A stretch of 64,000 bases of DNA from the IMG/VR virus record IMGVR_UViG_3300037067_008087, positions 18,397 to 82,396 of that record, one strand, 5' to 3'. Below, piece by piece: positions 1 to 64,000 of this stretch. Numbering within the stretch: position 1 is the first letter of the stretch; each line of letters starts with the position of its first letter. A model generated the notes under the pieces. It had not been told where the DNA came from. It worked only from the letters and a program-made list of their open reading frames with translations, and did no database searches. The DNA is from a virus (lineage: Duplodnaviria; Caudoviricetes). The translations under genes were made by a program, and so were the position numbers.

Positions 1-882
1 TTAGAATCTAAACTTTTATCTATATCTATAACTGGTAAAAGCAAAGGCCCTTCCACTATAAATATAGGGCTTAAAAAAGCGGTTGTAGACATAGAGGGAT
101 ATAAAAAAGGCACACTAGCTGGGATTAGAAGTGGGTTTTATAGGTTAGACAAACTAACTGGTGGTTGGCAGAAAAGCGACCTCATAATAATAGGGGGCAG
201 GCCTTCGCAGGGTAAAAGCCTTTTGGCAATTAAACATATAATGGAGTGTGGAGTGCCATCCCTATTCTTTTCTATAGAGATGAACCAAACAGCCATATCT
301 ACGCGCATGATATGTATGGAGTCAGGGCTTGGGAGTGATGATATAAGAAGAGGCCTTACTGATGATGAATTGGGTCTTGTAGACAGGGCTATATCTAAAC
401 TTGAAAAACTGCCAATTCTTATTGATGACACTCCGGCTATTCACATAACAGAACTTATAGCCAAAGCGAGAAGGGCTAAGTTAAAGCATAATATAGGCCT
501 TGTTGCTGTTGATTATATACAAAGAGTGACGGCAGACAGGAAATATCGTGGTGATAGTAGGGCATCTGAAGTTGGTATAATTACGGGTGCGTTAAAATCA
601 TTAGCCAAAGAAATTGATGTCCCCGTTATAGCCCTTAGTCAATTAAATCGTTCTATAGAAAGAGGGGGCACACGTAAACCCATGTTATCTGATTTAAAGG
701 AGAGTGGCGATATAGAGCAAGATGCTGATCTAGTTATCTTTGTCCACCGTCCATCATATTATGGTGATGACTCTGTGCCTGAAGATTCAATAATACTTGA
801 TGTCGCAAAACACCGCAACGGCAGGCTAGGAGAAATAATGATAAAAAAGACAAATAATTTCTCAAATTTATTGGATTATTGA
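1..882 (+). CDS. dnaB: Replicative DNA helicase DnaB (5'-truncated at the window edge)
   Basis: Frame 1 is open from base 1 (LESKLLS...GWQKSDLIIIGGRPSQGKS = Walker A) and continues into the 223..882 ORF, which has VAVDYIQ, ALSQLNRSIE, SDLKESGDIEQDAD and KHRNG, all DnaB C-terminal motifs. Confidence 0.95.
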   Translation, partial: LESKLLSISITGKSKGPSTINIGLKKAVVDIEGYKKGTLAGIRSGFYRLDKLTGGWQKSDLIIIGGRPSQGKSLLAIKHIMECGVPSLFFSIEMNQTAISTRMICMESGLGSDDIRRGLTDDELGLVDRAISKLEKLPILIDDTPAIHITELIAKARRAKLKHNIGLVAVDYIQRVTADRKYRGDSRASEVGIITGALKSLAKEIDVPVIALSQLNRSIERGGTRKPMLSDLKESGDIEQDADLVIFVHRPSYYGDDSVPEDSIILDVAKHRNGRLGEIMIKKTNNFSNLLDY

Positions 883-918
883 TAAAATATTATTAACATT
901 GTAGTAAATTTTAACATT

Positions 919-1245
919 ATGGAAAAGGTAAAAATTGTAGGAGTCTTCCAGAAAACATCAAAAAATAACAAGACTTATTATGAAATACAACTACAGGATG
1001 GGCGGAAAGGCACATCTTGGGACGCTGAGTTTCAGAACAATGTAAATAAAGAGGTTGCTATTGATGTAACATCAAATAAAAAAGGCGACATTACCTACCT
1101 TAATTTCGCTTTGGTAAAAGAAAGTGCAAGCAGTGGAGGCAATACCGCATTAAGGTTAGAGTGTTTAAAACTTGCATTAGCTTATGTGAATGATGGAAAT
1201 CCATTTACTATGGCTGATTCATATTATGAATGGGTTATTAAATGA
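919..1245 (+). CDS. Hypothetical protein, possibly a small OB-fold/ssDNA-binding or recombination protein
   Basis: 108 aa ORF with a beta-rich N-terminus (KTSKNNKTYYEIQLQDG); lies between the helicase and the nuclease with an ATGA overlap. Function inferred from context only. Confidence 0.45.
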   Translation: MEKVKIVGVFQKTSKNNKTYYEIQLQDGRKGTSWDAEFQNNVNKEVAIDVTSNKKGDITYLNFALVKESASSGGNTALRLECLKLALAYVNDGNPFTMADSYYEWVIK

Positions 1246-2045
1246 TACCAATAAACCATGATTTACAAGGTAAGCAGATAAACTACCTTGATAATAGAGC
1301 TTATCTAAGCACTCGCGGAAGTTATTACCCAAGCGTCACAACCGTACTTAACATAATAGATAAGGGAGAGCAATACAGGGATTGGCTTATGTCTAATGGA
1401 TATAATGCTGATTATAAGATGATAAAAGCCCAAGAGATTGGCACTAAGGTACATGGCTTAGTTGAAAGGTTTAACTCTAACCCCGACGACACCATCTTAT
1501 GTATTGAATATGATGAGAATGGAAGGCCAAGAAACATGTATGACAAAAGAGTGTGGGAAATGTTCTCACGCTATGTTAATTTCTATGATAGATTTAAGCC
1601 TGAGTTATTAGCCGTTGAGCAGATTGTGGTTTCTGATAATTACCAATTAGGGGGCACTATAGACCTCGTTTTTAGGCTTAACGGGCTTATATACTTAGCC
1701 GACAATAAAACAGGGGAGAACTTGCATAACACCCAAAGACTACAACTTGCCGCTTATGCTGTTATGTGGAATGAAGCATTTCCTGACTATAAAATAGATA
1801 AAATAGCTATACTTCATCTTAACGCTAAAACAAGAAGCGATGGGAAGGCTGGTTCTATTCAGGGAAGAGGTTGGCAGTTAAAAGAGATAGGTGGCGAAAA
1901 TGAATACAATAAGTTATTCAAGGTATTCATGAACTCATACGATGTTTGGAGATTTGAAAATCCAAACTGGAGACCATTAGTTTTAGAATTACCGGATAGA
2001 TTTAAAAGAGGAGACTATGACACAGCAAGAGAAGAATCAAATTAA
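1242..2045 (+). CDS. PD-(D/E)XK superfamily exonuclease (Cas4/RecB-like phage nuclease)
   Basis: Motifs YPSVTTVL, GTKVHGLVE, AVEQ, GTIDLV, ADNKTG, QLAAYA. Confidence 0.85.
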   Translation: MIPINHDLQGKQINYLDNRAYLSTRGSYYPSVTTVLNIIDKGEQYRDWLMSNGYNADYKMIKAQEIGTKVHGLVERFNSNPDDTILCIEYDENGRPRNMYDKRVWEMFSRYVNFYDRFKPELLAVEQIVVSDNYQLGGTIDLVFRLNGLIYLADNKTGENLHNTQRLQLAAYAVMWNEAFPDYKIDKIAILHLNAKTRSDGKAGSIQGRGWQLKEIGGENEYNKLFKVFMNSYDVWRFENPNWRPLVLELPDRFKRGDYDTAREESN

Positions 2046-2184
2046 GGAAGCCAAAATGAAATATAAGTATGCCCTTAAACATAGAGATGTTTACAAAATC
2101 CAAAGAGACGAAATACTAAACGCAATAATTACATCCCCCACTCCTAATTGGGGGAGCCTGATAATCAAAGTGACATACATATGA
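2017..2184 (+). CDS. Small hypothetical protein (55 aa; not in the ORF track)
   Basis: Hand translation: ATG at 2017 after GAGGAG, MTQQEKNQIKEAK...IIKVTYI*. The TGA overlaps the ATG at 2181 (ATGA coupling). Confidence 0.55.
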   Translation: MTQQEKNQIKEAKMKYKYALKHRDVYKIQRDEILNAIITSPTPNWGSLIIKVTYI

Positions 2185-2981
2185 TCCATTTTTTTTGCCC
2201 CTTAGGTGGTAAAGCAGGATGGGATGATAATGAGTTAAGATATATGTTGAGAAGCCTTGAAAAGAACGTGGACGCGGAATTTGATATAACCGTGTATAGT
2301 GATCATAACGTCCCGTGGCTTAGGAATGTAAAGTTTAAAATTATAGACAGGCCAAGAGACGGCAACTATGAGAATTTCTGGGACACACTTAATAAGATTT
2401 ATTCTTATTCTGTAGCGCATCGGCACTCTAAAATGGACACATTCATTTATATTTATGATGATGTTGTATTATTAAAGAAATCTAGAGTAGGAGATTTATC
2501 TGAATTGTTTAATGTAGCATTACAGGAAGATATTATTGATAACCAAAAGAGAAATAAAACGAAGCACGGACGTACTATAAAAAAGGCATTAGAGTTAACT
2601 AATGGCAAATACAACTACGAAACACACATGCCTAGACTATATCACGCCAATATAGTATTAGAGGTGTTTAAATTATATAACGTATTTTCATGTGATATAC
2701 CGCCATCATTCGCCACGCTATACTATAATCACTTAGACACAGCCCCCACTTTATTGAAAAACACCAGAAACAAAAGGGTTTCATTTTGTTTTGAAGATGA
2801 AGATAGCACAGGATCAGTAACAGCCGTAAATGAAGGAGAAATAGATATATTTTGTAAGAATAAGATGTGGTTGCATTATAACGACAAAGGATTAAATTTT
2901 GCCCCAAATGGACAACAGATACTTAAGAATTATATAATGAAAATGCTTCCTAACCCGTCTAAATTTGAATTATATGTTTAG
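2181..2981 (+). CDS. Stealth-family-like sugar-1-phosphate transferase
   Basis: DDNELRYMLRSLEKN...VPWLRN resembles Stealth CR2 (ELRYSLRS..K...P.WL); also YDDVVL and ETHMP. Start moved from 2148 to the ATG at 2181 because of the ATGA overlap. Confidence 0.6.
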   Translation: MIHFFCPLGGKAGWDDNELRYMLRSLEKNVDAEFDITVYSDHNVPWLRNVKFKIIDRPRDGNYENFWDTLNKIYSYSVAHRHSKMDTFIYIYDDVVLLKKSRVGDLSELFNVALQEDIIDNQKRNKTKHGRTIKKALELTNGKYNYETHMPRLYHANIVLEVFKLYNVFSCDIPPSFATLYYNHLDTAPTLLKNTRNKRVSFCFEDEDSTGSVTAVNEGEIDIFCKNKMWLHYNDKGLNFAPNGQQILKNYIMKMLPNPSKFELYV

Positions 2982-3897
2982 CGCTGTAATTACAACCATT
3001 CAGGAGCCAACCAAGGAGACGAAAGAACTTGTAAAAAAATTAGAAAGGCCGTTGATAGTAATAGGGAATAAAAAGACACCAGAGTATAATCTTCCCGGAG
3101 CCAAGTTTTATTCTTTAGACGATCAAAAGAAATTAGGCTTTCAGGTAAATAATTATTTACCAGTTAACTCATATACAAGGAAGAATATAGGCTATCTGAT
3201 AGCTATGAAGAATAAATCCACGGCTATATTCGACGCAAATGATGATGCAGCCCCCTGTGATGGGTGGGTTAAGAGAGATATAATATCTAAAAGCGTTGAA
3301 GCTATTGAATATAAATGGACAAACGTTCTCAAGTGGTTTATGTATGACTTATGGCCGTCTAAGTTTAGGGTGGCGCGTATTAATATGTTGGATTTTGCCT
3401 TAGGAGACATCAAAGATGGCGTGTACCCAATACAATATGGGATGGTTGATGGTGATAATTGGGCTTTTAATGAATCTGTGCCATTAAGCGTTAGGGCGGG
3501 GAACTGGTGTTTGTTTAATGGCAGAAATACATGGTGGTTCCCTAAGGCGTATCCATTGATGTACCTGCCGTCATATTGCAGCTCAACGCTTGCTGAAATA
3601 TGGAGAAGCTTTGTAGCCCAAAGGTGTTTATGGGAAATGGGGCATCAAGTTTTGTTTTATACGGGGCACATGTTTAAATCAGGGAGACTCAGCAGCCCAG
3701 AAGATATTGAAGAAGAAATAGACGGATACTCTGTGGATGACAAAATACTCAGTATATTGAGCAATTTATCGCTGAATGGCGATAGTTGTGATAATATGAG
3801 GGCTTGTTACGAAGCGCTCATAAAGGAATATATAATACCAGACGAAGAAATGTATTTAATAGATGCATGGATAAATGATATAAATAATTTAATATGA
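2974..3897 (+). CDS. STELLO/DUF288-like glycosyltransferase
   Basis: VITTIQEPT, VIGNKKTP, SYTRKNIGYLIA, IFDANDD, FNGRNTWW, YPLMYLP, IWRSFVAQR follow the STELLO family pattern. Probable start is the ATG at 2974. Confidence 0.75.
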   Translation: MFSAVITTIQEPTKETKELVKKLERPLIVIGNKKTPEYNLPGAKFYSLDDQKKLGFQVNNYLPVNSYTRKNIGYLIAMKNKSTAIFDANDDAAPCDGWVKRDIISKSVEAIEYKWTNVLKWFMYDLWPSKFRVARINMLDFALGDIKDGVYPIQYGMVDGDNWAFNESVPLSVRAGNWCLFNGRNTWWFPKAYPLMYLPSYCSSTLAEIWRSFVAQRCLWEMGHQVLFYTGHMFKSGRLSSPEDIEEEIDGYSVDDKILSILSNLSLNGDSCDNMRACYEALIKEYIIPDEEMYLIDAWINDINNLI

Positions 3898-4610
3898 AAA
3901 ATATATCAACTGAATTTACGTATGATGATAAGATGCCTTTTGAAATGCGTATAGACCAAGATTCTAAATGCCCAATAATTTGCCATATAGATTGTGGGCA
4001 TGGCGGGATGGTTAATGGGGTTTATCAAACTAATGGCAAAATGTGTGATCATGGAGACTTTGTGTTTTACGAGGGGGTTTTTAATAGGGTAATAGGGAAG
4101 GCGCTTGCTGTTAAATTTTATCAGGGAAACATATCTTATAATTTTACAACTACATCTAATTACGACACCCCTCTTCCTGAAAGAATAGAAAAGGTGGGGC
4201 GATTGGTGAAGCATTACAAGAGCCATAAACACATATTGCTATCATTACACGCAAATGCATTTGGGGTTGAGTCTACGTCTGGTTTTGAATATTTTACAAC
4301 ACCCGGAGTGACAGAATCTGATTATGCCGCCAATTTCTACTATCCTTATATCCTTGACTTAGGGATGAAGATGAGAATAAGCGCTCCTAATCCCAATGAA
4401 TATGACAAAGAATCAAGATTTTATGTGATTTTAAAAGGAGAAGAGGTGGGTTGTGTGTCTTTATTGTTTGAGGCTGGATTTATGACTAACAAAGAAGAGG
4501 CGCTTAAAATGCTAACTCCAGAGTTCCAAAATGCCTATGTTAATGCATTATATTTAGGGACACAAGATATCATAACCCAAATAGATGTTTACGGTAGTAT
4601 AAAAAAATAA
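3894..4610 (+). CDS. N-acetylmuramoyl-L-alanine amidase (Amidase_3), probable endolysin
   Basis: Zn-ligand motifs DCGHGG, EGVFN, SLHANA and LFEAGFMTN. Confidence 0.9.
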   Translation: MKNISTEFTYDDKMPFEMRIDQDSKCPIICHIDCGHGGMVNGVYQTNGKMCDHGDFVFYEGVFNRVIGKALAVKFYQGNISYNFTTTSNYDTPLPERIEKVGRLVKHYKSHKHILLSLHANAFGVESTSGFEYFTTPGVTESDYAANFYYPYILDLGMKMRISAPNPNEYDKESRFYVILKGEEVGCVSLLFEAGFMTNKEEALKMLTPEFQNAYVNALYLGTQDIITQIDVYGSIKK

Positions 4611-4614
4611 GAAT

Positions 4615-5157
4615 ATGAATAATAGAGGAGTATGGGATGAGTCAGAAGCAAAGAGCAGGCATGTATTCGACTTAGGATTATGTTTTGGGATAGCAGATTA
4701 TATATCCCAAAATGATACTATAGTTGATATAGGGTGTGGGAACGGCGCCTACGTGAAAGCATTAAAAAAAGTGGGCTTTGATATAATTGGCTTTGATGGC
4801 TGCTTGATAACACCTGAAATAACTGAAGGGTTGTGTGAGGTTTGTGATTTTTCAGAAAGAGCTGATATAGGTGTATATGATGTTGTTTTGTGTTTAGAGG
4901 TTGGAGAGCATATACCAGCTGAGTATGAGAATATTTTTATTGATAATGTTTGCCGCGCTACCAAGAAGTTGTTAATATTAAGCTGGGCTATAGAAGGACA
5001 GGGAGGGGACGGGCACGTTAATTGCCGTAATAATGATTATATTATCAATAAGATAGAGCAGGAGGGACTTAAGTATGATAAATTAATGGGAGATAAATTA
5101 AGGGGGCTTGCTTTCCATGAGTGGTTTAAAAATACAATAATGTGTTTTAAGAAATGA
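4615..5157 (+). CDS. Class I SAM-dependent methyltransferase
   Basis: IVDIGCGNG motif I, GFDG, DVVLCLEVGEHI, GHVNC. Confidence 0.85.
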   Translation: MNNRGVWDESEAKSRHVFDLGLCFGIADYISQNDTIVDIGCGNGAYVKALKKVGFDIIGFDGCLITPEITEGLCEVCDFSERADIGVYDVVLCLEVGEHIPAEYENIFIDNVCRATKKLLILSWAIEGQGGDGHVNCRNNDYIINKIEQEGLKYDKLMGDKLRGLAFHEWFKNTIMCFKK

Positions 5158-5783
5158 TAACGGTGTTAATATGCGTCCACTCCCGTGATGACCTTCATGA
5201 TAAGCTATTCGGGGAGGCCCTTGATAGTTTACTCGCTCAAACCTATAAGGAATTTAAAACAGTTATTGTGTTTGATGAATGTTGGGATAACACCTATAAG
5301 GTAGCCGAAAAGTTGACTAACTACATACAGGTTATAAAGACCCCCAAAACCGGATTATCAGACGCTAAGAACGAGGGTATAAGATACATAAACACAGATT
5401 GGGTTGCGTTCCTTGATGCAGACGACATGTGGCTCCCTGAAAAATTAGAGAAACAGGTTAAACACCTACAGAATGCGGACATTATTTCTACTCATTATTG
5501 GTTTAGAAAGATAGGCGATAAAGAGGAAATAACTGAGTCTTGTTTTTCTACAAAAGATTATGTCACTCATGATCAAATAGCCGCAAGGCTCCCTGTAGAG
5601 AATTGCCTCTGTCATGGTTCTATTCTCATGAAGCGCAGTATCTTTGATAAGGTTAAATACGGTAATCACAAGGGCATAGAAGATTGGGTGTTATGGAAAG
5701 ACTGCCTTGCGCTCGGATATAGATTTTATCAGTTACCTGAAAGATTATATGTTTACACAACAAACACAAGCGTAGAAAGATGA
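5154..5783 (+). CDS. GT2-family glycosyltransferase
   Basis: GLSDAKNEGI, AFLDADDMWLPEKLEKQ (DXD), EDWVLW. Confidence 0.9.
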   Translation: MITVLICVHSRDDLHDKLFGEALDSLLAQTYKEFKTVIVFDECWDNTYKVAEKLTNYIQVIKTPKTGLSDAKNEGIRYINTDWVAFLDADDMWLPEKLEKQVKHLQNADIISTHYWFRKIGDKEEITESCFSTKDYVTHDQIAARLPVENCLCHGSILMKRSIFDKVKYGNHKGIEDWVLWKDCLALGYRFYQLPERLYVYTTNTSVER

Positions 5784-6865
5784 CGATACACGAACAAAAG
5801 GCTGAGACCATAATTAAGTACTCAAATAAGTACGGATTAGATACCATGATTGAGACCGGCACTTATTATGGAGACATGGTGGAGTCCCAACGAAACAATT
5901 TCAAAAAAATAATATCTATTGAACTTGGTGACGGGTTGGCAAAGAAAGCACAAGAACGGTTTGATGCTTATCCCCATATAAAGATACTTCAGGGCGACAG
6001 CGCTGAGGTTATTATGCAGCTATTACCAAGGGATCGTACATTGTTTTGGTTAGACGCCCATTGTTCCGGTAATGATACGGCGGGAAGTGATGAGGATAAC
6101 CCCCTTATTCACGAATTGGAGGCGCTTGTAAAAGATAAAAACCATGTTATATTAATAGATGACATTCATGATAAAAGGCAGGACTTAGAGGACATAGTGG
6201 AGGGGATGATTGTCTCTTATGAACCGGGGATTATGGTTTTAGAACCCCGTGAAATAAGTAATGTAAATTTTTCTATTACCACAGCGTGTAATAGAAGTTG
6301 TAGAAACTGTTCCTATAACGCCCCGAATAAGAGCGTGAAACATCTTACAGAGCAAGAAATACGCCATGCTGCCCCTTATTTTAGTGGTTGTTCTATTACT
6401 ATTACGGGAGGAGAGCCGACAATACACCCTAAATTCCTTGAATTAGTGCCCAAGTTTGAAGAAATATTCGGACGCAAGGTGTCTATCGAGACTAATGGGT
6501 ATATGTTAAAAAAACATCCTGACATATTCAGGCACTTTAAGAATATCCACATTGCTAACTATATAAAAGGAGATTACTTTACCGCCAAAGAAGATAATAC
6601 GGCGGTTATTAAGTGGTTTGTAAAGAATTACCCTGACATTAATGTATGTGTAGACGAGATGCGATCACACAGGGATAGAAATACTTGGGGCAAGAGGATT
6701 TGCCCTGCCGGGACTGCTATAACCATTGCGTATATGGGCGGGTTAGTATATCCATGCTGTATAGGAGATGGTCATATGGGCGCTATAGGTATAGGGCTGG
6801 ATGGATGGAGAGATAAAATACGTAATACGCCCCTTAATTGTCATAAATGCTTTTTCTCGCTATGA
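5780..6865 (+). CDS. Fusion of a methyltransferase-like domain and a radical SAM (SPASM/twitch-type) domain
   Basis: N-half ETGTYYG, SIEL, GDS, FWLDAH, ILIDD; C-half CNRSCRNC (CxxxCxxC), TGGEPT, ETNG, plus C-terminal cysteines CPAG, YPCC and CHKC. Confidence 0.8.
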   Translation: MTIHEQKAETIIKYSNKYGLDTMIETGTYYGDMVESQRNNFKKIISIELGDGLAKKAQERFDAYPHIKILQGDSAEVIMQLLPRDRTLFWLDAHCSGNDTAGSDEDNPLIHELEALVKDKNHVILIDDIHDKRQDLEDIVEGMIVSYEPGIMVLEPREISNVNFSITTACNRSCRNCSYNAPNKSVKHLTEQEIRHAAPYFSGCSITITGGEPTIHPKFLELVPKFEEIFGRKVSIETNGYMLKKHPDIFRHFKNIHIANYIKGDYFTAKEDNTAVIKWFVKNYPDINVCVDEMRSHRDRNTWGKRICPAGTAITIAYMGGLVYPCCIGDGHMGAIGIGLDGWRDKIRNTPLNCHKCFFSL

Positions 6866-7497
6866 AAGTAATAAGTTATTGTTTGTGGGGTAATAACCCT
6901 AAGTATATAGATGGGTTGTACCGCAATGTCTGTATTATAAAAGAGAAGCTCCCGGGATATAGGGTCTATTTATATGTAAATAAGAATTATTATATTGACA
7001 TTGATGGGTTTACGGTAATAAGAACCAATCATGACGGAAACTATCTAATGTTTGACAGATTCAGACCAGTCGGAGATATAACATATAGTAGAGATTTAGA
7101 CTCCCCTATATTAGACAGAGAGATAGAGGCGATGAAAGAATTTGAGGCTTCTGATAAAGGCATCCATGTAATGAGAGATCACCCGTATCATCGCGCGCGT
7201 ATTCTAGGAGGCACATTAGGGATAAAGAAGGGAGCCGTAAGGGGGATTAATAAACTAATAGATAATCATATTTATAAATACAATGATGAGTGGTTTAGCG
7301 ACCAGATATTCCTAAATGACATAATTTATCCTATGGTAAAGGATAATATGCTTATACACTCATCTATTAACTTCTACACCGATGAAAAACCAACTCCCTT
7401 TCCAACAGAGAGAGTGGGAGATGAGTTTGTGGGAATGATATTGCCGAGGGTTTATGAACATCATGCCGTATTAAGAAATGCTGAAAATATTATTTAA
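6862..7497 (+). CDS. Putative glycosyltransferase-like protein (GT-A-like, family uncertain)
   Basis: VISYCLWGNNPKY, RDLDS (DXD), HVMRDHPYH, ILGG, DQIFL; sits inside the glyco cluster. Start is the ATG at 6862 (ATGA overlap). Confidence 0.55.
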   Translation: MKVISYCLWGNNPKYIDGLYRNVCIIKEKLPGYRVYLYVNKNYYIDIDGFTVIRTNHDGNYLMFDRFRPVGDITYSRDLDSPILDREIEAMKEFEASDKGIHVMRDHPYHRARILGGTLGIKKGAVRGINKLIDNHIYKYNDEWFSDQIFLNDIIYPMVKDNMLIHSSINFYTDEKPTPFPTERVGDEFVGMILPRVYEHHAVLRNAENII

Positions 7498-10400
7498 TTT
7501 TCCAACAAGAGAGAGGCCTGATAGGTTTAAGAAGAGTCTTGATTCAATCCTTAATAATTGCGAGGGCGATTTTAGGGTGATTGTTAAATTAGATAGAGAT
7601 GACCCTACGATAAGCCGCTATTTAGCTCTAGTGGACGAATACCGTAATTATCCTATTATATGGAATATAGGAGATTCAAAAAATAAGGTTAATGCAATTA
7701 ATAGAGATATATCTAATCTTGAATGGGATGTTGTTTTTTGTTGGGCTGATGATATATTTGCCATATACAAAGGCTTTGATAATATTATACGGGGTTCTTT
7801 TACAGACATAAACTCTTGGCCGTGCTTTTGGGATGGATACAGGAAGGATGATCTTATTACCATGTGCATTGTAAGTAGGGTTAATTACGATAGGTTCGGG
7901 TATGTATATTATCCGGGCTATGAATCCCTGTACTGCGACAACGAAATGACTGAAATAGCGAGGATTATGGGCGGGTTGAATGTTATACGCCATCCGCAAA
8001 TAGTTAAGCATAATCACCCCGCGCTAAATACCAATGTGCGATTCGATGAACTAAACACTAAAAACGACAAAAGTTCTTCCGTTGACAAGAAGTTATTTGA
8101 AGAGCGTAAAAATAACAATTTTTACATAAACAATAACGATGAGTTGTTAGCCTTAAAATACCAGCAGGAGCCATTAGAGTACGAGGGTTTAATATACAAA
8201 TATTTTAACCCGAAAAAGAAATTAACCATTTTCGAGGTAGGAGCCTGCCAATGTGAGGATACCCTGAAATTACAGAAGTTATTCCCTAATTCTGATATTC
8301 ATGCGTTTGAGCCAATACCGGACAATTACAACAAAGGGCGCCAAAAGATAAGCGGCATCACTCTAAATAATATAGCTGTATCAGACCACAAGGGGGAAGA
8401 TGATATGTATGTAAGCTCTGGGGCTCCCTGTGGCAGCGGAGAGTTTTATGGTAACAAAAGCAGTTCTTTATTAGCCCCATATAAACACCTTGAGATATTT
8501 GAGTGGTGTAAGTTCAATAAGAAGGTACGAGTTAAAGTAGATACTATCGCCAACTACATAACCAAGAAAAACATAAAGCACATTAATTTCATCCATATGG
8601 ATGTTCAGGGGGCTGAGTTACAGGTACTAAAAGGATGCGGGGCGTTTATTTCTAATGTGGATATAGTGTTTTTAGAGGTGGCAAGAATAGAAATGTATAA
8701 GGATCAAGCCTTATTGCCGGACATAAACGACTTTTTTATTTCTAATGGCTTTGAATTGATATATCAGAATGTTAGCGATGTTGCAGGTAATCAATTATGG
8801 GCGAGGATTAAATCGGATTTGCTATTTACTTCCATGCCAAAATATTGTATTAATCTTGCAAAGGAAGTTGACCGAAGAGTTGGCGTGGCTGGTGAATTTG
8901 AAAAGTTAGGGCTATCTATAAATTTCTATAACGCCATAGATGGCAAGAAGCTGGAGCCAAGTAGAACCATGACGGCGAATGAGATTGCATGCTCTAGGTC
9001 TCATAGAAACATAATTAAAGAAGCAAAGAGGCAAGGCCTTGAGTATGTATATATATGCGAGGATGACATTAAGTTCTGTGATGATTTCTGGAAAAGAATA
9101 AGGCGCATAGAGTCTTGTGGGTTAGATTATGATATGTTATTTTTAGGAGGGCACTTTAGTGATAAAGAGGCTATGCCCATAGAATCATCCCCTACAATAC
9201 ATGATAATATATATAGGGTATATAGATTAGCAGGGGCATATTCTTATATTGTTAAAAGTACCGCTTATGATAAAATACTTAATGCGCCAGAGAAATTTGC
9301 TATAGATGCTTTATATTGTTATTTTATTCAGAAACAAGTTAAAGCCTATGCGTTCATCCCATTCTTAACAACTTGTGCGCCTTGTTTCTCTAATATAACC
9401 GGGGTATATATGGAGTACCCCCATGTAAAATGGTATTATTCAAAAAAAATAGAAATGATTACTTATACGAAGTTAGGTAAAAACGGCAGGCTTGGGAACC
9501 AGTTGTTTCAAGTAGCCGCAGCTATTGCGATAGCTAAAGATAATAAAACAACGGCTAAATTGCCCGTTAACTGGCAATACCGTAATTATTTCAATGTGCC
9601 AGACAAATATTTTGGAGATACGTCACCGGATTTATTGGTGAATGTATCAAATTATCATTATGACATAAGCAAACTGGAGAAGGTTGACTTTGAAAAATGC
9701 GTTGACCTATTTGGGTATTTCCAATCAGAGAAGTATTTTAAAAATATTAAAAAAGATATCATAAAATGGTTCACGCCCAAGGTGGCTAGGTTAGATGAGT
9801 GGTCTGTTGGTATGCATATACGCAGAGGAGATTTTGTGGGTAATAAGGCTCATATAAACCTAAAGCCAGAATATTATATTAGCGCTATTGATAAGTATTT
9901 TAATGACCCACGCTATAAGTTTTATATATGCACTGATGATCCAGACTATGCAAGATTCCATTTCAAGGGTGATCGGTTTATAATAGCAGATAGAACGGAA
10001 CTTGAGGACTTTGATGTTATGGTATCATGCCAAAATCACATCTTAGCCAATAGCTCATTTAGTTGGTGGGGGGCTTATTTAGCACAAAGCAAGAGGGTTA
10101 TTCGCCCCGCTAAATCTTTTAGGGGTGTGCTTGATCCTCTTAGTGAGAAAGACCTGTGGCAGCCTGAGTGGATAACCCATGAAGATCACCGGATAGACCT
10201 ATCTGATGTTACTTTTATCACTACATTTAAGTACGATCACCCAGATAGGATAGAGAACCTTGATATATTTATGGATCAGCTTGGGGCTTATAAAACTAAC
10301 ATCCTTATAGGGGAGATGGGAGGGCAAATTGTAAAAGAAAAGTATCCTAAAAACTACGTAGACTTAAATTTTATAAAAGTCTTCCATCATACCCGCAGTA

Positions 10401-11758
10401 ATAACATATTGGCAGCATTGGCTAAAACAGAAATAGTTATCAATATAGACTGTGATATTGTTGTCCCCCCCAATCAGATATATGAGGCGGTTAAGATGCT
10501 GAGAAACGGCTATGAGTTCGTTTTCCCGTATGAGGGGATATTTGTGAGGGTGGGGAATGGGTCTAATGACCGGAACCAAGATTATATAAAATTAATTAAA
10601 GAGGCTGGAGACATAGGGATATTAAAGGGAATAGAGTTTTTTGGCATGTCTTCCGACAATATAGAGAGCCATGGTGGTGTGTTTGGATTTAGGAAGGGTG
10701 TTTACTTTAAGTACGGAGGGGATAACGAAAATTATGTTTCCTACGCACCAGAGGACACTGATAGAGCCTATAGATTCAGAACGCTGAGTAAATACGGGAG
10801 GGTAAGCGGTTCCCTTTATCACTTAAATCATTTTTGTGGTGTGGACAGCACTAATATGAATCCATATTTTAACGCATCAGTCAAGGAGTGGGGAAAGGTA
10901 AGGGCTATGAATAAAAAACAGCTCCTTGCTTACATTAAAACATGGGAGTGGGATTATAGTAAAGTAAAAACACTTAAGGATATAGATAAGGGGTCATGCA
11001 TAAAAACAACTAAAAATAACATCACCGATGTTACATTTATCATACCTGTTAAATACGATCATCCAGACAGAAAAGAAAACCTTAATTTATGTATTAGTTT
11101 TTTACGATATTGGTTTGATACTAATATAATAATAGGGGAACAGGGTGGCGATAAGTTCTCTTACGTAAAGGATATCGGGTGTGAATATGTGAAGTTTGAC
11201 AGCATGCATGAATTTCACCGCACACAGATGATAAATAAACTTACATCTATAGCTAAAACACCAATAGTTTTTAATTGGGATGCCGATGTTGTGGCTCCCC
11301 CGAATCAGGTACTGGACGCGGTAAATTATTTAAGAAACGGGGGCGAGTTTGCTTATCCTTACAACGGAACATTTATTAAAATAGATAAGGACAAAGCGTC
11401 ACAGTTTGGTATATCACTGGATATATCAATGCTTTTTTCGGCAGAACACCAAAAAATAGTGTCAGATTCTGATGGTGGGGCTATAGGATATAAAAAGGAC
11501 GCCTTTTTTAGAATAGGGGGAGAAAATGAACATTACATGTCCCATAGCCCTGAAGACAGGGATAGAAAATACAGAATAGAGACCTTGGCTGAATACACAA
11601 GGATACCGGGGCCGTTGTTTCATATAAACCACTATAAAAGCAAAGACTCAATTCATGATAATCAATATAAGGTTATTAATAAAAGCGAATGGAGGAAGGT
11701 GGGACAAATGAGTAAGGCAGAATTAACTAAATATATAAAAACATGGAAATGGATTTAA
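7478..11758 (+). CDS. 1426 aa multidomain glycan-synthesis protein: GT-A + FkbM methyltransferase + GT25 + GT11 + two tandem GT2/GT7-like domains
   Basis: GT-A (WADD, SLYCDNE); FkbM (FEVGA, AFEP, HMDVQGAE); GT25 (YCINL, DRR, ACSRSH, ICEDD); GT11 (GRLGNQLFQ, GYFQSEKYF, HIRRGDF, NSSFSWWGAYL); two repeats of DVTFI..KYDHPDR.ENL...D.D...GG.NE.Y....PED.DR. Confidence 0.85.
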   Translation: MLKILFNFPTRERPDRFKKSLDSILNNCEGDFRVIVKLDRDDPTISRYLALVDEYRNYPIIWNIGDSKNKVNAINRDISNLEWDVVFCWADDIFAIYKGFDNIIRGSFTDINSWPCFWDGYRKDDLITMCIVSRVNYDRFGYVYYPGYESLYCDNEMTEIARIMGGLNVIRHPQIVKHNHPALNTNVRFDELNTKNDKSSSVDKKLFEERKNNNFYINNNDELLALKYQQEPLEYEGLIYKYFNPKKKLTIFEVGACQCEDTLKLQKLFPNSDIHAFEPIPDNYNKGRQKISGITLNNIAVSDHKGEDDMYVSSGAPCGSGEFYGNKSSSLLAPYKHLEIFEWCKFNKKVRVKVDTIANYITKKNIKHINFIHMDVQGAELQVLKGCGAFISNVDIVFLEVARIEMYKDQALLPDINDFFISNGFELIYQNVSDVAGNQLWARIKSDLLFTSMPKYCINLAKEVDRRVGVAGEFEKLGLSINFYNAIDGKKLEPSRTMTANEIACSRSHRNIIKEAKRQGLEYVYICEDDIKFCDDFWKRIRRIESCGLDYDMLFLGGHFSDKEAMPIESSPTIHDNIYRVYRLAGAYSYIVKSTAYDKILNAPEKFAIDALYCYFIQKQVKAYAFIPFLTTCAPCFSNITGVYMEYPHVKWYYSKKIEMITYTKLGKNGRLGNQLFQVAAAIAIAKDNKTTAKLPVNWQYRNYFNVPDKYFGDTSPDLLVNVSNYHYDISKLEKVDFEKCVDLFGYFQSEKYFKNIKKDIIKWFTPKVARLDEWSVGMHIRRGDFVGNKAHINLKPEYYISAIDKYFNDPRYKFYICTDDPDYARFHFKGDRFIIADRTELEDFDVMVSCQNHILANSSFSWWGAYLAQSKRVIRPAKSFRGVLDPLSEKDLWQPEWITHEDHRIDLSDVTFITTFKYDHPDRIENLDIFMDQLGAYKTNILIGEMGGQIVKEKYPKNYVDLNFIKVFHHTRSNNILAALAKTEIVINIDCDIVVPPNQIYEAVKMLRNGYEFVFPYEGIFVRVGNGSNDRNQDYIKLIKEAGDIGILKGIEFFGMSSDNIESHGGVFGFRKGVYFKYGGDNENYVSYAPEDTDRAYRFRTLSKYGRVSGSLYHLNHFCGVDSTNMNPYFNASVKEWGKVRAMNKKQLLAYIKTWEWDYSKVKTLKDIDKGSCIKTTKNNITDVTFIIPVKYDHPDRKENLNLCISFLRYWFDTNIIIGEQGGDKFSYVKDIGCEYVKFDSMHEFHRTQMINKLTSIAKTPIVFNWDADVVAPPNQVLDAVNYLRNGGEFAYPYNGTFIKIDKDKASQFGISLDISMLFSAEHQKIVSDSDGGAIGYKKDAFFRIGGENEHYMSHSPEDRDRKYRIETLAEYTRIPGPLFHINHYKSKDSIHDNQYKVINKSEWRKVGQMSKAELTKYIKTWKWI

Positions 11759-12318
11759 TACGAATATTAGTAGATGTGGATCATGATGTGGACGGTAATT
11801 TGAACGTGTCCCCGATAATAAGCGTCCCAGAACAGCCCTTTGATATTAATAAGTTATATGATTGTTTTAATAAATTAAAAATAACCATACAGGACAATAA
11901 TTTCATAGGGAAATATTGTGTGGTTTTAAAAATGGTTAATGGTAGTTATGAAATGAAGAATGTATTTTATCCGCGATCCATAAATATGGAAAGGATACAT
12001 AATGATGTGGCTATGCATTTTGGTCTTTCACCAGACGACCTATTATCAAAAACTAAAAAAAGAAAGATAGCAAAGCCAAGACAATTTTCAATGGCGCTCA
12101 TGAGTTATTTACTTAATTCACCCACTGTTGTTGTCGGGGGATTCTATGGGTTAGACCATGCGACAGTTATTTTTGCAAGAGACAAGGCAATACCGGCATA
12201 TTATTTATCCAGAGATAAAGAAATAACTGACGCCATATCTTATTTTAATACCGCATACGGGTTGGCTAAGACAATAAACGACCATATAAAGGAAATTTTA
12301 GGAAAGCCTGTAAATTAA
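11743..12318 (+). CDS. Protein with a DnaA domain IV (Bac_DnaA_C)-like HTH
   Basis: IHNDVAMHFGLSPDDLLSKTKKRKIAKPRQFSMAL...GGFYGLDHATVIFA matches the DnaA C-terminal consensus (VA..F......L.S..R...I...RQ..M...DH.TV..A). Confidence 0.75.
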   Translation: MEMDLIRILVDVDHDVDGNLNVSPIISVPEQPFDINKLYDCFNKLKITIQDNNFIGKYCVVLKMVNGSYEMKNVFYPRSINMERIHNDVAMHFGLSPDDLLSKTKKRKIAKPRQFSMALMSYLLNSPTVVVGGFYGLDHATVIFARDKAIPAYYLSRDKEITDAISYFNTAYGLAKTINDHIKEILGKPVN

Positions 12319-12370
12319 TATGTTACAAATTGTGTGTTTTTCATAGTGTTTAAGTATTAGGTTGTTAAGG

Positions 12371-12402
12371 AAAACCCCGGAAGTCATATCTGGGGTTTTT
12401 TT
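12371..12402 (+). terminator. Intrinsic terminator
   Basis: Stem AAAACCCCGGA / TCTGGGGTTTT (one G-U pair) followed by a T-run, downstream of the DnaA_C-like gene. Confidence 0.75.
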
Positions 12403-12409
12403 ATCTTTG
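12402..12409 (+). promoter_or_regulatory. Bacteroidetes -7 promoter box (TATCTTTG)
   Basis: Matches TAnnTTTG about 24 nt upstream of the ATG at 12433. Confidence 0.6.
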
Positions 12410-12432
12410 TACCTACATTAAATTCATATAAA

Positions 12433-12915
12433 ATGGCAGGTGCATCAATCGTAGGGACGGGTCTCATCACCGTAGATGTTACACACAAAGATGGTAGGGC
12501 TTATGCGAAGACTATTCTTTTAAGTTGTGGCAAAATAGGTGAGGCATGGGATAATTCTAGCAGCACTGCTGATTTTTACTATGACATTGAAGCGGGTCGT
12601 GGCCCGGCTGTGAGATTTACAGCAACAACACTTACTAAATCAACCCTTACTACTGCTATTGAAAATGCAGACACAGGGAATCCTCGTTTTCAGATTCATG
12701 TAATGACTGAGAATAGGGGTAGAAGCGGTGAGGTTGCTGTAGACAGGCTTGTTACTATCTATACAGAAGACATTCTGTGGGGGGTAGATATCAACACGAC
12801 TACTTCTTATTTGTATGTTAAACGTGGGTACGATAGGGTAAGACTGAAAACATCCCATATTTTAACTGACATAGTAAGTTCGGCAAGTACATCTAGATCG
12901 CTTAGCGCGTCCTAA
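12433..12915 (+). CDS. Hypothetical protein, possibly a virion accessory/decoration protein
   Basis: 160 aa, S/T-rich, monocistronic (own promoter and terminator), with two weakly similar halves. Confidence 0.5.
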   Translation: MAGASIVGTGLITVDVTHKDGRAYAKTILLSCGKIGEAWDNSSSTADFYYDIEAGRGPAVRFTATTLTKSTLTTAIENADTGNPRFQIHVMTENRGRSGEVAVDRLVTIYTEDILWGVDINTTTSYLYVKRGYDRVRLKTSHILTDIVSSASTSRSLSAS

Positions 12916-12917
12916 TT

Positions 12918-12944
12918 AAAAAGGGGGTAGTCAGCCCCCTTTTT
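12918..12944. terminator. Bidirectional intrinsic terminator
   Basis: AAAAAGGGGG-tagtcag-CCCCCTTTTT between convergent genes ending at 12915 (+) and 12961 (-). Confidence 0.85.
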
Positions 12945-12960
12945 TCTTTGTTTACTATGG

Positions 12961-13191
12961 TCACTCCTCAAAACTATCTAATACCGTCATTAGATCAGCC
13001 TCGTTATTTGGTTCCTTGAATTTCCTCCGCAATCCATCCATTATATTTGTGGATATCGCCTTTACTTTAGCTATGTATTTTATCATGTTTATAGCCTCTG
13101 GACTTATGTGTGGTACGCCCTCAGGCTTTTCTTCCTCAAGATAAGAAATGAAATCTGCGTCATCCTTAAATTCAGTTCTAATTACGGGCAT
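12961..13191 (-). CDS. Hypothetical protein (76 aa)
   Basis: ORF track; ends at the bidirectional terminator. Confidence 0.6.
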   Translation of the reverse strand: MPVIRTEFKDDADFISYLEEEKPEGVPHISPEAINMIKYIAKVKAISTNIMDGLRRKFKEPNNEADLMTVLDSFEE

Positions 13192-13280
13192 ATGTAATTT
13201 TTATGTAAAGTTAAAAACTATATTTGAAATTTCCAAATTTTTATTTGTATATTATTTAATAGTTTACTAACTTTGATAGC

Positions 13281-13583
13281 ATGTATTCTGATATAATAAT
13301 AAAAAGGATTGCGGCTGGGCAAACATTAACCATGCCAGAGTTTGAAAAGGCTATTAAAGATATTGAAAAGCAGGCTAAAGAAAAGGGAGCTGAAGAAACT
13401 AGGCTATTTCTGTCTGAAGTAAGAAGGGTGTCTAAGGTTTCTAAAGAAAAAGCTAGGGATAAGTATATCCAAATGATACTATCAGACATCAGTGATTTTT
13501 GTTACGACATGAGAAGATTAAAAAATGGGCAAGACATCTCAAAAAATCCTGCTTCTGGAACTGGAACAATACCTGAAGAGTAA
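13281..13583 (+). CDS. Hypothetical protein (100 aa)
   Basis: ORF track; TAACTTTG box at 13268..13275 just upstream. Confidence 0.6.
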   Translation: MYSDIIIKRIAAGQTLTMPEFEKAIKDIEKQAKEKGAEETRLFLSEVRRVSKVSKEKARDKYIQMILSDISDFCYDMRRLKNGQDISKNPASGTGTIPEE

Positions 13584-13845
13584 GTATCTGGTTATCGAAA
13601 AGGAGAAGATGATGAAAGACGTAATTAAAACCGACAGAAGATTCCGATATGACTACTTTATCCCATCAATATCAGTGGTTTGCGAAATTAATGGAGGATC
13701 ATACATTCCAAGGGGTAGACACACGTATGGCAAGGGATATGAGACTGACTTAACGAAAATGAACATGACACAATTTCATGGTATTAAATATTTTCAGTTT
13801 ACCTATGACATGTTGGCAAAACAGGACTATAAAAATTACTTATGA
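13525..13845 (+). CDS. DUF559/Vsr-like endonuclease
   Basis: RFRYDYF, CEINGG, GRHT, YETDLTKMN, G..YFQFT. Confidence 0.7.
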   Translation: MGKTSQKILLLELEQYLKSKYLVIEKEKMMKDVIKTDRRFRYDYFIPSISVVCEINGGSYIPRGRHTYGKGYETDLTKMNMTQFHGIKYFQFTYDMLAKQDYKNYL

Positions 13846-14111
13846 TTTTCAGGGTTCATTATAACTGGATTGCGACTCCTGCCGGGGAAATATACCAAGA
13901 CTACACCGTGGGTAGCTCTTACGAAGTGCCGGGGGAAACAGACGAAGATGGGCTCCCTAAATTTAGGAAAGTGGTGGGCATTGAATATGTGAAAAGAGGG
14001 AGAAACACAAGGTCTTTGGGTTATGTTATAGTTAAAATGGATGATGGATACCAGATAATACAAGATAATATACAATCTTTATATTCAAAAGATGGAAACA
14101 CCAAGGGTTAA
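13842..14111 (+). CDS. Hypothetical protein (89 aa)
   Basis: ORF track; overlaps the stop of the preceding gene. Confidence 0.6.
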   Translation: MIFRVHYNWIATPAGEIYQDYTVGSSYEVPGETDEDGLPKFRKVVGIEYVKRGRNTRSLGYVIVKMDDGYQIIQDNIQSLYSKDGNTKG

Positions 14112-14535
14112 AAGCGCTGAAACAGTACAGGCCTGTATAGATGAGTTATATAAGTTAAATGACTGGTATAAACATTCTTATAAATCATGCACTATAGAAA
14201 ACCTATCTCATGCAAGGGCTAAGATGGTAACATATAATGCCACCCTATCAACATTCGTAGCTGAAAGTAAGAATGAAGTTGTTGACACGGAACATGCACT
14301 GGAAATGTCCTTTAATAAATTAAACATAACAAACCTAGATAGCGGGGAGAGTATAGCTAGGGCTAAAAGCACAGCCATATTATCAACAGAAAAAGAAAGA
14401 GAGGCTTTTAACCTTGCTAAAAAATATTTCACTTATATTTCCATCTTTCATGCTAATATGAATAATGTTATTGATGCCATGAGTCAGGATATAGCTACCA
14501 TGAAAAAAGAAGAAAGGCAATCTCGGATATTATAA
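14092..14535 (+). CDS. Hypothetical helical protein (147 aa)
   Basis: ORF track; coiled-coil-like composition. Confidence 0.6.
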   Translation: METPRVKSAETVQACIDELYKLNDWYKHSYKSCTIENLSHARAKMVTYNATLSTFVAESKNEVVDTEHALEMSFNKLNITNLDSGESIARAKSTAILSTEKEREAFNLAKKYFTYISIFHANMNNVIDAMSQDIATMKKEERQSRIL

Positions 14536-14580
14536 CCCATTGCATTATATATGATTCATTAGTTTACAAAATAAGCCATA

Positions 14581-14748
14581 ATGTATGATATATTTTACAA
14601 ATACACCCATTTTGCAAATTTCATAGAGCTCCGCCGAGGTAACGATCCCCGTTATCTTATTTACAGGATAAGCACATCACCATTAATGTTTGCGGAGCGT
14701 AATGAAAAGCCCCACCATATAGACGGGGCCTTTGACTTCTTAACTTAA
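14581..14748 (+). CDS. Possible small ORF (55 aa; not in the ORF track)
   Basis: Hand translation MYDIFYKY...GAFDFLT*; fills an otherwise empty 244 bp gap. Confidence 0.3.
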   Translation: MYDIFYKYTHFANFIELRRGNDPRYLIYRISTSPLMFAERNEKPHHIDGAFDFLT

Positions 14749-14778
14749 ACTTAAAACCAACACAAATATAATAAAAAT

Positions 14779-15468
14779 TTAATTAGATAATCCTAATATT
14801 GCTAATATTGTTGCAATCCCCCCAAATATTACAGCAACAGTCGCATTCCTATTAACATTCTTCTTAAGAAGTTTAATCTGGTAATCTTTATCTCCTATGA
14901 CTTTATTTTTCTGGTTATCTTGTTTTACATATAACTCTATCTGATTTTCATAAGTGGCATTAAGCAACTCACACTCCTCATAATTCATTAAAATAACATC
15001 CGTATAAGCTTCGTATTGTACTATCTCATCCCGCAACATCCATGATTCGGAATAAATATTAAATAAGCCGTCTAATTGAGGCTCAGAGAAAGGATAGTCT
15101 TTAGGGGTATCGTCTGTACCAACTACAGTAATAAGGCTGTCATATTTAACGCTAGGGGGTATATTAGCATTACTAACCTTAAGCTCCGCTATTTGTTTAT
15201 CTAAAGCTGATATTGATCTCTGATAAGCTTTAATTTCTTTATTGCCATCAATTATCCTTTGCTGTATCTCAATAACATCAGCCTTTAAAAGCTTTAGCGA
15301 ATCAGATAAAACCCTTATAGTATCTTGTCTTAGGGAGATATCCGACTTTAACGCCTTAATTTCTTTTGAATATTTAACTCCACGGTGGCTAGCATAGCCG
15401 GCTACAAACAATAACACAGCTATCATAACCACCGTTAGGATGTTAAATTTAATTTTAGCCTCAGCCAT
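14779..15468 (-). CDS. Membrane-anchored coiled-coil protein, spanin (Rz)-like
   Basis: N-terminal TM (ILTVVMIAVLLFVAGY), a long heptad region and a C-terminal TM (ATVAVIFGGIATILAILGL). Confidence 0.5.
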   Translation of the reverse strand: MAEAKIKFNILTVVMIAVLLFVAGYASHRGVKYSKEIKALKSDISLRQDTIRVLSDSLKLLKADVIEIQQRIIDGNKEIKAYQRSISALDKQIAELKVSNANIPPSVKYDSLITVVGTDDTPKDYPFSEPQLDGLFNIYSESWMLRDEIVQYEAYTDVILMNYEECELLNATYENQIELYVKQDNQKNKVIGDKDYQIKLLKKNVNRNATVAVIFGGIATILAILGLSN

Positions 15469-15470
15469 TA

Positions 15471-15812
15471 TTATTCTTTTTTAAGTGCAGCTTTTACTCT
15501 CAACCCGAAATCTGCTGCCTCTTTTAAGAGGTCAAGGGCGTCTTCAATAAGGGACTCAAGTTCATCATCAATAATATCAAACTCTACTTTTATGTGTTCC
15601 TTAAGTTCATCCATTTCAAACATGTCCAAATCATCTAATTCCTCCTTGATCTCAGCCGCATTTTTTATAAGGGTGGGGATTTCAATGAGGTTAGGGAGAA
15701 GAGCTGTGGTATCTGGCAGCCACTGCCATCCGTCTTGGGTAATGTTATCCACCTTATTAAACACATGAATTACAAAACCCACTGCTTGTTTTAGTTTATC
15801 TATATCAGCCAT
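15471..15812 (-). CDS. Hypothetical acidic protein (113 aa)
   Basis: ORF track; TAACTTTG box at 15838..15845 on the minus strand upstream. Confidence 0.6.
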   Translation of the reverse strand: MADIDKLKQAVGFVIHVFNKVDNITQDGWQWLPDTTALLPNLIEIPTLIKNAAEIKEELDDLDMFEMDELKEHIKVEFDIIDDELESLIEDALDLLKEAADFGLRVKAALKKE

Positions 15813-15906
15813 AATTAAATAAGATTAAATTAGACAACAAAGTTACGAAAAGGGAATAACTAACTTCCACCTATCTCTGTCTGGTGTGTTGTGTAGATTA
15901 ATTGCA

Positions 15907-18900
15907 TTATTTATACTGATTTACTAAGTCATATAACTGTTTATATGTTACCACCCTTATTTCATCCCCGGCAACCTGTTTAGTTCTAATATAGTCCAAT
16001 ATGTTTTCAAGTATTGTGTAATATTCATATTCCTCCAAATCCCACGTTCCCGGATGGCCATATATACCGAGTGTCGTCCTCTTGGTTGTTATAATTGCAT
16101 CTATATGACCTTCAATAGTTGTTTGATTAGGAATATCAAATCCTTGTGCATAAAACAAATCCCACCTATTAATAGGTATTTTTAGCCTGTTGTTTGTAAC
16201 TAATGTTGCACTTACTGAACGTCCAATATTAAAATAATCTAATACCGCAGAAAAAGTTACATCATCAGCAGCTCCTCCGGGATATGCTTTAGATACAATC
16301 CTGTAATCAATAGCTGTATCGTAATAATTTACTGCCTTTTCATAATAGGTAGCTAATTGTTCAGTAGTATAATTTGCTGATGTTTCATGAAATTCTATTC
16401 TTTCTGGCGGATATTCTCCATTTATTGATAGAGTATGTAATCCTATTTCGTTATCGTTTTTAATTAATGATTTGATCTGTGTGTTTGTAAGATAATGACC
16501 GTAATTAATAAAAAATGTTTGCGGCACACTATGAGGCACAAATACAGTGTCTAATAACGGAATTTCCGTTGGCGTTGTATGATCCCAACTAAATACCACA
16601 AGCGGAAAATCAACATTTTGAATTAACACATAATCGGTATTGTATTGAGCATGATCGCTGTCGCTTACATATACATCATCTTTGAAAATTATTAAATCCT
16701 TGATATATCCTGTCGTTCTATAATTATAGCCTCCATCATAATAATTGGAATCCATCTTATTATAGTATAGATGTGGCCTCCAATTATCAAAATCCGTGAA
16801 TTTTAACGGATCACCAACGAAAATCGTATCTAAAACCTCTCTGACAGAATTTGCTTCACTTAGTGATTCATCGCCTGTTGCAGTGAATATTTGATTTTCC
16901 GTATATTCGCCAAAATATCCTTCCGTTGTGTTTTCGATAAAATAATTTTTATCAGCCACACAATATCCGCTTAATAATAAAGTACTTAATTTAGGCTTTT
17001 CAAGGGTGAAAGGGAAGTCAATATCACAAGCATATCTTAACCATGTTGATCCATCCTGAACATTCCTTAATGGCTTGCCTAAAACATCGTTAGTCCCCGC
17101 CAATAATCCCGGTATTATATAATATTCCTCTACCAATACCGAATTAATCTCAAATGATGATCTTGCACTCCCATTAAAATATAAATATAACGTGGTTTCT
17201 CCGGCGGTGAAATTTGCAACATGGCTTCTGTTTACCAAATCCCACGGAGCTACTGTAATTAATCCACCTCCTGCATTATATCCTGCATATAGAGCAGTAC
17301 CTATAATTGTTAATCTTGTATATATTCCTGACGTGATCGTATTGTTTCTTTGCAAATACGGGCGTGTCGTTGCGGATGCTGTTGGTTGTTTAGTTACCTC
17401 TGCCGTTAAGTTATTATTTGAAAAGGATAGAGTACCAGTGCCACTCGTCCCCCAAACTGCCGACCATCCACTTGTAGATGTTGAAAAATCTGATTGGTAT
17501 TTAACTTTTGTATCATTATAACCATATTGAGCCAGATAGAAATAATTATTCTGAGTTGCAACATTCGCCTCTGCCAAACCACTACACAAAGCATGATGAC
17601 TATTACCAGACACGTCATAAGAAGTCGTTGGTATATTAGTTTCAATTATTGGCTCACAGAATGGAATTATTGCCCATATAACATCTTCCCTCCAAATACT
17701 AATACCATATACAGTATCCCCTTCTGCTATCCTTAATGTCCCGTCAACCGGAATAGTCGGCAAATCACTGCCATCAACAACAGATATAGAATCAGTAGTT
17801 AAAACTCCTGTAATTGTATAATCTAAATTACCAGTTATTGATGTTCTTGCTGAAGCGTTCTTTAAAGCCGCATTATTCTCGTAAAATGTGGCGTCTATCC
17901 ATTCATTTGTTGTAAAATTAAAAGTATCTGCAACAAAAACATATATATTAACAGCAACCGTAATAATATTTGAACTCGCACTCACTCCCGCTGAATTTAC
18001 CGCCCTCACCCTGTAATAGTAAGTTGTGTTCTCGGTTAGTCCGGTAACTGATTGAGAAGTCCCGCTTACCGTCAGATTGTTATACCCAGTTACAAAGGTT
18101 GCAAAGTTACTTGCCGTTGATACGTCCAGCCTGTAACTCGATGCCCCCGATACTGCAGTCCAATTAGCAGTAAAACTTGTGTCGGTTACGGAGGTGGCTG
18201 CCGTTGCTACGGGGGCAGACATATACACCATAAACGAATTACCACCCTTCATAAACTTACCCTCTGACTTCATAAACTGTCCACCGCTACCCATGAATCC
18301 ACCAGTAGGTGTTTCCGGTGCTGCTGCGACTGTTACCGTTACCGTCCACTCCTGAGTTGATTCGTCCAGTGCTGTGACTGTATAAACAACCAGAGAAGTA
18401 AAGTCTGTTGCTGTTCCGCTTGTAGGTGAAATTGTCGCTCCTTCACTTACTGTTATTGTAGGCTGTAAAGCTGTTACTGATGTGCCGTATTCGACTTCTA
18501 TACTTACAGTATGAGCAGTTGAGTTTATTGTGGCTGATCCGGTTTGGGCTGAGAGGGTGAAGGTTAGGATGTTAGTGGCGGTGCTGTCGGCTGAGCCGTA
18601 TTCGGAATAACCGAGGTCAGGGGCAAGCCCGTTGTAAGGCAATCCCACGTCAACACCAGCGTCTATTAAAACAGAACCTTCTTTTAACGTTAGGAACGTT
18701 ATGTCTGGAAGTGAACCATCCGCTTTTCTGGAGGCTGTTAGTTCCGCAAACATAGAAGCTGAATCTAATATATTAAAGTTATCATTCAGCCCCGAATATG
18801 CCCAACTAAGCGTATCATTGTATTCCCAATAAGGTATTTCACCGTTCGTAAATAACCATGTGTTATGATCTCCTCTCGCATAGCTGGGTGGGCCATCACA

Positions 18901-19953
18901 CGCTGATAAATACAGTTCCCAATACCAAAGCCCCCATGAATTATAAACTACATTATTTTGATACAACACTTCGGCATCATGTATATCACAGTCAAAACCA
19001 GTCCCCGGATCAGTCGTAAAACCTTGTTTGCACTTGTAAGCAATGTTGTTATAGTAGTGCATTATTGGCCCATACGGGTAATTTAGATTTTGTTCTACAA
19101 AACCAGACGCTTTATTAAATGCCGCAATATTATTATATGCTTTTCTCGTTTCTAATGATTGTTTATATCCATGTGAATATTTAAAACCAACTCCGGCACC
19201 GTATTCAAGTAGCCCATTACTAAAAGCCCAATTATTATATACATGAGATTGACAAGCCGGGCTAACTTCAAATCCATCATCTGAATTATTCCATGATCTA
19301 CACCCGGAAACTATAAATAAATTAGTAGAATCAGGCTCTGCCGTCCCAGAACCAAAAGTAAATCCATCAGCCCTATTGCCGGGCTCGGGATCATTTTCAC
19401 TTATATTATTATAGCTATCGCAGTTTGTAACATACAAAGTGTCGAAACCTATTATCCATGTCCCATACCCCTCAATATCATGTGATACCATCTGGTCAAA
19501 CCAAATAACCCCTACCTGATATAATGATATACCTGAAATCCATTGACCCAACACAATCTGTTCGCAATTCCGAACTGTTAATCCCCTGAATTTAATATAG
19601 GTAACGTTTTTGACATCTAATGCAACCTTAGTTTCTTCTGAAGTATAATTACTACAATCTAATATTGGGGTTTCATTCGGATAATTAAAAAAACAGATAG
19701 GATCAGTGTACGTGCCGTTATTACCATGACTTGCCGAAGGGTTTAATATAGGTTCTGACGTAGGTTGCCAAATCCCATTACGGAAATATACAGTGTCCCC
19801 CGCTTCGGCTGTGTCAAATCCTTTCTGCCATGTTGCAAAAGGCTGTGCTATCGTTCCGGGATTACTATCACTTCCCCCTGAAGGAGCAACATAATAAGTG
19901 GCTGCATTTAACACACTATTACTAAACAATAGTATAATTATTATTTTTTTCAT
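15907..19953 (-). CDS. Signal-peptide-bearing multidomain depolymerase: PL9-like beta-helix + Ig-like + FN3 + NodB/CE4-like deacetylase
   Basis: Real start MKKIIIILLFSNSVLNA-ATYYV at 19953 (ATGA overlap). Beta-helix motifs GDTVYFRNG, NRADGF, NSDDGF, GVGFK; FN3 (FTANWTAVSGASSY...YYYRVRAVN); C-terminal EIGLHT, AYPGG, YGHP. Confidence 0.75.
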   Translation of the reverse strand: MKKIIIILLFSNSVLNAATYYVAPSGGSDSNPGTIAQPFATWQKGFDTAEAGDTVYFRNGIWQPTSEPILNPSASHGNNGTYTDPICFFNYPNETPILDCSNYTSEETKVALDVKNVTYIKFRGLTVRNCEQIVLGQWISGISLYQVGVIWFDQMVSHDIEGYGTWIIGFDTLYVTNCDSYNNISENDPEPGNRADGFTFGSGTAEPDSTNLFIVSGCRSWNNSDDGFEVSPACQSHVYNNWAFSNGLLEYGAGVGFKYSHGYKQSLETRKAYNNIAAFNKASGFVEQNLNYPYGPIMHYYNNIAYKCKQGFTTDPGTGFDCDIHDAEVLYQNNVVYNSWGLWYWELYLSACDGPPSYARGDHNTWLFTNGEIPYWEYNDTLSWAYSGLNDNFNILDSASMFAELTASRKADGSLPDITFLTLKEGSVLIDAGVDVGLPYNGLAPDLGYSEYGSADSTATNILTFTLSAQTGSATINSTAHTVSIEVEYGTSVTALQPTITVSEGATISPTSGTATDFTSLVVYTVTALDESTQEWTVTVTVAAAPETPTGGFMGSGGQFMKSEGKFMKGGNSFMVYMSAPVATAATSVTDTSFTANWTAVSGASSYRLDVSTASNFATFVTGYNNLTVSGTSQSVTGLTENTTYYYRVRAVNSAGVSASSNIITVAVNIYVFVADTFNFTTNEWIDATFYENNAALKNASARTSITGNLDYTITGVLTTDSISVVDGSDLPTIPVDGTLRIAEGDTVYGISIWREDVIWAIIPFCEPIIETNIPTTSYDVSGNSHHALCSGLAEANVATQNNYFYLAQYGYNDTKVKYQSDFSTSTSGWSAVWGTSGTGTLSFSNNNLTAEVTKQPTASATTRPYLQRNNTITSGIYTRLTIIGTALYAGYNAGGGLITVAPWDLVNRSHVANFTAGETTLYLYFNGSARSSFEINSVLVEEYYIIPGLLAGTNDVLGKPLRNVQDGSTWLRYACDIDFPFTLEKPKLSTLLLSGYCVADKNYFIENTTEGYFGEYTENQIFTATGDESLSEANSVREVLDTIFVGDPLKFTDFDNWRPHLYYNKMDSNYYDGGYNYRTTGYIKDLIIFKDDVYVSDSDHAQYNTDYVLIQNVDFPLVVFSWDHTTPTEIPLLDTVFVPHSVPQTFFINYGHYLTNTQIKSLIKNDNEIGLHTLSINGEYPPERIEFHETSANYTTEQLATYYEKAVNYYDTAIDYRIVSKAYPGGAADDVTFSAVLDYFNIGRSVSATLVTNNRLKIPINRWDLFYAQGFDIPNQTTIEGHIDAIITTKRTTLGIYGHPGTWDLEEYEYYTILENILDYIRTKQVAGDEIRVVTYKQLYDLVNQYK

Positions 19954-20717
19954 AGATACTTTTCTTCTAACCAATCATATATTGTAGATTGTGTAGTCCC
20001 GTCATCAACAACACTTCTGATAATAACTGCTTTTACCTCTATATTTGAATTATACGAGCCACCGCCATTACTCCCAAGATAAAAACCAGCCATATCATTA
20101 CTCCCAGCATTTCCCGTTACGGCGGTATTTTTATTAATCTGCAAAGAGGAGCTTTCGCCATTTAAAATTACACGAACAATGCCGTATGTATCTAAAGCTA
20201 AATCACCATCATCTTGCAATACAGTCCCAGCATATAATCTTAAATATCCTGAATTATCAGTTGATCCTTGTTGTAAAGAACCGTATTCGCTGGCATTATT
20301 ACCATCAAACACAAAATCCCACCGAGACCAAGTAACTTGTTTAAAGACAATATAAATGGTTATTGGTTGATTTAAAGTATATACCCCACCAAGAAAAGCG
20401 CCTTCTCCATTAAACAATATTCCATTTGCGTTTAAAACAGGACGTTCAACCCAAACTACAGGTACAAGGTCTAAGTCGTTACCAGATTCAAAATAGTCTC
20501 TCCATTCTTCAACATAAGTAGGATGGTCAACGGTCATGGTAAACGTACTTGATTCATCGTACAAATACATCGCTACCGTATTATTATCAAGTTCCTCTGG
20601 ATACTCCCCTCCTTCTTCCCCAGCACTCTGCACCCCCCTATAAAACGGATACCTCCCTATCTGCCCGTTAACTGAAACAAGCAGAAATAATAAGGGTATT
20701 ATTATTAACTTTTTCAT
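19950..20717 (-). CDS. Signal-peptide-bearing concanavalin A/LamG-like lectin-domain protein
   Basis: MKKLIIIPLLFLLVSVNG-Q; beta-sandwich pattern (P.L...G..F.G, TIYIVFK, SSLQIN, IKAVII-like strand, YDWL..KY). Confidence 0.6.
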   Translation of the reverse strand: MKKLIIIPLLFLLVSVNGQIGRYPFYRGVQSAGEEGGEYPEELDNNTVAMYLYDESSTFTMTVDHPTYVEEWRDYFESGNDLDLVPVVWVERPVLNANGILFNGEGAFLGGVYTLNQPITIYIVFKQVTWSRWDFVFDGNNASEYGSLQQGSTDNSGYLRLYAGTVLQDDGDLALDTYGIVRVILNGESSSLQINKNTAVTGNAGSNDMAGFYLGSNGGGSYNSNIEVKAVIIRSVVDDGTTQSTIYDWLEEKYL

Positions 20718-20720
20718 GGC

Positions 20721-22007
20721 TTAGTAAGTTGACGTTTTGTAGCCTGAAAGTTGCAAGATTAACAATGACGGTTTATTCCCGGCACTTGTGGCACTTATCG
20801 TACACCATACAAACACCCCCGGCGGGATAACTGCATTTGCAAATGAAGTATCTACATCTCCGGTAGTCGTGCTTGTTATTGTCAATGCTTCTGTGTTTAA
20901 GTTAGTCGCTGAACCTGATTTAAAGGTTGCGTGCCAGCTTACCTGTACCCCCACTGTTTCAGTCCCGCTACCTTCTGCCAATACCCCTCGTAAAGACGTT
21001 ACGTGTATCGTATCGCTTCCCGCATTGAAGAATGAACCCGCTATTGCATTATCATTAAAAGCTGCTGTGTCTGCCGCCAAGCCACCTCCCAGACCGAAAG
21101 TGAATATCGGTATTGTGTCGGCTAACATAACAACATCCTCCGTTGCTGGCTTTCCTGCAAGTCCGGTTGTAAAATCATAGCCCGTCACATAACTCCCTGC
21201 TGCTGTGCCGGAACTGTCTGCTAAAGCCACACCGTCAACGGCATTGTTAAGTAAAGCTGCATTAGAATCGGCAATCATACCTGCTGCCTGTGCTATAACA
21301 AAAGCCGTAGATGCTGCTTGAGTTGTGTTCGTCCCTGTTACTGCTGTCGGAACAGTAGGAGTGCCTGTTAATGCCGGGCTTGAAGATAATACAGTCGAAC
21401 CAGTACCAGTTGACGTGGTTACTCCCGTTCCCCCATTTGCCACTGCTAAAGTTCCCCCCTGTGTTATAGTACCAGATGTCGTTATTGGCCCTCCCGAAGT
21501 CGTTAATCCTGTTGTACCTCCTGAGACGGCTACACTGGTAACAGAACCAGTCCCTCCCCCTATCTCAATGGCATTTATCCTTGCATCCAAAGAAAGAGTG
21601 TCATCACCAGTAAGAAACCCAGTTAAAGCAGATAACTTAGCATAATTAAGCAGGCTATCTGCAATTTCACTCTGTACATCCCCAATAGTTATAAATTCAC
21701 TTATGGCAGAACTCTTTACATAGTTAAGTAAACTATCCGCTATCTCCCCCTGAGCATCACTAAGGGTTATTAAATCAATAATATCATCATGTGTAGCTAT
21801 TTTTGTAAGGGTATCTCCCCATTCGACATAGCCAGTTAGGTCAAGTTCCCCAGCCACAATATCATTTGCTACACTATCTACATAGTGTATTGTTGCAATC
21901 TTGTTTATAGTGTCTACGGTTGCTGTGGCATCAATCTTTTTCGCTTGCCCAAATGCCGATAAGCTTGTTATTACTAAAAGCGATATGATTGCAATTTTTG
22001 TTTTCAT
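20721..22007 (-). CDS. Tail-fibre-like protein with an N-terminal signal peptide
   Basis: MKTKIAIISLLVITSLSAFG-Q; contains GTLAVANGGTG and SPALTGTPTVPTAVTGTNTTQAASTAFV, a typical phage tail-fibre repeat motif. Confidence 0.75.
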   Translation of the reverse strand: MKTKIAIISLLVITSLSAFGQAKKIDATATVDTINKIATIHYVDSVANDIVAGELDLTGYVEWGDTLTKIATHDDIIDLITLSDAQGEIADSLLNYVKSSAISEFITIGDVQSEIADSLLNYAKLSALTGFLTGDDTLSLDARINAIEIGGGTGSVTSVAVSGGTTGLTTSGGPITTSGTITQGGTLAVANGGTGVTTSTGTGSTVLSSSPALTGTPTVPTAVTGTNTTQAASTAFVIAQAAGMIADSNAALLNNAVDGVALADSSGTAAGSYVTGYDFTTGLAGKPATEDVVMLADTIPIFTFGLGGGLAADTAAFNDNAIAGSFFNAGSDTIHVTSLRGVLAEGSGTETVGVQVSWHATFKSGSATNLNTEALTITSTTTGDVDTSFANAVIPPGVFVWCTISATSAGNKPSLLILQLSGYKTSTY

Positions 22008-22023
22008 GTTTTTATGTGTTGTT

Positions 22024-22380
22024 TTAATTCTTCAACCATTGTATGAACATTATAATATATGGTATAATGGTTATGCCCAATCCTATTATCCATTTGGTGT
22101 CCCTACTAGACTCTTTCTTTTTTGCATAAGCCCTTTCCTTTTCTGTCGTTGTAACTTCTATTTCTTTCTTGAAATCTGAAATGGATGATATCTTTTCTGA
22201 CAGGGCGCTCATTGTATGGCATAGCTCTTCAGACCTATCTTCGTTTATCTTCAGCCGCACATTTAATTCAGTAACAGCAGAAATAACTCCCTTTTGGCCA
22301 TTACCCTCCAGCACTTTTTTATGCCTGTCGAGGGTTTCCTTCATTGCCCCTATTTCTTGTTCAAACTTGCAAACTTCCAT
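22024..22380 (-). CDS. Putative holin-like protein (coiled coil plus C-terminal TM)
   Basis: C-terminal WIIGLGITIIPYIIMFIQW preceded by a charged helical region. Confidence 0.45.
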   Translation of the reverse strand: MEVCKFEQEIGAMKETLDRHKKVLEGNGQKGVISAVTELNVRLKINEDRSEELCHTMSALSEKISSISDFKKEIEVTTTEKERAYAKKKESSRDTKWIIGLGITIIPYIIMFIQWLKN

Positions 22381-22812
22381 TTACCACCATATTTCAAGGT
22401 TACCATCTGTTACGCTATTCCACACTATTGTTATAGCTAGAATATCCCCTCGCCACTGTATGTCTGTTAACACTATCGCATTAGTGGTATATGCCACTGT
22501 AGCATAGTTAGCGGTATATGTTAATGTTGCATCCGCAGTATTTAAAGTGTATGGATTCCCGGATACATCAATCTTATAATTAGCATGATGATCATCCCTG
22601 CCATACCCGATAGTGGCGACAGCATCATTAGCATTAAAACTAGTGAAGTCCATTATCACAAGGCTCACATCTTGCTTGCTACCCATGTTTATAAAAAATG
22701 TGGTAGTATCTTGTGAATAATAATCTGCGGCATCATAAGTCCTTCTTAGGCGTTGGGCACTGATATCTACCGCAAGTAGCGACAACAGTAGGAAAAATAT
22801 TGTTTTTTTCAT
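22381..22812 (-). CDS. Small secreted beta-rich protein
   Basis: MKKTIFFLLLSLLAVDISA-Q signal peptide; TAACTTTG box at 22830..22837. Confidence 0.65.
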   Translation of the reverse strand: MKKTIFFLLLSLLAVDISAQRLRRTYDAADYYSQDTTTFFINMGSKQDVSLVIMDFTSFNANDAVATIGYGRDDHHANYKIDVSGNPYTLNTADATLTYTANYATVAYTTNAIVLTDIQWRGDILAITIVWNSVTDGNLEIWW

Positions 22813-22855
22813 TGAAATAAAATTTTAACAAAGTTACTAAAATCACATATATACC

Positions 22856-25800
22856 TTATTCTACACGATCCCCTAGGATGATCTGCCCCTTATCATTAAG
22901 CTTTACTTTTCTATTGGAAAATATAGCCTCTCTGATATCCGCGTCAAACCTTGCGTTTTTAAGCGCCGCGCTCACATCCGCTGGCTTATTGCCCAGCCTT
23001 ATTGCCTCATAATAATCTTCACGTATTGAATTTATGACATTATTCAAAGACTCTTCTGCCTCGAATTTTGCGTTAGCTAACTGATCCTTTTCCATGTTAT
23101 TGGGGGCTATATATCTATTATACCCCCTTAATACTTCAGAATAAATATCACGGGCACTCTCTATTCTTTTTTTATAATTCGGGAATATATAACTCTGCAT
23201 CGACCTCACTGGGTCAATTTTACGGGACTGGGCTCCCTTACCCATAGCCAATAGTGCGTGGCCCCAATCACCCCCTTCTTTTCTTGTTTCATTAACTTTC
23301 ATAAGGTCAGTGATTGTGGCAGGGAGATACAGATTTTCAGCTAAATACCAAGTTATATCCTTAAATTTATTAGACCAAGTATCTTCTTCGTTATAAATAG
23401 CGTAGCCATTATCATTACTATTCTTAATTAAATCAACATAAGCCTTAAATGTCATCTCATATCCCACAAACTTCCCAACAAATTCTTTAGCGGCATTTAT
23501 CAGGTCTTCTGTCTGAAGAGTGCCAAGGGCAGCTTTTCGGCCTACCATTAATAGCGGTGTGGTTATAGAGCCATAATAATCCATGTAAGAATTATTTACA
23601 TAGGTAGCGGTTCCATTTCCATGATCCTCGGTGATTGTTATTATATCATTCTTCCAGTAATCAGGGAGATATCGTTTCCACCCCTCTACATCTTCCGCGC
23701 TTTGCCCGTTTTTTCTATTCCTGTATGCAGATACAGCACTCAATGCAACAATAGACGCTAAATGACCAGACAGCCTCTGCATGCCTATATTTCTAGTATA
23801 TGGGTCTTTTATTTCTTTCCACCCTAATTCTGTCCCCTTAAGAAAATTAACCATTGTAGAATATGGGAACGATATAAACGTTTGGCTCCATGGTGTTTTC
23901 CTTGCTAACTGTATAATTCTTGGCAGTTCTGAATAATAAGTAGATGTATCATGTAGAATATCAGACGCTTTTGTTTTTGCCATTTCTATAGCATCCACAT
24001 CATTCATCCCCATCTTCTTATATACATCCCCGTATCTTAGATATTCAGACACATATCTATAAACTTTCCATACATCATCGGCCCAAGCGTAGGTTTTTAA
24101 TGCTGGCATTACTGTTTTCCTTTTAATTTTTTCACCCAAGGTTTCATCACCAACACGGAAGATGCTGTTTTTACTGGACATATCTTCAATGTTGCGCATT
24201 ATATCGCCTACATTAGTGCTATCACCAATAATACCTCGACTTATCAACTCCCTTGTAAACCCATTTCTATCTTTAAGTTGGTTAGCTATCTCTTTCGCCG
24301 TTGATATTGTATTAAAGTTCCCATTAGCTACCACATTCATTAGGTTAGATTTAAAATTCCTAACAGTTCCTTTCACCGATAAGGCTGTTTTAGAAATCTT
24401 TGCGGCAGACATAGACCCCAGCCATAACTTCATGGCAAGGCTAGACTCACTCTTGGGCTGCAATAAATCATTGAAGTTTTTGGCTATTTCTGGGGTTGTA
24501 TAATATTCTGATAAAGCCTTCGTCCCGGGTTTGCCAGAAAACTGGTAATTAAGTTTAATTTGTGCAATATGATTTTTACTAGCACTCTGGTGTTCGGATA
24601 TTAAACCTTGAGCTAATAAATCATCTTTTATCGCCTCATACATCTTACCCTTAGCAAGTAGTTCTGTCTGCCTGAATAGCGTTGTGGCTATATTATAGAA
24701 TGGGTCTGTATTTTCACCAAGTAGTTCTCTAACTTCTGGATTATCGGTCAAAAACTCAGACCTTCTTTTTAATGACCTAACATCAGCGTCAAGCATGCGA
24801 GGGCCAGATCGTAAGACAAAATCAGCAATATCCCCAACCTCAACCATCTGTTTCATCATACCCGTTGCTATATCTGCATGCTCAGCTTGCTCTTTGATCC
24901 TTTTATTATATACTTCTTCCGGTATACCAAAATTCCCCTTGTTGGCCTTCTCTGCTGAAACAACAAGGTCTATAAAGTCGCTGGCGGTAATTCTGCCATC
25001 ATTTACAGCGTCTAATAATCTACCGTCTTTATAGGCCTCTACAATAGCATCCTGCTTATTTTTCTTCATCCATTCTTCCTTTGGATTTTTAAGCAAATCT
25101 GATGATTGATTAAATATACTCTTATAAGGATTATATTCCATAAATATCGGCAGGGCCGCATCCTTAACTGCCGCCGGAATATTCTCCCAAGTATATCTCC
25201 TATCTGTATGAACCTTATATGTTCTTGTCATATAGAAACCCTGTCTTGCGGTAATGGCTTCAGCAAGGGGGGTGTTTATCATCTGTAATTGAGCAATACG
25301 CCTTGAGTGGCTATCCATCAACGCTCTTGCCTGTAATAAGTCCTCTTTAAACGAATCAGATAATAATGTTTCAAACCTATCTATCATTTCCCCAATAACA
25401 CGGGTATCTCCAATATCAGCAAATTGCTTCATTGCGCTATTTATCATTTTCTTATCCTGATCAGAAAGCCTACCCTCTAATTCTTTTGTCATGTTTTTAA
25501 GTAGGTTCACGGTATCGTATTTAACTGCCTCAATAGCGTTTTTTGTGCTCCTTATTATTCTAGCGGAGCTTTTAGGAATCCCCCCATATGATTTCCACCA
25601 ATATTTTAATCCTTCCGATATGTTTTTTTCTTTAAACTTTTCTTTACCAGTCCTAAATGCATTAAATGCATTATCCCAAAAACCAGCACCAGCGGGTTTA
25701 GACCTCTGCTTATCCTCTTCTTCTTTAAACCTATCTTTCATCCACTCCGCAGCCGTCTTATTTCTTCCCTCTGGAGTTTTCTGTGCTTCTTTCCATTGTC

Positions 25801-28800
25801 GGTATTGTTCTCCACTCATACCCGGAGGTAAGGCAGTGCCTCCTTTGGGCGATGGAGGTATAACAGTTTTCTCTGCTGTCTTCTTCTCTACTGCCTCTAC
25901 ATCAATACCAGTAGCCTTCCTTATAAGATAAGCCTTTGCAGCCTTTTCCCCTTCAGCTCCCTTACCAAACGGCTTACCTGCGCTTATTGTCTTAGGGTCG
26001 CTTGGATTGACCGCATACCAAGTACCGCGACTTTCAACAACCCTATAAGTTTTATCTCCGGCTTCAATATAATGTTCAACACCAACTACATCACCCTTAG
26101 CGTTCATACGTGGGCGTGTACTAAGTTTAATATCCCTATCGACTACTTTTCTTTTCTCTTGAACATTTCCACTTGTCTCAGTCTTTTTTGAGCTTGTTGT
26201 TTTGTCAGGTTTGGTTTGCTTAAGTTTTTCCCCGACTCGCTTTTCACTTGGTATCCCTGTTTTGTTTTTGTTATCATTTACTTTAAGTTTAGTAAGGTCA
26301 GTAATACCCCCTTGTTTTATTTTCTCTGTCGGCTTAATTTTATTCTTAGGGGCTTCAGTCTTCACCCCTTGTTTTATCTTGGGTTTTTCAGCCACGCCAA
26401 GATCGGTTAAATCAGTATAGGTTTGTTTAACCTTTTCTACTGGTTTAATTTTGTTCTTAGGTTTTTCTGTCCCCTTATTCTTTTCACGGCTAATATCAGT
26501 TAAATCAGTATAGCCCTTGGCTTTTTTAATCGGCTCAGCTTTAGGTGTTTTTAATTTAGCCGATACAGTATGTGTTCGGGCTCCGCCATAATCCATGGCT
26601 TCATATTTCCATGAGTATTCAGGGTTGGTAGTCTGTAGTTTCCTGCGGGCTTGCTCTGCCGCACCGCGCCCTTCAAAATATTCATCTACTACATACTCAC
26701 CAGCTTTATTCCCCTCGATTAATTCATACTGACGTTCCCCGTCACTAACCTTAGGATTTGTTGATGTTTCCTTTGGTTCTTCCTTAATTGGTTCAGCAGC
26801 CTGTTTGATCTTCTCTTTTGGCTTCTCGATTGCTTTAGGCTTTGGCTCCGCTTTCTTTTCAATAGGTTTAATTTTATTTTTAGGGGGTTCTTTTTTAGTA
26901 ACCTCTTTCTTTTCTGGCATAACTGGCTTAGGTTTTTCTGCCACGGGCTCAGTTTTAGCCTTAACCTCAGCAACCCCATCTCTGACTAAGTCTCTTTTAC
27001 TTAATTCTAGAGAAGAAGATGTATCTTTATATTGAGCAATAACACCCTCATTTGACCTAACTACTAAATCTCCATTAGGATTTACCTCTTGCACAACACC
27101 ACTAAAACCACGTTCTTTATCCTTTACTTTGTCACCAACAGCAAAATCAGCCCGTTCTGTTTTAGGGGTGGGCTCAGCTTTTGGGGGCTCAACCTTAGGG
27201 GTCTCTTCTTTAGGTTTAGCGGCCTCCACTTTGGGAGTTGCTTCTTTGGCAGCTTCCGCCTTAGGAGCCTTTGCTTCCCTTTTTATTGGTCGCGCTACTT
27301 TAGCTTCAGGTTGCACCTCTACTGCGGCACTGACTTCTTCTTTAACTGGCTCTGGTTTCGCTTTAAAATTAGCAGATGGTTTCATCCTATAAGAGCCATC
27401 TTCCATTTTCTCGGCTTCTTCAGACCTAACCAAAGAATCCCACATATTACGAGCCTTAGAACTTATCTTGTCCGGGCGATCAGATTTTATCACATCCCCT
27501 TGCTGCCCAGCCTCTTCATTAAGTGATCTATATACCTGCTTACCAAAGCCCCTGCCCTCTTCATTTACATCTACCCTTTTAACTTCCCATCCTTCGGGTT
27601 TTTCTTCTATGGTTATTTCACCAAACTCTTCGCCGTCTTTTGTTATCTTACGAGTGAACGTATTCTCGCCCGCCTTAAGTATTTTCTTAATGGAGTTAGT
27701 TGATGGGGTTTTCTCTGATACTCCTATAACGGGCTTAGCCGTGACATCACTTCTCTTTTTAAACATATCAGACTTGGCTTGTTCTTGCCATAAATTTTCA
27801 AGATCGCTTATTTCTTTTTCTAAAAACTTTTGCGCTGTCTCTATTTCCTCAATGGTATTTTTTCGGGTCTGTGATAATTTAGAACTTTCAAGCCTCTTGT
27901 ATTCTTCATATAAATTATCACTAGCCTTCCTTATTCTGTCATTAATAACAGGGAGTTCCCCGTCTATATCATTTATAGTCCTGCGTGTTTCTTCGTTTAT
28001 AAATAACTCGGGTTCCTGAAATTCTTTTCTATTGTCTAATATCCTAACATCTACATCATCTTGGATTTTCTTATTGTTCTCTATTATCTTATCTATCTTA
28101 TCAAGCTGTGTTTTTTTAGTGGCGTCTGGAAGATCAGATTCCTGTATAGATTTTCTGTATAGGTCAGGATTAACTATAACGTCTTTAGATATAGCATTGA
28201 TATCTATTATATTGTCTATTAAGGTTTTTGACGAAAGAAGTTCATTCTTCCTTTGTATGTTAGTTTCTTGGGCAGCTTGATCACCTAACTCTATTGATCT
28301 CTCTCTTAGTTTAGATGGCTCAATATCCATTGACTGCACTAAATCAATAGCCTTAGGAGATGCGCTCATGAAGTTTTTGGCGGCTTTATTATAGGCGTTT
28401 CTTATAACCGCCCTCTTTACATCTGTCCCTATTAACCTAGGTACACCGGGTAAGCCAAGTCCGATACCAACACCAAGCGATTCCGCTGCTGTGCCCCAAT
28501 CAACTTCTCCATTTTGGGTATATTGATTATAAACATCATACCCCATAAACCCAATACCATTGGCAAGTGATGCCGCAGAACCAGATAAAACAGCTGATTT
28601 TGTTGCTTGCCCAACTAAATTGCCTAACATGCCAGAACCAACACCCAGTGAATGTAACACACTACCAGCAGTAAACCCTTCTACTGCACCAACTAAACCA
28701 GATTTTAATCTATCTTTAGTGTTGTCTCCGGTTTTAGTGCCGCGATATAAACCCTTCATCCCCTCAAGCGTGGCTAATTTGGGAATATTAACAGCCTTAC

Positions 28801-29635
28801 CAACAACACCCGGAGCCGTGCTCGCGAACCTAGCAACCCTTACCTCTGGGGTTACAGACAATTCAAGAACCAACGGCACTACACCCATCAATCCATCAAG
28901 GGTAGCCCCAACAAAAGTGTCTGGCATTTCCCTGAAATCATCTGCCGCAGTCTCATACCAATCAGCTAAACCATAAAGCGGATTAGACGTCCCTTCAAGA
29001 CCCTGTATTAAAAGGCCTAATTCCTTTTTCTTGTTTTCGTCTTTCTCCCTGATATAGTTTTCCTGAAGACCTGATTTTAATTTATGTATAGGGCTATATG
29101 CGCTGAATAGCTTACTGACTAAATATCCCGGGACACCACCCAATGCGGCATCTGCATCCTCTAAAACATTACCAGCCCCACGGAATGTATTGGCGAAGTG
29201 TTTATATAAACTATTAACAGTCCCACCAGTATGAGTGAGAAAACTCTTATCCTCTATTGGCTTAGATGCCTCTATTTTGGATGTTAAATCCAATATATCA
29301 AAATCCAGCTTATCTGATACGGCATTATAACCAACAGGTTTCGGCCTTGTTATCTGAAGATTAGTAAGGTCGTTCTTGTATTGTGTCTGTAAATCATTCT
29401 TGCGCTGTGCAAACTGATCTAATGTTAGTGCCGGTACTGTAGGAGTTTCACGAGATGGTGATACAGACGTTCCACCCATCCCTTGATATGGATAAGCGCT
29501 TGTTGAAGATACGGATTCCCCTTCTTCTTTTTTTTTTAAGTATTCATCTACAGCAGATGTGCTTAATTTTTTAGTCGCTTGTTTCTGCCCAAGATATTCG
29601 TCAACGAATGATGTTTTTATTATTGGATTAGGCAT
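22856..29635 (-). CDS. 2259 aa virion cargo/ejection protein (large polyvalent protein-like)
   Basis: Position after the muzzle and cargo genes; Gly/Ala amphipathic N-region, a GNAT-like segment, K/E/P-rich repeats and a helical C-terminal region. Confidence 0.65.
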   Translation of the reverse strand: MPNPIIKTSFVDEYLGQKQATKKLSTSAVDEYLKKKEEGESVSSTSAYPYQGMGGTSVSPSRETPTVPALTLDQFAQRKNDLQTQYKNDLTNLQITRPKPVGYNAVSDKLDFDILDLTSKIEASKPIEDKSFLTHTGGTVNSLYKHFANTFRGAGNVLEDADAALGGVPGYLVSKLFSAYSPIHKLKSGLQENYIREKDENKKKELGLLIQGLEGTSNPLYGLADWYETAADDFREMPDTFVGATLDGLMGVVPLVLELSVTPEVRVARFASTAPGVVGKAVNIPKLATLEGMKGLYRGTKTGDNTKDRLKSGLVGAVEGFTAGSVLHSLGVGSGMLGNLVGQATKSAVLSGSAASLANGIGFMGYDVYNQYTQNGEVDWGTAAESLGVGIGLGLPGVPRLIGTDVKRAVIRNAYNKAAKNFMSASPKAIDLVQSMDIEPSKLRERSIELGDQAAQETNIQRKNELLSSKTLIDNIIDINAISKDVIVNPDLYRKSIQESDLPDATKKTQLDKIDKIIENNKKIQDDVDVRILDNRKEFQEPELFINEETRRTINDIDGELPVINDRIRKASDNLYEEYKRLESSKLSQTRKNTIEEIETAQKFLEKEISDLENLWQEQAKSDMFKKRSDVTAKPVIGVSEKTPSTNSIKKILKAGENTFTRKITKDGEEFGEITIEEKPEGWEVKRVDVNEEGRGFGKQVYRSLNEEAGQQGDVIKSDRPDKISSKARNMWDSLVRSEEAEKMEDGSYRMKPSANFKAKPEPVKEEVSAAVEVQPEAKVARPIKREAKAPKAEAAKEATPKVEAAKPKEETPKVEPPKAEPTPKTERADFAVGDKVKDKERGFSGVVQEVNPNGDLVVRSNEGVIAQYKDTSSSLELSKRDLVRDGVAEVKAKTEPVAEKPKPVMPEKKEVTKKEPPKNKIKPIEKKAEPKPKAIEKPKEKIKQAAEPIKEEPKETSTNPKVSDGERQYELIEGNKAGEYVVDEYFEGRGAAEQARRKLQTTNPEYSWKYEAMDYGGARTHTVSAKLKTPKAEPIKKAKGYTDLTDISREKNKGTEKPKNKIKPVEKVKQTYTDLTDLGVAEKPKIKQGVKTEAPKNKIKPTEKIKQGGITDLTKLKVNDNKNKTGIPSEKRVGEKLKQTKPDKTTSSKKTETSGNVQEKRKVVDRDIKLSTRPRMNAKGDVVGVEHYIEAGDKTYRVVESRGTWYAVNPSDPKTISAGKPFGKGAEGEKAAKAYLIRKATGIDVEAVEKKTAEKTVIPPSPKGGTALPPGMSGEQYRQWKEAQKTPEGRNKTAAEWMKDRFKEEEDKQRSKPAGAGFWDNAFNAFRTGKEKFKEKNISEGLKYWWKSYGGIPKSSARIIRSTKNAIEAVKYDTVNLLKNMTKELEGRLSDQDKKMINSAMKQFADIGDTRVIGEMIDRFETLLSDSFKEDLLQARALMDSHSRRIAQLQMINTPLAEAITARQGFYMTRTYKVHTDRRYTWENIPAAVKDAALPIFMEYNPYKSIFNQSSDLLKNPKEEWMKKNKQDAIVEAYKDGRLLDAVNDGRITASDFIDLVVSAEKANKGNFGIPEEVYNKRIKEQAEHADIATGMMKQMVEVGDIADFVLRSGPRMLDADVRSLKRRSEFLTDNPEVRELLGENTDPFYNIATTLFRQTELLAKGKMYEAIKDDLLAQGLISEHQSASKNHIAQIKLNYQFSGKPGTKALSEYYTTPEIAKNFNDLLQPKSESSLAMKLWLGSMSAAKISKTALSVKGTVRNFKSNLMNVVANGNFNTISTAKEIANQLKDRNGFTRELISRGIIGDSTNVGDIMRNIEDMSSKNSIFRVGDETLGEKIKRKTVMPALKTYAWADDVWKVYRYVSEYLRYGDVYKKMGMNDVDAIEMAKTKASDILHDTSTYYSELPRIIQLARKTPWSQTFISFPYSTMVNFLKGTELGWKEIKDPYTRNIGMQRLSGHLASIVALSAVSAYRNRKNGQSAEDVEGWKRYLPDYWKNDIITITEDHGNGTATYVNNSYMDYYGSITTPLLMVGRKAALGTLQTEDLINAAKEFVGKFVGYEMTFKAYVDLIKNSNDNGYAIYNEEDTWSNKFKDITWYLAENLYLPATITDLMKVNETRKEGGDWGHALLAMGKGAQSRKIDPVRSMQSYIFPNYKKRIESARDIYSEVLRGYNRYIAPNNMEKDQLANAKFEAEESLNNVINSIREDYYEAIRLGNKPADVSAALKNARFDADIREAIFSNRKVKLNDKGQIILGDRVE

Positions 29636-29637
29636 AA

Positions 29638-31155
29638 TTAAAACTCCTCTCCTTTATCTTTGAAATATTTTTTTAAATATTCAACAACCTCTTCTTCTGT
29701 CACTCCCGGATTTTCCTCCATTGTTTTATTTATAAGAGTCCGTTGTGTTGAAGTATAAGTTGGTGTGTTTTTAGTCACTAAAGTTCCTTCTGTCGTTGGC
29801 GCTATATTATAATCAAGCGGCAACCCTTCATATTTAGACAATAATTCGTTTTTATATTTAGCAACAGGAACCTTAACTTTTATAACCTTTTCAGTTTCTA
29901 TTTCCCCCTTATATTTCCCGTCTGGCTGTAAACTAAACTCACCATAAAGCTGTGTTGGACTATTATCATCTATTTTCTTCTCTGCTGCTGTTATCGTCTT
30001 GACTTCCTTAACCGGAGCCTTGATAGTTCCATAAATATAACCGTCTTTTATGTCTGAGAATCTTAAAGTCCCTTGCCCCGTATCCGGTAATTTACCCCCA
30101 CCAATAGGAGTTAATGTGCCGTCAAAATCTACCGGAAGAGTTTGCTCTTTATTGAAATGCACAACGTTTTCGGCGTTCTGCCCATCTAAAAGAGTCTTGT
30201 TTGTAACCCTCCAAGCCTGATCTTCGGCTCCGCTCTCCGCTGGCTTATATGGGGTCTCTTTTATGATTCTTGATGGAAATAAAGATGGCATAACATTTTG
30301 TTCACCCCACTGTGCTGCTATCTGTTGCATGATAGGATTATCCTCTAAGTCCCTAGTAAACACATCTAATCCACCTATTTGCGACTGTTGATAAACCCTA
30401 GCTAATCCTTCTGTTAAAACTAGAGATTCCTCTGGTGTGGCTATTTGTTCTATATTCCTCACTATCTCTTCAGGGTCTCCGAATAAAATCATATTATGCG
30501 TTATAGCTTTTACGTTACGTTCATCCTGTAATAAATTACCATATTCATTAATATACACTTCTGGAGGAACCACATACTCACTTGATACAATAGTTTTGTT
30601 CCCCACATTTCTTTCTACTTGCTTAATATTATCCTTATACTTATTTTGAATGGCATTAATAGATGTGTTCAAGTCTCCCCTTGTTGTCCTTAATAACCCT
30701 CCTTCTGGGAGAAGCCCAGTTTCCTCCGCTATCTTCCACCTCTCACTAAAAACATTAGGGTCATATATATCTGGGTTTTTCTGATACTTATCATATTGAT
30801 CTATAATAGCTCCCTCGTTTTGTTTAATGGTGTTATATTCTTTCATTATCTGCCCAGCTACACTCTGAATATTAAGAAGGTCTTCCGATGAGAACATCCC
30901 CCTATTAAACCCCTTCTTACCCATACTCATTGTGGTAAGCCCATTAACAAAACTATTATACATCTCCAACATTTTATCCTGATTCTTTTTAACCACGGCA
31001 TCAGGCATGTTGGTTCTTATGTTGTTGATAATAGAATTTATCTGCGTGCGGGTGCGAGTGTCTTCCGCCTGCTTTTGTTCCATGTAGGAATTAAAGCCTT
31101 GGTTTATCCCTTGTAGCAAGCCCGCTACTGCGTATTTAGTTGATATCCCTCCCAT
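29638..31155 (-). CDS. Putative virion cargo protein (505 aa)
   Basis: Synteny with the crAss-like cargo genes downstream of the muzzle; N-terminus GLLQGINQGF. Confidence 0.55.
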   Translation of the reverse strand: MGGISTKYAVAGLLQGINQGFNSYMEQKQAEDTRTRTQINSIINNIRTNMPDAVVKKNQDKMLEMYNSFVNGLTTMSMGKKGFNRGMFSSEDLLNIQSVAGQIMKEYNTIKQNEGAIIDQYDKYQKNPDIYDPNVFSERWKIAEETGLLPEGGLLRTTRGDLNTSINAIQNKYKDNIKQVERNVGNKTIVSSEYVVPPEVYINEYGNLLQDERNVKAITHNMILFGDPEEIVRNIEQIATPEESLVLTEGLARVYQQSQIGGLDVFTRDLEDNPIMQQIAAQWGEQNVMPSLFPSRIIKETPYKPAESGAEDQAWRVTNKTLLDGQNAENVVHFNKEQTLPVDFDGTLTPIGGGKLPDTGQGTLRFSDIKDGYIYGTIKAPVKEVKTITAAEKKIDDNSPTQLYGEFSLQPDGKYKGEIETEKVIKVKVPVAKYKNELLSKYEGLPLDYNIAPTTEGTLVTKNTPTYTSTQRTLINKTMEENPGVTEEEVVEYLKKYFKDKGEEF

Positions 31156-31157
31156 AG

Positions 31158-32408
31158 TTAGTAACTTATAGATGGAGTTGTTATAGGTTGAAATTGAGCC
31201 TGTTGCATTGGTATGTATGGCGTTGCTGCTGAATTATTCCCCGGTCTGTTCATGAACCATTGGGATGCCACATTACCAACCAAATTTGCCCCAGCGCCCC
31301 ATAATTGGGCGTTAGCGTTCTGGTTATTAGCCCATTGGTTATATGCCATATTACTCATATTATTCAAAGCATTTTGGGTATCTCCAGTATTAACATTTTG
31401 GGTTGCATATTGATTGTAATAATTCATATAGTTCTGATATGGATTATACTGGTTCATCTGCCATGCCTGATCCTGATATTGTGCTTGGTTTTGCAGCCCC
31501 TGTCCCATTAGGCTTGCGGCATTTAAGATAGACCGGTTTCTTAAGTCAGCCTGCTGCTGTTCCGCTGCTAGTCTCTGCTGTTGTAGCATAGTTAGTATAT
31601 TAACCGTTTGTGGAGCTAGCTGTGAATAAAAATTAGCCATATTAGCACTTGCCCCCGACTGTGCTTGTGTTAAGGCCTCCTGTCCTGTTGACCTCAATTG
31701 ACCAGCCGCCGTTGCAATCCCCTGTTGTGCGGCAAGATTCCTTTCTTGTGCCGACTGAGCCATGTTAGTCGCAGCTTCCTGTGCTGTTGCCATTCGGTTA
31801 TATACATCACCATATCTCTGCCCGAACCTTTCTTGAGCCCCCATATAGTTCTGTTGATTCTGATCCCTGTATTGTGCGTTAGTTAACGCCTGTTCCCTTA
31901 ACTGCTGTTGCTGCCCTCCATAAATATTAGATACTGCTCCAAGCACACCCTGACTAGAACCACCAAATTCCCTTATTCGATTAAGGGCTTGATTTGTATT
32001 TGCCCCTAAAGATTGTTCAAGTATTTTCTGCCCCGGCATATCCTGATTAGCTGCCCTTCTATACATACCGAGCATACCAGTCATGTTCTGTAATTCCATG
32101 CCAGCGCCCTTATTAACTAATCCCTGAGCAGCAGCGGCTCCTTGCGCATATTGATTTGCGATATTATTATAACCGGGGATCATTCCCTCTAGTTGCCCGG
32201 CGGTTCTTCCAAGGATATCATTAAATCTTTGATATCCATAAACACCAGCGTCTCCAGCTGCCTGAGTATAACCGCGAGCGTTATTTACGTTTTCATCATA
32301 TGAACCAAGTGCGGCATTAGTGAAACCCTGAGATATATCATCTACATAAATATCAGAAGGATTTAATTGGTTTATTGCCCCCATTAGTGTATCTATATAA
32401 CTAGGCAT
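31158..32408 (-). CDS. Putative virion cargo/ejection protein (416 aa, Q/N/A/G-rich)
   Basis: Low-complexity Q/N/A-rich helical sequence typical of podophage internal virion proteins. Confidence 0.6.
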   Translation of the reverse strand: MPSYIDTLMGAINQLNPSDIYVDDISQGFTNAALGSYDENVNNARGYTQAAGDAGVYGYQRFNDILGRTAGQLEGMIPGYNNIANQYAQGAAAAQGLVNKGAGMELQNMTGMLGMYRRAANQDMPGQKILEQSLGANTNQALNRIREFGGSSQGVLGAVSNIYGGQQQQLREQALTNAQYRDQNQQNYMGAQERFGQRYGDVYNRMATAQEAATNMAQSAQERNLAAQQGIATAAGQLRSTGQEALTQAQSGASANMANFYSQLAPQTVNILTMLQQQRLAAEQQQADLRNRSILNAASLMGQGLQNQAQYQDQAWQMNQYNPYQNYMNYYNQYATQNVNTGDTQNALNNMSNMAYNQWANNQNANAQLWGAGANLVGNVASQWFMNRPGNNSAATPYIPMQQAQFQPITTPSISY

Positions 32409-32410
32409 GG

Positions 32411-33118
32411 TTATTTACTTTTTCTTTTATTTAAAATCTGATTTATCATATCCATTAAGCCAGATGATCTTCTTTCATTATTCTTACCCAAGCCCTCATA
32501 AGCTTTATGACTATACCGAGCTAACGCCCCCGGGGGTGCATCGTCCCATGAAAATTCCTTAGGGATATTAGAGTTGCGCTGTGTTGTGTTTGCTGGACTT
32601 TCTTGTATTAGGGATTGTGTACCGGATGGCCGCCATACATCAGGAGCTACAGCACTAGATGAGAATTGTGACATGTCTGGCAATACAATACCGCCGGACT
32701 TGTCTTGATTGTTTAACGCCATTCCCCCAAGTGCGGTCATTAAATTAGTGTACTTATTAGCTGCATCAGGGATTTCATATTTCGGGGATTGACCAAGAAG
32801 AGTTTCAAGATTAGTCATTGCAGACCTTCTCTCTATTTCCCTTTGTTCCTGAAATTTCTTTGCGTCAGCATATTGTCTGTTAGCCAAACTAGTAGCCTCA
32901 TACTCTTCTCCGGTACTAGCTCCCTGCCCTTGTTTTTGTATTCGCTGTATTTCTCTTATGTCCGGTTCTATGCCTTTTGCCTCAGACTCTCTTATATATT
33001 CATTCACTTCATCATTTGCAGCCTCCTGTGCGCGACCCTTATCTTTCTTATCTTTTACTGACTTTCCAATCCCGCCAGCTAAGCCACCTAAAAATGCTAA
33101 TATACCACCTAGTGCCAT
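32411..33118 (-). CDS. Putative virion cargo protein (235 aa)
   Basis: Hydrophobic Gly-rich N-terminus (MALGGILAFLGGLAGGIG); first gene after the muzzle. Confidence 0.55.
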   Translation of the reverse strand: MALGGILAFLGGLAGGIGKSVKDKKDKGRAQEAANDEVNEYIRESEAKGIEPDIREIQRIQKQGQGASTGEEYEATSLANRQYADAKKFQEQREIERRSAMTNLETLLGQSPKYEIPDAANKYTNLMTALGGMALNNQDKSGGIVLPDMSQFSSSAVAPDVWRPSGTQSLIQESPANTTQRNSNIPKEFSWDDAPPGALARYSHKAYEGLGKNNERRSSGLMDMINQILNKRKSK

Positions 33119-33141
33119 TGTTATATTTTTTACAAAGTTAC
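33113..33141 (-). promoter_or_regulatory. Late promoter/leader, identical 29 bp copy 1
   Basis: GTAACTTTGTAAAAAATATAACAATGGCA on the minus strand, identical to 46222..46250. Confidence 0.75.
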
Positions 33142-33161
33142 TAATTACTATCCTATGCCTT

Positions 33162-36100
33162 TTATGGACTTGGGGTTGACACTATTGTTACATTTCTTAT
33201 GTGAGCTGCAACATTATCATCATTCTCAAGTTTACAGACTATCGTATTGCCCCTTAATTTTCTTCCCTGAAATAAGTCTATATGCCTTGTTATCCCAGTT
33301 GTTGTTGTTATGTCATACAGGAACTTAGCATGGAACTCCCCTTTTCTGCGCCTGAATCTTCGAGCCTTAAGCCTTGAATACATACGCATATATCTTCTTG
33401 TATAATCCTTGGTGCTGATAAATTCTATATCATCATCATTAACTACTATGGAATCATTGTCTGGCATATCCCAGATAACATTAGAGTTCTCATAAATAGC
33501 AAGGAACATTTTTTCATCTGATGGGTATTCGTTTCCCACAACCCAAATCTCTGATCCGTAATCAGTCCCGTAGAAGTTACCATAATCAGCGGCCGTACTA
33601 TCGTGATAATACAGATAACCATCCTTTATGGATATAAAACGAATATCCTCTATACTAGCATACATTTCAGGAATAAAAGAATAGAAACTCAGCCACCTGT
33701 TTGACGGCTCATGGAATCCTATTGTTTCACTATTGGCAGATGTAAGGTTATCTATAAAGGTTAGATAGTACATTTTCTTGTACGAATCAAAACCAGCTCT
33801 TACTAATATATTTTCTTTACCACTACCGAGAAGTGTTTCTGCTTTAGGTCTGAAATAATTCTTCATCTTATACCGGCTTATATCTTCCGTGCCATTGTAT
33901 GCTGTTCTCCATACAATACCAGATTGCATGTCAAACCCATAAATATAATTACCGTTAAAGACTATTGATTTCTTATCACTAGACCCATATGGTTCACTTC
34001 TTGGGCGGATAGAGCCTATTACACTATCTGTGTATGAAACAGTTGATTGCCCATCAGCGCCCATAGCCATCTCAGCCCCAAGATATGCAGAACTTATCTT
34101 GCTTTCCTGTATTATATTAAGCACATCTCCAGTTAATCCTATTCTTGTTATTCTACCGTAAATATCAGGAACGCTTATTTCATTATCAAAGTCTATAGTA
34201 CTTAATCCATTAACTCTTGTGTTTGGTAAAAAAACATTACTCCATAGTATATTATTTAACCTAATCTGCCTTGCATCTGGATTTGCAATGTGTGGACGCC
34301 CAATATTCTTAATCTTAGAATCGAAATAATTTGAATGGCTTTCTGATTCCATATAACAAACTATAGGTTTATCCGCATCAAATGTAAAATGTTGGCATAT
34401 CGTAAACTCCATCTCGTCTATGTAACATATAGCAGACTGTAATGCGCTTTGGCTTCTTACAGGCACTCCATACTCAGAAGATTGTGTAACTGAATGATAT
34501 GGGCTATCGGAACCCGGATTTGATATGGGGAATTTATACGGGGTTTCATAATAAATACCGGGCTTGTCTTGCTTTATTGGAGTATATAATTCAATTAAAA
34601 CATAGTCAGCCGCATCTATATTGGTAGCCGAAGTGTTGCCGCTATAATCTGGGACTACTAAATATTCATTATAATCCCCACCAAGGCCTTGTATTTCATA
34701 ATCAAGATAATCACTTAAAAGAGTTACTTGAGGCCTAACCTCACTCCCGTCAACAACAGCAGAGCCAAGTGTACCTATCCATCTTATCCTATCGCCCTTA
34801 GTGAATTGATAGGTCATATTAAAATTAGGATTATTGTCCTTTGCTTGAAACATTAAATCATCATGTTTAATATACAAAAGGCCATCTTCCCTTTTAAAAT
34901 CACTTACCTTAACAAGTGTTTTAGTATATGATTGAATATTAGTAAGTCCATAAAACACTCCCCAGTAGTGAGCCCACTTGGGCGGATCATTAGATATTTC
35001 TAGTTGTACTATATCAAAATATTCATTTGTAGTATGGGTTGACTGCTCACAATAATGACTAAGATAGACGCCGTCTGTTTCATTTACAAACCCCATTCTT
35101 CCAAACTGGTCATAATATACAATACCGAGCCAATGTTTAGCCCCGTTTTTCATTGTGCCTAACTTGACATAAAAACTATAATTAACAGAATACCCACCTA
35201 TCCAAGTACCTGCTTGATGTACTATATCTACATACCCACTAACATTATATGTCGCAGATACTATATTACCATCAATTGGAATTATTTTATTTGTGATATA
35301 ATCAGCTAATGTTGTTATTTCCGAAAGATTTATAATATGCTTCTGTAGTGATGTCTCTATAACAAAATAGTTAGTAGTCCCAGAAATAAAATATAGTCGT
35401 TTTGTTGTTGCGTTAACTGTTGCAGCCGGGTAGTATGAACACCCATCCCAAGCGGCTGATGCATAATCAGACCGAGGAGAAGAAGATGTGATATGTGTTA
35501 ATGTTACATCTACATCCACATTAGGATAACCCATGGTATTGTCGGCAAGTAATATTCTATTATCTGGCAAACATAGTATATCCCCGGATTTTACCGGCAC
35601 ATTATCATATAGTTTATTTACAATAGAATCATCCAACACCTCAACAATAGTGCTCCCATCAAACCTACAATATTCATCAGCCACATCAATGGTCGCATAT
35701 AATTTCCAATGGTCAAGAATAGAGTTCCTATATGCAAACTCCACTTTACTTACCGTATTTAAGCCGACATCATCAAGTTTGGGTAGGTGTCCGAATTTAT
35801 TTATTCCTGTATATAGTGATCCGTCCGGGCTTTCGTTATATGAATCCCCAATCCGGCTAATAGTTGACCATGCTGATTTTTCGTTATCATCAAAAATATA
35901 TCGAGCGATAAAATGACAAGGCCTTTTTATTATATCTACATTAGATTCATTTTCAGAAGACAGACCTGATATGGTATTTTCAATAATATCTGGTTGTGGT
36001 TTAATATAGCTTAATGTAAAGTTTCTATGTGTGTCCGAAGAATGGACGCTATACTGATCGCCGTAATAATCATAAGCCGTGTTGATTGCCTTATTAACAT

Positions 36101-36944
36101 TCAGTTTCATTATCGGATTAATACCATCAGTCCAATACAACATCTTGTCATCGCCATCCCCGATTACAGTAGCCATGACGGGATTATATTTATTCCATTT
36201 AGCAATAGTGGATGGGATACTAAGACTTGTGCTATTCAAAACCTCCGATAATCCCTCATTATATTTATAAACAGTTATAATATTATCAGACCATGGGGAT
36301 ACGCTACCATTAGAATCATAAGACCAAAAACAATAAAGCTCATTATCTTTAGCATAATAATATTCACCAACAATATCTTTATATGTGAAATAATTATTAT
36401 AAGTACCGTGATCACCATAAATAAATCCTAACCTTTGAGCCCCGTTTGTTTCAGATGTGTCCAGAATAGATACAATAATTTCACTTGTTAATGCTGATTG
36501 TGTTGATGTAACTGAATATATAAAATTATCCCCAAGCCCAGTTATTTTACCTGTTATACTAGATAGCGCACTAACCAAAGTGGTAAAATCAGAATGTTTA
36601 TGATATATTTTGTGCCTTCCATTATCAGTCTCTATATTTATAATAACCCCGGCAGTGTCGTAAGTCCCTTCGTTATATAAACAATAATTAGCTATATTCA
36701 AGCTATATATTTTCCTAGCCGGGGAAGTCCCGTTCGTTGGTGTTGGTTCGTATTGTCCACCTAAGGGGTCTATAATATTTTTAATTAATGAATTACCTAA
36801 TGTCTTAGTGTAGATACCACCCCTTTCACTTTTATCCAAAGAAATATTTAAACGATACTTCCCATCGCCCTTAGGCATAACAGAAAGATCATCATCCCAG
36901 TTTAATCCAGTACCAGTAACAAGTGGTATTCTATCAATTATCAT
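33162..36944 (-). CDS. Tail muzzle/stabilisation protein (crAss-like; P22 gp10-like role)
   Basis: 1260 aa, beta-rich; N-terminal GLNWDDD...KGDGKYRLN and C-terminal WLSFYSFIPEMY...YYHD, as I recall for tail stabilisation proteins; follows the ring-protein genes. Confidence 0.7.
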   Translation of the reverse strand: MIIDRIPLVTGTGLNWDDDLSVMPKGDGKYRLNISLDKSERGGIYTKTLGNSLIKNIIDPLGGQYEPTPTNGTSPARKIYSLNIANYCLYNEGTYDTAGVIINIETDNGRHKIYHKHSDFTTLVSALSSITGKITGLGDNFIYSVTSTQSALTSEIIVSILDTSETNGAQRLGFIYGDHGTYNNYFTYKDIVGEYYYAKDNELYCFWSYDSNGSVSPWSDNIITVYKYNEGLSEVLNSTSLSIPSTIAKWNKYNPVMATVIGDGDDKMLYWTDGINPIMKLNVNKAINTAYDYYGDQYSVHSSDTHRNFTLSYIKPQPDIIENTISGLSSENESNVDIIKRPCHFIARYIFDDNEKSAWSTISRIGDSYNESPDGSLYTGINKFGHLPKLDDVGLNTVSKVEFAYRNSILDHWKLYATIDVADEYCRFDGSTIVEVLDDSIVNKLYDNVPVKSGDILCLPDNRILLADNTMGYPNVDVDVTLTHITSSSPRSDYASAAWDGCSYYPAATVNATTKRLYFISGTTNYFVIETSLQKHIINLSEITTLADYITNKIIPIDGNIVSATYNVSGYVDIVHQAGTWIGGYSVNYSFYVKLGTMKNGAKHWLGIVYYDQFGRMGFVNETDGVYLSHYCEQSTHTTNEYFDIVQLEISNDPPKWAHYWGVFYGLTNIQSYTKTLVKVSDFKREDGLLYIKHDDLMFQAKDNNPNFNMTYQFTKGDRIRWIGTLGSAVVDGSEVRPQVTLLSDYLDYEIQGLGGDYNEYLVVPDYSGNTSATNIDAADYVLIELYTPIKQDKPGIYYETPYKFPISNPGSDSPYHSVTQSSEYGVPVRSQSALQSAICYIDEMEFTICQHFTFDADKPIVCYMESESHSNYFDSKIKNIGRPHIANPDARQIRLNNILWSNVFLPNTRVNGLSTIDFDNEISVPDIYGRITRIGLTGDVLNIIQESKISSAYLGAEMAMGADGQSTVSYTDSVIGSIRPRSEPYGSSDKKSIVFNGNYIYGFDMQSGIVWRTAYNGTEDISRYKMKNYFRPKAETLLGSGKENILVRAGFDSYKKMYYLTFIDNLTSANSETIGFHEPSNRWLSFYSFIPEMYASIEDIRFISIKDGYLYYHDSTAADYGNFYGTDYGSEIWVVGNEYPSDEKMFLAIYENSNVIWDMPDNDSIVVNDDDIEFISTKDYTRRYMRMYSRLKARRFRRRKGEFHAKFLYDITTTTGITRHIDLFQGRKLRGNTIVCKLENDDNVAAHIRNVTIVSTPSP

Positions 36945-37672
36945 CTCTTAGGCGTTAAATAAAACGTGCTTCTTATCATATCCATGAACTCATCATGAGA
37001 CGGAGCTTCTAAACTAACGAGCTCTGTGAGCGCTGCGCTATATACATTAAGCAACTCCTGTCTCCTACTCATCGGATAGTTATCATCAAACTTATAAAAC
37101 TCATAAAGAATATGAGCAATAAGGGCTGGTATATATTTATTAGGGATATAATTCTCTGTAGATATGTTAGTGCCTGATGTTTTATAAACAAGAACAAGTG
37201 TGGTTGATGTTGTGTTGCGTACATGTATCTTTTCTGCATCCCAATCTACAACATAATATCCATCTGTGTTAACTCCGCCCGGGGCATAATACCCGGGGCT
37301 TACTGGACTATTAACATCTTCACCTTCCTCATAATCTGTGTCTAAAGACTCAACACCACCTGTTTCTGTGATTGTATGAGTAATACTATCCCTGCGGGTT
37401 AGTGGAACTAACTCACCTGCTGCGGGCTGGTACAATCCTATAAAATCCTCCATTTCTTCGGGGAATGATATGTAATCAAGGCTGTTTAAAGTAACTTTCC
37501 TCCACATCTTCCCTTCCCATACATAGTTGAGTCTTAGTTTCCTATACCCATCAATAGCCATTTCCAGAAATGGGAAATAATAACTTCTTGGTTTCTTAGC
37601 CTGCCATAAAGCCTTCTTAACTACTTCATGTAAGGTTTGTACGCGATCCGTATGTTGTTGTACATCACTCAT
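36941..37672 (-). CDS. Tail ring/tubular protein
   Basis: 243 aa; one of four similar-sized genes between the MCP and the muzzle. Confidence 0.55.
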   Translation of the reverse strand: MSDVQQHTDRVQTLHEVVKKALWQAKKPRSYYFPFLEMAIDGYRKLRLNYVWEGKMWRKVTLNSLDYISFPEEMEDFIGLYQPAAGELVPLTRRDSITHTITETGGVESLDTDYEEGEDVNSPVSPGYYAPGGVNTDGYYVVDWDAEKIHVRNTTSTTLVLVYKTSGTNISTENYIPNKYIPALIAHILYEFYKFDDNYPMSRRQELLNVYSAALTELVSLEAPSHDEFMDMIRSTFYLTPKR

Positions 37673-38262
37673 TTAATGTCTGTTTTTAATTGAGGCATTT
37701 GTACTCCTTGTAAAATTTGCAATACCATAGAGATAACATCAACATCCCCAGTTGGCATTGTTACCGTATCATCATCGTCAAAGGATGAAAATGGTATAGC
37801 CAGAACCAACCTAAGCCCAGCTGTGGCTATATCACTTGTCATGTTTTCAGTGAACCATATCTTATCCTGACGCGGGATATAGCCAATCACCGTCGCTACA
37901 TCATGACTGAATAATCCATTAGCAAGTTCCCAGTCTGTTTCTCTTAATGGAACAAAATCTAAATCTGTTCCCTCCGCCGTGTTTACATGCCTAACAGCTT
38001 CTGCTGGGACAGAAAAAGCGACAAGTGGGGCGGGTAAGTCTACATAGTATCTACCAGTAGTTGAATCTTCCGTTGCTGCCTGACCTGTGTATTCTTTGGT
38101 TATAAAGTCGAAATCCTCCCATCGGTGTTCTGGTATAGTCCTTACCGCCTGTGCATACACCTTATCAATAGTCCACTCTATCACTTCTGGGCGACACCTA
38201 GGGGACTTTCCGGTTGGGTCTACGATAAGTCGCACATAATCAATCCACTGCTTCTTGGTCAT
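37669..38262 (-). CDS. Tail ring/tubular protein
   Basis: 197 aa; synteny; YYVDLP...VRHV pattern. Confidence 0.55.
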   Translation of the reverse strand: MTKKQWIDYVRLIVDPTGKSPRCRPEVIEWTIDKVYAQAVRTIPEHRWEDFDFITKEYTGQAATEDSTTGRYYVDLPAPLVAFSVPAEAVRHVNTAEGTDLDFVPLRETDWELANGLFSHDVATVIGYIPRQDKIWFTENMTSDIATAGLRLVLAIPFSSFDDDDTVTMPTGDVDVISMVLQILQGVQMPQLKTDIK

Positions 38263-39011
38263 TTCGCTTCAGTTTTTTGTAAATCAAGTTCGCCCTTTTG
38301 CATTACTATCTGGTCTCTTAATGGGAGCCCTAATTTAGCCACAAGCCCCTGTACAAATTCTGGATGGAAATCTACCGGGTATTCAAGCTCAACCGACAAT
38401 GAATTAACAGTAACAGAAGTTTGCCCTAAGCTTCCAGTCTCCCCGACTCCTAATGCGCGGGATGTTGATGGGGCTAAATACTGTTCTACATCATAAGCGT
38501 CTATGTAGTAATCAAATATAGGGGTCGCAGGATATTTAAGATAAGCAACGTTTACGCTTGTAATATTTGTGGGATATATCTTAATATTAGCCCCCTCTAT
38601 AACAGCCGCCGGTTTCTCTGTTAATGGTGGTTCAAGCAAGTTATCTATCCGCCTGTATAGTTCGTCATGTGATATGAGGTCTATCTTTCTTACTTGTCCA
38701 TTATAAGCGCCATTTGTAACTATCTTTACAATATAAGCAAATGAAGAAAGGCTTGATATTGCGACAACCCCAGTTAAGGGTGTTTGTGTTGACGATGTAA
38801 TGAATGGCCTTAGTACCTTACTAGAGTAAACGAGATCGGGATTTAGAGCTCCAGCTCTTTGATTAACATAAAGTTCCTCTACATTCTTTTTAAAGAACTC
38901 CATGTTGTAATCTGATATTAAAAGATTAAACTCCAATAAATTTAAGGCTCCACCAAAATCATCGGTAGATATAAGGGAGTTTACATAATCATATATTTGC
39001 TTTAGTGTCAT
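38259..39011 (-). CDS. Tail ring/tubular protein
   Basis: 250 aa; shares motifs with the next gene (IKIYPTNITSVNVAYLKYP vs VRVWPTTISSINLVYLKRP), indicating paralogy. Confidence 0.65.
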   Translation of the reverse strand: MTLKQIYDYVNSLISTDDFGGALNLLEFNLLISDYNMEFFKKNVEELYVNQRAGALNPDLVYSSKVLRPFITSSTQTPLTGVVAISSLSSFAYIVKIVTNGAYNGQVRKIDLISHDELYRRIDNLLEPPLTEKPAAVIEGANIKIYPTNITSVNVAYLKYPATPIFDYYIDAYDVEQYLAPSTSRALGVGETGSLGQTSVTVNSLSVELEYPVDFHPEFVQGLVAKLGLPLRDQIVMQKGELDLQKTEAK

Positions 39012-39014
39012 ATC

Positions 39015-39668
39015 TTAGTTCTCCTTTGCCTTTTCTTGATCTAAATAAGCTACTATCTGCCCATTACCCACTTCAAGCCCTACATATTTAAGCATTATAC
39101 GGATAATATCAATATGCTTTTCAGCCCCCCATTGTGGTTGTGTGCTGCTTGCACTATCATATATCTGCGCACCATTCTCCCACTTAACGGCATATACGGC
39201 TGGGGTTGGTCTTTTTAAGTAGACTAGGTTAATGGATGATATTGTCGTAGGCCAAACCCTAACCTGAGTTGCGAATATCTCAGCCATAGGTCTATCTGCT
39301 GTAGGGGCTATAATGGAATTTTCCCTTCTCATTACAGACTCCTGTGATGTTTCAAGTTTAACCTGTTTTGTTTCAGTGCTTAAAACATAGTAGGCGTCTA
39401 TCCAGTGTAGGTAATCAGCTGGCAGGCTCCCTACCCCCGTGGTTAAGGCTACTGTTGTAGGATCAGATTTAAAAGGCCTTAAATATTCAGACAGTTGCCA
39501 TTGGGTTTCAAACCCGGTTGGCTGGTCTGGATGTCCCCATAATTCAGAGATTAAATCATAGTCAACAATCTTAAGTAAACTGTTAACTTGTTTTATATCT
39601 ATCTCGGTAATTTTAGCTGCTTGCTTAGCAAGAAAAGCAAACACCCTAACTATTTCATCAAGCGTCAT
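39015..39668 (-). CDS. Tail ring/tubular protein
   Basis: 217 aa; paralogue of 38259..39011. Confidence 0.65.
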   Translation of the reverse strand: MTLDEIVRVFAFLAKQAAKITEIDIKQVNSLLKIVDYDLISELWGHPDQPTGFETQWQLSEYLRPFKSDPTTVALTTGVGSLPADYLHWIDAYYVLSTETKQVKLETSQESVMRRENSIIAPTADRPMAEIFATQVRVWPTTISSINLVYLKRPTPAVYAVKWENGAQIYDSASSTQPQWGAEKHIDIIRIMLKYVGLEVGNGQIVAYLDQEKAKEN

Positions 39669-39681
39669 ATGAAAGTTTTTA

Positions 39682-39712
39682 CAAATTTACACATTCTGTA
39701 GATAATGGTTTT
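39682..39712 (-). promoter_or_regulatory. Promoter with an extended conserved upstream element
   Basis: AAAACCATTATC-nn-CAGA-nnnn-GTAAATTTG; 26/31 identical to 56209..56239. Confidence 0.6.
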
Positions 39713-39716
39713 AAAT

Positions 39717-39749
39717 AAAAAACCCCCCGCTTACACGAAACGAGGGGTG
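39717..39749 (-). terminator. Intrinsic terminator
   Basis: CACCCCTCG...CGGGGGGTTTTTTATTT on the minus strand after the 343 aa gene. Confidence 0.65.
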
Positions 39750-39771
39750 ACCATAGTAAACCAAAAACAAA

Positions 39772-40803
39772 CTATGAAGACAAAAATTTAACGATTCTTT
39801 CTTTTGCTATAGCCTCTGAGTCTTTGGGGCTTAACCCTACTTTAAGGTCTCTTGCGGCTTTACGAATTTCCTTCATGTCTTGCAGTCCATCAATGTCTGC
39901 TATGGAATATTTCTTTATCCTGTCAACCCCTACATCAAGACCGAGGTTTTCAAGTTCGGTTTCATGGTTAGCAAAATAAGTCATTAAGATTTCAAATTTC
40001 TTTTCAACCTGCCGTTTGTCAACCCTGCACACTACTTCGTTATTGCCAGCGTATAACCATGCCGACTGATTGGAATCAAACCTGATAATACCATCATGTA
40101 TTGCTTTCTGTGCTATAGCCCTGCGCTGCACTTTTGTTCCCATTTCTGTGGCATCATTGATAAACTGCCTGAACCCACGTAGCCCTTTCTCACTCTGCCT
40201 CTGCCCTCTCTCAACCTCATCCCAAAGGCGGGATTTAAGTATATCCATTTGTAGGGTTTCTGCTTTCTGTATCCCCCATGCAGTAGCCAGCATGATTCTA
40301 TCAGCGTCAGTAAGATTGCGGTCTTTAAAGATTAAATACTGGACATCAAGCTGATCGCCTCCGCCAAGTTTAGCTATCTTTTCCTTTGCCTCATCAACCG
40401 GGTTATAAACATAACAACCACATTTACCAACATCAACAACATGCATTAAGAAAAATGCCTTTTCTGTGTCGTTGTTAGGGTCTATCGCTAAGTCATAGTT
40501 AACAAACCAATGTTTAGGTTGATAGTTCCATAGGTCATTGCCGCGTGGAGTGCGTGATTCCGCATACCTCCATTGCTCTACTCCTCTTTCACTCTTAAGA
40601 GTCCACCTACATGGTATAGTGGTGAATGATGGTCTTAGCTTTACGCCTTTATCATCTTTAAGTAATGGGCTGTCTGTGTTGTATTTTTTTACAACAACAT
40701 AATCTGTGAGCCCTCTGATTTCTTTCGCTTTTTCTTGATAAAACTTAACCGCCGGGTTAGTATTATCATTTAGATTCAATAATTGATCGTTAATGTATAA
40801 CAT
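39772..40803 (-). CDS. Conserved post-MCP protein of unknown function (343 aa)
   Basis: Directly downstream of the MCP, as in crAss-like capsid modules; TATCTTTG box at 40829..40836. Confidence 0.6.
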   Translation of the reverse strand: MLYINDQLLNLNDNTNPAVKFYQEKAKEIRGLTDYVVVKKYNTDSPLLKDDKGVKLRPSFTTIPCRWTLKSERGVEQWRYAESRTPRGNDLWNYQPKHWFVNYDLAIDPNNDTEKAFFLMHVVDVGKCGCYVYNPVDEAKEKIAKLGGGDQLDVQYLIFKDRNLTDADRIMLATAWGIQKAETLQMDILKSRLWDEVERGQRQSEKGLRGFRQFINDATEMGTKVQRRAIAQKAIHDGIIRFDSNQSAWLYAGNNEVVCRVDKRQVEKKFEILMTYFANHETELENLGLDVGVDRIKKYSIADIDGLQDMKEIRKAARDLKVGLSPKDSEAIAKERIVKFLSS

Positions 40804-40939
40804 CTAGATATTTTTTGGTTTACTGATGCAAAGATAAGAAATATTTAAATACAATTTCCTGAACCCTATAATATATTTAATGCATGATTTTTCATTCTTA
40901 ATATGGCATAATGCTGTTTAGCGTATGATTTTTCATTCA

Positions 40940-40992
40940 AAAAATAAAAGACCGCAAGTTTCGGGGGTGCAGCCCCTACTCCTTGTGGTCTT
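40940..40992 (-). terminator. Branched hairpin terminator downstream of the MCP
   Basis: Outer stem AAGACCACAAG / CTTGCGGTCTT enclosing the hairpin GGGGCTGCACCCC, followed by TTATTTTTT. Confidence 0.65.
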
Positions 40993-41046
40993 AAATTAGA
41001 TATTATAATATTAACTTTGTGTAGAAAGTTAAAGTATTACTTTAAG

Positions 41047-42528
41047 TTATTTCGCCGACCTCATTAATACCCACTGGTTCACTCCGCCACATATGATCAT
41101 GTACTGTGAAAGCATCCAGTAGTAGAAGCCATGGCTGTCGATAAAGGCATCCTGTCCGGGTATAGCACCGCTAACTCCCTTATTGATTTTCAGCACTTTA
41201 CGATTATTTTCACCGTTGTGGTTAGTATATGCAAGAGTAACATTCGGTATTGATTTAGGAGCGCTGTCGCGGCTAGTCCCGAAAGATTCATACATAACAT
41301 TTTCCTGAGGAATACCAATAGCAAGTCTTGGGAACTCATAAAGATATTCACCAGCTGTCATTACACCAGCTCCGCCTGCTTTAGAGAATAGAGGGATAGG
41401 ATAGAATACGTTGTCAAGTCCACCGACTGTAACGGCACGTACAACTATTCCCAGACGATTCTTTACATTGTCATAAAGATCAGTTCCGCCTGAAAATTCC
41501 TTAGTCCAACTAAGGCCTGCTTCTTCAAGGTCTCTCATGAACTGATCACCGGCATACCACATCATAGTCCCATTTGCAACGTCCTGTGAAGATGCAAGCT
41601 GAGCTGCGGTGTAAAGGTCATCAAACGATACTGCTGTATCATAGTTATGAGTCTGTGCAAGCTGATCTGCCCACTGATAGATACCGAAACCCGAAGCCCT
41701 TGAATTACTTCCACCGAAGTCAGAAGTTTCAACAAGGTTAGTATTATCATTCAACTCACCGAACATAATAGCATTTTCTATTACTTCGTTAAGTTTAAAT
41801 TCAGCTTCGATAAGTTTGGCATTTGTGAACTTGCCAGTTCCTTCAAGGCCTGTAACATCTTCGTAAGAACGAGCGATAATGTCACCCTCAAATCCAACAG
41901 TCCATTTTGAAAGGAATGAAGTATGAGTGCGAGTAGTAAAGCTGTCAGTTACTCCTGAAGGCTGCCCAGTACCGCGGGCGAATGTGTTATAAGCTACAAA
42001 CAGATAACTATTAACAGGAACCTCTACTGAAATCTGTGATTTAGTAACGGTTGATCCATTAGAAAGAGGATAGCAGAGCAGTGTGTCATCTTCAAGAACT
42101 GTAGTGCTCATAGAGTGAACCACATAACCCCTTGATGCCAATACTGCTGTGGGTTGGTATTTGGCAGGAATCATAATAACATCACCGACCTTAACCTGAT
42201 GGTTACCGTTAGTGTTGAAGTTATCAGCATGAAGCTGAGCGCTTATTGATCCCCCTGCATCACCAGTAGTTATTGCAGCCCCTAATTTGATTGGATGCTG
42301 CGGCCATGTTTGTTCCACACTTGTAATTGTGGCGTCAGGAACGTCGATAACGCTCCCGAGAATGTTTAAAAGTTCAAGAGCCATAGCGCGGCTGCCGAAC
42401 TGTTTGAAAAGTTTGTTGTAAAACTGAGCTTGTAATACAGCGGTATTACTTGTAATGGATAGCCATTCGGCTCCGTAATTGCCAGCTGCAAATTTGCTCG
42501 TTACACCATTAACGCTAGAAAGTGCCAT
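41047..42528 (-). CDS. Major capsid protein (HK97-fold, crAss-like)
   Basis: 493 aa after the portal and scaffold; E...IENAIMFGE, SGFGIYQ; strongly biased codon usage and its own terminator. Confidence 0.8.
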   Translation of the reverse strand: MALSSVNGVTSKFAAGNYGAEWLSITSNTAVLQAQFYNKLFKQFGSRAMALELLNILGSVIDVPDATITSVEQTWPQHPIKLGAAITTGDAGGSISAQLHADNFNTNGNHQVKVGDVIMIPAKYQPTAVLASRGYVVHSMSTTVLEDDTLLCYPLSNGSTVTKSQISVEVPVNSYLFVAYNTFARGTGQPSGVTDSFTTRTHTSFLSKWTVGFEGDIIARSYEDVTGLEGTGKFTNAKLIEAEFKLNEVIENAIMFGELNDNTNLVETSDFGGSNSRASGFGIYQWADQLAQTHNYDTAVSFDDLYTAAQLASSQDVANGTMMWYAGDQFMRDLEEAGLSWTKEFSGGTDLYDNVKNRLGIVVRAVTVGGLDNVFYPIPLFSKAGGAGVMTAGEYLYEFPRLAIGIPQENVMYESFGTSRDSAPKSIPNVTLAYTNHNGENNRKVLKINKGVSGAIPGQDAFIDSHGFYYWMLSQYMIICGGVNQWVLMRSAK

Positions 42529-42541
42529 AGTAATTTAATTT

Positions 42542-43777
42542 TTATTTTATTCCTAAAAAGTTTTTAACCGCAATGTTGGCTAAATCTGCTTCTGTTGGTT
42601 TACGGTCTGGTGGAGCTTCCTGTGTATTTATTGGGCGTCCATTATATTGATCTTTTCCAACCTGTTCTCTTATTTTAGATAAGACCTCTTTTTTGTATGC
42701 CCTAAAAATCTTCTCCCTATTTTGTAGTTGATAAATTCCACCAACCAGTTCTGCTATAGCCTTAGCGTTCTCTTGCGTAGGTTCTATATTGTTCTGGAGA
42801 GCATAATCTACAACCATTTTAGGGATTCCTTTTTTAAACTCGGAATCTACCTCAAACGTAAAATCAACAATTTCTTCACCTTTTTCGTCCTTATCTGTTA
42901 TCTGAATAGTTTTAACTAAGTCAGCAATTCTATTAGCTTCCGTAGTCCAACCAGTCTTTAGAGATTCTAGACGCTCTTGTGCGGCCTTTAATTGATCGTT
43001 TCGTTGATTGATTATATTATTAAAATCATTTTGAGCCGGTATCTCTACCTTGCTTTTTACAGTATTAAACCTATCTTTTTCGTTTACCGCCAGACGGGAA
43101 AGTTTAAGTTCCTGTTCTGGGGTGAGTTCTATGTCTTCAGCTCTACCAGCTTCCATGAGAATGTCATCATCTACACCTAACTCCTTAAGGATAGACTTCT
43201 TAACTATATCATCCTTACCAGCAAACTTAGGCGAATCATACTGCCATCCAAGTGATACAACATCAAGGTTTTCCATTGTATTGAGATCACTTCTGGCTAT
43301 CCTGTTTGCGGCATATACAACACCCTCATTGGTACTGCCCTTCGCTAAAGCTTTAGCGGTGAGTTCTGCCTTGTAAGCATCAGCGCTGCCAAATTGCTTT
43401 ATCGGATCATTAGCCTCGACAAACTTTTTAAACTCATCAACAATAACATTATATGAGTTTTGTAGCTCGTCATGCTGTTTCTTTACCGACTCAAATTCTT
43501 TCAAAGAACTAAATGCGTTTTTCAGGTCTTCTTCACCCTGAATCTCGTATTCTATATTCTGCGACGCCAACCACCCCTTTACTTCATCTACACTCAAGCC
43601 CGTTGGCTGTTGTATAACTGGAGGCGTTTCTACAGGAGCCTGTTCTGTTACAGGAGCTTGATCTGTTGTGGGCGCCGTCTCCGTCACCTGTTCTTCCGTC
43701 ACCGGGGGATTCTCTGGAGTTATCTGTTGTAATAGACTCTTGTCAGCTATCCCCTCAGCTAAGTTTATTATGCTCAT
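42542..43777 (-). CDS. Putative capsid scaffolding protein
   Basis: Acidic, helical, P/E/Q/T-rich N-terminus; lies between the portal and the MCP; TAATTTTG box at 43803..43810. Confidence 0.6.
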   Translation of the reverse strand: MSIINLAEGIADKSLLQQITPENPPVTEEQVTETAPTTDQAPVTEQAPVETPPVIQQPTGLSVDEVKGWLASQNIEYEIQGEEDLKNAFSSLKEFESVKKQHDELQNSYNVIVDEFKKFVEANDPIKQFGSADAYKAELTAKALAKGSTNEGVVYAANRIARSDLNTMENLDVVSLGWQYDSPKFAGKDDIVKKSILKELGVDDDILMEAGRAEDIELTPEQELKLSRLAVNEKDRFNTVKSKVEIPAQNDFNNIINQRNDQLKAAQERLESLKTGWTTEANRIADLVKTIQITDKDEKGEEIVDFTFEVDSEFKKGIPKMVVDYALQNNIEPTQENAKAIAELVGGIYQLQNREKIFRAYKKEVLSKIREQVGKDQYNGRPINTQEAPPDRKPTEADLANIAVKNFLGIK

Positions 43778-43833
43778 ATGTCTTGTTTTGGTTTACTGGG
43801 TACAAAATTACAAATATTCTAAATATATGTTTT

Positions 43834-46227
43834 TTATGACATCTGCGGCTGTGCTTCTCCTCCCTGAATTGAGTTCTCTGCCTGTAGCATACTAACATCC
43901 GCGCCACTCTGCGCCATTACTTTAGCTATTATCTCATCTATCGTGTTTTTTGATTTATTATTATCTATCAGCATTTGCGATCTAGTCTTAAGATCATATT
44001 CTACAGCCATACCTTGTTGCTTCATCTGCTCAATCTGTTTAGCAGTCTGATTCTGTAGCTGAACGGTCTGTTGGTTAATCTGCCCCTGTCTGTCAATGGC
44101 TTCCATCTTTTCTTTATGCAACCTCTGTCTGTCTTTCTCTACCATCTTCTTAAGAACAGACCTTATCTCACTGATATTACAACCTGCAAATATCTGTTCC
44201 TTGACATACATAGCCTGATCAGGAGTTAGTCCCGGCTGCCCATTTCTTCCATTCTCTAAAGCCAAGTCAACCATCTGTGAAAGAGTTTGTCTTTCCGCCA
44301 TGCTCGGTCTAGCCCTTAATGTTATACCCATTTGTATAGGAAGGAGGGTGGAATCTGCTATAACTGATATATTAGCCTTGCCTATAACCTTTTCATATTC
44401 AGCTTTGCCTATGTCATCATATTTAATTATGCACTGTACCATTGTAGAACTTACCTCAGCCAGCTGTTCTTTTAGCTTCTTAGAACAATCTAATACAGGG
44501 CGTAGTGAAGCCTGAGCGCTTTGTAATGACATCTCGCTAACGCCTACAGCCGTATCTGTCTTGGGAGTGGCGCCTATCATGAGAAGGGGTATGCCGGTTA
44601 GGTTCTCGGCGAACTGAACACACCACTGGAGCCATTGCATATAAGGCTCAACCAACTCCCTGATATTACCCGGGACATACTGAATAGGGACTGGGTTCCC
44701 GGCAACGCCCATACCATTTATCCCTGTTGTCTTATAGAAAAAGAAATTACCCTCTATAAAGCCTTTTATTACATTAAGTGGATTAAATTTCTTTGGGTCA
44801 TTCATCATCAATCTGGTCACGTCTACGGCATAACCACCTTCAGTAGCCTTGCCTATGCCATTCATTAAACGCACCCATGAAATGTGGAACACGTCAGCTA
44901 CCATCTTTAACCTATGAACAATAGCCTTTGTATCCCCTATTAACTTAACGCCTTGCACTGGGAATATAGGGTCTTTACCCACAATACCCTGATTAGGATA
45001 TAAGCCATAATTATATACCCATTTAGAGCCCACTAACCAACTGCACCTGTAAAGCCTTCTTCTCCTTATATTCCTTACCTGTTCTCTATCACCTAACTTC
45101 TCTATGCCTTCTTCTGGCATATCATATATTCTTGTTTTACCGTTTTTCTTAGTGTAAACTATTTCTTTTTTATTATCTACATCCCGCCAATACCCATGGA
45201 GTTCCAAAACTTTATAACTGCCGTAATCAATATTCTGTCTTTTGGCATCACTGAATGAGGACGGCAACTCCGGATTGCCGAACATCCCCTTGTAATCCTT
45301 GGCTAGTTCATATATTTCTTCTTCTGTTATACCCGTTTTCTCGCCATCGCTCATCATGTGTGATTTAGCCCTAAGCTCTGTAAGTGTAGTCCATTTCAGA
45401 TAACCCCCAAAATCCACATCTGAAAAATCTTCTTCATTTGAATACTGCATTATAACATTCTTAGGGTCTATGTACTCCCATTTAACTTTATGTGTTGCGT
45501 CATCATATTTAACATGAGAAAATGCATATCCAAATGTTAATAAATCCCTCTTGGCTTTGGGGTGTATGTTGTTATCCCATTTCGAAAACGCTTCTGTGTG
45601 TGATAATAATTGTTCGTGGCTTCTTATGTATGGCTCTTTAAATAACCCATCTTTTTTGAATTGTTCTAGTTCCTCAAAGTCAGTAGATAAAACAGGTGCC
45701 TCCTCCATGGGTATTCCCGCCTGTTGAGCCATGGCGGCCAATAATGGGGCAAACTTATTTTTAACATAAGTCTGGTGCATTAATTTGTCTTCCTCATATC
45801 CAGAATCATAATCAATGGGGTCTGCCTTTATCTCGTAGTCATTGTCAGATATAGTCCCCTCTATGGCAGATAAGAGTGTCGGGATAAAAGACACAACATC
45901 ACCAACATCAAGATTAAGCCACCCTTTTTTATGGTAGTCTTTAGCTGTCATGGTGTTATCAGTGTCCCCAGTGCTTGATGCACTTACTGATGCAAAATAA
46001 GTTTTATATTTATCGGTATTCTGTTTGCCGGCGGCATACGCCCTTAACTCATCAATAACATCCACAAACTCAGCTGTTATCTCAGTACGCTCTCTAACAT
46101 ACATTGAATATAGCCACTCTACGATTTGCCTGTTATAGCTTGCTGATTGCTTTTCTTTTTCTGTTTTGCTCTCCATTTCAGGTAATGAAACGGAGTTATA
46201 TTTACTAGCAAATGGGGTTACTGCCAT
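43834..46227 (-). CDS. Portal protein (crAss-like)
   Basis: About 797 aa after TerL with a Q/M-rich C-terminal barrel region. Start moved to the ATG at 46227, which follows the 29 bp promoter/leader shared with 33113..33141. Confidence 0.8.
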   Translation of the reverse strand: MAVTPFASKYNSVSLPEMESKTEKEKQSASYNRQIVEWLYSMYVRERTEITAEFVDVIDELRAYAAGKQNTDKYKTYFASVSASSTGDTDNTMTAKDYHKKGWLNLDVGDVVSFIPTLLSAIEGTISDNDYEIKADPIDYDSGYEEDKLMHQTYVKNKFAPLLAAMAQQAGIPMEEAPVLSTDFEELEQFKKDGLFKEPYIRSHEQLLSHTEAFSKWDNNIHPKAKRDLLTFGYAFSHVKYDDATHKVKWEYIDPKNVIMQYSNEEDFSDVDFGGYLKWTTLTELRAKSHMMSDGEKTGITEEEIYELAKDYKGMFGNPELPSSFSDAKRQNIDYGSYKVLELHGYWRDVDNKKEIVYTKKNGKTRIYDMPEEGIEKLGDREQVRNIRRRRLYRCSWLVGSKWVYNYGLYPNQGIVGKDPIFPVQGVKLIGDTKAIVHRLKMVADVFHISWVRLMNGIGKATEGGYAVDVTRLMMNDPKKFNPLNVIKGFIEGNFFFYKTTGINGMGVAGNPVPIQYVPGNIRELVEPYMQWLQWCVQFAENLTGIPLLMIGATPKTDTAVGVSEMSLQSAQASLRPVLDCSKKLKEQLAEVSSTMVQCIIKYDDIGKAEYEKVIGKANISVIADSTLLPIQMGITLRARPSMAERQTLSQMVDLALENGRNGQPGLTPDQAMYVKEQIFAGCNISEIRSVLKKMVEKDRQRLHKEKMEAIDRQGQINQQTVQLQNQTAKQIEQMKQQGMAVEYDLKTRSQMLIDNNKSKNTIDEIIAKVMAQSGADVSMLQAENSIQGGEAQPQMS

Positions 46228-46250
46228 TGTTATATTTTTTACAAAGTTAC
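46222..46250 (-). promoter_or_regulatory. Late promoter/leader, identical 29 bp copy 2
   Basis: Exact match to 33113..33141, including TAACTTTG and ATGGCA. Confidence 0.75.
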
Positions 46251-46273
46251 ATAGAGTTGACAATATGGTTCTA

Positions 46274-47560
46274 GTGAACTACCCACCCACGCCAAAGGCG
46301 ATGGGATGGGCTTCATGGGTCAAAGCTCCTTCCAACGAAGGCAACGTACCATGATTTTTAAGTGTATGTTCCGTACACAATTTATTTAATGCGAAATTTT
46401 TAATATTTATGGAAGCGTTTAAATCTCTAGATAGAACAGAACCGCACTCAGGGCAAGCCCATTCACGGTCTTTGAGTGTAAGTTCTTTGTTGATATATCC
46501 GCACTCCGAACATGTTTTAGAGCTGGGTTCAAATCTGCCTATACGAAGGATGTTTACTCCATTACACTTTGCCTTATATTCTAACATGGTAACAAACATT
46601 CCCCAGCTTGCATCTGAAATTGAGCCAGCTAAACAATGGTTTTTTACCATGCCTTTAATGTTCAAGTCTTCCAAAGCAATAGATTGGTTATCTCTTATTA
46701 ACTCTGTACTGACTTTATGTAAAAAGTCTTTTCTTTGGTTGGCTACTTTTTCATGTAGCAAAGCAACCTTATATTTACGCTTCGTTCCTTTATGTTTGGA
46801 ATATTGGCGTTGGTTATATTTTAGTTTATTTTGTGCTTTACGCAAATACTTTGGATTATCATATTCCTTACCGTTAGAAGCAACTAAGTATGATTTAATC
46901 CCCAAGTCTACGCCAACAGTCGTTTCTTCTTTTATTGGTTGTAGTTGTTTTTCGGTTTCACCCGTTTCACAAAGAATAGAAACGAAGTATTTACAAGTTG
47001 GTGTTCTGCTGATTGTTGCTTGTTTAATATCTCCCTTAATGGGTCTGTGTAATACAATATCAATTCCTTTCTTAAACTTAGGCATAATCAGTTTATTGGT
47101 ATCAATCTTAACACTTTGTGGAATATTGAAAGACTGCTTGCCATTACCTTTTTTCTTAAACCTAGGGAAATCAGCGCGGCCTTTAAAAAAGTTTTCAAAG
47201 GCAGTATTCATATTTACAATAGACTGTTGTAAGGATTGGCTGTTAACTTCTTTCAGCCATTCATTTTCTTTCTTTAAATCAGGAAGTCGCTTAACAAGAC
47301 TTACCCACGAATGGTTTGTTTTGTCTTTAGCGTATTCAGATTGTTTAAAAGCCAAAGCATTATTATACACAAAACGAGCGCAACCAATATGCTTATTGAT
47401 TAACTCGGCTTGGGGCGCCGTTGGATATATTCTATATCGAAACGCTTTTAACATATTGCAAATATACAAAATTTATTTATATTGGTTTTTCTGTATAAGA
47501 TTATTTAACCAGCCTTACATCCAACCGACTAAAGATCGGGTTGGTTTTACGGCACTAAGA
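46274..47560 (-). mobile_element. Non-autonomous IS200/IS605-family (IS1341-like, tnpB-only) element
   Basis: Left end: TTAT|TCTTAGTGCCGT-AAAA-CCAACCCGATCTTTAGTCGGTTGG hairpin. Right end: GAAG-CCCATCCCATCGCCTTTGGCGTGGGTGGG-TAGT-TCAC|. The guide/cleavage pairs AAAA/TTAT and GAAG/TCAC follow the IS608 rule (AAAG/TTAC, GAAT/TCAA). No tnpA in the window. Confidence 0.85.
46279..47454 (-). CDS. tnpB: RNA-guided endonuclease TnpB
   Basis: HTH_OrfB N-terminus (MLKAFRYRIYP...GCARFVYN), RuvC-I GVDLG, RuvC-II ALEDL, Zn finger CSECG/CPECG, RuvC-III RDLNAS. All three catalytic residues are present. Confidence 0.95.
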   Translation of the reverse strand: MLKAFRYRIYPTAPQAELINKHIGCARFVYNNALAFKQSEYAKDKTNHSWVSLVKRLPDLKKENEWLKEVNSQSLQQSIVNMNTAFENFFKGRADFPRFKKKGNGKQSFNIPQSVKIDTNKLIMPKFKKGIDIVLHRPIKGDIKQATISRTPTCKYFVSILCETGETEKQLQPIKEETTVGVDLGIKSYLVASNGKEYDNPKYLRKAQNKLKYNQRQYSKHKGTKRKYKVALLHEKVANQRKDFLHKVSTELIRDNQSIALEDLNIKGMVKNHCLAGSISDASWGMFVTMLEYKAKCNGVNILRIGRFEPSSKTCSECGYINKELTLKDREWACPECGSVLSRDLNASINIKNFALNKLCTEHTLKNHGTLPSLEGALTHEAHPIAFGVGG

Positions 47561-49915
47561 ATAAGCATATGATGGATTAGAGTAAAACTTATCCCAATTA
47601 AATTCGTGGTTTTGTATTGCTGTTTCGGTTGTCCCGAATGCACTTTTAGCGCCTAATAAAGCCCACCCACACGCAGCGAACCTATCGTGGTTTGTCATAT
47701 CATCAAGGCCTTTTATTATCCTAACATCCTGAAGGAACTCTATATGTTTTTCTTTCTCGGCTCTTCTTGATACATAATCTCTAACCTCAAGGAACAGCCT
47801 CTCTTTATTCTTCTCCCCGGCATAAAATCCGGGTTTCTTATTGAATGTCCCGTCTGGGTTTTGTTGATATTTAAGATAACCCCCATATCCATTATCCACG
47901 AAATACTGCCAAAGGTCGTCTTTATTACGCTCAAACGCCAACATAGCACCATACAAATGGCACATCTTTAGCATATCAGAGCAGTATTCATCAAGACTTG
48001 GTGTACGGTTAAGATACGTACACACAAACCTACCAGAATCAGCATCCCTTATATCCTGACTACTTTCTATTGATGGATCATAATTCCAATAAACAGCCCC
48101 ACCACCATCTGAAAGTTTAGACCGATAAATCCTTTTACCCGTTTCACCTATCCCTCCGTAAGCAAATGAGTCGGCTCCTGCGGTAAAAGTTAATAAGTTA
48201 AGTGGCATACGTTGATTCTCAAACTGTTGTTTCTTTTCATTCCATATACTTGCACCATAAGTCCATAGATTATATTGAGACTCAAATCTTTCTATATCAC
48301 TCATCATAAATCTACCCGAATCCCTTCTTATAATAACAACCCTTGAAAACGGAACCCCATTCTCCCAGTCTAAATCACAGGCTTCAACCATTGGGTCTAC
48401 TTGTTGCCTGCGTTTTAATATAGCTATACACTTATCTAATAATGGATAATCAAACCCTAAATCCCCAGACCTACCAGCCCACATATCGGCTGACTTAAGG
48501 GGGTTTTTCTTTATTTTTAAATAGTACAGTTTCTGATCCTCAGGACGCCCGCTTGCAAGTAATGGTAATATATCCCTTTCTAAATATTCCTTAGCCCCTA
48601 TACCTAGTCTATTGTAAACAGCATGCGGTGGGGCAAACTGCATCTGTCTCTTGTTTGGTTTCTCAATAACACTCTGCCCCCAAGCATCTACAAACCCGTC
48701 ATGCCCATCCCATGAGTGAATCCATAGCCGCCTAACCCCACTCTTGGTTTGTCCATTTACCGGATTCCTAACATAGTAATTAGAGCTCCACCATTCAGAC
48801 TCGTATTCTGCCCCATTCTCTATGTCTTCTACTGTGGATGGGTGTTCTGAATATCCATGGATGATAGGGCCTTGGGATAATGTTAGTTTATTAACCTCCC
48901 ATCTATTTGTAATATCACTTCTTACGGCTCCCTTCCCCTTCTCATCCTCAAGAAGCCCATACAGCTGCCTAGAGTCATTTGCCCTTTCAGATGATGAGTC
49001 GGTGAACCCTATTACGCTATCAAGGAAATCATCATAATAAACATTCCCCGGGGGGCGTAACATTATACGCAATGTGTCAAAGCTTCCCTCCCATAACGGC
49101 ATTAACCATACGGGATATTCCCGTATAGCGGGGATTAACTTTTCAGTGAACATCTTTTTTGAGTGGTCTCCGGTGTCTGAAACTATAGTGCTATTAGCTC
49201 CACGCCTATAAAAAGAAATGTCTATGAGTTTATTTAAAGCCCTATTAGTATCCCCCCTTCTTCTTCTTTTGGGGTTCTGCACTCCATAAGAAGTCCTTAT
49301 ACCTATATCCTTGGGGATGAAATTACCATCTTTATCAACAATAGCGTTCCAGTTTTCATCCACCTCGAAAGTACCTGTATCTGTATAATTATGCAGCCCC
49401 CACAACTCTATCCTTCTATCAACATCCCTATATTCAGGACGTTCACCCGTGGGGAATATCCAGAAATTAAGATACCTGAAATGCCATGGGGTTATGTAAG
49501 TTGGCTTACCATCATTATAAAACCAATATCCATACCGTAAATGCCAATGCACTTTCTTAATGAACTTAATCTCTTCCTGATAAGAGTCAAATTCCTGTTC
49601 AAGAACCCTCCAGAACTCTTTCTGCCACCTATAGCCGTTAGGCTTCTCCCTGTTATTCCCGGTGTAGTCATTAATCAACACCTCTAAACACCTGCGTTCT
49701 AATGCTTTTAATCTTGGGGGGATAACCATCCTTCTGAACTTCTGGTCAGCCGGGAGCATACCATAGCCATCTATGTACTCAAGGGCGGGAGGGTCTGGCA
49801 GTCTTAATACTACAGGAATGAGGTCTTTATCTCCATCATTGAATACAACGTATTTATCATGAGGTTTATATTCTAACCCGGTTCTTTTAGACATCGGGTG
49901 TGGAGTGCCCAACAT
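47555..49915 (-). CDS. terL: Terminase large subunit
   Basis: Walker A-like PKRRRRGDT, Walker B LLEDEKG, nuclease motifs AGADSF, FERN and HDRF; directly upstream of the portal once the IS is ignored. Confidence 0.85.
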   Translation of the reverse strand: MLGTPHPMSKRTGLEYKPHDKYVVFNDGDKDLIPVVLRLPDPPALEYIDGYGMLPADQKFRRMVIPPRLKALERRCLEVLINDYTGNNREKPNGYRWQKEFWRVLEQEFDSYQEEIKFIKKVHWHLRYGYWFYNDGKPTYITPWHFRYLNFWIFPTGERPEYRDVDRRIELWGLHNYTDTGTFEVDENWNAIVDKDGNFIPKDIGIRTSYGVQNPKRRRRGDTNRALNKLIDISFYRRGANSTIVSDTGDHSKKMFTEKLIPAIREYPVWLMPLWEGSFDTLRIMLRPPGNVYYDDFLDSVIGFTDSSSERANDSRQLYGLLEDEKGKGAVRSDITNRWEVNKLTLSQGPIIHGYSEHPSTVEDIENGAEYESEWWSSNYYVRNPVNGQTKSGVRRLWIHSWDGHDGFVDAWGQSVIEKPNKRQMQFAPPHAVYNRLGIGAKEYLERDILPLLASGRPEDQKLYYLKIKKNPLKSADMWAGRSGDLGFDYPLLDKCIAILKRRQQVDPMVEACDLDWENGVPFSRVVIIRRDSGRFMMSDIERFESQYNLWTYGASIWNEKKQQFENQRMPLNLLTFTAGADSFAYGGIGETGKRIYRSKLSDGGGAVYWNYDPSIESSQDIRDADSGRFVCTYLNRTPSLDEYCSDMLKMCHLYGAMLAFERNKDDLWQYFVDNGYGGYLKYQQNPDGTFNKKPGFYAGEKNKERLFLEVRDYVSRRAEKEKHIEFLQDVRIIKGLDDMTNHDRFAACGWALLGAKSAFGTTETAIQNHEFNWDKFYSNPSYAYS

Positions 49916-50570
49916 AAGTTAATTTATTAGGAACATAGTCGTTGGGGTATGGATTCCAGTCATTTAAATCCCCACCCTCTTCAATAGCCCTTACTATAGC
50001 TTCTGGTATAAAATCAAGCTCTACTTTTTTTGTGGCGGCATATAAAGCCTTACGCATATTATTAACCTCTTCTCCTCCGAACATAAGTTTCTCGTGGTTG
50101 AGAAGTTTGGTTTGTAGGTCATCAATCATCTTTGCGGTATCCTTATCAGACTCCCTAAAGGATTTCTCCAATACCTTGTAATACATGTGGGTGTAAGCGG
50201 CATGCGCTACAACAAATATATTATTAGCCAAAAAACAATATTGAACTATAGCCGCGTTAACAGAATCAACCTGTCCGACGATCATATCCTCTATCTCATC
50301 ACTAAACCTATTGCTTTTATTTAATTTAAAACCAGCTATCTGCGCAGCCACCCTCTTACGCATGGGATAAAACTCCACTTTACTTCTTAATTCACTTACG
50401 GGGTCATACAATACCGCTATATAAGTCAAAACCTGCTCAGCAGGTATTTGGCATTTAAGATCAAAAGCTTGGTGCTTCTTGATCAACTCTTTCACGAATC
50501 CTTTGTTTTTGGGATTAGCATAGAATCCCGAAGTGTCTATATCCTCTAGCGTTACCTCATCGTAATTCAT
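49887..50570 (-). CDS. Hypothetical protein, candidate terminase small subunit
   Basis: 227 aa, helical, overlaps the terL start. Inferred from position only. Confidence 0.4.
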   Translation of the reverse strand: MNYDEVTLEDIDTSGFYANPKNKGFVKELIKKHQAFDLKCQIPAEQVLTYIAVLYDPVSELRSKVEFYPMRKRVAAQIAGFKLNKSNRFSDEIEDMIVGQVDSVNAAIVQYCFLANNIFVVAHAAYTHMYYKVLEKSFRESDKDTAKMIDDLQTKLLNHEKLMFGGEEVNNMRKALYAATKKVELDFIPEAIVRAIEEGGDLNDWNPYPNDYVPNKLTYVGHSTPDV

Positions 50571-50582
50571 TTATGATTATAT

Positions 50583-50825
50583 TTATTTCTTCATTTTAAG
50601 GAAACCAAAAGTAATGCCCTCTATTACAGAATCCTTTACTAATATCAAGCCGTATCCTAAAAGGAACATAGGGATAATTTCAGTACCCACCTTAAACTGT
50701 ATTGGTGTTTTATGTATAACATCCACTATGTTGGCATAAATCATAAACAAAGTAAATGCCATTATCGGCACACCCAATGCTGTTGTTACGACATTTTTCC
50801 ATATTCTATCTTTTGTGTCGCCCAT
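50583..50825 (-). CDS. Two-TM membrane protein, holin-like
   Basis: 80 aa with two hydrophobic segments and a basic C-terminus (FLKMKK). Confidence 0.5.
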   Translation of the reverse strand: MGDTKDRIWKNVVTTALGVPIMAFTLFMIYANIVDVIHKTPIQFKVGTEIIPMFLLGYGLILVKDSVIEGITFGFLKMKK

Positions 50826-50831
50826 AATATT

Positions 50832-53800
50832 TTAGTTAAACGTTACCGTCATCTGAAACCCTGTCCCCACCTGTCCATTTCGGTCGCTCTCGAATATCAC
50901 GTACATATACCTACCGGTTGAACTACATGAATTACCAACCGTTGGGAAGTTGGTTGTCAGTGCGCTTCCGTGCCGTCCTATAAGAGTTGATCCCGCCACG
51001 TTGCCGTCATAAATCTTTACTATGTCGTATTGCACGGTTGTACTGTTATCCAAGTCCATTGCATTGACGGTAAGGGTGACTGTATTCCCTGCACCGGCAT
51101 CAATTAACCATGCTTCGGTAACTTGTTCACTGTAATTACTGCCATATTCGCTGTTAGTAAAAGTCTGTTCAGTGGTAATGAGTGTCTGGTATTGGTATGT
51201 CTCTCCCGTGATCGGATAGGGCACGTCAAGTGTGCCTTCAACTAACCCCACAATTGGTGTTTCCGGTGTCCATAAAACAATGTTATCCCAATATACGTGG
51301 GTATCTTCATCTTGGCGATATTCGTCAGAGGCGCCCCCTTGAAAGTATGTAAATTCAAGAATATCTATAAGGTTATTCATGAGGGTAGCGTCCTCATAAA
51401 AGCGGTAATTGCTATATTGATAAATTGGTATGTCGTTATAAAATATCTCTATTATGCCGTCTGAGTTGGCTGCCGATGAATTCATTTCAGCATGAATCGT
51501 AAGTTTATACCACACCCCCGGTAGGAAGTAATTTGTATTAGTTCCGAAACTCGGATAATTGATATTATTGCCGTAGCCAGTTGGCCAATGGTTATAATAG
51601 TAGTGCGAAAGCTGTCCGCCCATGAGAAATTGAGGCACAACATAAAATCCTTCATCTTCGCCGGGCTCCTCAAGCAAAAAATTCCAAGGAGTTCCTTTAA
51701 TCCCGAAATTCTTGCCCCCTCCGGAAGACGACCAGTTGGTTAAATCGTCATCCCCATACTTTATGTCCATTGATATCCATATATCGCTGTACCCTGATCC
51801 GTTATTAAGAGGATAATCCCAGAAATATAACTGGCTATATGTTTCTGCTGGATATGTTAACTGTAGTGCCTTGTTCGAAACATCACCATTCATTGATTCA
51901 GTAACGATATTTAGCTTATCCTCATGCCCGGAGTCAATATAAGCTGTTGAACCCGAAAAATAACTCTCTATTTCCGCTTCGGTAAATTGACCTAAAGTCT
52001 GATCTTCAAAGTTCCAATACTCCAATATTTCAAAGTCAGCAAGTGGGTCAACTATTGTTAATTCCTCCCATGTTACGTTAGATATATAAAATGTAGAACT
52101 TGATCCCCCTATGTCAAACGTTATCTTTGCACTATAATGGTCTACATCTGAATAGTATTGAGAATAAACTCTTGTTGTGCCACTATTGTCTACATTATAT
52201 TCTTCTCTATAAAACATACGGGTTCCCGCCTTAGCTAACAAATAATTTCTATTGCTAGCAGATCGTATTGTATAACTTAAACGATATATTTTGCCCTGCA
52301 CCAAATCCACAGTATGTCCAATTCTAATATCTGTAGTGCTTGATCCGGGTGTGTTAACCGTTACCACTAACTCACCACCAGAATAACTTAATGATGCCTC
52401 TGCCGTGGGAGTTGTGCCATCGCTATCAAAACACCCCCAGTTATCTGTAGAACTAGCAAAGTTAGATTGGTAAATAACAGTTGAATCAAATGCCACCGGG
52501 GTTGGATATGGATCAACGAACAGCGCTTGCTCAACCTCCTCCATATAATCCCCATCTGTAAAAACACCAAAGTCCGCATCAAAATCCCATATACACCAAG
52601 ACCACCCCTTCGACTCAAACCAACGGGACAGGAAATTAAAATAAGGGGCACGGGCCGTTGTGTCGTCTGCTAACGTATATACACCAAACTCACCTATATG
52701 TATCGGTACATTATTGTTAGCAGCCCTAAATTCATCCACATAAGCAAAATCTCCAATTATAACATCCATAAAAGGTTGAATAGCATACCACGGAGTACCA
52801 CACCATGTTTCAGATAAATACCCCCCACCCGGCAACTCTAATCCCCATGCTGCACATTGATGTGTTAGTGTGCGGGGATCATAATAATGTAAAGAAACTA
52901 TAAGCCTATCGTCATCCGGTAATACGAGATATGGCAAACCCTTTACGCCCGCCCAATAGCCGGGAGATAACATTATATATTTATCGGTATCATAAGCCCT
53001 TATGGAATCTACCGCACGAGCAGCAAGGTCGTTCCATTGAGTTAGTGTTAGATCATAATGTGGTTCATTGACTAGTTCATATACAACTTCCGTTGTGTCA
53101 TAAGAGCTTAACGTGCTTGCTATCTGTGTCCAATGGGAAAGATATTCATTTATATTATCTGATGTATAACTTACCGTCCATGCTGGTGAATGATAGTCAA
53201 TAAGAGCCACCATGCCTCTTGACACACAACTATCAACCATATCAGTTAAATACCCCAATACAGATTCATTTATAACATTACCAGCCCCGTTATCAGCAAA
53301 TCCATATAAAACCAACCTAACATGATTAAAATGTTCAGCAAGACCATCCCATTCTGTCTTTGTGTAGTTAGGGACAAGATTAGAATTACTTACAACCCCG
53401 TATGCGTTAGCCCCACGCCCCAACATTTGTACCACTGTTGTGTCGTCATACTCTGGAGTTGGAGCTACATATGAGTAGGTAGGATCATAAGCAGCTCCAT
53501 TATAATAAGGGATATATTGCACCCCACCCCTATTTAAAACATATTGAGTAGGGTTGTATCCGACAGGAGGAGTACCTTCATCATATAAAATAAAATTAGT
53601 AGCCCCATTGTCATATAATGAATCAATCTGAGAATCACTAAGGGCATAATCATAATATTGAAAATTATCAATATTCCCCCCAAACGAACTATAACTTGTT
53701 GGTGTAAAATTACCCATAGTTAAAGTACCAGTAAGACTAATAGGGTCTGACATTACTGAATCAGATGTCTGATCTGTCCCGTTTATAAATATTCTTCCAT

Positions 53801-54263
53801 AACCCAAGTCTTCATTATACTTAATAAAAACAACATGAGTCCACTCCCCATAAGTGTAAACAGCATTACCCGTCAAGGCATCATTATCTCCATAAGCATC
53901 CCTAAAGTGTATATTACGATTAGCACAGTCCATATATGCCTTTAACTCATTAATCCCAAATGTAAAAAGATAAGGATATCCTGATGTTTTGCTTGTTTTA
54001 AACCACATGGAAATAGCATAGCCGCTTCCTGTATTAAGATTTGTGGTTGATGTGGCTGTTACATGATGCTGTAATCCATCACCAAAAACAACAGAATGTG
54101 TTGGTTCCTCGTATGTTGCACTACTGTATGTTATCCCTGACGACGTAAAGGTATAATTACCCATACTATCGGTAGCAGCATTATTGAAAAATACCGCCAT
54201 CCGTGGTTGTTGTCCTAAAACAGTTGCGCTTAATATAGATAATACAATGATTAAATATCTCAT
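50832..54263 (-). CDS. Signal-peptide-bearing multidomain CAZyme: LamG + GH5 + CBM-like + PL14-like + CUB
   Basis: MRYLIIVLSILSATVLG-Q; LamG (ISMWFK, WTHVV, IDNFQYYDYALS); GH5 (NHVRL, IDYH, ELVNEPH, LHYY, IGEFG, WCIWD); GGGKNFG; CUB (YDIVKIYDG...STGRYMYVIFESD...GF). Confidence 0.8.
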   Translation of the reverse strand: MRYLIIVLSILSATVLGQQPRMAVFFNNAATDSMGNYTFTSSGITYSSATYEEPTHSVVFGDGLQHHVTATSTTNLNTGSGYAISMWFKTSKTSGYPYLFTFGINELKAYMDCANRNIHFRDAYGDNDALTGNAVYTYGEWTHVVFIKYNEDLGYGRIFINGTDQTSDSVMSDPISLTGTLTMGNFTPTSYSSFGGNIDNFQYYDYALSDSQIDSLYDNGATNFILYDEGTPPVGYNPTQYVLNRGGVQYIPYYNGAAYDPTYSYVAPTPEYDDTTVVQMLGRGANAYGVVSNSNLVPNYTKTEWDGLAEHFNHVRLVLYGFADNGAGNVINESVLGYLTDMVDSCVSRGMVALIDYHSPAWTVSYTSDNINEYLSHWTQIASTLSSYDTTEVVYELVNEPHYDLTLTQWNDLAARAVDSIRAYDTDKYIMLSPGYWAGVKGLPYLVLPDDDRLIVSLHYYDPRTLTHQCAAWGLELPGGGYLSETWCGTPWYAIQPFMDVIIGDFAYVDEFRAANNNVPIHIGEFGVYTLADDTTARAPYFNFLSRWFESKGWSWCIWDFDADFGVFTDGDYMEEVEQALFVDPYPTPVAFDSTVIYQSNFASSTDNWGCFDSDGTTPTAEASLSYSGGELVVTVNTPGSSTTDIRIGHTVDLVQGKIYRLSYTIRSASNRNYLLAKAGTRMFYREEYNVDNSGTTRVYSQYYSDVDHYSAKITFDIGGSSSTFYISNVTWEELTIVDPLADFEILEYWNFEDQTLGQFTEAEIESYFSGSTAYIDSGHEDKLNIVTESMNGDVSNKALQLTYPAETYSQLYFWDYPLNNGSGYSDIWISMDIKYGDDDLTNWSSSGGGKNFGIKGTPWNFLLEEPGEDEGFYVVPQFLMGGQLSHYYYNHWPTGYGNNINYPSFGTNTNYFLPGVWYKLTIHAEMNSSAANSDGIIEIFYNDIPIYQYSNYRFYEDATLMNNLIDILEFTYFQGGASDEYRQDEDTHVYWDNIVLWTPETPIVGLVEGTLDVPYPITGETYQYQTLITTEQTFTNSEYGSNYSEQVTEAWLIDAGAGNTVTLTVNAMDLDNSTTVQYDIVKIYDGNVAGSTLIGRHGSALTTNFPTVGNSCSSTGRYMYVIFESDRNGQVGTGFQMTVTFN

Positions 54264-55720
54264 TCCCTTCTTTTTGTTTTCTTCTCTAATTTATCTATCC
54301 GCTTCTCAAGTTCCTCCTGCTTCCTCTCAACTGCTGCTATGTTTCTAAGATTTAATTCTATAGCAGCCTGTAGTGCTTGTAAATATTCCATTGGATTAAG
54401 TGATGTGGGTACAAATGTTGATTTTACATTCCCGTCTTTATCGGTATAAAACCATTCTACCTCCCCTTTCTTTTGGTCTTTTAGCCTTTCCTGAGCTGTT
54501 TTAAGATTCAATTTTAAAGCAAATGCTGCTGCCGCTAATGATCCACTATCAATACCACCCCTATATCCAGTGCCAACAAGCCAAAACAAGTCATCCCCAC
54601 CAGACAGATAACCTAATACTAATGTATCAGCTACGTGTAATTCATCACCTACATCTAAGGAATCGTCTATAACCATATTACCTACAAACCTTGATGTATC
54701 TGCTGCATATACACCACCTGCTGCTGTTGTGCTGAACCCCGTACTTGAGAATGCAGTTCCCCACAAAGTGCCATCGTAATTAAGCCTTGTGGTATTTGTG
54801 GGGGCTGTTGTACCTGTGTAGAAATAACCAGATGTCTTTGTTGTTCCACTTGTATTTAACACACTAGACCTGATATCAGATGATAAATAAATATTAGTAG
54901 AGTAAAGGCTTCCATTATAATTTAATCTTGTAGTAGATGAAGGGTTTGTTGTTCCATTATCAAAATACCCGGCAGTTGATGTTGTCCCGCTTGTATTTAA
55001 GACGGAACTATTAATATCGGTAATTGACGTAAGTTTGTATGCATGCAGATTCCCACCAAAATTCATCCTATTAGTGGAGTTTGGGTCTGTGGTTCCAGTA
55101 TAGAACGCCCCAGATGTTCGTGTTGATCCTGTAAACTGGAAATCAGAAGTCCCTTCTATTGCAGAAGAACTAGTCCATACTGCCACATAGCCATCTGCCG
55201 GAGTTCCCGTTACGGTAACATCACCAGTTCCACTCCCTCCCTCTAGTGCTATAATTCTTGTGTTATGGGATTGCAAGGTGTCTGTATGCAGGTCTATTGA
55301 ATCCTGTAAAGAAACCAACCCAGCTGCATTTGTATTTATCCTTGTGTTGTGTAATTGCAGTGTATCTGTGTGAATATCAATAGAGTCTTGTTTTGATTCA
55401 ATGCTAGTTAGGTTTGTGTTTATCCTAGTGTTATGCAACTGTAATGTATCTGTATGGGCATCAATGGAGTCCTGCAAACTTCCTATCCCACTTGGGACAG
55501 AACTGTCTACATATTTCTTAACAGCATATTCTGTTGGTATAGCACTAGAATCAGTGTCTGTTAGCGTGGTGTCATTAGACAGGCTTTTAACCCACAACGT
55601 CCAGTCATCGCTTTTAAACGACAGGCTGTCAGCCCGAGCCCCTCCTATCTTGGGCTGTACTTGGCACATTGCAAACAGGGGTATGATAACAAGGATTGAT
55701 AAAATAATATATCTTTTCAT
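54260..55720 (-). CDS. Trimeric tail-fibre-like protein with an N-terminal signal peptide
   Basis: Real start MKRYIILSILVIIPLFAMC-Q at 55720. Three QDSIDxHTDTLQxHNTRI coiled-coil repeats, three GTTxP..T.RxNxxG repeats, and a C-terminal coiled coil like those ending fibre chaperone domains. Confidence 0.7.
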   Translation of the reverse strand: MKRYIILSILVIIPLFAMCQVQPKIGGARADSLSFKSDDWTLWVKSLSNDTTLTDTDSSAIPTEYAVKKYVDSSVPSGIGSLQDSIDAHTDTLQLHNTRINTNLTSIESKQDSIDIHTDTLQLHNTRINTNAAGLVSLQDSIDLHTDTLQSHNTRIIALEGGSGTGDVTVTGTPADGYVAVWTSSSAIEGTSDFQFTGSTRTSGAFYTGTTDPNSTNRMNFGGNLHAYKLTSITDINSSVLNTSGTTSTAGYFDNGTTNPSSTTRLNYNGSLYSTNIYLSSDIRSSVLNTSGTTKTSGYFYTGTTAPTNTTRLNYDGTLWGTAFSSTGFSTTAAGGVYAADTSRFVGNMVIDDSLDVGDELHVADTLVLGYLSGGDDLFWLVGTGYRGGIDSGSLAAAAFALKLNLKTAQERLKDQKKGEVEWFYTDKDGNVKSTFVPTSLNPMEYLQALQAAIELNLRNIAAVERKQEELEKRIDKLEKKTKRRE

Positions 55721-55730
55721 AATAATAAAT

Positions 55731-56195
55731 TTATACAAGGAGTGCGCGATAATCAATAAATCCATCATCCGCAACCTCGATTGTGAAACCTGCCGTTGTT
55801 TTGTCATAGAATTTATAACTTAAGAAATCCCCATTTGCATCATAAGAAGTTATAAATAATGCGTAATCAGCTGAGGATAATGATATTGGGAATGTAATGG
55901 TGTTTTCGCCAGCTGTTACAGCGACAGCCTTTGCGCTAGCAGCTTCAGATTCAAGCCCGGAAATAATTAAAGTGGGGGCTGTAAGTGTTGTTTCATAGAG
56001 TTCTTCAAGTGCATCAAGTGCTGTAGTCATATTAGCAGAGCTATTTTCCATAGCCCCCAAACAATAAAGAGCTATCAGCTTAGCACTTTTTGTTTCTATT
56101 ATAGCCTTTTGAGCCACTGTCCTGTATATCTTGCTTGAAAGAGCATCTAGGTATTCTTCATAAGATGCGTAGGCTGTTGAATGAACTGTTGCCAT
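55731..56195 (-). CDS. Putative tail-fibre adaptor/structural protein (no signal peptide)
   Basis: 154 aa; helical N-half and a beta C-half (NTITFPISLSSADY...KTTAGFTI) resembling fibre C-terminal modules; heads the fibre operon. Confidence 0.45.
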   Translation of the reverse strand: MATVHSTAYASYEEYLDALSSKIYRTVAQKAIIETKSAKLIALYCLGAMENSSANMTTALDALEELYETTLTAPTLIISGLESEAASAKAVAVTAGENTITFPISLSSADYALFITSYDANGDFLSYKFYDKTTAGFTIEVADDGFIDYRALLV

Positions 56196-56208
56196 AATTT
56201 CTTTTTTG

Positions 56209-56239
56209 CAAATTTACGGAATCTGCTGATAATGGTTTT
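56209..56239 (-). promoter_or_regulatory. Promoter with an extended conserved upstream element
   Basis: 26/31 identical to 39682..39712 with the same spacing. Confidence 0.6.
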
Positions 56240-56265
56240 TATATAGATGTTGTATAAAACAACAT

Positions 56266-56760
56266 TTAAGCAATAAACCATTTTCGTAATTGCTTTTTGA
56301 AAAAATCAAAATCATTTCTTATTATGTCGTTTGATACGCGGCGAACCCTATAACCCAATGCCTCAATCTTTGCGTCTCGTATTTTGTCTTTTAATAAACC
56401 ATCATCTGTGTAATGTTGGCATCCGTCAACTTCTAAAATAATTCTACTGTCTGGAAAATAAAAGTCTGCAATGTAAAATTTCCTTGGGTTGATAAATATA
56501 GACTTTTGAAATTTGTGTTTAACACCAATAGATGAAAGGTATTGTTCTACCATAATTTCTTCCGGTATCGCCCCCATCCTTAAATCTTCTTCATATTGCT
56601 TAGCTATATTTTGTTTTTTATTAACTTTCTTTTTGCGCCTCTTTTTATGTTTGGTTACTTTATAGCAACCCATTCTCTTTCGCATTTCGGCATCCTCAAC
56701 CTCCATACGTTTTTTTAACCAATTAGTTTTACCCCTCCACTCTAAAGTCATAAAATACAA
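56266..56760 (-). CDS. DUF559 (Vsr-like) endonuclease
   Basis: FYIADFYF, LEVDGCQH, RDAKIEALGYRVRRVSN. Confidence 0.85.
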   Translation of the reverse strand: MYFMTLEWRGKTNWLKKRMEVEDAEMRKRMGCYKVTKHKKRRKKKVNKKQNIAKQYEEDLRMGAIPEEIMVEQYLSSIGVKHKFQKSIFINPRKFYIADFYFPDSRIILEVDGCQHYTDDGLLKDKIRDAKIEALGYRVRRVSNDIIRNDFDFFKKQLRKWFIA

Positions 56761-56864
56761 ATATTAGGGTTAAAAAAATAACCCCTATAAAAAACTAACA
56801 TACTCTTTAATCAGCAACCTGACTCCGGGATAGATTTAATATATATCTATATTATATATATATA

Positions 56865-57674
56865 TTATCCTATACATTTAGTTATATTAACAGATGTTGG
56901 ATAGTGCCTAATTAAACATCCGTTGTTCCAATAAACCATGGCAAGGTTTTTTCTGTAAAAACCATATAGATAGTCCCAATAATTATATGGTTCAACTTCC
57001 CTAATCCATGAGTTCCACGACCAACCCAAAGTATGTTTTGTGAAATTTTTAAATCTCTTAAAATCTGATTGGTTTATCCCAAACTTAGATTTAGCCTTAC
57101 GAGATGACAGAAACGTCAGCACCTTAAACTCTTCTCCGGTTTTATTCACAACCTTATTGATTTTCCTTAATTTTTTAGGATCAATTCCTTCATTGGGGTT
57201 GTCTCTTAAAAATTGTTTGACGGTCTTACAGTAGATAACGTATTTCTGTTGAGCTATATACTCACTTACGGCTATTGCTTTTAACTTAAAGCATGTTGTT
57301 TTGAGTGAATCATCCTTATATACTTTTATTTGATGTTTTCTATAATCTTTATATTTTATCTTTAGTTCTCTTATAGATAAGAGCCTTAGCGTCTTTATTG
57401 TTTTTCTATTGTATGCATCATATTGATCCTCAACCCAAGCAATACCCATATCATGTAATAATGGCACATACTTAGATATAAGATAACTTGAAACCTTGCC
57501 GCATGTTGGCATTTTATTATATAGTTTTTGTGGAGAGTAGTCGTAAATACGACTGTTGGGAAATAATCTTTTGAGTTTGTAATAAAATGCAACAGCTTTC
57601 ATGTTTACGTCTTTGGTGGCGTAACATGAAACGAACTTATTGCAAACGTTAAACAAACTTCTTGACATAGGCAT
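56865..57674 (-). CDS. Basic hypothetical protein, possibly a DNA-binding/replication initiator
   Basis: Lys-rich, about 269 aa; preceded by a TATATTTG box (57774..57781) and a hairpin leader. Start is ATG 57674 or 57668. Confidence 0.5.
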   Translation of the reverse strand: MPMSRSLFNVCNKFVSCYATKDVNMKAVAFYYKLKRLFPNSRIYDYSPQKLYNKMPTCGKVSSYLISKYVPLLHDMGIAWVEDQYDAYNRKTIKTLRLLSIRELKIKYKDYRKHQIKVYKDDSLKTTCFKLKAIAVSEYIAQQKYVIYCKTVKQFLRDNPNEGIDPKKLRKINKVVNKTGEEFKVLTFLSSRKAKSKFGINQSDFKRFKNFTKHTLGWSWNSWIREVEPYNYWDYLYGFYRKNLAMVYWNNGCLIRHYPTSVNITKCIG

Positions 57675-57794
57675 AAAAAATAACCCCAAGCGAGAATTTT
57701 GAGTATGGTGGAAAGGATGGTTCGCTTGAGGTTATCAATATCATTTTACCTTTCCACCCATCAAAATTCAATACAAATATACAAATTTTTTTTA

Positions 57795-59009
57795 TTAATC
57801 CAAATATATCGGAAAACTATTTACCAGCCCGTCATGTTTATGCCACACATAACACTCTGCGGCTCTTATCTTATTAACAAATCCATGTTGATAATGCCAA
57901 GCATCTGTTTTAGTTAATGATGGTATCCTTCTATAAATTATTGATCCCACGGTGTCTATGGATGTAAATATCATTTCCTGTTTCTTATGTAAATGACCAA
58001 CATGCCACTCCCTAAACCTAGTCCTAGCCCATGCCTCAGGCCATTCATCAGCCATTAATAATGGTAATCTTTCTGGCTTAACCTCTCCGTGTTCAAACCC
58101 CAAAAGAACATTCCCCCACTCATACATTTTCCTACTCTTTGGGGATATATCTATTGTTATATTCTTATTATTAGTATAGTATGCTGCTATCGCCCTGCAT
58201 AAAAAATAAGAAAGCCAGCCGTCATGATTGGACTTTACCCATTCTATATCAACCGGGGCTACTGTTAAGAATTTTTCTATTGCGGATAGAATTGAATTAT
58301 AGGCAACGTCAAATATTTTTGGGAGTCTCCCATCTACATCAAGAGGAGTTCCCTTCTCTGTTGTTCCTAATTCATTAACAATATGCAAGAAATCATTACC
58401 TATTGGGAATAATATCCTTTCTGGCTTTAATACGGATGCATACATAAAGAACTTGTCTATAGCCTTACTAAAATCTTTCTCCGCTATTTTTAAATCATAA
58501 TCACTTCCTGTCTCTGGCTTCCAACATAACTTACCAAAATGAAGATCGTAAAGGCATACCTCATATAACAAATCAGTTGTAATTGAGTTTACCTCTATAA
58601 CTGGCTTCATTTGTTGGCGTTTTTCAAGCCCCCTTATAAATGACTCTAAAGATGCGACCAATGCCGTTTTTCTCTTTAACCAAACCTTAATCTGATAGTT
58701 GGTCTTTGTTTTGGTTAGGTCATTTCCTTTGTCTACAGACTCAAACTTCATGGTAACATCCCATGCGTTAAGGACATATCTATCAACTTCCCACTCCGAA
58801 AGATCAACCCTGCACTCCAACAAAAAATCATCCAGTATCTTTACCCTATCAGTTTCGGTTGTTGATATAGTTCCTTCAACGGTAGAACTATTACTACTCT
58901 CCTCGATCTTTACTTTCTTTGTTTCTGGCGGTGGAACTTCTTCTCCTCCCCTGTGTTTAAGTATTAAATTATATTCGTCTGGTGTGAGCCTTGGTCGTAT
59001 TTCCTTCAT
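57795..59009 (-). CDS. Calcineurin-like metallophosphoesterase/nuclease
   Basis: DLHFGK, GNDFLH, SNHD, FEHG, GHLH. Confidence 0.85.
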   Translation of the reverse strand: MKEIRPRLTPDEYNLILKHRGGEEVPPPETKKVKIEESSNSSTVEGTISTTETDRVKILDDFLLECRVDLSEWEVDRYVLNAWDVTMKFESVDKGNDLTKTKTNYQIKVWLKRKTALVASLESFIRGLEKRQQMKPVIEVNSITTDLLYEVCLYDLHFGKLCWKPETGSDYDLKIAEKDFSKAIDKFFMYASVLKPERILFPIGNDFLHIVNELGTTEKGTPLDVDGRLPKIFDVAYNSILSAIEKFLTVAPVDIEWVKSNHDGWLSYFLCRAIAAYYTNNKNITIDISPKSRKMYEWGNVLLGFEHGEVKPERLPLLMADEWPEAWARTRFREWHVGHLHKKQEMIFTSIDTVGSIIYRRIPSLTKTDAWHYQHGFVNKIRAAECYVWHKHDGLVNSFPIYLD

Positions 59010-59305
59010 GCTTGTTTAGTTTTCCATCCGTAATTAGCTACAAAAAATAATGCACATTCTTTATGTTTATTTTTAAATGGTGTACTAAAAAGCTTTTTAG
59101 CCTCCTTATTTGTTTTTATGTAATTAGTAAGCCAGTTTATAAAATCATGTTCTTGTTCCGGTGTCCATTCATACAGCAAATACCAGTTTTCTTTTTGTGT
59201 ATTCACATCTTCTCGTCTTATACCAACGTAAGAAAACATCTTATCTAATATTATGTTAAGTTGTTCTTGTTGGGGATTATTGGTTTTATGATCTCTGATT
59301 TCCAT
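59006..59305 (-). CDS. Hypothetical protein (99 aa)
   Basis: ORF track; coupled overlaps with its neighbours. Confidence 0.6.
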   Translation of the reverse strand: MEIRDHKTNNPQQEQLNIILDKMFSYVGIRREDVNTQKENWYLLYEWTPEQEHDFINWLTNYIKTNKEAKKLFSTPFKNKHKECALFFVANYGWKTKQA

Positions 59306-59487
59306 TTTCTACAACATTCATCTTCATACATTATATCTTCATCCTTGGTTCGCATACACTTACCTGTTGATTTAGCCGTTCTTTGCCAATACATACATGT
59401 GCCACATTTGATATACCCCCTTTGATGAGCTATATTAAATGTTAAAATCTTACCTTCTATTTCAAATCTCCTATCTGCTTTACCCAT
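59251..59487 (-). CDS. Small Cys-rich hypothetical protein
   Basis: CGTC..W...C...CC pattern. Confidence 0.5.
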   Translation of the reverse strand: MGKADRRFEIEGKILTFNIAHQRGYIKCGTCMYWQRTAKSTGKCMRTKDEDIMYEDECCRKWKSEIIKPIIPNKNNLT

Positions 59488-60253
59488 TAATATAAGATGT
59501 TACAAACCTTCTGTCTATAGCAAACAACCTGTTTTCTTTATTAAAATCATGAAAATATTCACCCTCTATAGGAATATAATACTGCCCGGGTTTCCCTTTA
59601 TTATCTGGCATTTCAGTATATATATAATCCCCGGTTTTTATGGGGCTGTTATCTCCTTCTAACACCCTAAATCCACTTTTCGTAATAGTACAATAAAATT
59701 TATTAGGAGTACCTATATATTTTACTTTCAATATATTAGGCTTTTTACGTAATTTATATAATACATCTAATTGCCCTCGCTGTTCATCATTTAATGTTTC
59801 ACATATGATATACCCATTTATAGGAATCACATCCCACATTTTACCATCTCTGTTTATGGTGTTTTCTGTTTTCTTATCTGTAAGACGTTGTGCTACAAAT
59901 ATATGTGTATAATTAACTATTAGGTATTCTTCACCGTCTATTTCTATTCTTGGGGTAGAGTTAGCCACCCTAAGTACTACCCATACCATATCACCAGCCA
60001 TGAGCTCCATGGTAGTCCCCCATGTTACCGTGCCCTTAAATGACTTAAACCTATTGGCTGTGTCTGGATTGGTGAATTTCTCTGGTGTTTTAATAACCCA
60101 AAAATGTCTTTGCGAATAGTTCTTTAAATATTGGTCTTTAGTGTGAGATGGCACTCCAATAATAATCCCGCTTGGCGTAACCCGCTCCATCTTATTAAAA
60201 ACCGGCTTAAGCAATACATTGTTATTTAATAGTTTTATGTCCTCTATCTTCAT
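59480..60253 (-). CDS. Tandem GroES-like co-chaperonin
   Basis: Repeat 1: LLNNNVLLKP...TPSGIII...GDMV...EIDGEEYLIV. Repeat 2: PINGYIICE...VKYIG...GDYIY...IEGE. Confidence 0.7.
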   Translation of the reverse strand: MKIEDIKLLNNNVLLKPVFNKMERVTPSGIIIGVPSHTKDQYLKNYSQRHFWVIKTPEKFTNPDTANRFKSFKGTVTWGTTMELMAGDMVWVVLRVANSTPRIEIDGEEYLIVNYTHIFVAQRLTDKKTENTINRDGKMWDVIPINGYIICETLNDEQRGQLDVLYKLRKKPNILKVKYIGTPNKFYCTITKSGFRVLEGDNSPIKTGDYIYTEMPDNKGKPGQYYIPIEGEYFHDFNKENRLFAIDRRFVTSYING

Positions 60254-60657
60254 ATTTTAGCGAAGTTTAATGACTGGATAGTTGGGTAAGACGGCGTTCC
60301 CCAATCCACCTCCCACCTTCTTTGGTTAATATAAACACTAAGCGTAGGCCATTCAGGGACAAATTTACCTTGGTTTTTCATTTTAGCTTTCGCCTTTATC
60401 TCTGCGTCTAATAAAGCAGTTAATTGCGGCAACACATCTTTCCAGTCGTTATGGCGCTTGCGGAAATTATCAAACTCAGTATCATTTCCCCTCTTCCTCC
60501 CCGGGTATAGCCACCTAAATTGATTAAACATGGATAAGTGTTCATCTAAGAACTTCTTACCACTTAACCCCTTTTTAACCTCAAGGCTATACTCATCACC
60601 ATCCTCGATGTCTGCATCAAAGACAGCAATCTTATTAATTACAAGTTGTAAGTGCAT
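60250..60657 (-). CDS. Phage replisome-organiser/helicase-loader C-terminal-like protein
   Basis: F..F..LYP...G and P..P.LSVYINQRRWE pattern. Confidence 0.45.
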   Translation of the reverse strand: MHLQLVINKIAVFDADIEDGDEYSLEVKKGLSGKKFLDEHLSMFNQFRWLYPGRKRGNDTEFDNFRKRHNDWKDVLPQLTALLDAEIKAKAKMKNQGKFVPEWPTLSVYINQRRWEVDWGTPSYPTIQSLNFAKI

Positions 60658-60701
60658 GATTAATAATATTATTTATAAAATTAACATGTTTTCTCCATAA
60701 T

Positions 60702-61088
60702 TTAAAACATAAAGGCAGTCAACCCGGCGCCGATTATTGGAAGTATAAGGGTGAACGGGAGGTCATCTGGAAAGTCTTCTTTCTCTACCATGTTAGGGGT
60801 TGATTCCGGCACTTCATTCCTGTAGGTTTGATTATCTTCTATAAGAAATTTAACATCAGTAACCTTATATTCATAGAAATCATATTTATTCTTTACTGAA
60901 TAAAGATTAAAAGTTACTTCGACATCAGTATCTTCTTTAAGATTAGGGAACGCCTCAGCTTCTCTATCCCAAAGGGAGAAAACCAAATAACCACCAGATG
61001 ATTTAAGTTTAATGTCTCTTACTCTTTTACCTGTTTTTGTGGTTCTTAATTCTCCCACGTTGTTTATGGTTCCTTTTATTGTTAACAT
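60702..61088 (-). CDS. Single-stranded DNA-binding protein (DUF3127-like) with a hydrophobic C-terminal extension
   Basis: MLTIKGTI...FSLW...VEVTFNL OB fold; acidic DDLPF followed by TLILPIIGAGLTAFMF. Confidence 0.7.
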   Translation of the reverse strand: MLTIKGTINNVGELRTTKTGKRVRDIKLKSSGGYLVFSLWDREAEAFPNLKEDTDVEVTFNLYSVKNKYDFYEYKVTDVKFLIEDNQTYRNEVPESTPNMVEKEDFPDDLPFTLILPIIGAGLTAFMF

Positions 61089-61113
61089 ATTTAAAAGTTT
61101 AAGTTTTCGGTAA

Positions 61114-61146
61114 AAAATCAGGGCTACTGTACTTCACCCTGATTTT
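61114..61146 (-). terminator. Hairpin with a U-tract in the SSB leader
   Basis: Perfect 10 bp inverted repeat AAAATCAGGG / CCCTGATTTT with a 13 nt loop. Confidence 0.55.
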
Positions 61147-61281
61147 ATTGGATTAAGACGAAAGATTAGTGAAAAGCAAAGTAAAATTAAATATAATGAA
61201 TTTAAAATCAAAATAAAGTTATTAACTTCTGTTAATTATTATAATTATGTGATATTTTAAATTTCATTAATTTTGTACTTT

Positions 61282-61905
61282 ATGAGATCGAAACAAATAC
61301 CATTTGCGGGATTAAGGCGTTTCACGGTATTCGAGGACGGGTTGGTATGGGACAGCTCATTGGGGCGGTATCTATCACAGGAACCGAAACCCCAATATAC
61401 TTTACGCGGAGCCCATGGCAAAAAAGTTACATACAATACTAAATGTATGGTTTATTGTTTCTTCGTGAGCAGGATACCGCTTGGCATGTACCCTGATTTT
61501 AAAAAAGAGCTGGACAATTACAAGCCTGAGAACTTAGAACTTAAAAGGTATAAGAGACCAACCAAGTTGTGGTTAAATACAGACAATAGTATTTTTTATG
61601 CACAGAGGGCTGTAAGAAAACACCTTGAGGAATCATTGGAAAAAATGAGGGCAGCCAAGCGTAAAAGGGTGGTTGTTACTAATATATGGACTGGGGAGCA
61701 GGTCAGGTTTGATTCTATCGCGGACGTGTGCAAGCAGACAAAAATAACACGCCGCACATTTAACAGGAGGCTGATATCACAGAAGCCCTTAAATGGATGG
61801 ATATTTAAAACATTTTCTCCAGAGCGCGTTAAAGAAGAGACTTATGATCCACGTCCTTTTGGTGAATTAATAAAAGAAGAACATGACGTTTTTTTATCAA
61901 GGTGA
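61282..61905 (+). CDS. Degenerate HNH homing-endonuclease-like protein with a NUMOD1 DNA-binding domain
   Basis: NUMOD4-like N-terminus (F.V.EDG.V); the HNH segment is eroded (ELDNYKPENLE); C-terminal NUMOD1 (VVVTNIWTGEQVRFDSIADVC). TAATTTTG box at 61268..61275. Confidence 0.6.
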   Translation: MRSKQIPFAGLRRFTVFEDGLVWDSSLGRYLSQEPKPQYTLRGAHGKKVTYNTKCMVYCFFVSRIPLGMYPDFKKELDNYKPENLELKRYKRPTKLWLNTDNSIFYAQRAVRKHLEESLEKMRAAKRKRVVVTNIWTGEQVRFDSIADVCKQTKITRRTFNRRLISQKPLNGWIFKTFSPERVKEETYDPRPFGELIKEEHDVFLSR

Positions 61906-62377
61906 AATTAATGATGGGGTTATAGACCTTATAAAGCTGATAGAGGAAAGCGATGATGATGAAGTTATTTTGTATTTCAGCAGCCCCGGTGGTGATTTGG
62001 CTTTAGCTTATGTTATGTCTGATTATCTTAATAGGCTTGGAGACCGCATAACTGTTATAGCATATTGGAATATTGGGTCTGCTGCTGTTGAGGTATTGAG
62101 ACAATATAAAGGCAAGCTTAATATGCTTAATGATGTGTGGGGGCTCATTCACTGTGCGACCAGACCCATAGACTCAAGGGGGATAAAAGAAAAGGAGAGT
62201 GTTGATAACTACCTAATAAAAGAGATTGATAAGTGGAATATGAATATTGTCGTTAACATATATGGGGAACATTTGTCTCAATCTGAGCTAAGGAGGATAA
62301 AAAAGGGCGGCGATGTTTGTATAGAACACGATAGGTTTGTTGATTTTATAAATAAAATTCGTGAAGAAGCATACTGA
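61883..62377 (+). CDS. ClpP-like serine protease-fold protein
   Basis: LYFSSPGGD, IGSAA and GLIH motifs. Confidence 0.7.
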   Translation: MTFFYQGEINDGVIDLIKLIEESDDDEVILYFSSPGGDLALAYVMSDYLNRLGDRITVIAYWNIGSAAVEVLRQYKGKLNMLNDVWGLIHCATRPIDSRGIKEKESVDNYLIKEIDKWNMNIVVNIYGEHLSQSELRRIKKGGDVCIEHDRFVDFINKIREEAY

Positions 62378-62654
62378 GGTATATATGCAATTTTTCGATT
62401 ATAGCGAAGGTGACTTCATTCCATCTGAACTGTCTGGATTACAAGCTGTTGATATTCACCATATTAGATGCAAGGGTATGGGTGGCAGTAAAGAAATGGA
62501 CTACATAGAAAACCTTATGGCATTAACCCGTGCAGAACATGAGAAATACGGAGATAAAAAACAATACATAGATTTCCTTAAACAAGCCCATTATAATTTT
62601 ATAAAACTACACCGAAGTGACTACGAAATTCCTGAAATACCAGAGGACGCCTAA
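62361..62654 (+). CDS. Small HNH nuclease
   Basis: VDIHHI..KGMGGS...ENLMALTRAEH. Confidence 0.75.
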   Translation: MKKHTEVYMQFFDYSEGDFIPSELSGLQAVDIHHIRCKGMGGSKEMDYIENLMALTRAEHEKYGDKKQYIDFLKQAHYNFIKLHRSDYEIPEIPEDA

Positions 62655-62744
62655 CGGCTATTATAATGTAATAGAAGAAGACTTCGGTGTAATATACACT
62701 TATGTTGTCGGTCAAATATATCTCGGTGGATTTCACTCCCTTGT

Positions 62745-63041
62745 TTATGAATTTTCCCTTAACTGATCCTTAAGTGTGACATATGGCTCGCCCTTATATT
62801 TCTTAAGGCTTTCTAATACCACCTCTAACCCCTTAATTACATAGTCTATGTCTTCATAGGCTATCTTGAACATTATCCCGGATTCTGTTCCAAAATTACC
62901 TATATGCCTTTTTAATACACCATTTACCATCCTAAGGCTCATAAACTTTTTATTGGTGTCATCAGACGCAACAATACAATGAACCTTTAATCCTTCTTTC
63001 CCTCTTCCGTCAAATGCACAAAAAACATCAGGTCTTTCCAT
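62745..63041 (-). CDS. Hypothetical protein (98 aa)
   Basis: ORF track. Confidence 0.55.
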   Translation of the reverse strand: MERPDVFCAFDGRGKEGLKVHCIVASDDTNKKFMSLRMVNGVLKRHIGNFGTESGIMFKIAYEDIDYVIKGLEVVLESLKKYKGEPYVTLKDQLRENS

Positions 63042-63143
63042 TTTTATAAAATTTTAAATCATTTTGAAACTTTATTAACTCCGGGAACTCATTTATTATT
63101 ATGTTATCGCCCCCACACGGGCATTGCAGCTATTATTTTCATG

Positions 63144-63347
63144 CTAATCTTCGTATTCGTGTATATCTTGTATATCAGTACAAGTAAACCATAGAATTAC
63201 ACATATAACAAAAATGGCAATGGGCATTAAAGGAATGAATGGCACAATATAAGATACTTCAATAACTTTGAATATTCTCAAAGCTATCAATATTATTGAG
63301 GACACAGCTAATATAACTAAAGTTGCCCTTGAAAATAAGTAATACAT
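63144..63347 (-). CDS. Small two-TM membrane protein
   Basis: 67 aa with two hydrophobic segments. Confidence 0.5.
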   Translation of the reverse strand: MYYLFSRATLVILAVSSIILIALRIFKVIEVSYIVPFIPLMPIAIFVICVILWFTCTDIQDIHEYED

Positions 63348-63433
63348 AATTATATTTTTAAATTAATAATAAAATGAATACCAATAACATTAAAGCAATA
63401 AATATCAATGCGAACCTTACACAGCCTTTCATT

Positions 63434-63760
63434 TCATTTATTTATATTGTTACTCTCTTTCCATTTGTTAAGCATCCATAAAGCACCTTGAATAAAGGAT
63501 TCAGATTCATCTTCACTTAATCTTGGCATACATACATTCATCTTATCAACTTCATCATAAAAGATGTCTGACTTTTCAGCTTCATCCCTTATCTCCTCCT
63601 CGCTCGGATACTGAGGTTGTTTCTCTAACTTGGAGATAAGGGTGTCAATAGCTTCAGTTGTTAAAGGCAAAACTTCCTTGTTTGAGTTACTGAACTCCCT
63701 TGCTATTTTTATGGCTTCTTGTGGTGTCATTTGGTCACTCCCATTTATTTGGTTCGCCAT
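63434..63760 (-). CDS. Hypothetical protein (108 aa)
   Basis: ORF track; PSEEEI...FIQGALW. Confidence 0.55.
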   Translation of the reverse strand: MANQINGSDQMTPQEAIKIAREFSNSNKEVLPLTTEAIDTLISKLEKQPQYPSEEEIRDEAEKSDIFYDEVDKMNVCMPRLSEDESESFIQGALWMLNKWKESNNINK

Positions 63761-63974
63761 TCAAAAACTTCTCTATTTCCTTTTGTTGCAAGTCAAGCAA
63801 AGGCACTATTTCACTATTATCACATACGCCAATTATAATAGTGCCGATATGTATTTCACACCCAAAATCATTGTTTGTGGCAAGTATCTTGGCTGCCTCA
63901 ATTTCTAACAAGGTTCTTTTGGCTTCATCCTTGTCTATTTCCTTTTTCACTTTTTCCCAATTTTGATCTTCCAT
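63735..63974 (-). CDS. Hypothetical protein (79 aa)
   Basis: ORF track. Confidence 0.55.
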   Translation of the reverse strand: MEDQNWEKVKKEIDKDEAKRTLLEIEAAKILATNNDFGCEIHIGTIIIGVCDNSEIVPLLDLQQKEIEKFLNGEPNKWE

Positions 63975-64000
63975 TTCTTATTTATTTAATTGTTAGTATA

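Follow-up and report, generated by a model that had tools for sequence, protein, structure and literature searches.

Maturation outside the cytoplasm is probable for the outer parts of the phage described here, which are fibre, lectin and sugar-cutting proteins. Its late operons encode six proteins that begin with a predicted export signal and as a set are enriched in the O-glycosylation sequon of Bacteroidota: a pair of fibres, two multidomain enzymes that degrade polysaccharides, one lectin-like protein and one small protein. Export of virion fibres, and probably also their O-glycosylation, is well supported by the signal peptides, the sequon enrichment and MS/MS-annotated proteins of Cellulophaga phages. 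No description of exported, O-glycosylated virion fibres was found in the literature. The explanation that we prefer for the whole, with somewhat more confidence than doubt, is that Sec-exported and host-O-glycosylated fibres and enzymes dock late, next to a separate, clade-conserved glycosyltransferase (GT) module.

The window is a stretch of 64,000 nucleotides of viral DNA (IMGVR_UViG_3300037067_008087:18397-82396). Its source (G000) is a complete, uncultured podovirus-like phage of about 82 kb with a host in Bacteroidota and a distant kinship to Cellulophaga Pachyviridae; TerL, portal and two MS-annotated structural proteins (gp115, gp123) are common to G000 and phi18:3. The features discussed below are listed in Table 1.

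Table 1. Genes of the signal-peptide operons and of the glycan cluster (a slash marks the predicted cleavage site)
Feature	Position	Strand	Remarks
Two genes, possible sugar-phosphate or glycosyl transferases	2148..3897	+	weak Stealth_CR2 and STELLO similarity, below Pfam cut-off
Amidase_3 endolysin	3894..4610	+	inside GT cluster; no signal peptide
SAM methyltransferase, GT2, methyltransferase-like + radical SAM protein, 216-aa protein	4615..7497	+	55-71% identity to G001
1426-aa fused glycan enzyme	7478..11758	+	FkbM methyltransferase, GT25, GT11, GT2-like domains
113-aa acidic protein and 229-aa coiled-coil protein	14779..15812	-	genes after signal-peptide block
1348-aa exported depolymerase-like protein	15907..19953	-	ATG 19953; SVLNA/ATYY; Pel9A-like beta-helix, DUF5018, fn3, polysaccharide deacetylase; 12 sequons
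255-aa exported ConA/LamG-like protein	19950..20717	-	VNG/Q; Atlas Laminin_G_3 clusters, score 0.98
428-aa tail fibre	20721..22007	-	AFG/Q; helical sequon-bearing repeats, Gly-rich shaft, C-terminal jelly-roll tip; 9 sequons
118-aa coiled-coil protein	22024..22380	-	C-terminal TM segment; within signal-peptide gene block, no signal peptide
143-aa exported small protein	22381..22812	-	ISA/Q; first gene of signal-peptide block
80-aa two-TM protein, holin-like	50583..50825	-	accompanies signal-peptide genes in G000 and G001
1143-aa exported enzyme	50832..54263	-	VLG/QQ; Laminin_G_3, GH5, PL14, CUB; 8 sequons
486-aa fibre-like protein	54260..55720	-	ATG 55720; AMC/Q; three sequon-bearing repeats, conserved C-terminus; 10 sequons
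154-aa protein	55731..56195	-	no signal peptide; first gene of 154/486/1143 operon

Export signals of the fibre, lectin and depolymerase proteins

The preliminary description had assigned SPI-type signal peptides to five fibre, lectin and depolymerase genes and a small neighbour, and the N-termini agree with this in all six cases: each has a Sec/SPI-type signal peptide, in which a basic n-region precedes a charge-free h-region and the residues at -1 and -3 are small. Gln stands at +1 in five, Ala in the 1348-aa protein. Gln at this position after an SPI-type signal peptide marks substrates of Bacteroidota signal peptidase I, the so-called Q-rule (PMC10653852). A crude detector of our own for a signal peptide followed by Gln called one of 1808 internal Met-started windows versus 3-9% of the true N-termini in these phage genomes, and no comparable N-terminus was seen among the other large virion genes of G000. 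Moreover, the signal peptide is conserved across dozens of homologues despite differing mature N-termini.

These sequence features support the prediction that the fibre and enzyme proteins bear true Bacteroidota-type export signals. The AMC/Q end of the 486-aa signal peptide is atypical and would suit uncleaved anchors, docking helices or chance hydrophobic segments on fibres assembled in the cytoplasm like those of other tailed phages. Such a reading is nevertheless highly improbable, given the Bacteroidota SPI signature in five of six proteins, the rarity of false calls by the detector, the conservation among homologues and the enrichment of a periplasm-specific sequon in exactly the signal-bearing proteins.

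The O-glycosylation sequon

In G000, enrichment of the sequon D-(S/T)-(A/I/L/V/M/T) is limited to the six signal-bearing proteins, which hold 1.08 sequons per 100 aa versus 0.31 in the remaining proteome. Pooled, they contain 40 sequons where 20.5 are expected; the 15 signal-less structural proteins contain 22 (25.3 expected). The 428- and 486-aa proteins, earlier described as rich in this motif, are indeed so, with 9 versus 3.6 expected (shuffle p=0.006) and 10 versus 3.6 (shuffle p=0.002), an excess that stems partly from internal repeats.

The third position follows the glycosylation rule as well. In the six proteins an allowed residue follows D[ST] in 65% of cases versus 39% expected from composition (p=7e-5), and for the signal-peptide proteins of five phages pooled the figures are 72.6% and 39.6% (p~1e-30), whereas the other proteins reach 40.0% versus 35.7%; control motifs were enriched at most 2-fold. 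Signal-peptide proteins occupy sequon ranks 1-3 of the whole proteome in G000, G001 and G012, and ranks 1, 3 and 4 in G004. Those of G012 hold 40 (10.1 expected), 24 (4.9) and 14 (3.7) sequons. The signal-less fibres of clade relatives showed no enrichment. Specific enrichment of the sequon, with the correct third-position rule, in signal-bearing proteins is thus supported at the sequence level, and the six proteins combine the two features of candidate O-glycosylation substrates, an export signal and sequons beyond chance. Glycosylation would not be a general rule for signal-bearing fibres, since sequons are scarce (0-0.4 of expectation) both in the signal-peptide proteins of G005 and in the signal-bearing virion proteins of phi18:3 and phi10:1.

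Fibres of the virion or a released enzyme set

Shaft homology and the fold of the tip identify the 428-aa protein as a bona fide fibre: residues ~150-240 match the shaft of canonical signal-less fibres, and its jelly-roll tip aligns with the tail fibre of phage 7-7-1 at the level of common folds only (Z 8.5, rmsd 2.9, 112 aa aligned). A signal peptide followed by Gln was found in 24 of its 33 close homologues versus 1 of 86 canonical fibres sharing the shaft alone. The 255-aa gene and the beta-helix gene form a conserved pair, and the N-terminal beta-helix of the 1348-aa protein recurs in G001, G002 and G004. Depolymerase domains scored 3e-18 (Pel9A-like beta-helix), 1e-33 (PelN), 3e-34 (GH5) and 2e-6 (PL14), so that the right-handed beta-helix lyase/hydrolase domain typical of virion depolymerases (tailspikes) is present. 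Downstream of the block, the 113-aa acidic protein is conserved in G001, and the 229-aa protein is spanin-like, with a TM segment at both ends and weak LysB/FtsL matches.

Promoter-like motifs of one type precede the structural operons that contain the signal-peptide genes: GTAACTTTG at 22836 precedes the 143-aa gene, and GTAAATTTG at 56216 is near-identical to the motif before the tail-adaptor operon (39689).

Indirect evidence for a place in the virion comes from cultured phages. The annotation 'structural protein, experimental MS/MS' is given to gp085-087 of phi18:3 (Pachyviridae, KC821620) and gp091-094 of phi10:1 (Assiduviridae, KC821618), and it covers presence and not signal cleavage or glycan; all seven proteins begin with a signal peptide followed by Gln, and their genes stand directly before lysis genes.

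Alternatively, the exported proteins might form a non-virion set of periplasmic, surface or released enzymes and lectins that strips or masks host capsule and receptors, for easier release, to keep progeny from being trapped on debris or to block superinfection, the true receptor binder being some other, signal-less protein. Indeed, the 1143-aa (LamG-GH5-PL14-CUB) and 1348-aa (PL9-like with deacetylase) proteins are built like secreted bacterial CAZymes. The N-terminal 226 aa of the former share 57% identity with a 1505-aa protein of G001 that has a different C-terminus, and the nearest long homologues of this N-terminus are bacterial T9SS cargo proteins; the T9SS C-terminal sorting domain (PF18962/TIGR04183/TIGR04131) was absent from all six proteins (Pfam E<=0.01, NCBIfam E<=0.1). 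The 1143-aa protein resembles an ordinary CAZyme secreted by bacteria, and it might stay outside the virion altogether. Q-rule proteins of P. gingivalis phages have likewise been taken as host-surface modifiers of unknown function and were not identified as fibres or virion proteins (Matrishin 2023, PMC10367356). For the set as a whole we nevertheless regard a non-virion role as unlikely, in view of the seven MS/MS-annotated proteins in two cultured phage families, the fibre nature of the 428-aa protein and the fibre position of the signal-peptide genes in late operons; in addition, no signal-less fibre-like candidate was recognised in G000, where a 1260-aa virion structural protein is without assignment.

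The glycan cluster and its possible substrates

The 9.6-kb glycan cluster does exist, and its conservation within the clade is strong, with 55-71% identity between G000 and G001 versus 37% for TerL. It had been described as supplying at least seven GT/phosphotransferase and three methyltransferase domains, all without signal peptides. GTs and methyltransferases are present and no signal peptide was called in the eight genes, but the number of firm GT domains is four. Above the Pfam cut-off are Methyltransf_23 (4615-5157), GT2 (5154-5783), radical SAM (5780-6865) and, in the 1426-aa protein, FkbM methyltransferase, GT25, GT11 and GT2. Stealth_CR2, STELLO, Methyltransf_24/35 and one or two additional C-terminal GT2-like domains appear only below it, and no Pfam match was obtained for the 216-aa protein or for residues 1-250 of the 1426-aa one. 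Stealth-like homologues occur in the GT clusters of L120 and L121. The gene at 3894-4610 was rejected as a glycan enzyme, being an Amidase_3 endolysin whose G001 counterpart lies within the lysis cassette.

Several GTs together with sugar methyltransferases are the mark of clusters for an outer O-glycan or surface glycan, and the G000 cluster has both. No flippase, initiating transferase or oligosaccharyltransferase had a Pfam match in the eight genes, so the cluster must rely on the host for these steps.

Whether the cluster serves the fibres is a different matter, and this link is unproven. The earlier proposal that exported fibres are glycosylated with a phage-built glycan stands as regards export signals and sequon enrichment; the union of cluster and fibres into one system does not follow. 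The view that the cluster is unrelated to the fibres, which would receive an ordinary host O-glycan only, comes close to an even prospect. The cluster could then remodel host LPS, capsule or surface glycans, leading to superinfection exclusion or receptor masking, or directly glycosylate cytoplasmic virion proteins, as in mycobacteriophages and chloroviruses. This view is favoured by the wide spread of GT genes. GT2 and related genes occur in five of six near-complete TerL-clade relatives, most of them with signal-less fibres, and GT2 in 7 of 9 clade relatives, among which G012 alone has signal-peptide fibres; FkbM/GT11/methyltransferase homologues are found in G011, which lacks such fibres, and GT2 is absent from both phi18:3 and phi10:1, which have signal-bearing virion proteins. 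Moreover, the cluster enzymes are all soluble, and the cluster is flanked by a PD-(D/E)XK nuclease and a DnaA-like gene, in the module and on the strand of replication, with no TAnnTTTG late-type promoter motif before it.

On the other hand, the suggested co-occurrence of the two traits is seen in G000, G001, G012, L120 and G002, which have glycan genes together with sequon-rich signal-peptide fibres, an association confounded by shared ancestry; none were found in the 66%-complete record of G004, which has such fibres. In G002 and G005, unrelated phages with signal-peptide fibres, the fibre or structural module contains or adjoins GT genes. GTs with three methyltransferase-like domains and no flippase or initiating enzyme also correspond to the toolkit of an outer O-glycan. 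It can be hypothesised that the phage cluster feeds the fibres.

Base hypermodification, in which the GTs would glycosylate phage DNA against restriction, would agree with the adjoining replication and nuclease genes and the radical SAM enzyme. We give it very little credence: the scanned ORFs yielded neither a hydroxymethylase nor a thymidylate-synthase-like gene, oligosaccharide assembly and O-methylation of sugars are the typical roles of GT11, GT25 and FkbM, and the related L120 cluster contains GDP-sugar dehydratase/epimerase genes.

Proposed assembly route

The route that we infer extends to cleavage, glycosylation, when and where docking occurs and what the GT cluster acts on. In it, the six late-operon proteins would be made with cleavable Sec signal peptides and exported to the periplasm, where signal peptidase I would cut before Gln, which is probably cyclised to pyroglutamate. 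The general O-glycosylation system of the host would then modify the D-(S/T)-(A/I/L/V/M/T) sites, and folding and trimerisation would take place in the periplasm. Docking onto the DNA-filled particles built in the cytoplasm, by the fibre and spike types at least, would follow once holin lesions or lysis have joined the two compartments; the docked proteins might then belong to the virion and shield it with glycan. The GT/methyltransferase cluster would be a separate module that most likely extends a lipid-linked glycan at the cytoplasmic membrane face, relying on the initiating transferase, flippase and transferase of the host.

If the glycan built by the cluster is the O-glycan, the exported fibres would wear a phage-specified sugar coat. 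The corresponding full scheme is two-compartment assembly, with heads and tails made in the cytoplasm, Sec-exported, pyroglutamate-capped and host-O-glycosylated fibres or spikes, an outer glycan written by the phage on the lipid carrier, and docking only when lysis merges the compartments; we consider it to be on the unlikely side.

Comparison with known systems

The signal-bearing proteins of phi18:3 and phi10:1 resemble those of G000 in their signal peptide with Gln, in being pectate-lyase-like or fibre-like and in their place where the structural module ends, adjoining lysis genes. They differ in being sequon-poor and in belonging to genomes without GT2, and there is no significant sequence similarity between the two sets. 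Signal peptides are mentioned neither in the annotations of the two records nor in a flavophage paper.

Bacteroidota reportedly possess a general O-glycosylation system that acts on D-(S/T)-(A/I/L/V/M/T) with a lipid-linked glycan flipped to the periplasm. Its substrates are Sec-exported and sequon-bearing like the six proteins of G000; here, however, the candidate substrates and the candidate glycan genes are both those of a phage, in which no flippase or transferase was found. The species-specific outer part of a Bacteroidota O-glycan is built by soluble Gtfs and three methyltransferases on a core encoded elsewhere (Tomek 2018, PMC6120980), an enzyme mix that agrees with that of the phage cluster.

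Among viruses, GTs encoded by mycobacteriophages reportedly glycosylate virion proteins (Freeman 2023), and chlorovirus PBCV-1 encodes the multidomain GT-GT-methyltransferase A064R. These GT sets, including fused GT/methyltransferase proteins, likewise decorate virion proteins, but modify capsid or tail proteins directly in the cytoplasm; the sequon-rich candidates of G000 are exported, so any phage glycan would need a lipid carrier.

Like the Q-rule proteins of P. gingivalis phages, five of the G000 proteins have an SPI-type signal peptide followed by Gln at +1. Cleavable signal peptides on virion proteins are familiar from filamentous phage Ff, whose coat proteins pIII and pVIII are inserted by Sec/YidC; the Ff virion is assembled by extrusion through the membrane, whereas head and tail of G000 would be built and packaged in the cytoplasm. 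A parallel to an exported fibre is offered by the MAT fibres of Bdellovibrio, which are bacterial surface proteins outside any virion and with no link to glycosylation. These phage-tail-fibre-like trimers have a signal peptide and work outside the cytoplasm (Caulton 2024, PMC10769870), from which it follows that tail-fibre-like trimers can fold after Sec export.

Signal peptides in late gene products

The N-termini of the six late proteins of 1348, 255, 428, 143, 1143 and 486 aa share three features: the n-region is basic, the hydrophobic core is uncharged, and small residues occupy positions -3 and -1. In five of the six, the predicted cleavage site is followed by Gln, in line with the Q-rule that describes Bacteroidota substrates of signal peptidase I (PMC10653852). 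Signal peptides (SP) were called with an explicit but crude detector of our own; it returned SP plus Gln in 1 of 1808 internal Met-started windows, compared with 3-9% of true N-termini in the phage genomes compared. With this background, the claim of the preliminary description that fibre, lectin and depolymerase proteins and one small protein carry signal peptides was borne out, and the N-terminal sequences argue that these signals are real.

In the syntenic relative G001 (IMG/VR, 77 kb, TerL 37% identical), seven SP genes, five of them orthologs of the six described here, form a single block with the ortholog of an 80-aa transmembrane (TM) protein ahead of holin and amidase; the 467-aa ortholog of the 486-aa fibre received no SP call. 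The promoter-like Bacteroidota -7 motif TAnnTTTG lies 21-43 nt upstream of the SP block (22836) and of the 154/486/1143 operon (56216), and the extended motif sequences at both sites match those ahead of the internal-protein and adaptor operons. Judged by these shared motifs, the SP genes look co-regulated with virion genes.

Features of the phage and of related genomes (window coordinates unless stated otherwise)
Feature	Position	Strand	Remarks
Glycan cluster	2148-11758	+	eight overlapping genes
GT2 gene	in cluster	+	
1426-aa fusion	in cluster	+	FkbM methyltransferase, GT25, GT11, GT2-like domains
SAM methyltransferase	in cluster	+	
Methyltransferase-like and radical SAM protein	in cluster	+	
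Stealth- and STELLO-like genes	in cluster	+	weaker matches
Amidase_3 endolysin	in cluster	+	unrelated to glycan enzymes
Late module	~14.8 to 56.2 kb	-	PHROGs
229-aa protein	14779-15468	-	
SP block (143, 428, 255, 1348 aa)	22812 down to 15907		between 2259-aa internal-protein gene and spanin-like gene
1348-aa SP protein	15907-19953		Pel9A/PelN-like beta-helix, DUF5018, fn3, polysaccharide deacetylase; paired with 255 aa
255-aa SP protein	19950-20717		ConA/LamG-like (ESM Atlas only)
486- and 1143-aa SP genes	upstream of small terminase		1143 aa: Laminin_G_3, GH5, PL14, CUB
Three internal-protein-size genes, 2259-aa protein	late module	-	PHROGs
1260-aa virion protein	late module	-	PHROGs
Four small adaptor-size genes	late module	-	PHROGs
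Portal, scaffold-like, capsid-like genes	late module	-	PHROGs
TnpB insertion	46279-47469	-	PHROGs
Small and large terminase	late module	-	PHROGs
CAGTAAACCAAAA	~40804-40836, ~43778-43810	-	common to two late leaders, right after TAnnTTTG
91-aa ORF	genome 7539-7814	-	early region, before window
367-aa metallopeptidase	genome 13289-14392	+	early region
LamG/beta-helix pair, G001	29692-30432, 27866-29695		
LamG/beta-helix pair, G002	29756-30481, 27660-29756		
LamG/beta-helix pair, G004	32457-33344, 30925-32460		
SP trio (1233, 653, 948 aa), G012	62815-71268		consecutive, all SP plus Gln

Genomic setting

The virus record is a single contig of 82,396 bp whose termini overlap by 139 bp, so the genome is complete; the window spans its bases 18397-82396. 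GC content is 38%, and tRNAs are absent. Flavobacterial podoviruses are the closest relatives in culture: TerL is about 23% identical to that of Cellulophaga phage phi18:3 and its kin and of the Flavobacterium 'elemo' phages. Three further phi18:3 proteins have matches here, gp099 with the portal, gp123 with the 2259-aa protein and gp115 with the C-terminal part of the 1260-aa protein. A portal-based scan of IMG/VR gave no match.

TnpB (IS200/IS605-type, phrog_506, 1e-124) is inserted between large terminase and portal; its 36% identical counterpart in G001 is located elsewhere, adjoining the amidase. As a guide to the host it was uninformative, the best matches being at most 53% identical and scattered among archaea, cyanobacteria and other groups. 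The 229-aa protein, with a TM segment at each end, a long coiled coil between them and weak LysB/FtsL matches, may act in lysis as a spanin-like protein of a single chain; a separate lipoprotein o-spanin was not seen near it. In the early region, the 91-aa ORF has an SP plus Gln N-terminus (AYG/Q), is unrelated to the fibre block and may represent an exported host-modifying or exclusion protein. The M20/M28/M42-like metallopeptidase lacks an SP, and its family is known mainly from viral records; a role as phage glutaminyl cyclase was rejected, given no PDB sequence match, the wide viral distribution of the family and the missing SP.

Fibres and enzymes among the exported candidates

The 428-aa protein is a fibre. 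Over residues ~150-240 it matches a Gly-rich shaft that many canonical fibres without SP possess, and its last 135 aa recur at 70-82% identity in some 30 proteins whose sequences otherwise differ. Under the strict detector, SP plus Gln was present in 24 of its 33 closest homologs (about 30 of which share the tip), but in only 1 of 86 shaft-only homologs. The AF2 model contains a confident jelly-roll at residues 295-428, with PBSX XepA (Z 8.9) and the tail fibre tip of phage 7-7-1 (Z 8.5) as top structural matches, values that indicate a common fold and are no proof of kinship. Searches of cultured phages with the 428-, 486- and 1143-aa proteins (tblastn) gave no match, and a T9SS C-terminal domain was not detectable in any of the six. 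The N-terminal 230 aa of the 1143-aa protein, considered as a virion anchor, proved uninformative, being mostly LamG domain with few homologs.

The AF2 model of the 255-aa protein reached a pLDDT of only 44 and was set aside. A LamG-like SP protein of about 250 aa and a Pel9A-like beta-helix SP protein are encoded by an overlapping gene pair. These two genes have stayed together in four phage lineages, of which two show no TerL similarity to this phage; the pair may be a mobile spike-plus-partner module.

The GenBank records of the cultured Cellulophaga phages phi18:3 and phi10:1 carry MS/MS-based 'structural protein' notes. SP plus Gln N-termini are found in gp085, gp086 and gp087 of phi18:3, a podovirus, just ahead of TM proteins and lysin, and in gp091-gp094 of phi10:1, a siphovirus, where pectate lyase and holin-like genes follow. 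Across these podo- and siphoviruses, the first 118 residues of gp086 and gp093, including the SP, are 82-83% identical. The annotations record presence as structural proteins, neither SP processing nor glycans; as experimental evidence, indirect for the phage studied here, they argue against a role as secreted helpers only. A comparison of the six proteins with the SP proteins of both phages (phmmer) gave nothing significant, the best pair being the 143-aa protein and the gp086 N-terminus (E 0.0075, 8-sequence database). That part of the SP set, especially the CAZyme-like 1143-aa protein, works as free enzyme is a weaker alternative to incorporation into the virion.

Sequon enrichment follows the export signal

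The fibre-like proteins had been described as packed with the Bacteroidota O-glycosylation sequon D-(S/T)-(A/I/L/V/M/T), and this was confirmed: 9 sequons in the 428-aa and 10 in the 486-aa protein were counted against 3.6 expected in each. All six SP proteins together hold 40 (20.5 expected), and fifteen signal-less structural proteins 22 (25.3 expected). Since some motifs fall in internal repeats, further tests were performed. When proteins of at least 250 aa were ranked by sequon enrichment, the top three were SP proteins in this phage, G001 and G012, and SP proteins held ranks 1, 3 and 4 in G004. In G012, observed over expected counts were 40/10.1, 24/4.9 and 14/3.7; P values ranged from 1e-12 to 3e-5, and the sequence contexts of the motifs varied. 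The third position of D[ST]x was an allowed residue in 65% of cases in the six SP proteins versus 39% by composition (p=7e-5), and in 72.6% versus 39.6% (p~1e-30) when SP proteins of this phage, G001, G012, G002 and G004 were pooled; for other proteins the values were 40.0% and 35.7%. Control motifs (reversed, or E- or N-initial) were at most 2-fold enriched, and in G008-G011, clade relatives with large fibres lacking SP, no protein was strongly sequon-enriched. On these tests, sequon and third-position rule track the export signal, a pattern that selection for periplasmic O-glycosylation would produce.

The SP trio of G012 (IMGVR_UViG_3300015214_000004), whose members of 1233, 653 and 948 aa hold 40, 24 and 14 sequons, 4-5 times expectation, is the most extreme case among the genomes compared. 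Sequon richness of SP proteins is not universal, as those of phi18:3, phi10:1 and the phage G005 are sequon-poor. Counts were 3 versus 9.5 by composition in phi18:3 gp085-087 and 5 versus 12.8 in phi10:1 gp091-095; the genome-wide ratio in phi18:3 is likewise below 1. The deficit in these virion proteins may reflect avoidance of host glycosylation.

The glycan cluster and its link to the fibres

A phage-encoded cluster of about 9.6 kb had been proposed to supply the glycan. Its glycosyltransferase (GT) and methyltransferase domains were confirmed in part, with four firm GT domains where at least seven glycosyltransferase/phosphotransferase domains had been proposed, and without SP; the Stealth- and STELLO-like assignments are weaker, and one gene encodes an endolysin. 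Neither export signal nor membrane domain was seen in the eight genes, and no flippase, initiating transferase or oligosaccharyltransferase was found in the cluster. The cluster is 55-71% identical between this phage and G001, versus 25-37% for virion genes. Fused enzymes of the 1426-aa type are rare (15 proteins at E<=1e-20 among 5.8 billion), and every homolog context inspected was a phage contig; one, L120, is a clade member with two extra GDP-sugar dehydratase/epimerase genes and a signal-bearing fibre gene ahead of the small terminase. DNA glycosylation as the role of the cluster was rejected, no hydroxymethylase being present among the scanned ORFs.

Observations on the proposed link between GT cluster and SP fibres point both ways. 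Glycan genes are present in five phages with sequon-rich SP fibres (this phage, G001, G012, L120 and G002), and in the unrelated lineages G005 and G002 GT genes lie within or adjoin the structural/fibre module; in G004 (66%-complete record) no glycan genes were found. Against the association, GT2 occurs in 7 of 9 TerL-clade relatives (5 of 6 near-complete ones), among whose carriers G012 alone has SP fibres, and is absent from phi18:3 and phi10:1; G011, without SP fibres, has FkbM, GT11 and methyltransferase homologs. The cluster is flanked by a PD-(D/E)XK nuclease and a DnaA-like gene, and no promoter-like motif of its own was seen. A correlation of GT presence with sequon richness was discarded, there being too few independent lineages and G005 carrying GT genes yet sequon-poor SP proteins. 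Shared ancestry is a confounder of the association, and we consider it rather unlikely that phage-made glycan goes onto the SP fibres.

Proposed assembly route and comparison with known systems

Free fibres and spikes that dock onto particles are known from classical in-vitro complementation. In the most likely mechanism, fibre and enzyme proteins would be exported by Sec, cut before Gln by signal peptidase I, O-glycosylated and folded in the periplasm, and at least the fibre and spike types would dock onto finished particles once holin lesions or lysis join the compartments. Such a route would bear on host-range prediction, phage engineering and phage resistance to proteases or defences. Bacteroidota phage depolymerases and fibres made heterologously may need export and glycosylation for activity or stability, and in annotation an SP now serves to rule out virion proteins.

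In the literature searched we found no account of tailed-phage fibres that bear signal peptides, are exported or are O-glycosylated; the only remark concerns P. gingivalis phages, in which Q-rule proteins without an assigned function were noted (PMC10367356). The MAT fibres of Bdellovibrio indicate that phage-type fibres are able to function after Sec export (PMC10769870). The standard teaching is that virions of tailed phages are put together entirely in the cytoplasm. If the proposed route is true, with receptor-binding proteins acquiring host-type processing and probably O-glycans as they mature in the periplasm, it would constitute a new branch of assembly for a large group of phages from the environment and the gut.

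Follow-up and report, generated by a model that had tools for sequence, protein, structure and literature searches.

Predicted signal peptides, most with Gln at +1, on the fibre-like, lectin-like and polysaccharide-active proteins of a Bacteroidota phage: a possible route through the host periplasm

The Q-rule and a periplasm-facing glutaminyl cyclase have been described for Bacteroidetes (Bochtler et al. 2018, PMC5837995). In Bacteroidota, D-S/T-(AILVMT) is an O-glycosylation sequon; its use is restricted to non-cytoplasmic proteins, in which it is over-represented phylum-wide (PMC12871550). As for phages, five Q-rule genes of unknown function were reported from temperate Porphyromonas phages, and the signal-peptide passages of that paper name no tail part (Matrishin et al. 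2023, PMC10367356). Moreover, the pectin/alginate lyase domains of the Cellulophaga phages Ingeline and Nekkels were placed in large proteins "also carrying signaling peptides" (Bartlau et al. 2021, PMC8776804). The literature searched contained passing mentions only; no description of an export route for the fibre or depolymerase proteins of a tailed phage, and no mechanism for adding exported proteins to a tailed-phage particle, was found there. To our knowledge, no tailed phage adds exported proteins to its particle, and we know of no mechanism for such a step.

The locus belongs to an 82-kb, Pachyviridae-related phage of a Bacteroidota host and was analysed within a window of 64,000 nucleotides, the whole stretch of DNA under study (Table 1). 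No integrase was found among the phage genes scanned. The preliminary description had reported four neighbouring signal-peptide genes, three with Gln at +1, interrupted only by a holin-like gene and located directly downstream of virion cargo genes. The four minus-strand ORFs were confirmed with a canonical n-h-c layout, and "holin-like" proved roughly right for the interrupting gene, which matches phrog_1193 ("hemolysin"/XhlA-like, E 1.3e-5). The position was also borne out, as the block genes are packed as a single operon directly after the cargo gene. From that gene onward, successive neighbours are separated by 43 nt, abut directly, lie 16 nt and then 3 nt apart, and finally overlap at an ATGA. 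The C-terminal 650 aa of the cargo protein are 24% identical to gp123 of Cellulophaga phage phi18:3, an MS/MS-annotated structural protein. The 113-aa protein shares 29% identity with positions 15035-15373 of a related 77-kb phage (L001), and a PHROG search returned only a weak adaptor-like match. The 229-aa protein gave weak Rz-like PHROGs, its membrane segments starting at about residues 2-13 and 207-211. Elsewhere in the window, a plus-strand cluster (2148-12318) holds glycosyltransferase, methyltransferase and radical-SAM genes and an Amidase_3 endolysin candidate (3894-4610), none of which carries a signal peptide.

Table 1. Features of the two signal-peptide blocks and their neighbours (positions in the window)
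Feature	Position	Strand	Signal peptide (predicted cut)	Other
2259-aa virion cargo-type gene	22856-29635	-	none	upstream border of block
143-aa ORF	22381-22812	-	codons 1-19, 22756-22812 (ISA|Q)	
118-aa coiled-coil protein, XhlA-like	22024-22380	-		one C-terminal TM segment, residues 95-117
428-aa fibre-like protein	20721-22007	-	codons 1-20, 21948-22007 (AFG|Q)	
255-aa lectin-like protein	19950-20717	-	codons 1-18, 20664-20717 (VNG|Q)	concanavalin/LamG type
1348-aa multi-domain polysaccharide-active protein	15907-19953	-	codons 1-17, 19903-19953 (LNA|A)	
113-aa acidic protein	15471-15812	-	none	adjoins block, conserved there
229-aa protein, spanin-like lysis candidate	14779-15468	-		TM segments at both termini, coiled coil
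486-aa fibre-like protein	54260-55720	-	signal end AMC|Q	alternative cut A|M
1143-aa protein	50832-54263	-	VLG|Q	LamG, GH5 cellulase, PL14-like lyase, CUB domains
80-aa membrane protein, holin candidate	50583-50825	-		1-2 TM; directly after second block

Each of the four block ORFs has two K/R within its first four residues, small residues at -3 and -1, an uncharged run of 8-16 residues and a hydrophobic core of 7-11 residues, which is too short for a membrane-spanning anchor. In the 1348-aa ORF, an alternative TTG start seven codons upstream of the ATG would only lengthen the n-region. No lipobox Cys was found in the four block proteins, and no canonical lipobox was found in the signal set. 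The preliminary description had held that uncleaved anchors, or N-termini belonging to a virion-attachment domain, would refute it. Neither was encountered, as the segments are shorter than TM length and the N-terminal helix sits ahead of the rest of the AF2 models (143-aa protein, pLDDT 84: helix 2-13, first strand of the beta-sandwich from residue 23; 428-aa protein: helix 2-19, next helix at 33).

The chance of such a run was estimated with a loose signal heuristic that flags 14 of 104 ORFs, TM proteins included. Four signals in five consecutive genes were reached in 6.9% of permutations; thus, adjacency alone is weak evidence. The association of the signal with function is stronger evidence: in the late block, a signal is present on all four proteins that have carbohydrate or fibre domains versus 2 of 20 others (hypergeometric p about 0.0014). 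Gln makes up 3.3% of residues, yet it occupies the predicted +1 in 5 of the 14 flagged ORFs, with no Gln bonus in the scoring. All six fibre, lectin and depolymerase genes are signal-bearing, and no signal peptide was found on the capsid, portal, terminase or inner-virion cargo genes. Calling the window proteins "structural-type" is an inference from gene position, a tail-fibre motif and the MS/MS annotation in a distant relative.

The conservation of the signals was followed in the individual families. The family of the 143-aa protein comprises 22 cluster representatives (23-61% identity), 20 with a full signal and two with short or truncated N-termini; the Gln at +1 (Q20) is invariant in 23/23 sequences and is one of only three invariant columns. 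According to the structural model, the mature part of this protein is a small beta-sandwich, and its fold matches were generic beta-sandwiches only. In the 428-aa protein, a helical region (33-122) is followed by a G/T-rich shaft with a tail-fibre motif (202-259), and a jelly-roll forms the C-terminus (289-428); the protein matches the tail fibre PHROGs phrog_2631/7032/454. Its approximately 30 close relatives are all signal-bearing, and in 29 sequences Q21 is conserved to at least 90%, while distant fibre relatives sharing only the shaft motif have no signal. The best folds for its C-terminal domain were the jelly rolls of phage capsid-decoration proteins, PBSX XepA (Z 9.1) and tail-fibre tips, with Z scores of 8.9-9.5 that lie close to background. 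The 255-aa protein matches phrog_21809, and its own family has members with and without a signal. The gene in its position in contig L005 encodes PF13385 Laminin_G_3, and no tblastn match between the two was found. The 1348-aa protein has a Pel9A-like beta-helix (17-258; PelN-like match, 1.2e-33), DUF5018 (456-543), Fn3 (580-666) and a CE4 deacetylase (1117-1236) by Pfam, and genes in its position in L001, L003 and L005 keep the signal with A/T/N, not Q, at +1.

Beyond the four genes reported at first, signals were found on the two large genes of a second block (Table 1) and on one small gene upstream of the window. In L001, seven consecutive genes bear signals that differ in sequence, and across L001-window pairs the signal sequences drift while the mature N-terminus is conserved from +1. 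This single L001 block also contains a gene (4728-9245) with 58% identity to residues 2-226 of the 1143-aa protein and a counterpart of the 80-aa membrane protein (9266-9484, 50% identity). The C-terminus of the 486-aa protein, for which no Pfam family was found, matches a 467-aa signal-bearing gene of L001. A 110-aa L001 gene (3132-3464) occupies the position of the XhlA-like gene. The order fibre, lectin, Pel9A lyase, with signals, also occurs in 92.5-kb and 49.9-kb phage contigs. Its presence in three contigs differing in size and tail-gene content speaks for a module complete in itself and against a component fitted to a particular tail.

The O-glycosylation sequon provided a further sequence test of export. 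In the window signal proteins, it was observed 42 times versus 20.9 expected, a count reached by 0/2000 shuffles, and in the rest of the window proteins 67 times versus 57.2 expected. The enrichment was replicated in L001, L003 and L005, and in the pooled 26 signal-bearing proteins it was about twofold (123 versus 62.5), D giving the top ratio among all 20 possible first residues. The pooled controls gave ratios of 0.71 for non-allowed third residues and 0.79 for non-signal structural proteins; the enrichment is confined to the signal-bearing proteins. Counts in the 428- and 486-aa proteins were inflated by internal repeats.

The preliminary description had taken these proteins for Sec/SPI substrates following the Bacteroidetes Q-rule. 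This was supported by what can be read from the sequence itself, namely the form and conservation of the predicted signals, the invariant Gln at +1 and the enriched sequon. The host-surface-directed set comprises three pairs, namely fibre-like proteins, lectin-like or small beta-sandwich proteins, and large polysaccharide lyase/hydrolase/deacetylase proteins. That the N-termini act as Sec/SPI signals on this complete set, with periplasmic maturation and probable later joining of particles, is a proposal whose chances we consider about even. Late in infection, the proteins would cross the inner membrane via Sec and be cut by signal peptidase I. The exposed Gln of most of them would be capped to pyroglutamate by the host glutaminyl cyclase, and O-glycans may be added at the sequon by the host general periplasmic glycosylation system. 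Because neither a T9SS C-terminal sorting domain nor a canonical lipobox was found, the proteins would remain periplasmic until the envelope is opened by the adjacent membrane and lysis proteins; on release at lysis, they would most likely dock on particles built in the cytoplasm. Actual export and processing are highly probable, though inferred without an experiment or a trained signal predictor. Incorporation into the virion, given export, could equally hold or fail and is inferred from one distant isolate only, namely phi18:3.

The proteins may instead be exported but never enter the particle, a possibility that is tentative but substantial. Free periplasmic depolymerases, deacetylase and lectins would then be released at lysis to strip or mask host surface polysaccharide, allowing progeny to escape without re-adsorption to debris, or blocking superinfection; pyroglutamate, glycans, calcium and disulfides would serve extracellular stability only. 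The evidence for export is identical under both readings. No docking module common to the six signal proteins and no shared N-terminal part was found, which counts against the virion step. The 1348-aa protein resembles a normal secreted PelN-type bacterial enzyme, its catalytic beta-helix beginning right after the cut with no N-terminal anchor, and the conservation of the 428-aa protein lies in its C-terminal domain, not its N-terminus; both also count against the main proposal. The three-gene order amid different tail genes points the same way, as do the signal-bearing Cellulophaga phage lyases (Bartlau et al. 2021, PMC8776804) and the Porphyromonas phage Q-rule proteins, read as envelope modifiers where that paper treats them (Matrishin et al. 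2023, PMC10367356). However, free proteins would leave the phage without any recognisable receptor-binding protein, while the 428-aa protein is built like a classical fibre and the genes lie in the late structural operon. Periplasmic enzymes would also need an outer-membrane secretion signal to reach a capsule ahead of lysis, and no such signal was detected. In phi18:3 (Pachyviridae; GenBank KC821620), gp085, gp086 and gp087 each have a signal with Gln at +1 and carry the annotation "structural protein ... experimental MS/MS proteomics"; apart from the hub, no other virion protein so annotated is of fibre size. The MS/MS detection could reflect co-purification.

If there were no export, the proteins would be assembled conventionally in the cytoplasm, and the N-terminus would serve in assembly or attachment, or be a propeptide cut by a phage protease. 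No route other than cytoplasmic assembly is known for tailed-phage fibres, and signal-less homologs of the 255-aa protein exist; a prohead protease was also suggested to remove the "signal peptides" of Porphyromonas phage capsids in the passages concerned (Matrishin et al., PMC10367356). This reading is nevertheless very unlikely, as it leaves unexplained the invariance of Gln at precisely the +1 position of an AXA-type site, the drift of the signal with its n-h-c form kept, and the enrichment of a sequon acting only outside the cytoplasm, and the modelled helices precede the folded parts. Flavobacteriia-type Bacteroidota, the likely hosts, have T9SS, and the layout of about 30 proteins, in which a signal and a variable body precede a conserved ~140-aa beta-sandwich at the C-terminus, recalls T9SS cargo; still, Sec export followed by delivery to the surface or outer-membrane vesicles via T9SS or another route, with the jelly-roll as a new sorting domain, is the least credible reading, since searching all six C-termini with T9SS C-terminal-domain models gave no match up to E 5, the jelly-roll occurs only on the 428-aa protein among the six, its best folds are of phage type, and its absence from 185,579 bacterial and archaeal species (one genome each) is odd for a host sorting signal.

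To place the proposed periplasmic route among known systems, the window proteins share with Bacteroidetes Q-rule substrates a type-I signal peptide and an exposed Gln at +1 conserved across homologs. The carriers here are fibre, lectin and depolymerase genes of a late structural operon, in contrast to the unknown-function carriers reported for Porphyromonas phages. The Ingeline and Nekkels lyases are likewise large multi-domain, signal-bearing, polysaccharide-active phage proteins, but the report gives them one annotation sentence, without discussing the Q-rule, the sequon or exported tail parts at that point. Distant homology links phage phi18:3 to the window phage in TerL, portal and cargo, and its gp085-gp087 are three adjacent large proteins near membrane/lysis genes and upstream of the terminase, like the second block. 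However, no sequence homology between its signal proteins and those of the window was found, the first 60-115 residues of gp086/gp087 match N-termini of other tail-fibre/pectate-lyase PHROGs whereas the window six share no N-terminal part among themselves, and the sequon is depleted there (3 observed versus 9.7 expected) rather than enriched. SAR endolysins, spanins, filamentous-phage coat proteins and PBSX XepA/XhlA also use host Sec late, and the PBSX likeness extends to the XhlA-like gene within the block and the weak XepA match; these exported proteins serve lysis or belong to non-tailed phages assembling at the membrane, and none is a tailed-phage fibre or depolymerase. Conventional tailspikes and fibres have the same domain kinds (beta-helix lyases, lectins, G-rich shafts) and the same late-operon position. 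Unlike the window proteins, the fibres of crAss001 (gp22-26), phi14:2 and phi38:1 have no signal peptide and are assembled in the cytoplasm; since two of these signal-less phages infect the host genus of phi18:3, the signal is a lineage trait and not a host requirement. Maturation of the window proteins would be periplasmic, whereas phage particles take shape in the cytoplasm.

The preliminary description had placed four signal-bearing genes, interrupted by a holin-like gene, directly behind the cargo gene and had read them as Sec/SPI substrates obeying the Q-rule. Signals were called here with our own heuristic, supported by evolutionary and compositional tests and without a trained predictor; the type I criterion was a positive n-region, an h-region of ~7-15 residues, and small uncharged residues at -3 and -1. 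The four N-termini previously quoted matched the ORFs exactly and had this layout. In total, six proteins met the criterion, with 2 K/R in the first 4 residues, hydrophobic cores of 7-11 residues, and small -3/-1 residues. For the left-block four, the -3/-1 pairs were I,A, A,G, V,G, and L,A, and the predicted cuts (bar between -1 and +1) were ISA|Q, AFG|Q, VNG|Q, and LNA|A, confirming Gln at +1 in three of four. Uncleaved anchors, which had been named as grounds for refutation, were not supported: a transmembrane helix takes ~19 or more hydrophobic residues, whereas the cores spanned 7-11 and the uncharged runs 8-16. The earlier list was correct for its four genes but incomplete, having missed the 1143-aa and 486-aa genes of the window and a 91-aa gene upstream of it.

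The left block is packed as one operon directly behind the 2259-aa gene: 43 nt separate that gene from the first gene of the block, the next two genes abut directly, gaps of 16 and 3 nt follow, and the last two genes overlap at ATGA. The holin-like label of the interrupting gene was roughly right: the 118-aa product has a coiled coil and one C-terminal TM segment, with a weak XhlA/'hemolysin' PHROG match. An 80-aa membrane protein gene directly follows the second-block signal genes, and in both blocks signal genes are interleaved with membrane/lysis-type genes (XhlA-like, 80-aa, and 229-aa two-TM spanin-like). Adjacency itself was weak as a statistic, being reached in 6.9% of permutations with a loose signal call. 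Upstream of the window lie three consecutive small genes with hydrophobic N-termini, and the first of them contains two sequons in 91 aa.

Features of the phage contig and of the compared phages (window coordinates unless another sequence is named; negative values lie upstream of the window)
Sequence	Feature	Position	Strand	Length (aa)	Match or content	Predicted cut
Window phage	Three small genes	-10857 to -10198		91, 59, 71	Hydrophobic N-termini	AYG|Q (91 aa)
Window	Glycosyltransferase, methyltransferase, radical-SAM cluster	2148-12318	+		No signal peptides	
Window	Endolysin candidate in this cluster	3894-4610			Amidase_3	
Window	Left block, in order from the cargo gene	15907-22812	-	143, 118, 428, 255, 1348		
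Window	143-aa signal gene		-	143	Small beta-sandwich	
Window	428-aa signal gene		-	428	Tail-fibre motif, helical N-part, G/T-rich shaft, C-terminal jelly roll	
Window	C-terminal domain of 428-aa protein	20721-21152	-	~140	Jelly-roll module	
Window	255-aa signal gene		-	255	phrog_21809; same-position gene in L005 is LamG-type	
Window	1348-aa signal gene		-	1348	Pel9A/PelN-like beta-helix beginning at cut, DUF5018, Fn3, CE4 deacetylase	
Window	Cargo-type (giant) gene	22856-29635	-	2259		
Window	Portal	43834-46263			phrog_6547	
Window	IS200/IS605-type transposase (TnpB-like)	46279-47469	-		phrog_506, E 1e-124	
Window	Antisense ORF opposite transposase, near full-length	46409-47572	+	387		
Window	Large terminase (TerL)	47555-49915			phrog_6681	
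Window	1143-aa signal gene	50832-54263		1143	LamG, GH5, PL14-like, CUB	VLG|Q
Window	486-aa signal gene	54260-55720		486		AMC|Q
Window	Virion protein			1260	phrog_14478	
Window	Pel9A-type lyase gene	19903-19953 (signal codons of the 1348-aa gene)				
L001	Pel9A-type lyase gene	11164-				
L003	Pel9A-type lyase genes	13008-, 19555-				
L005	Pel9A-type lyase genes	11760-, 15003-				
L002 (phi18:3)	gp085, gp086, gp087	7892-13584		547, 785, 559	Signal proteins	

The signals are maintained in relatives. In L001, a related 77-kb viral contig, seven consecutive signal-bearing genes follow the cargo gene, including homologs of all six window proteins; the signal sequences differ from those of the window, and the mature N-termini are conserved from +1. 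Moreover, two phage contigs of 92.5 and 49.9 kb, which have other tail genes, show the same order of fibre, lectin, and Pel9A lyase, all three genes bearing signals. Gln occupies +1 in 5-6 of the 7 signal proteins genome-wide. Across the 23 sequences of the 143-aa family (23-61% identity), no column is invariant except Met1, Gln20, and one Gly, and Gln21 is at least 90% conserved among the 29 sequences of the 428-aa family. Among the best 120 matches to the 428-aa protein, nearly all sharing its C-terminal domain have the signal and Gln, whereas remote ones sharing only a generic fibre motif lack a signal. The Q-rule is a peculiarity of SPI substrates in Bacteroidetes, where the glutaminyl cyclase faces the periplasm (PMC5837995). 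The Pel9A-type lyases of the window and of L001, L003, and L005 (the latter two being further phage contigs) always carry A, T, or N at +1, never Gln, and their beta-helix (T/R-Y-Y-V/I) begins immediately after the cut. The 255-aa family occurs both with and without a signal. In its alignment, most homologs (P0003-P0011, P0013, and others) lack one, and only the window clade, P0012, and P0017 have it; the signal-less homologs come from phage contigs of 37 kb, where their position close to terminase genes was uninformative. Judged from sequence, this looks like a clade-specific gain or loss.

A further mark was obtained from the O-glycosylation sequon D-[ST]-[AILVMT], which is glycosylated only in proteins outside the cytoplasm and is over-represented in such proteins throughout the phylum (PMC12871550, PMC8550257). 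The window signal proteins contained 42 sequons against 20.9 expected from composition, a count reached by 0 of 2000 shuffles, while the other 97 ORFs contained 67 against 57.2. The enrichment was replicated in L001 (42 against 19.1), L003 (26 against 14.9; non-signal proteins, 8 against 12.6), and L005 (15 against 7.9; non-signal proteins, 9 against 9.2). When 26 proteins were pooled, 123 sequons were found against 62.5 expected, a ratio of 1.97, and Asp ranked first of the 20 possible first residues, followed by His at 1.43. D-[ST] with a non-allowed third residue was depleted (0.71), and the ratio in non-signal structural proteins was 0.79. The pooled homologs are not independent, and internal repeats raise the counts in two proteins. 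The 255-aa protein has no site and the 143-aa protein only one.

Taken together, the conserved signal form, the conserved Gln at +1, and the sequon enrichment make real export likely, although export itself, cleavage, pyroglutamate formation, and glycan attachment are all inferred. The initial observation is confirmed and the Sec/SPI Q-rule reading of it is supported. With respect to destination, models for the C-terminal sorting domain of the type IX secretion system (TIGR04183/TIGR04131 type) gave no match, even at E up to 5, to the C-terminal 124-150 residues of any of the six proteins, nor to the four left-block proteins scanned whole. The 428-aa C-terminal domain is a jelly roll by predicted fold without clear assignment, leaving room for a sorting domain of a new type. 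Only one of the six proteins has a Cys where a lipobox would place it (+1); the left-block four lack Cys in the vicinity of the cut, and the 143-aa and 255-aa proteins contain none at all. That one, the 486-aa protein, has Cys at the cut with Met at -1, which is non-canonical. Since no known sorting domain, no canonical lipobox, and no hydrophobic segment long enough for an anchor were found, the proteins would, on this evidence, remain soluble in the periplasm until lysis.

The window comprises bases 18397-82396 of a single 82,396-bp contig, which is a phage genome. Its TerL, portal, part of the 1260-aa protein, and the giant-gene C-terminus share 22-39% identity with Cellulophaga phage phi18:3 (Pachyviridae), a distant kinship, and TerL also matches other phages of the phi18:3 group and Flavobacterium 'elemo' phages. 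No nucleotide-level relative was found among 50,697 phage records, megablast of the left-block region against the phage collection gave no match, and tblastn with the 493-aa and 428-aa proteins gave none either, so that no close relative among isolates was found. Membership in Crassvirales, suggested by the giant gene and genome size, was rejected in view of the distant relationship of TerL, portal, and cargo genes to Pachyviridae and the 'elemo' phages. A Bacteroidota host is inferred from the combined evidence of signal form, Gln at +1, and sequon, and from TerL, whose nearest relatives belong to phages of Cellulophaga and Flavobacterium. The transposase between portal and terminase was dropped as a host clue: in 185,579 species genomes its nearest relatives, at ~50-53% identity, are from methanogenic archaea, followed by Cyclobacteriaceae and Chitinophagaceae at ~45%.

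The signal is present on every recognisable fibre, lectin, and depolymerase gene and absent from capsid, portal, terminase, connector-sized, and cargo genes. The 428-aa protein alone meets the tail-fibre criterion, with phrog_2631/7032/454 at residues 202-259, a helical region, a low-confidence G/T-rich shaft, and the C-terminal jelly roll. This last module is 82% identical in L001 and occurs at 70-82% identity in ~30 proteins that bear signals, range from 253 to 707 aa, and differ entirely in their N-terminal parts; one of these proteins also has pectinesterase and beta-helix domains. A search of 185,579 species, each represented by one genome, found no cellular copy. The 143-aa protein gave only generic beta-sandwich matches, with no Foldseek PDB match below 1e-3 and weak BFVD matches. 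The glycosyltransferase cluster, in which one protein of 1426 aa has six transferase-type domains, showed no recognisable flippase or oligosaccharyltransferase. The cluster might conceivably remodel a lipid-linked glycan destined for the exported proteins.

Whether the exported proteins join the virion is a separate matter. The favoured explanation is that the whole host-recognition set is Sec-exported, matured in the periplasm, released at lysis, and then probably docked on particles. The main rival is that the identical exported proteins act free of the particle. Direct virion evidence comes only from the distant relative phi18:3, in which gp085, gp086, and gp087 each have a signal with Gln at +1 and are annotated by the depositor as 'structural protein, annotation based on experimental MS/MS proteomics analysis'. 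These proteins match virion-structural and tail-protein PHROGs, and gp086 and gp087 also match, over their first 60-115 residues, the N-terminal ends of PHROGs for tail fibres and pectate lyases. For the window phage, support is indirect: the genes lie in a late operon, the 428-aa protein is built like a fibre, and there is no other receptor-binding candidate. Counting against a virion role, no docking module common to the six proteins was found, the 1348-aa lyase begins right after its cut as in a secreted bacterial enzyme, the conserved part of the 428-aa protein is its C-terminus, and the three-gene order occurs in contigs with different tail genes. Moreover, the phi18:3 signal proteins are not homologs of those of the window and are depleted in the sequon. 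Given export, virion incorporation was judged about as likely as not.

Tailed phages are taken to assemble entirely in the cytoplasm. A host-recognition set with three independent extracytoplasmic Bacteroidota marks, namely, signal peptide, Q-rule Gln, and sequon, challenges this picture. The full proposal, which remains tentative and rather doubtful, is that a tailed-phage lineage builds its receptor-binding apparatus in a separate compartment by Sec export, pyroglutamate capping, and periplasmic O-glycosylation, and that the products dock onto cytoplasm-built heads and tails when XhlA-, holin-, and spanin-like proteins breach the inner membrane, yielding glycosylated, protease-resistant fibres. 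Their glycan might be remodelled by the phage's own ~9.6-kb glycosyltransferase cluster. If the proteins are on the particle, virion assembly gains a post-export or at-lysis step, and the fibres would be host-glycosylated, which bears on receptor recognition and on stability in gut and sea water; expression for structural work or phage engineering is also affected, as cytoplasmic E. coli would give the wrong product. If they are not, such phages secrete a whole polysaccharide-remodelling kit, and the protein that really binds the receptor has yet to be identified. In both cases, a gene of a Bacteroidota phage may be annotated as a fibre or depolymerase in spite of a signal peptide, and the Q-rule with the sequon provides a host-phylum marker for uncultured phages.

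In the literature on crAss-like, Flavobacterium, Cellulophaga, and Bacteroidota phages, no discussion of exported fibres of tailed phages was found beyond passing remarks. In Porphyromonas phages, Matrishin et al. 2023 noted five genes that follow the Q-rule and have no known function, and read them as envelope modifiers (PMC10367356); Bartlau et al. 2021 mentioned in a single sentence that lyase proteins of two Cellulophaga phages were 'carrying signaling peptides' (PMC8776804). Phage DGR target proteins are said in a DGR survey to lack signal peptides, and phages are unmentioned in a 2025 review of Bacteroidota O-glycosylation. For this lineage, the present analysis adds a sequon test specific to the residue, the finding that Gln at +1 is invariant, and a connection to virion proteins that were annotated from MS/MS in an isolate. 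Much as the window signal genes adjoin membrane/lysis-type genes, gp085-087 of phi18:3 are followed by small genes with hydrophobic N-termini (gp088 and gp091) and a glycosyl hydrolase. The gp085-087 proteins are not homologous to the window signal proteins and are depleted threefold in sequons (3 against 9.7 expected), the opposite of the window clade. Since the fibres of crAss001 (Bacteroides) and phi14:2, both Crassvirales, and of phi38:1, which like phi14:2 is a Cellulophaga phage, carry no signal, signal-bearing fibres are a lineage trait and not a host requirement.

Follow-up and report, generated by a model that had tools for sequence, protein, structure and literature searches.

Within a 64,000-nt stretch of viral DNA (the window, meaning the whole stretch that was analysed), a phage of a Bacteroidota host encodes a 428-aa tail-fibre-like protein which combines a predicted signal peptide of the host's type with about 2.6 times the chance number of the host's O-glycosylation motif. 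It is therefore probable, although inferred from sequence and models alone, that this protein matures and is glycosylated in the periplasm. Literature searches found no paper on exported or glycosylated tail fibres of Bacteroidota phages, and such a route was described for tailed-phage fibres in none of the papers searched.

Sequence features and sequon content of the fibre-like protein

The open reading frame is real, but it lies on the minus strand, as the plus-strand frame is full of stop codons. The gene, its parts and its neighbours are as follows.

20721..22007 (minus strand): whole gene including the stop codon, coding for the 428-aa putatively exported fibre-like protein (P0001); the only long open frame here, with a 79% identical homologue (P0002)
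21948..22007 (minus strand): predicted signal peptide, aa 1-20, with K2, K4, a 15-residue hydrophobic core and AFG↓Q21
21573..21947 (minus strand): mature N-terminal region, aa 21-145, with short helices predicted at low confidence (33-40, 44-51, 57-69, 73-81, 83-101 and 108-122) and six sequons (aa 32, 44, 65, 91, 117 and 136)
21600..21755 (minus strand): internal tandem duplication, aa 85-110 against 111-136, each copy with EIADSLLNY
21228..21572 (minus strand): Gly/Thr-rich fibre-shaft repeats, aa 146-260, holding both fibre motifs (nt 21423-21455 and 21297-21380)
20724..21140 (minus strand): C-terminal domain (CTD), aa 290-428, an eight-stranded jelly roll predicted to trimerise, with three conserved sequons (aa 297, 313 and 332)
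22829..22836 (minus strand): TAACTTTG, a Bacteroidota-type -7 promoter-like element 17 nt upstream of the first gene of the cassette, in the 43-nt gap between a 2259-aa gene and the 143-aa gene
22381..22812 (minus strand): 143-aa protein with signal peptide (ISA↓Q), a homologue of which lies beside the cassette in locus L002
22024..22380 (minus strand): 118-aa XhlA-like protein of a lysis-associated type (phrog_1193, E 1.3e-5), with a coiled coil and a C-terminal membrane helix
19950..20717 (minus strand): 255-aa protein with signal peptide (VNG↓QIGRYPF; phrog_21809), always directly downstream of the CTD gene
15907..19974 (minus strand): 1355-aa putatively exported enzyme with Pel9A-like beta-helix, fn3, DUF5018 and polysaccharide deacetylase domains, containing 12 sequons against 5.9 expected

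The sequence-only reading had described phage fibre motifs, a signal peptide, an internal duplication and an excess of glycosylation sequons in this protein, and this observation was confirmed. GTLAVANGGTG is located at aa 185-195 and the SPALTG...STAFV motif at aa 210-237, and the PHROG tail-fibre families 2631, 7032 and 454 match significantly (E 3.8e-9, 5.4e-8 and 2.6e-6), yet only over aa 202-259, about 50 of the 428 residues. The N-terminus starts with a basic residue followed by a hydrophobic stretch and AFG↓QAKK, and the two copies of the duplication share 16 of 26 residues at an offset of 26. All counts given in the sequence-only reading were exact: the protein has 27 Asp, of which 12 are followed by Ser or Thr, and nine of these form full D-(S/T)-(A/I/L/V/M/T) sequons, whereas TerL has two and the MCP three. 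The three remaining D-[ST] are DSN, DSS and DTS; if Ser is allowed at the third position the number of sites rises to 11.

The comparison with a composition-shuffled background, which had been proposed together with the sequence-only reading, gave a mean of 3.5 sequons and p = 0.005. P0001 has the highest sequon density of about 60 ORFs in the window. For a single protein this value would, however, not survive correction for 60 tests, and two of the nine sites are copies of each other. The pooled and family-level tests are far beyond chance, although the pooled Poisson p-values overstate independence as the family sequences are related. Six putatively exported proteins of the window together contain 40 sequons against 20.7 expected (Poisson p 1e-4), while the remaining proteins contain 46 against 43.7. 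Over the window plus 48 loci, CTD proteins gave 393 against 90 (observed/expected 4.4), other signal-peptide proteins 211 against 118 (1.8) and proteins without a signal peptide 314 against 306 (1.0). The variable N-terminal parts alone gave an observed/expected ratio of 3.7, and their excess is as strong as that in the CTD, whereas shaft homologues without a signal peptide gave 0.5. Among X-[ST]-[AILVMT] motifs only X = Asp stands out, with 3.8 against 0.3-2.1 for the other 18 scorable residues; Glu is not enriched, and D-[ST] followed by another residue is depleted (0.36). In 11 of 12 unrelated clusters of N-terminal parts the count exceeds expectation (sign test p 0.003). As single-linkage clustering merged 62 of 73 N-terminal parts into one cluster, this number of independent lineages is conservative.

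The C-terminal domain family and its gene neighbourhood

The CTD of P0001 defines a large family (alignment A1) which is found almost only in phages. It is characterised by a domain of about 135 aa at the extreme C-terminus with the motifs DTIP.F.FG, F.N.GSDT and IPPG.WVW; P0001 matches the family HMM with E 4e-68, and 119 members were present among the 253 proteins retrieved. Of the 111 members that start with Met, 99 carry a signal peptide according to hydropathy rules. In 76 of them the first Q or C after the hydrophobic core is Q, in agreement with the Q-rule of Bacteroidetes (PMC5837995, PMC10653852), and in 21 it is C, with those that were read ending in LSGC↓IGTK, the lipoprotein pattern. 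In contrast, only two of 123 fibre-shaft homologues without the CTD carry a signal peptide. Over a thousand homologues of the shaft stretch were found in phage fibres without signal peptides. The family was found in 45 viral loci, and outside of them only three short MAG contigs turned up, in one genome each of 185,579 species. None of 400 other genomes of the phylum of the MAG that holds locus L048 (titled Chitinophagaceae bacterium) contained it. A tblastn search of the GenBank phage records (INPHARED) gave no match for P0001, the CTD alone, the MCP or the 255-aa neighbour, so there is no cultured relative with a virion proteome among these records; the 1355-aa enzyme matched only uncultured records over its first 190 aa.

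The AF2 model of the CTD is confident (pLDDT 88.9). Its best structural matches are C-termini of phage collagen-like and Mtd-N fibres in BFVD (E 5e-12 to 1e-4) and the distal end of the Agrobacterium phage 7-7-1 tail fibre (9rkv_M, Z 8.4). A Foldseek search against the PDB gave no match at E up to 0.001, and an exhaustive VIA search yielded only generic jelly-roll scores of Z 7-8.6, including capsid decoration proteins, CBMs, discoidin domains and XepA. It is hence only claimed that the CTD is predicted to be a jelly roll most like phage fibre tips. A trimer was predicted with an ipSAE of 0.94 against 0.00 for the best control, a mark which in calibration was reached by 20 of 30 solved homomeric pairs and 1 of 23 single chains; the runs agree in at least 93% of contacts and the partner's pLDDT is at least 88. 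Searches of Pfam and NCBIfam found nothing for P0001. There was thus no C-terminal Peptidase_S74 chaperone domain, although some shaft homologues do carry PF13884.

Whether the sequons face the surface of the trimer had been named beforehand as a test of the glycosylation reading, and the outcome is mixed. Judged from the list of interface residues, T298 of the first CTD sequon touches a neighbouring subunit in the predicted trimer, whereas T314 and T333 are not among the contact residues. The full-length monomer model reached a pLDDT of only 64, with values mostly below 60 outside the CTD and about 45-65 around the six N-terminal sites, too low to judge their exposure. The three CTD sequons are 88-95% conserved and are also kept in the few members with no visible signal peptide. 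They may therefore be structural rather than glycan sites.

The gene heads a conserved cassette of putatively exported proteins between tail and lysis genes in unrelated phage types. In all ten loci examined, sipho-like with a tape measure as well as crAss/podo-like, the CTD gene sits just after the tail genes and is followed by one or more further signal-peptide genes, which in eight of the ten loci include a homologue of the beta-helix enzyme, third in the cassette. Lysis-type genes come next where they could be recognised. The second cassette protein shares a domain with a tail-module protein lacking a signal peptide (locus L039) and with phrog_10356, annotated as virion structural protein, to C-terminal parts of which relatives of the 255-aa protein match. 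The number of -7 promoter-like motifs in the whole window is not above chance, so that only the placement of the element upstream of the cassette is suggestive, and a scan for sigma-70 promoters and terminators was uninformative, with counts below the shuffle mean.

Proposed export and glycosylation, and competing readings

The sequence-only reading had inferred a fibre adapted to the periplasmic glycosylation pathway, and this interpretation is partly supported. The fibre motifs are real, the N-terminus is a conserved Bacteroidota-type signal peptide following the Q-rule, and the sequon excess survives control for composition and is specific to putatively exported phage proteins; the presence of glycans, however, is inferred, and the term fibre rests on motifs and gene position. 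In the favoured explanation, which appears about as likely as not, the gene encodes a trimeric fibre-like host-recognition protein of a lytic Bacteroidota phage which matures outside the cytoplasm. It would be transcribed late with its cassette neighbours and exported by the Sec system, and signal peptidase I would cut after Gly20, exposing Gln21, which would be turned into pyroglutamate by the host's glutaminyl cyclase. The general O-glycosylation system of the host would load glycans on most of the six N-terminal sites and perhaps on two of the three CTD sites. According to a review (PMC12871550), the motif is generally almost fully occupied in non-cytoplasmic Bacteroidota proteins, and an engineered motif becomes glycosylated. 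The chains would then trimerise through the shaft and the C-terminal jelly-roll knob, a module exchanged between unrelated phages and most simply read as the host-binding tip, and the fibre would meet the cytoplasm-built particle only when holin lesions or lysis merge the compartments.

The anatomy of the signal peptide, the sequons, the fibre repeats, the gene order and the family statistics are directly visible in the sequence, whereas export, cleavage, pyroglutamate formation, glycosylation and trimerisation are inferred from established knowledge of the host phylum and from models, and the late joining of the particle is a hypothesis. Export is considered likely, and so is glycosylation if the protein is exported, but membership of the virion is slightly less likely than not. 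The non-cytoplasmic location is inferred from the signal peptide only. Some family members are lipoproteins (locus L007, protein P0006 and others) and some are little more than signal peptide plus CTD (163-220 aa, such as P0195 and P0203), both of which are hard to reconcile with a virion-attached fibre. Moreover, the mature N-terminus shows no recognisable virion-docking domain, and in the one cultured crassvirus with a structure the docking hub holds residues 1-26 of the fibre protein gp22, so that this N-terminus is not cleaved (PMC10172136).

A possible, though less favoured and rather doubtful, alternative is that the protein is exported without being part of the virion and acts in the envelope or after release at lysis. 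It could mask the phage's own receptor, giving superinfection exclusion and protecting progeny from debris in the manner of T5 Llp, it could be a free lectin working with the exported depolymerase, or it could be a lysis accessory beside the XhlA-like protein, as XepA is in PBSX. The lipoprotein and CTD-only members, the interleaving of the cassette with holin-type or XhlA-type genes, the start of the beta-helix enzyme right after its signal peptide without any particle-binding domain, and a weak fold likeness to the exported PBSX protein XepA (6i56, Z 8.3) fit with this idea, as do Q-rule proteins of unknown function in P. gingivalis phages, which were suggested to modify the outer membrane (PMC10367356). 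Yet, without a T9SS domain or a lipoprotein export signal the protein should stay periplasmic and could not reach surface receptors, a long trimeric shaft makes little sense for a soluble periplasmic blocker, no other receptor-binding candidate is recognisable between the tape measure and the lysis genes of the sipho-like loci, and the XepA match is within the generic jelly-roll range.

It appears unlikely that P0001 is an ordinary cytoplasmic tail fibre whose hydrophobic N-terminus is not used for export during infection (or serves another role) and whose motifs are structural features inherited with the domains. All known tailed-phage fibres assemble in the cytoplasm, the three nearly invariant CTD motifs sit at strand starts or loops with one of them in the predicted interface, and some members show no signal peptide. 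However, the signal peptide with Gln or Cys after the hydrophobic core is kept in 97 of 111 members despite unrelated mature N-termini, at least one member with no visible signal peptide is a truncated contig (L048/L050, frame open to the contig start), and the sequon ratios of homologous shafts without signal peptides (0.5) and of phage proteins without a signal peptide in the same genomes (1.0) speak against it. Very unlikely is a role as type IX secretion cargo with a new kind of C-terminal sorting domain, displayed on the surface of the infected cell. The layout of signal peptide, variable body and conserved C-terminal domain mimics such cargo, and an ESM Atlas structure search listed some T9SS proteins among distant look-alikes (TM 0.60). 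But no match to Por_Secre_tail (PF18962) or to any NCBIfam model, which include the sorting-domain models TIGR04183 and TIGR04131, was obtained at E up to 0.1. The CTD has about 135 aa, whereas 70-100 aa are typical of T9SS CTDs. It is also predicted to be an eight-stranded jelly roll rather than the seven-stranded Ig-like sandwich of T9SS CTDs (PMC11285876) and to form a tight trimer, and the other cassette proteins lack it.

Relation to known systems and biological meaning

Phage tail-fibre shaft proteins (PHROG 2631, 7032 and 454) with C-terminal jelly-roll knobs, for example the phage 7-7-1 fibre (9rkv) and collagen-like or Mtd-N fibres of uncultured phages, share with P0001 the Gly/Thr-rich repeats including the PT.PT...T.AA.T.FV motif, the C-terminal eight-stranded jelly roll predicted to trimerise, and the gene position at the end of the tail module. 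They differ in having no signal peptide (2 of 123) and being poor in the sequon, while P0001 carries an export signal instead of a particle-docking domain. Substrates of the general O-glycosylation system of Bacteroidota (PMC12871550) likewise have a signal peptide and many copies of the exact motif, with Asp required at the first and hydrophobic or Thr/Ala residues at the third position, but P0001 is encoded by a virus. Its sequon density is about 2.1 per 100 aa, against 0.29 per 100 aa (314 sequons in 108,468 aa) in the proteins of these phages without a signal peptide; occupancy of the sites is inferred. The mosaic adhesive trimer fibres of Bdellovibrio bacteriovorus (PMC10769870), all 21 of which carry a signal peptide, are Sec-exported trimeric fibres built from phage-fibre-like modules with exchangeable C-terminal tips, and a Bdellovibrio protein, Bd1399, is among the weak Foldseek matches (8okh). 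However, these are cellular proteins of a predator with a conserved 130-aa domain right after the signal peptide and often an S74 chaperone, whereas here the conserved module is C-terminal, the gene is viral and the sequons point to Bacteroidota glycosylation.

The Q-rule proteins of Porphyromonas gingivalis phages (PMC10367356) also have signal peptides exposing Gln at +1, taken there as adaptation to the secretion system of the host, but they are five unassigned genes of temperate phages for which no fibre features, sequon analysis or conserved cassette were reported. XepA of PBSX and YomS of SPbeta (6i56 and 6i5o; PMC6834076) show weak fold similarity (Z 8.3 and 7.4, within the generic range), and XepA is an exported beta-sandwich protein of a phage late operon from the same PBSX lytic cassette as the xhlA-type gene (PMC6834076). 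It forms, however, pentameric dumbbells, comes from a Gram-positive host, has no fibre repeats or sequons and is listed among non-classically secreted proteins (PMC1266369).

In its furthest-reaching form, which is possible but held only tentatively, the data would mean that tailed phages of Bacteroidota assemble their virions in two compartments. Heads and tails would be built in the cytoplasm, while the host-recognition gear (this fibre, its partner and the depolymerase) would be exported by Sec, capped with pyroglutamate and O-glycosylated by the host in the periplasm, joining the particle only when holin lesions merge the compartments. The phage's own 9.6-kb glycosyltransferase cluster may edit the attached glycan. 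The CTD family provides a concrete and widespread marker, with 45 viral loci and hundreds of 50%-identity clusters. Tail fibres decide which bacteria a phage can infect, and all textbook fibres are made and attached in the cytoplasm. Fibres of Bacteroidota phages that pass through the periplasm and carry host glycans would bear on how these abundant gut, soil and marine phages assemble, why their fibres fail when expressed in E. coli, how they resist proteases or immune recognition, and how host glycosylation or secretion mutants could confer phage resistance.

The protein and its sequons

The coordinates 20721-22007 hold an ORF of 428 codons on the minus strand, whereas the plus strand is closed. 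The record it belongs to is an 82.4-kb IMG/VR viral contig with an estimated completeness of about 70%, which includes a TerL, a portal and large virion-type proteins. The product (P0001) can be divided into five parts:

aa 1-20: putative signal peptide with Lys2, Lys4, a 15-residue hydrophobic core and then AFG/Q
aa 21-145: region of short predicted helices with six sequons and a 26-residue tandem duplication (16 of 26 residues identical)
aa 146-260: Gly/Thr-rich shaft repeats, holding GTLAVANGGTG (aa 185-195) and the SPALTG...STAFV motif (aa 210-237)
a linker
aa 290-428: C-terminal domain (CTD)

Matches to PHROG tail-fibre families were confined to aa 202-259, and searches against Pfam and NCBIfam yielded no match. 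The SPALTG...STAFV segment at aa 210-237 is exactly what is lacking in P0002, a homologue with 79% identity (two gaps in the alignment, of 8 and 13 residues), so this motif is dispensable in this protein.

The observation of the sequence-only reading, which had reported a high number of glycosylation sequons in a protein with phage-fibre motifs, holds, and its counts are exact: P0001 contains 27 Asp, 12 D-S/T and 9 full sequons, while TerL contains 2 and the MCP 3. Shuffling of the protein's own composition, the control that this reading had named in advance, gives 3.5 sequons (p 0.005). As this is the highest density among about 60 ORFs, and as two of the sites are duplicates of each other, the excess in this single protein is suggestive rather than decisive. 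However, the six proteins of the window inferred to be exported together contain 40 sequons against 20.7 expected (p 1e-4), whereas all other proteins contain 46 against 43.7.

A C-terminal domain family and its sequon statistics

Homology searches split the protein in two. The shaft stretch has more than a thousand relatives in ordinary phage fibres without signal peptides. The last ~135 residues, in contrast, are 50-82% identical in well over a hundred proteins whose upstream parts are otherwise unrelated, and in nearly all of them this domain ends the protein. Of 111 CTD members that start with Met, 99 have a signal-peptide N-terminus, while only 2 of 123 shaft-only homologues have one. In 76 of the CTD members the first Q or C after the hydrophobic core is Q, and Gln at +1 is the Bacteroidetes Q-rule (PMC5837995, PMC10653852). 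In 21 it is C, and those inspected end LSGC/IGTK, the lipoprotein pattern. At least one apparent exception without a signal peptide is a truncated contig. The subfamily with lipoprotein signal peptides (LSGC/IGTKIYLG) includes the CTD gene of the viral locus L007 (8510-10426) and the family proteins P0006, P0127, P0135, P0161, P0209 and P0229. These show no acidic surface-export signal after the Cys, and in L007 the gene occupies the same cassette position. In a further locus, L006 (8441-10426), a 661-aa signal-peptide protein carries two tandem CTDs (aa 371-515 and 521-661).

The family appears to be restricted to phages. It was found in 45 viral loci, in 3 short MAG contigs among one genome each of 185,579 species, and in 0 of 400 other genomes of the phylum of the MAG that holds locus L048 (titled Chitinophagaceae bacterium). 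No deposited phage genome contained it.

Sequon counts in phage proteins with and without the CTD or a signal peptide (observed; expected; observed/expected)
CTD proteins (window plus 48 loci): 393; 90; 4.4
Other signal-peptide phage proteins: 211; 118; 1.8
Phage proteins without a signal peptide: 314; 306; 1.0
Variable N-parts of the family: 444; 121.3; 3.7
CTD alone: 238; 51.4; 4.6
Shaft homologues without a signal peptide: 213; 417.1; 0.5

The Glu and Asn versions of the motif are at or below 1 in each of the first three groups of the table. The signal is specific, as among X-[ST]-[AILVMT] motifs only X = Asp stands out (3.8), D-[ST] followed by any other residue is depleted (0.36), and the reversed and permuted motifs are near 1. 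In 11 of 12 unrelated N-part clusters the count exceeds expectation (sign test p 0.003). This matches the known specificity of the Bacteroidota O-glycosylation system, for which the motif in non-cytoplasmic proteins is generally almost fully occupied and an engineered motif becomes glycosylated (PMC12871550).

For the CTD, AF2 gives a confident eight-stranded jelly roll (pLDDT 88.9). The best structural look-alikes of this model are the C-termini of collagen-like and Mtd-N fibres of uncultured phages and the tip of the Agrobacterium phage 7-7-1 tail fibre, whereas scores against the PDB are otherwise generic. Three copies are predicted to form a tight trimer, with an ipSAE of 0.94 against a best control of 0.00. 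The calibration mark was reached by 20 of 30 solved pairs and by 1 of 23 single chains, the runs agree in at least 93% of contacts, and pLDDT is at least 88. The three CTD sequons (aa 297, 313 and 332) are 88-95% conserved. In the trimer model residues 297-300 touch a neighbouring chain, while T314 and T333 are not listed as contacts but sit next to interface residues. The CTD motifs may therefore be partly structural, and the case for glycosylation rests mainly on the variable N-parts.

Gene context

Ten loci were examined, from sipho-like phages with a tape measure as well as from crAss/podo-like ones. In all ten the CTD gene follows the tail genes and is itself followed by one or more further signal-peptide genes. 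In most of them the next gene encodes a protein of 250-340 aa, in several beginning Q-I-(A/G)-R-(H/Y)-P-F, and in eight of the ten a homologue of the signal-peptide beta-helix enzyme follows. Lysis-type genes come next where they could be recognised. Within the window the operon runs from 22812 to 15907, and the following features were noted in the window:

22829-22836, 15838-15845, 33133-33140 and 46242-46249, minus strand: the same octamer, TAACTTTG (Bacteroidota -7 promoter type), in short intergenic gaps just upstream of four minus-strand gene blocks
22024-22380, minus strand: XhlA-like gene (phrog_1193; coiled coil plus C-terminal membrane helix)
19950-20717, minus strand: constant downstream partner of the CTD gene, with a putative signal peptide (VNG/Q)
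14779-15468, minus strand: 229-aa protein with an N-terminal membrane helix and a long coiled coil
7478-11758, plus strand: 1426-aa protein joining at least five glycosyltransferase-type domains and a methyltransferase domain (PHROG hits), without a signal peptide
54260-55807 and 50832-54263, minus strand: second block of fibre-like and large signal-peptide proteins, on the other side of the head genes

An TAACTTTG element lies 17 nt upstream of the operon. TAnnTTTG elements in intergenic gaps point to the same host phylum as the Q-rule, although their total count in the window is not above chance (70 against 76 expected), so that only the placement is notable. The XhlA-like gene is wedged between two signal-peptide genes of the cassette, and holin-like small genes also interleave with the exported genes in related loci. 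The 229-aa protein, which gives weak FtsL/LysB-like matches, could be a spanin-like lysis component at the end of the operon. The downstream partner, the second protein of the cassette, has no sequon at all (0 against 0.9 expected) despite its signal peptide. Its relatives match the C-terminal parts of larger phage proteins (phrog_10356, annotated 'virion structural protein', and phrog_26223), and it shares a domain with phrog_10356 and with a paralogue without a signal peptide inside the tail module of locus L039 (5793-6686). The 1426-aa protein could edit a lipid-linked glycan that is later put on the exported proteins. In the second block the 515-aa protein has 10 sequons against 3.8 expected, and in the related locus L002 homologues of both blocks form one contiguous cluster (2638-14880).

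Relation to known systems and interpretation

The closest families are ordinary phage fibres, which have the same shaft and knob but no export signal and few sequons, and Bacteroidota O-glycoproteins, which have the same signal and motif but are cellular. Also close are the Sec-exported MAT fibres of Bdellovibrio (PMC10769870) and the Q-rule proteins noted in P. gingivalis phages (PMC10367356). The literature searches returned no paper describing exported or host-glycosylated tail fibres. The CTD family, its predicted trimer and the family-wide controls are new to this analysis.

The idea that the protein ends up on the virion is supported by the shaft repeats, the predicted trimeric tip, the tail-fibre gene position and the lack of other recognisable receptor-binding candidates in the sipho-like loci. 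However, the existence of lipoprotein and CTD-only members and the lack of a recognisable docking domain speak against it, as does the uncleaved N-terminus that the hub holds in PhicrAss001 gp22 (PMC10172136). The virion reading is held only tentatively, as slightly less likely than not, while a role in the envelope or after lysis appears less likely still but remains possible.

The proposal of the sequence-only reading, a fibre adapted to the periplasmic glycosylation pathway, is partly supported. The layout of the N-terminus, the motif counts and the gene order are read directly from the sequences, whereas cleavage, export and glycan attachment are inferred, a place on the virion is a hypothesis and the trimer is a model. 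Export is the simplest reading of a signal peptide that is kept across hundreds of diverged proteins. Glycosylation would follow from what is established for exported proteins of this phylum, and from a motif excess that is seen only in the proteins inferred to be exported.
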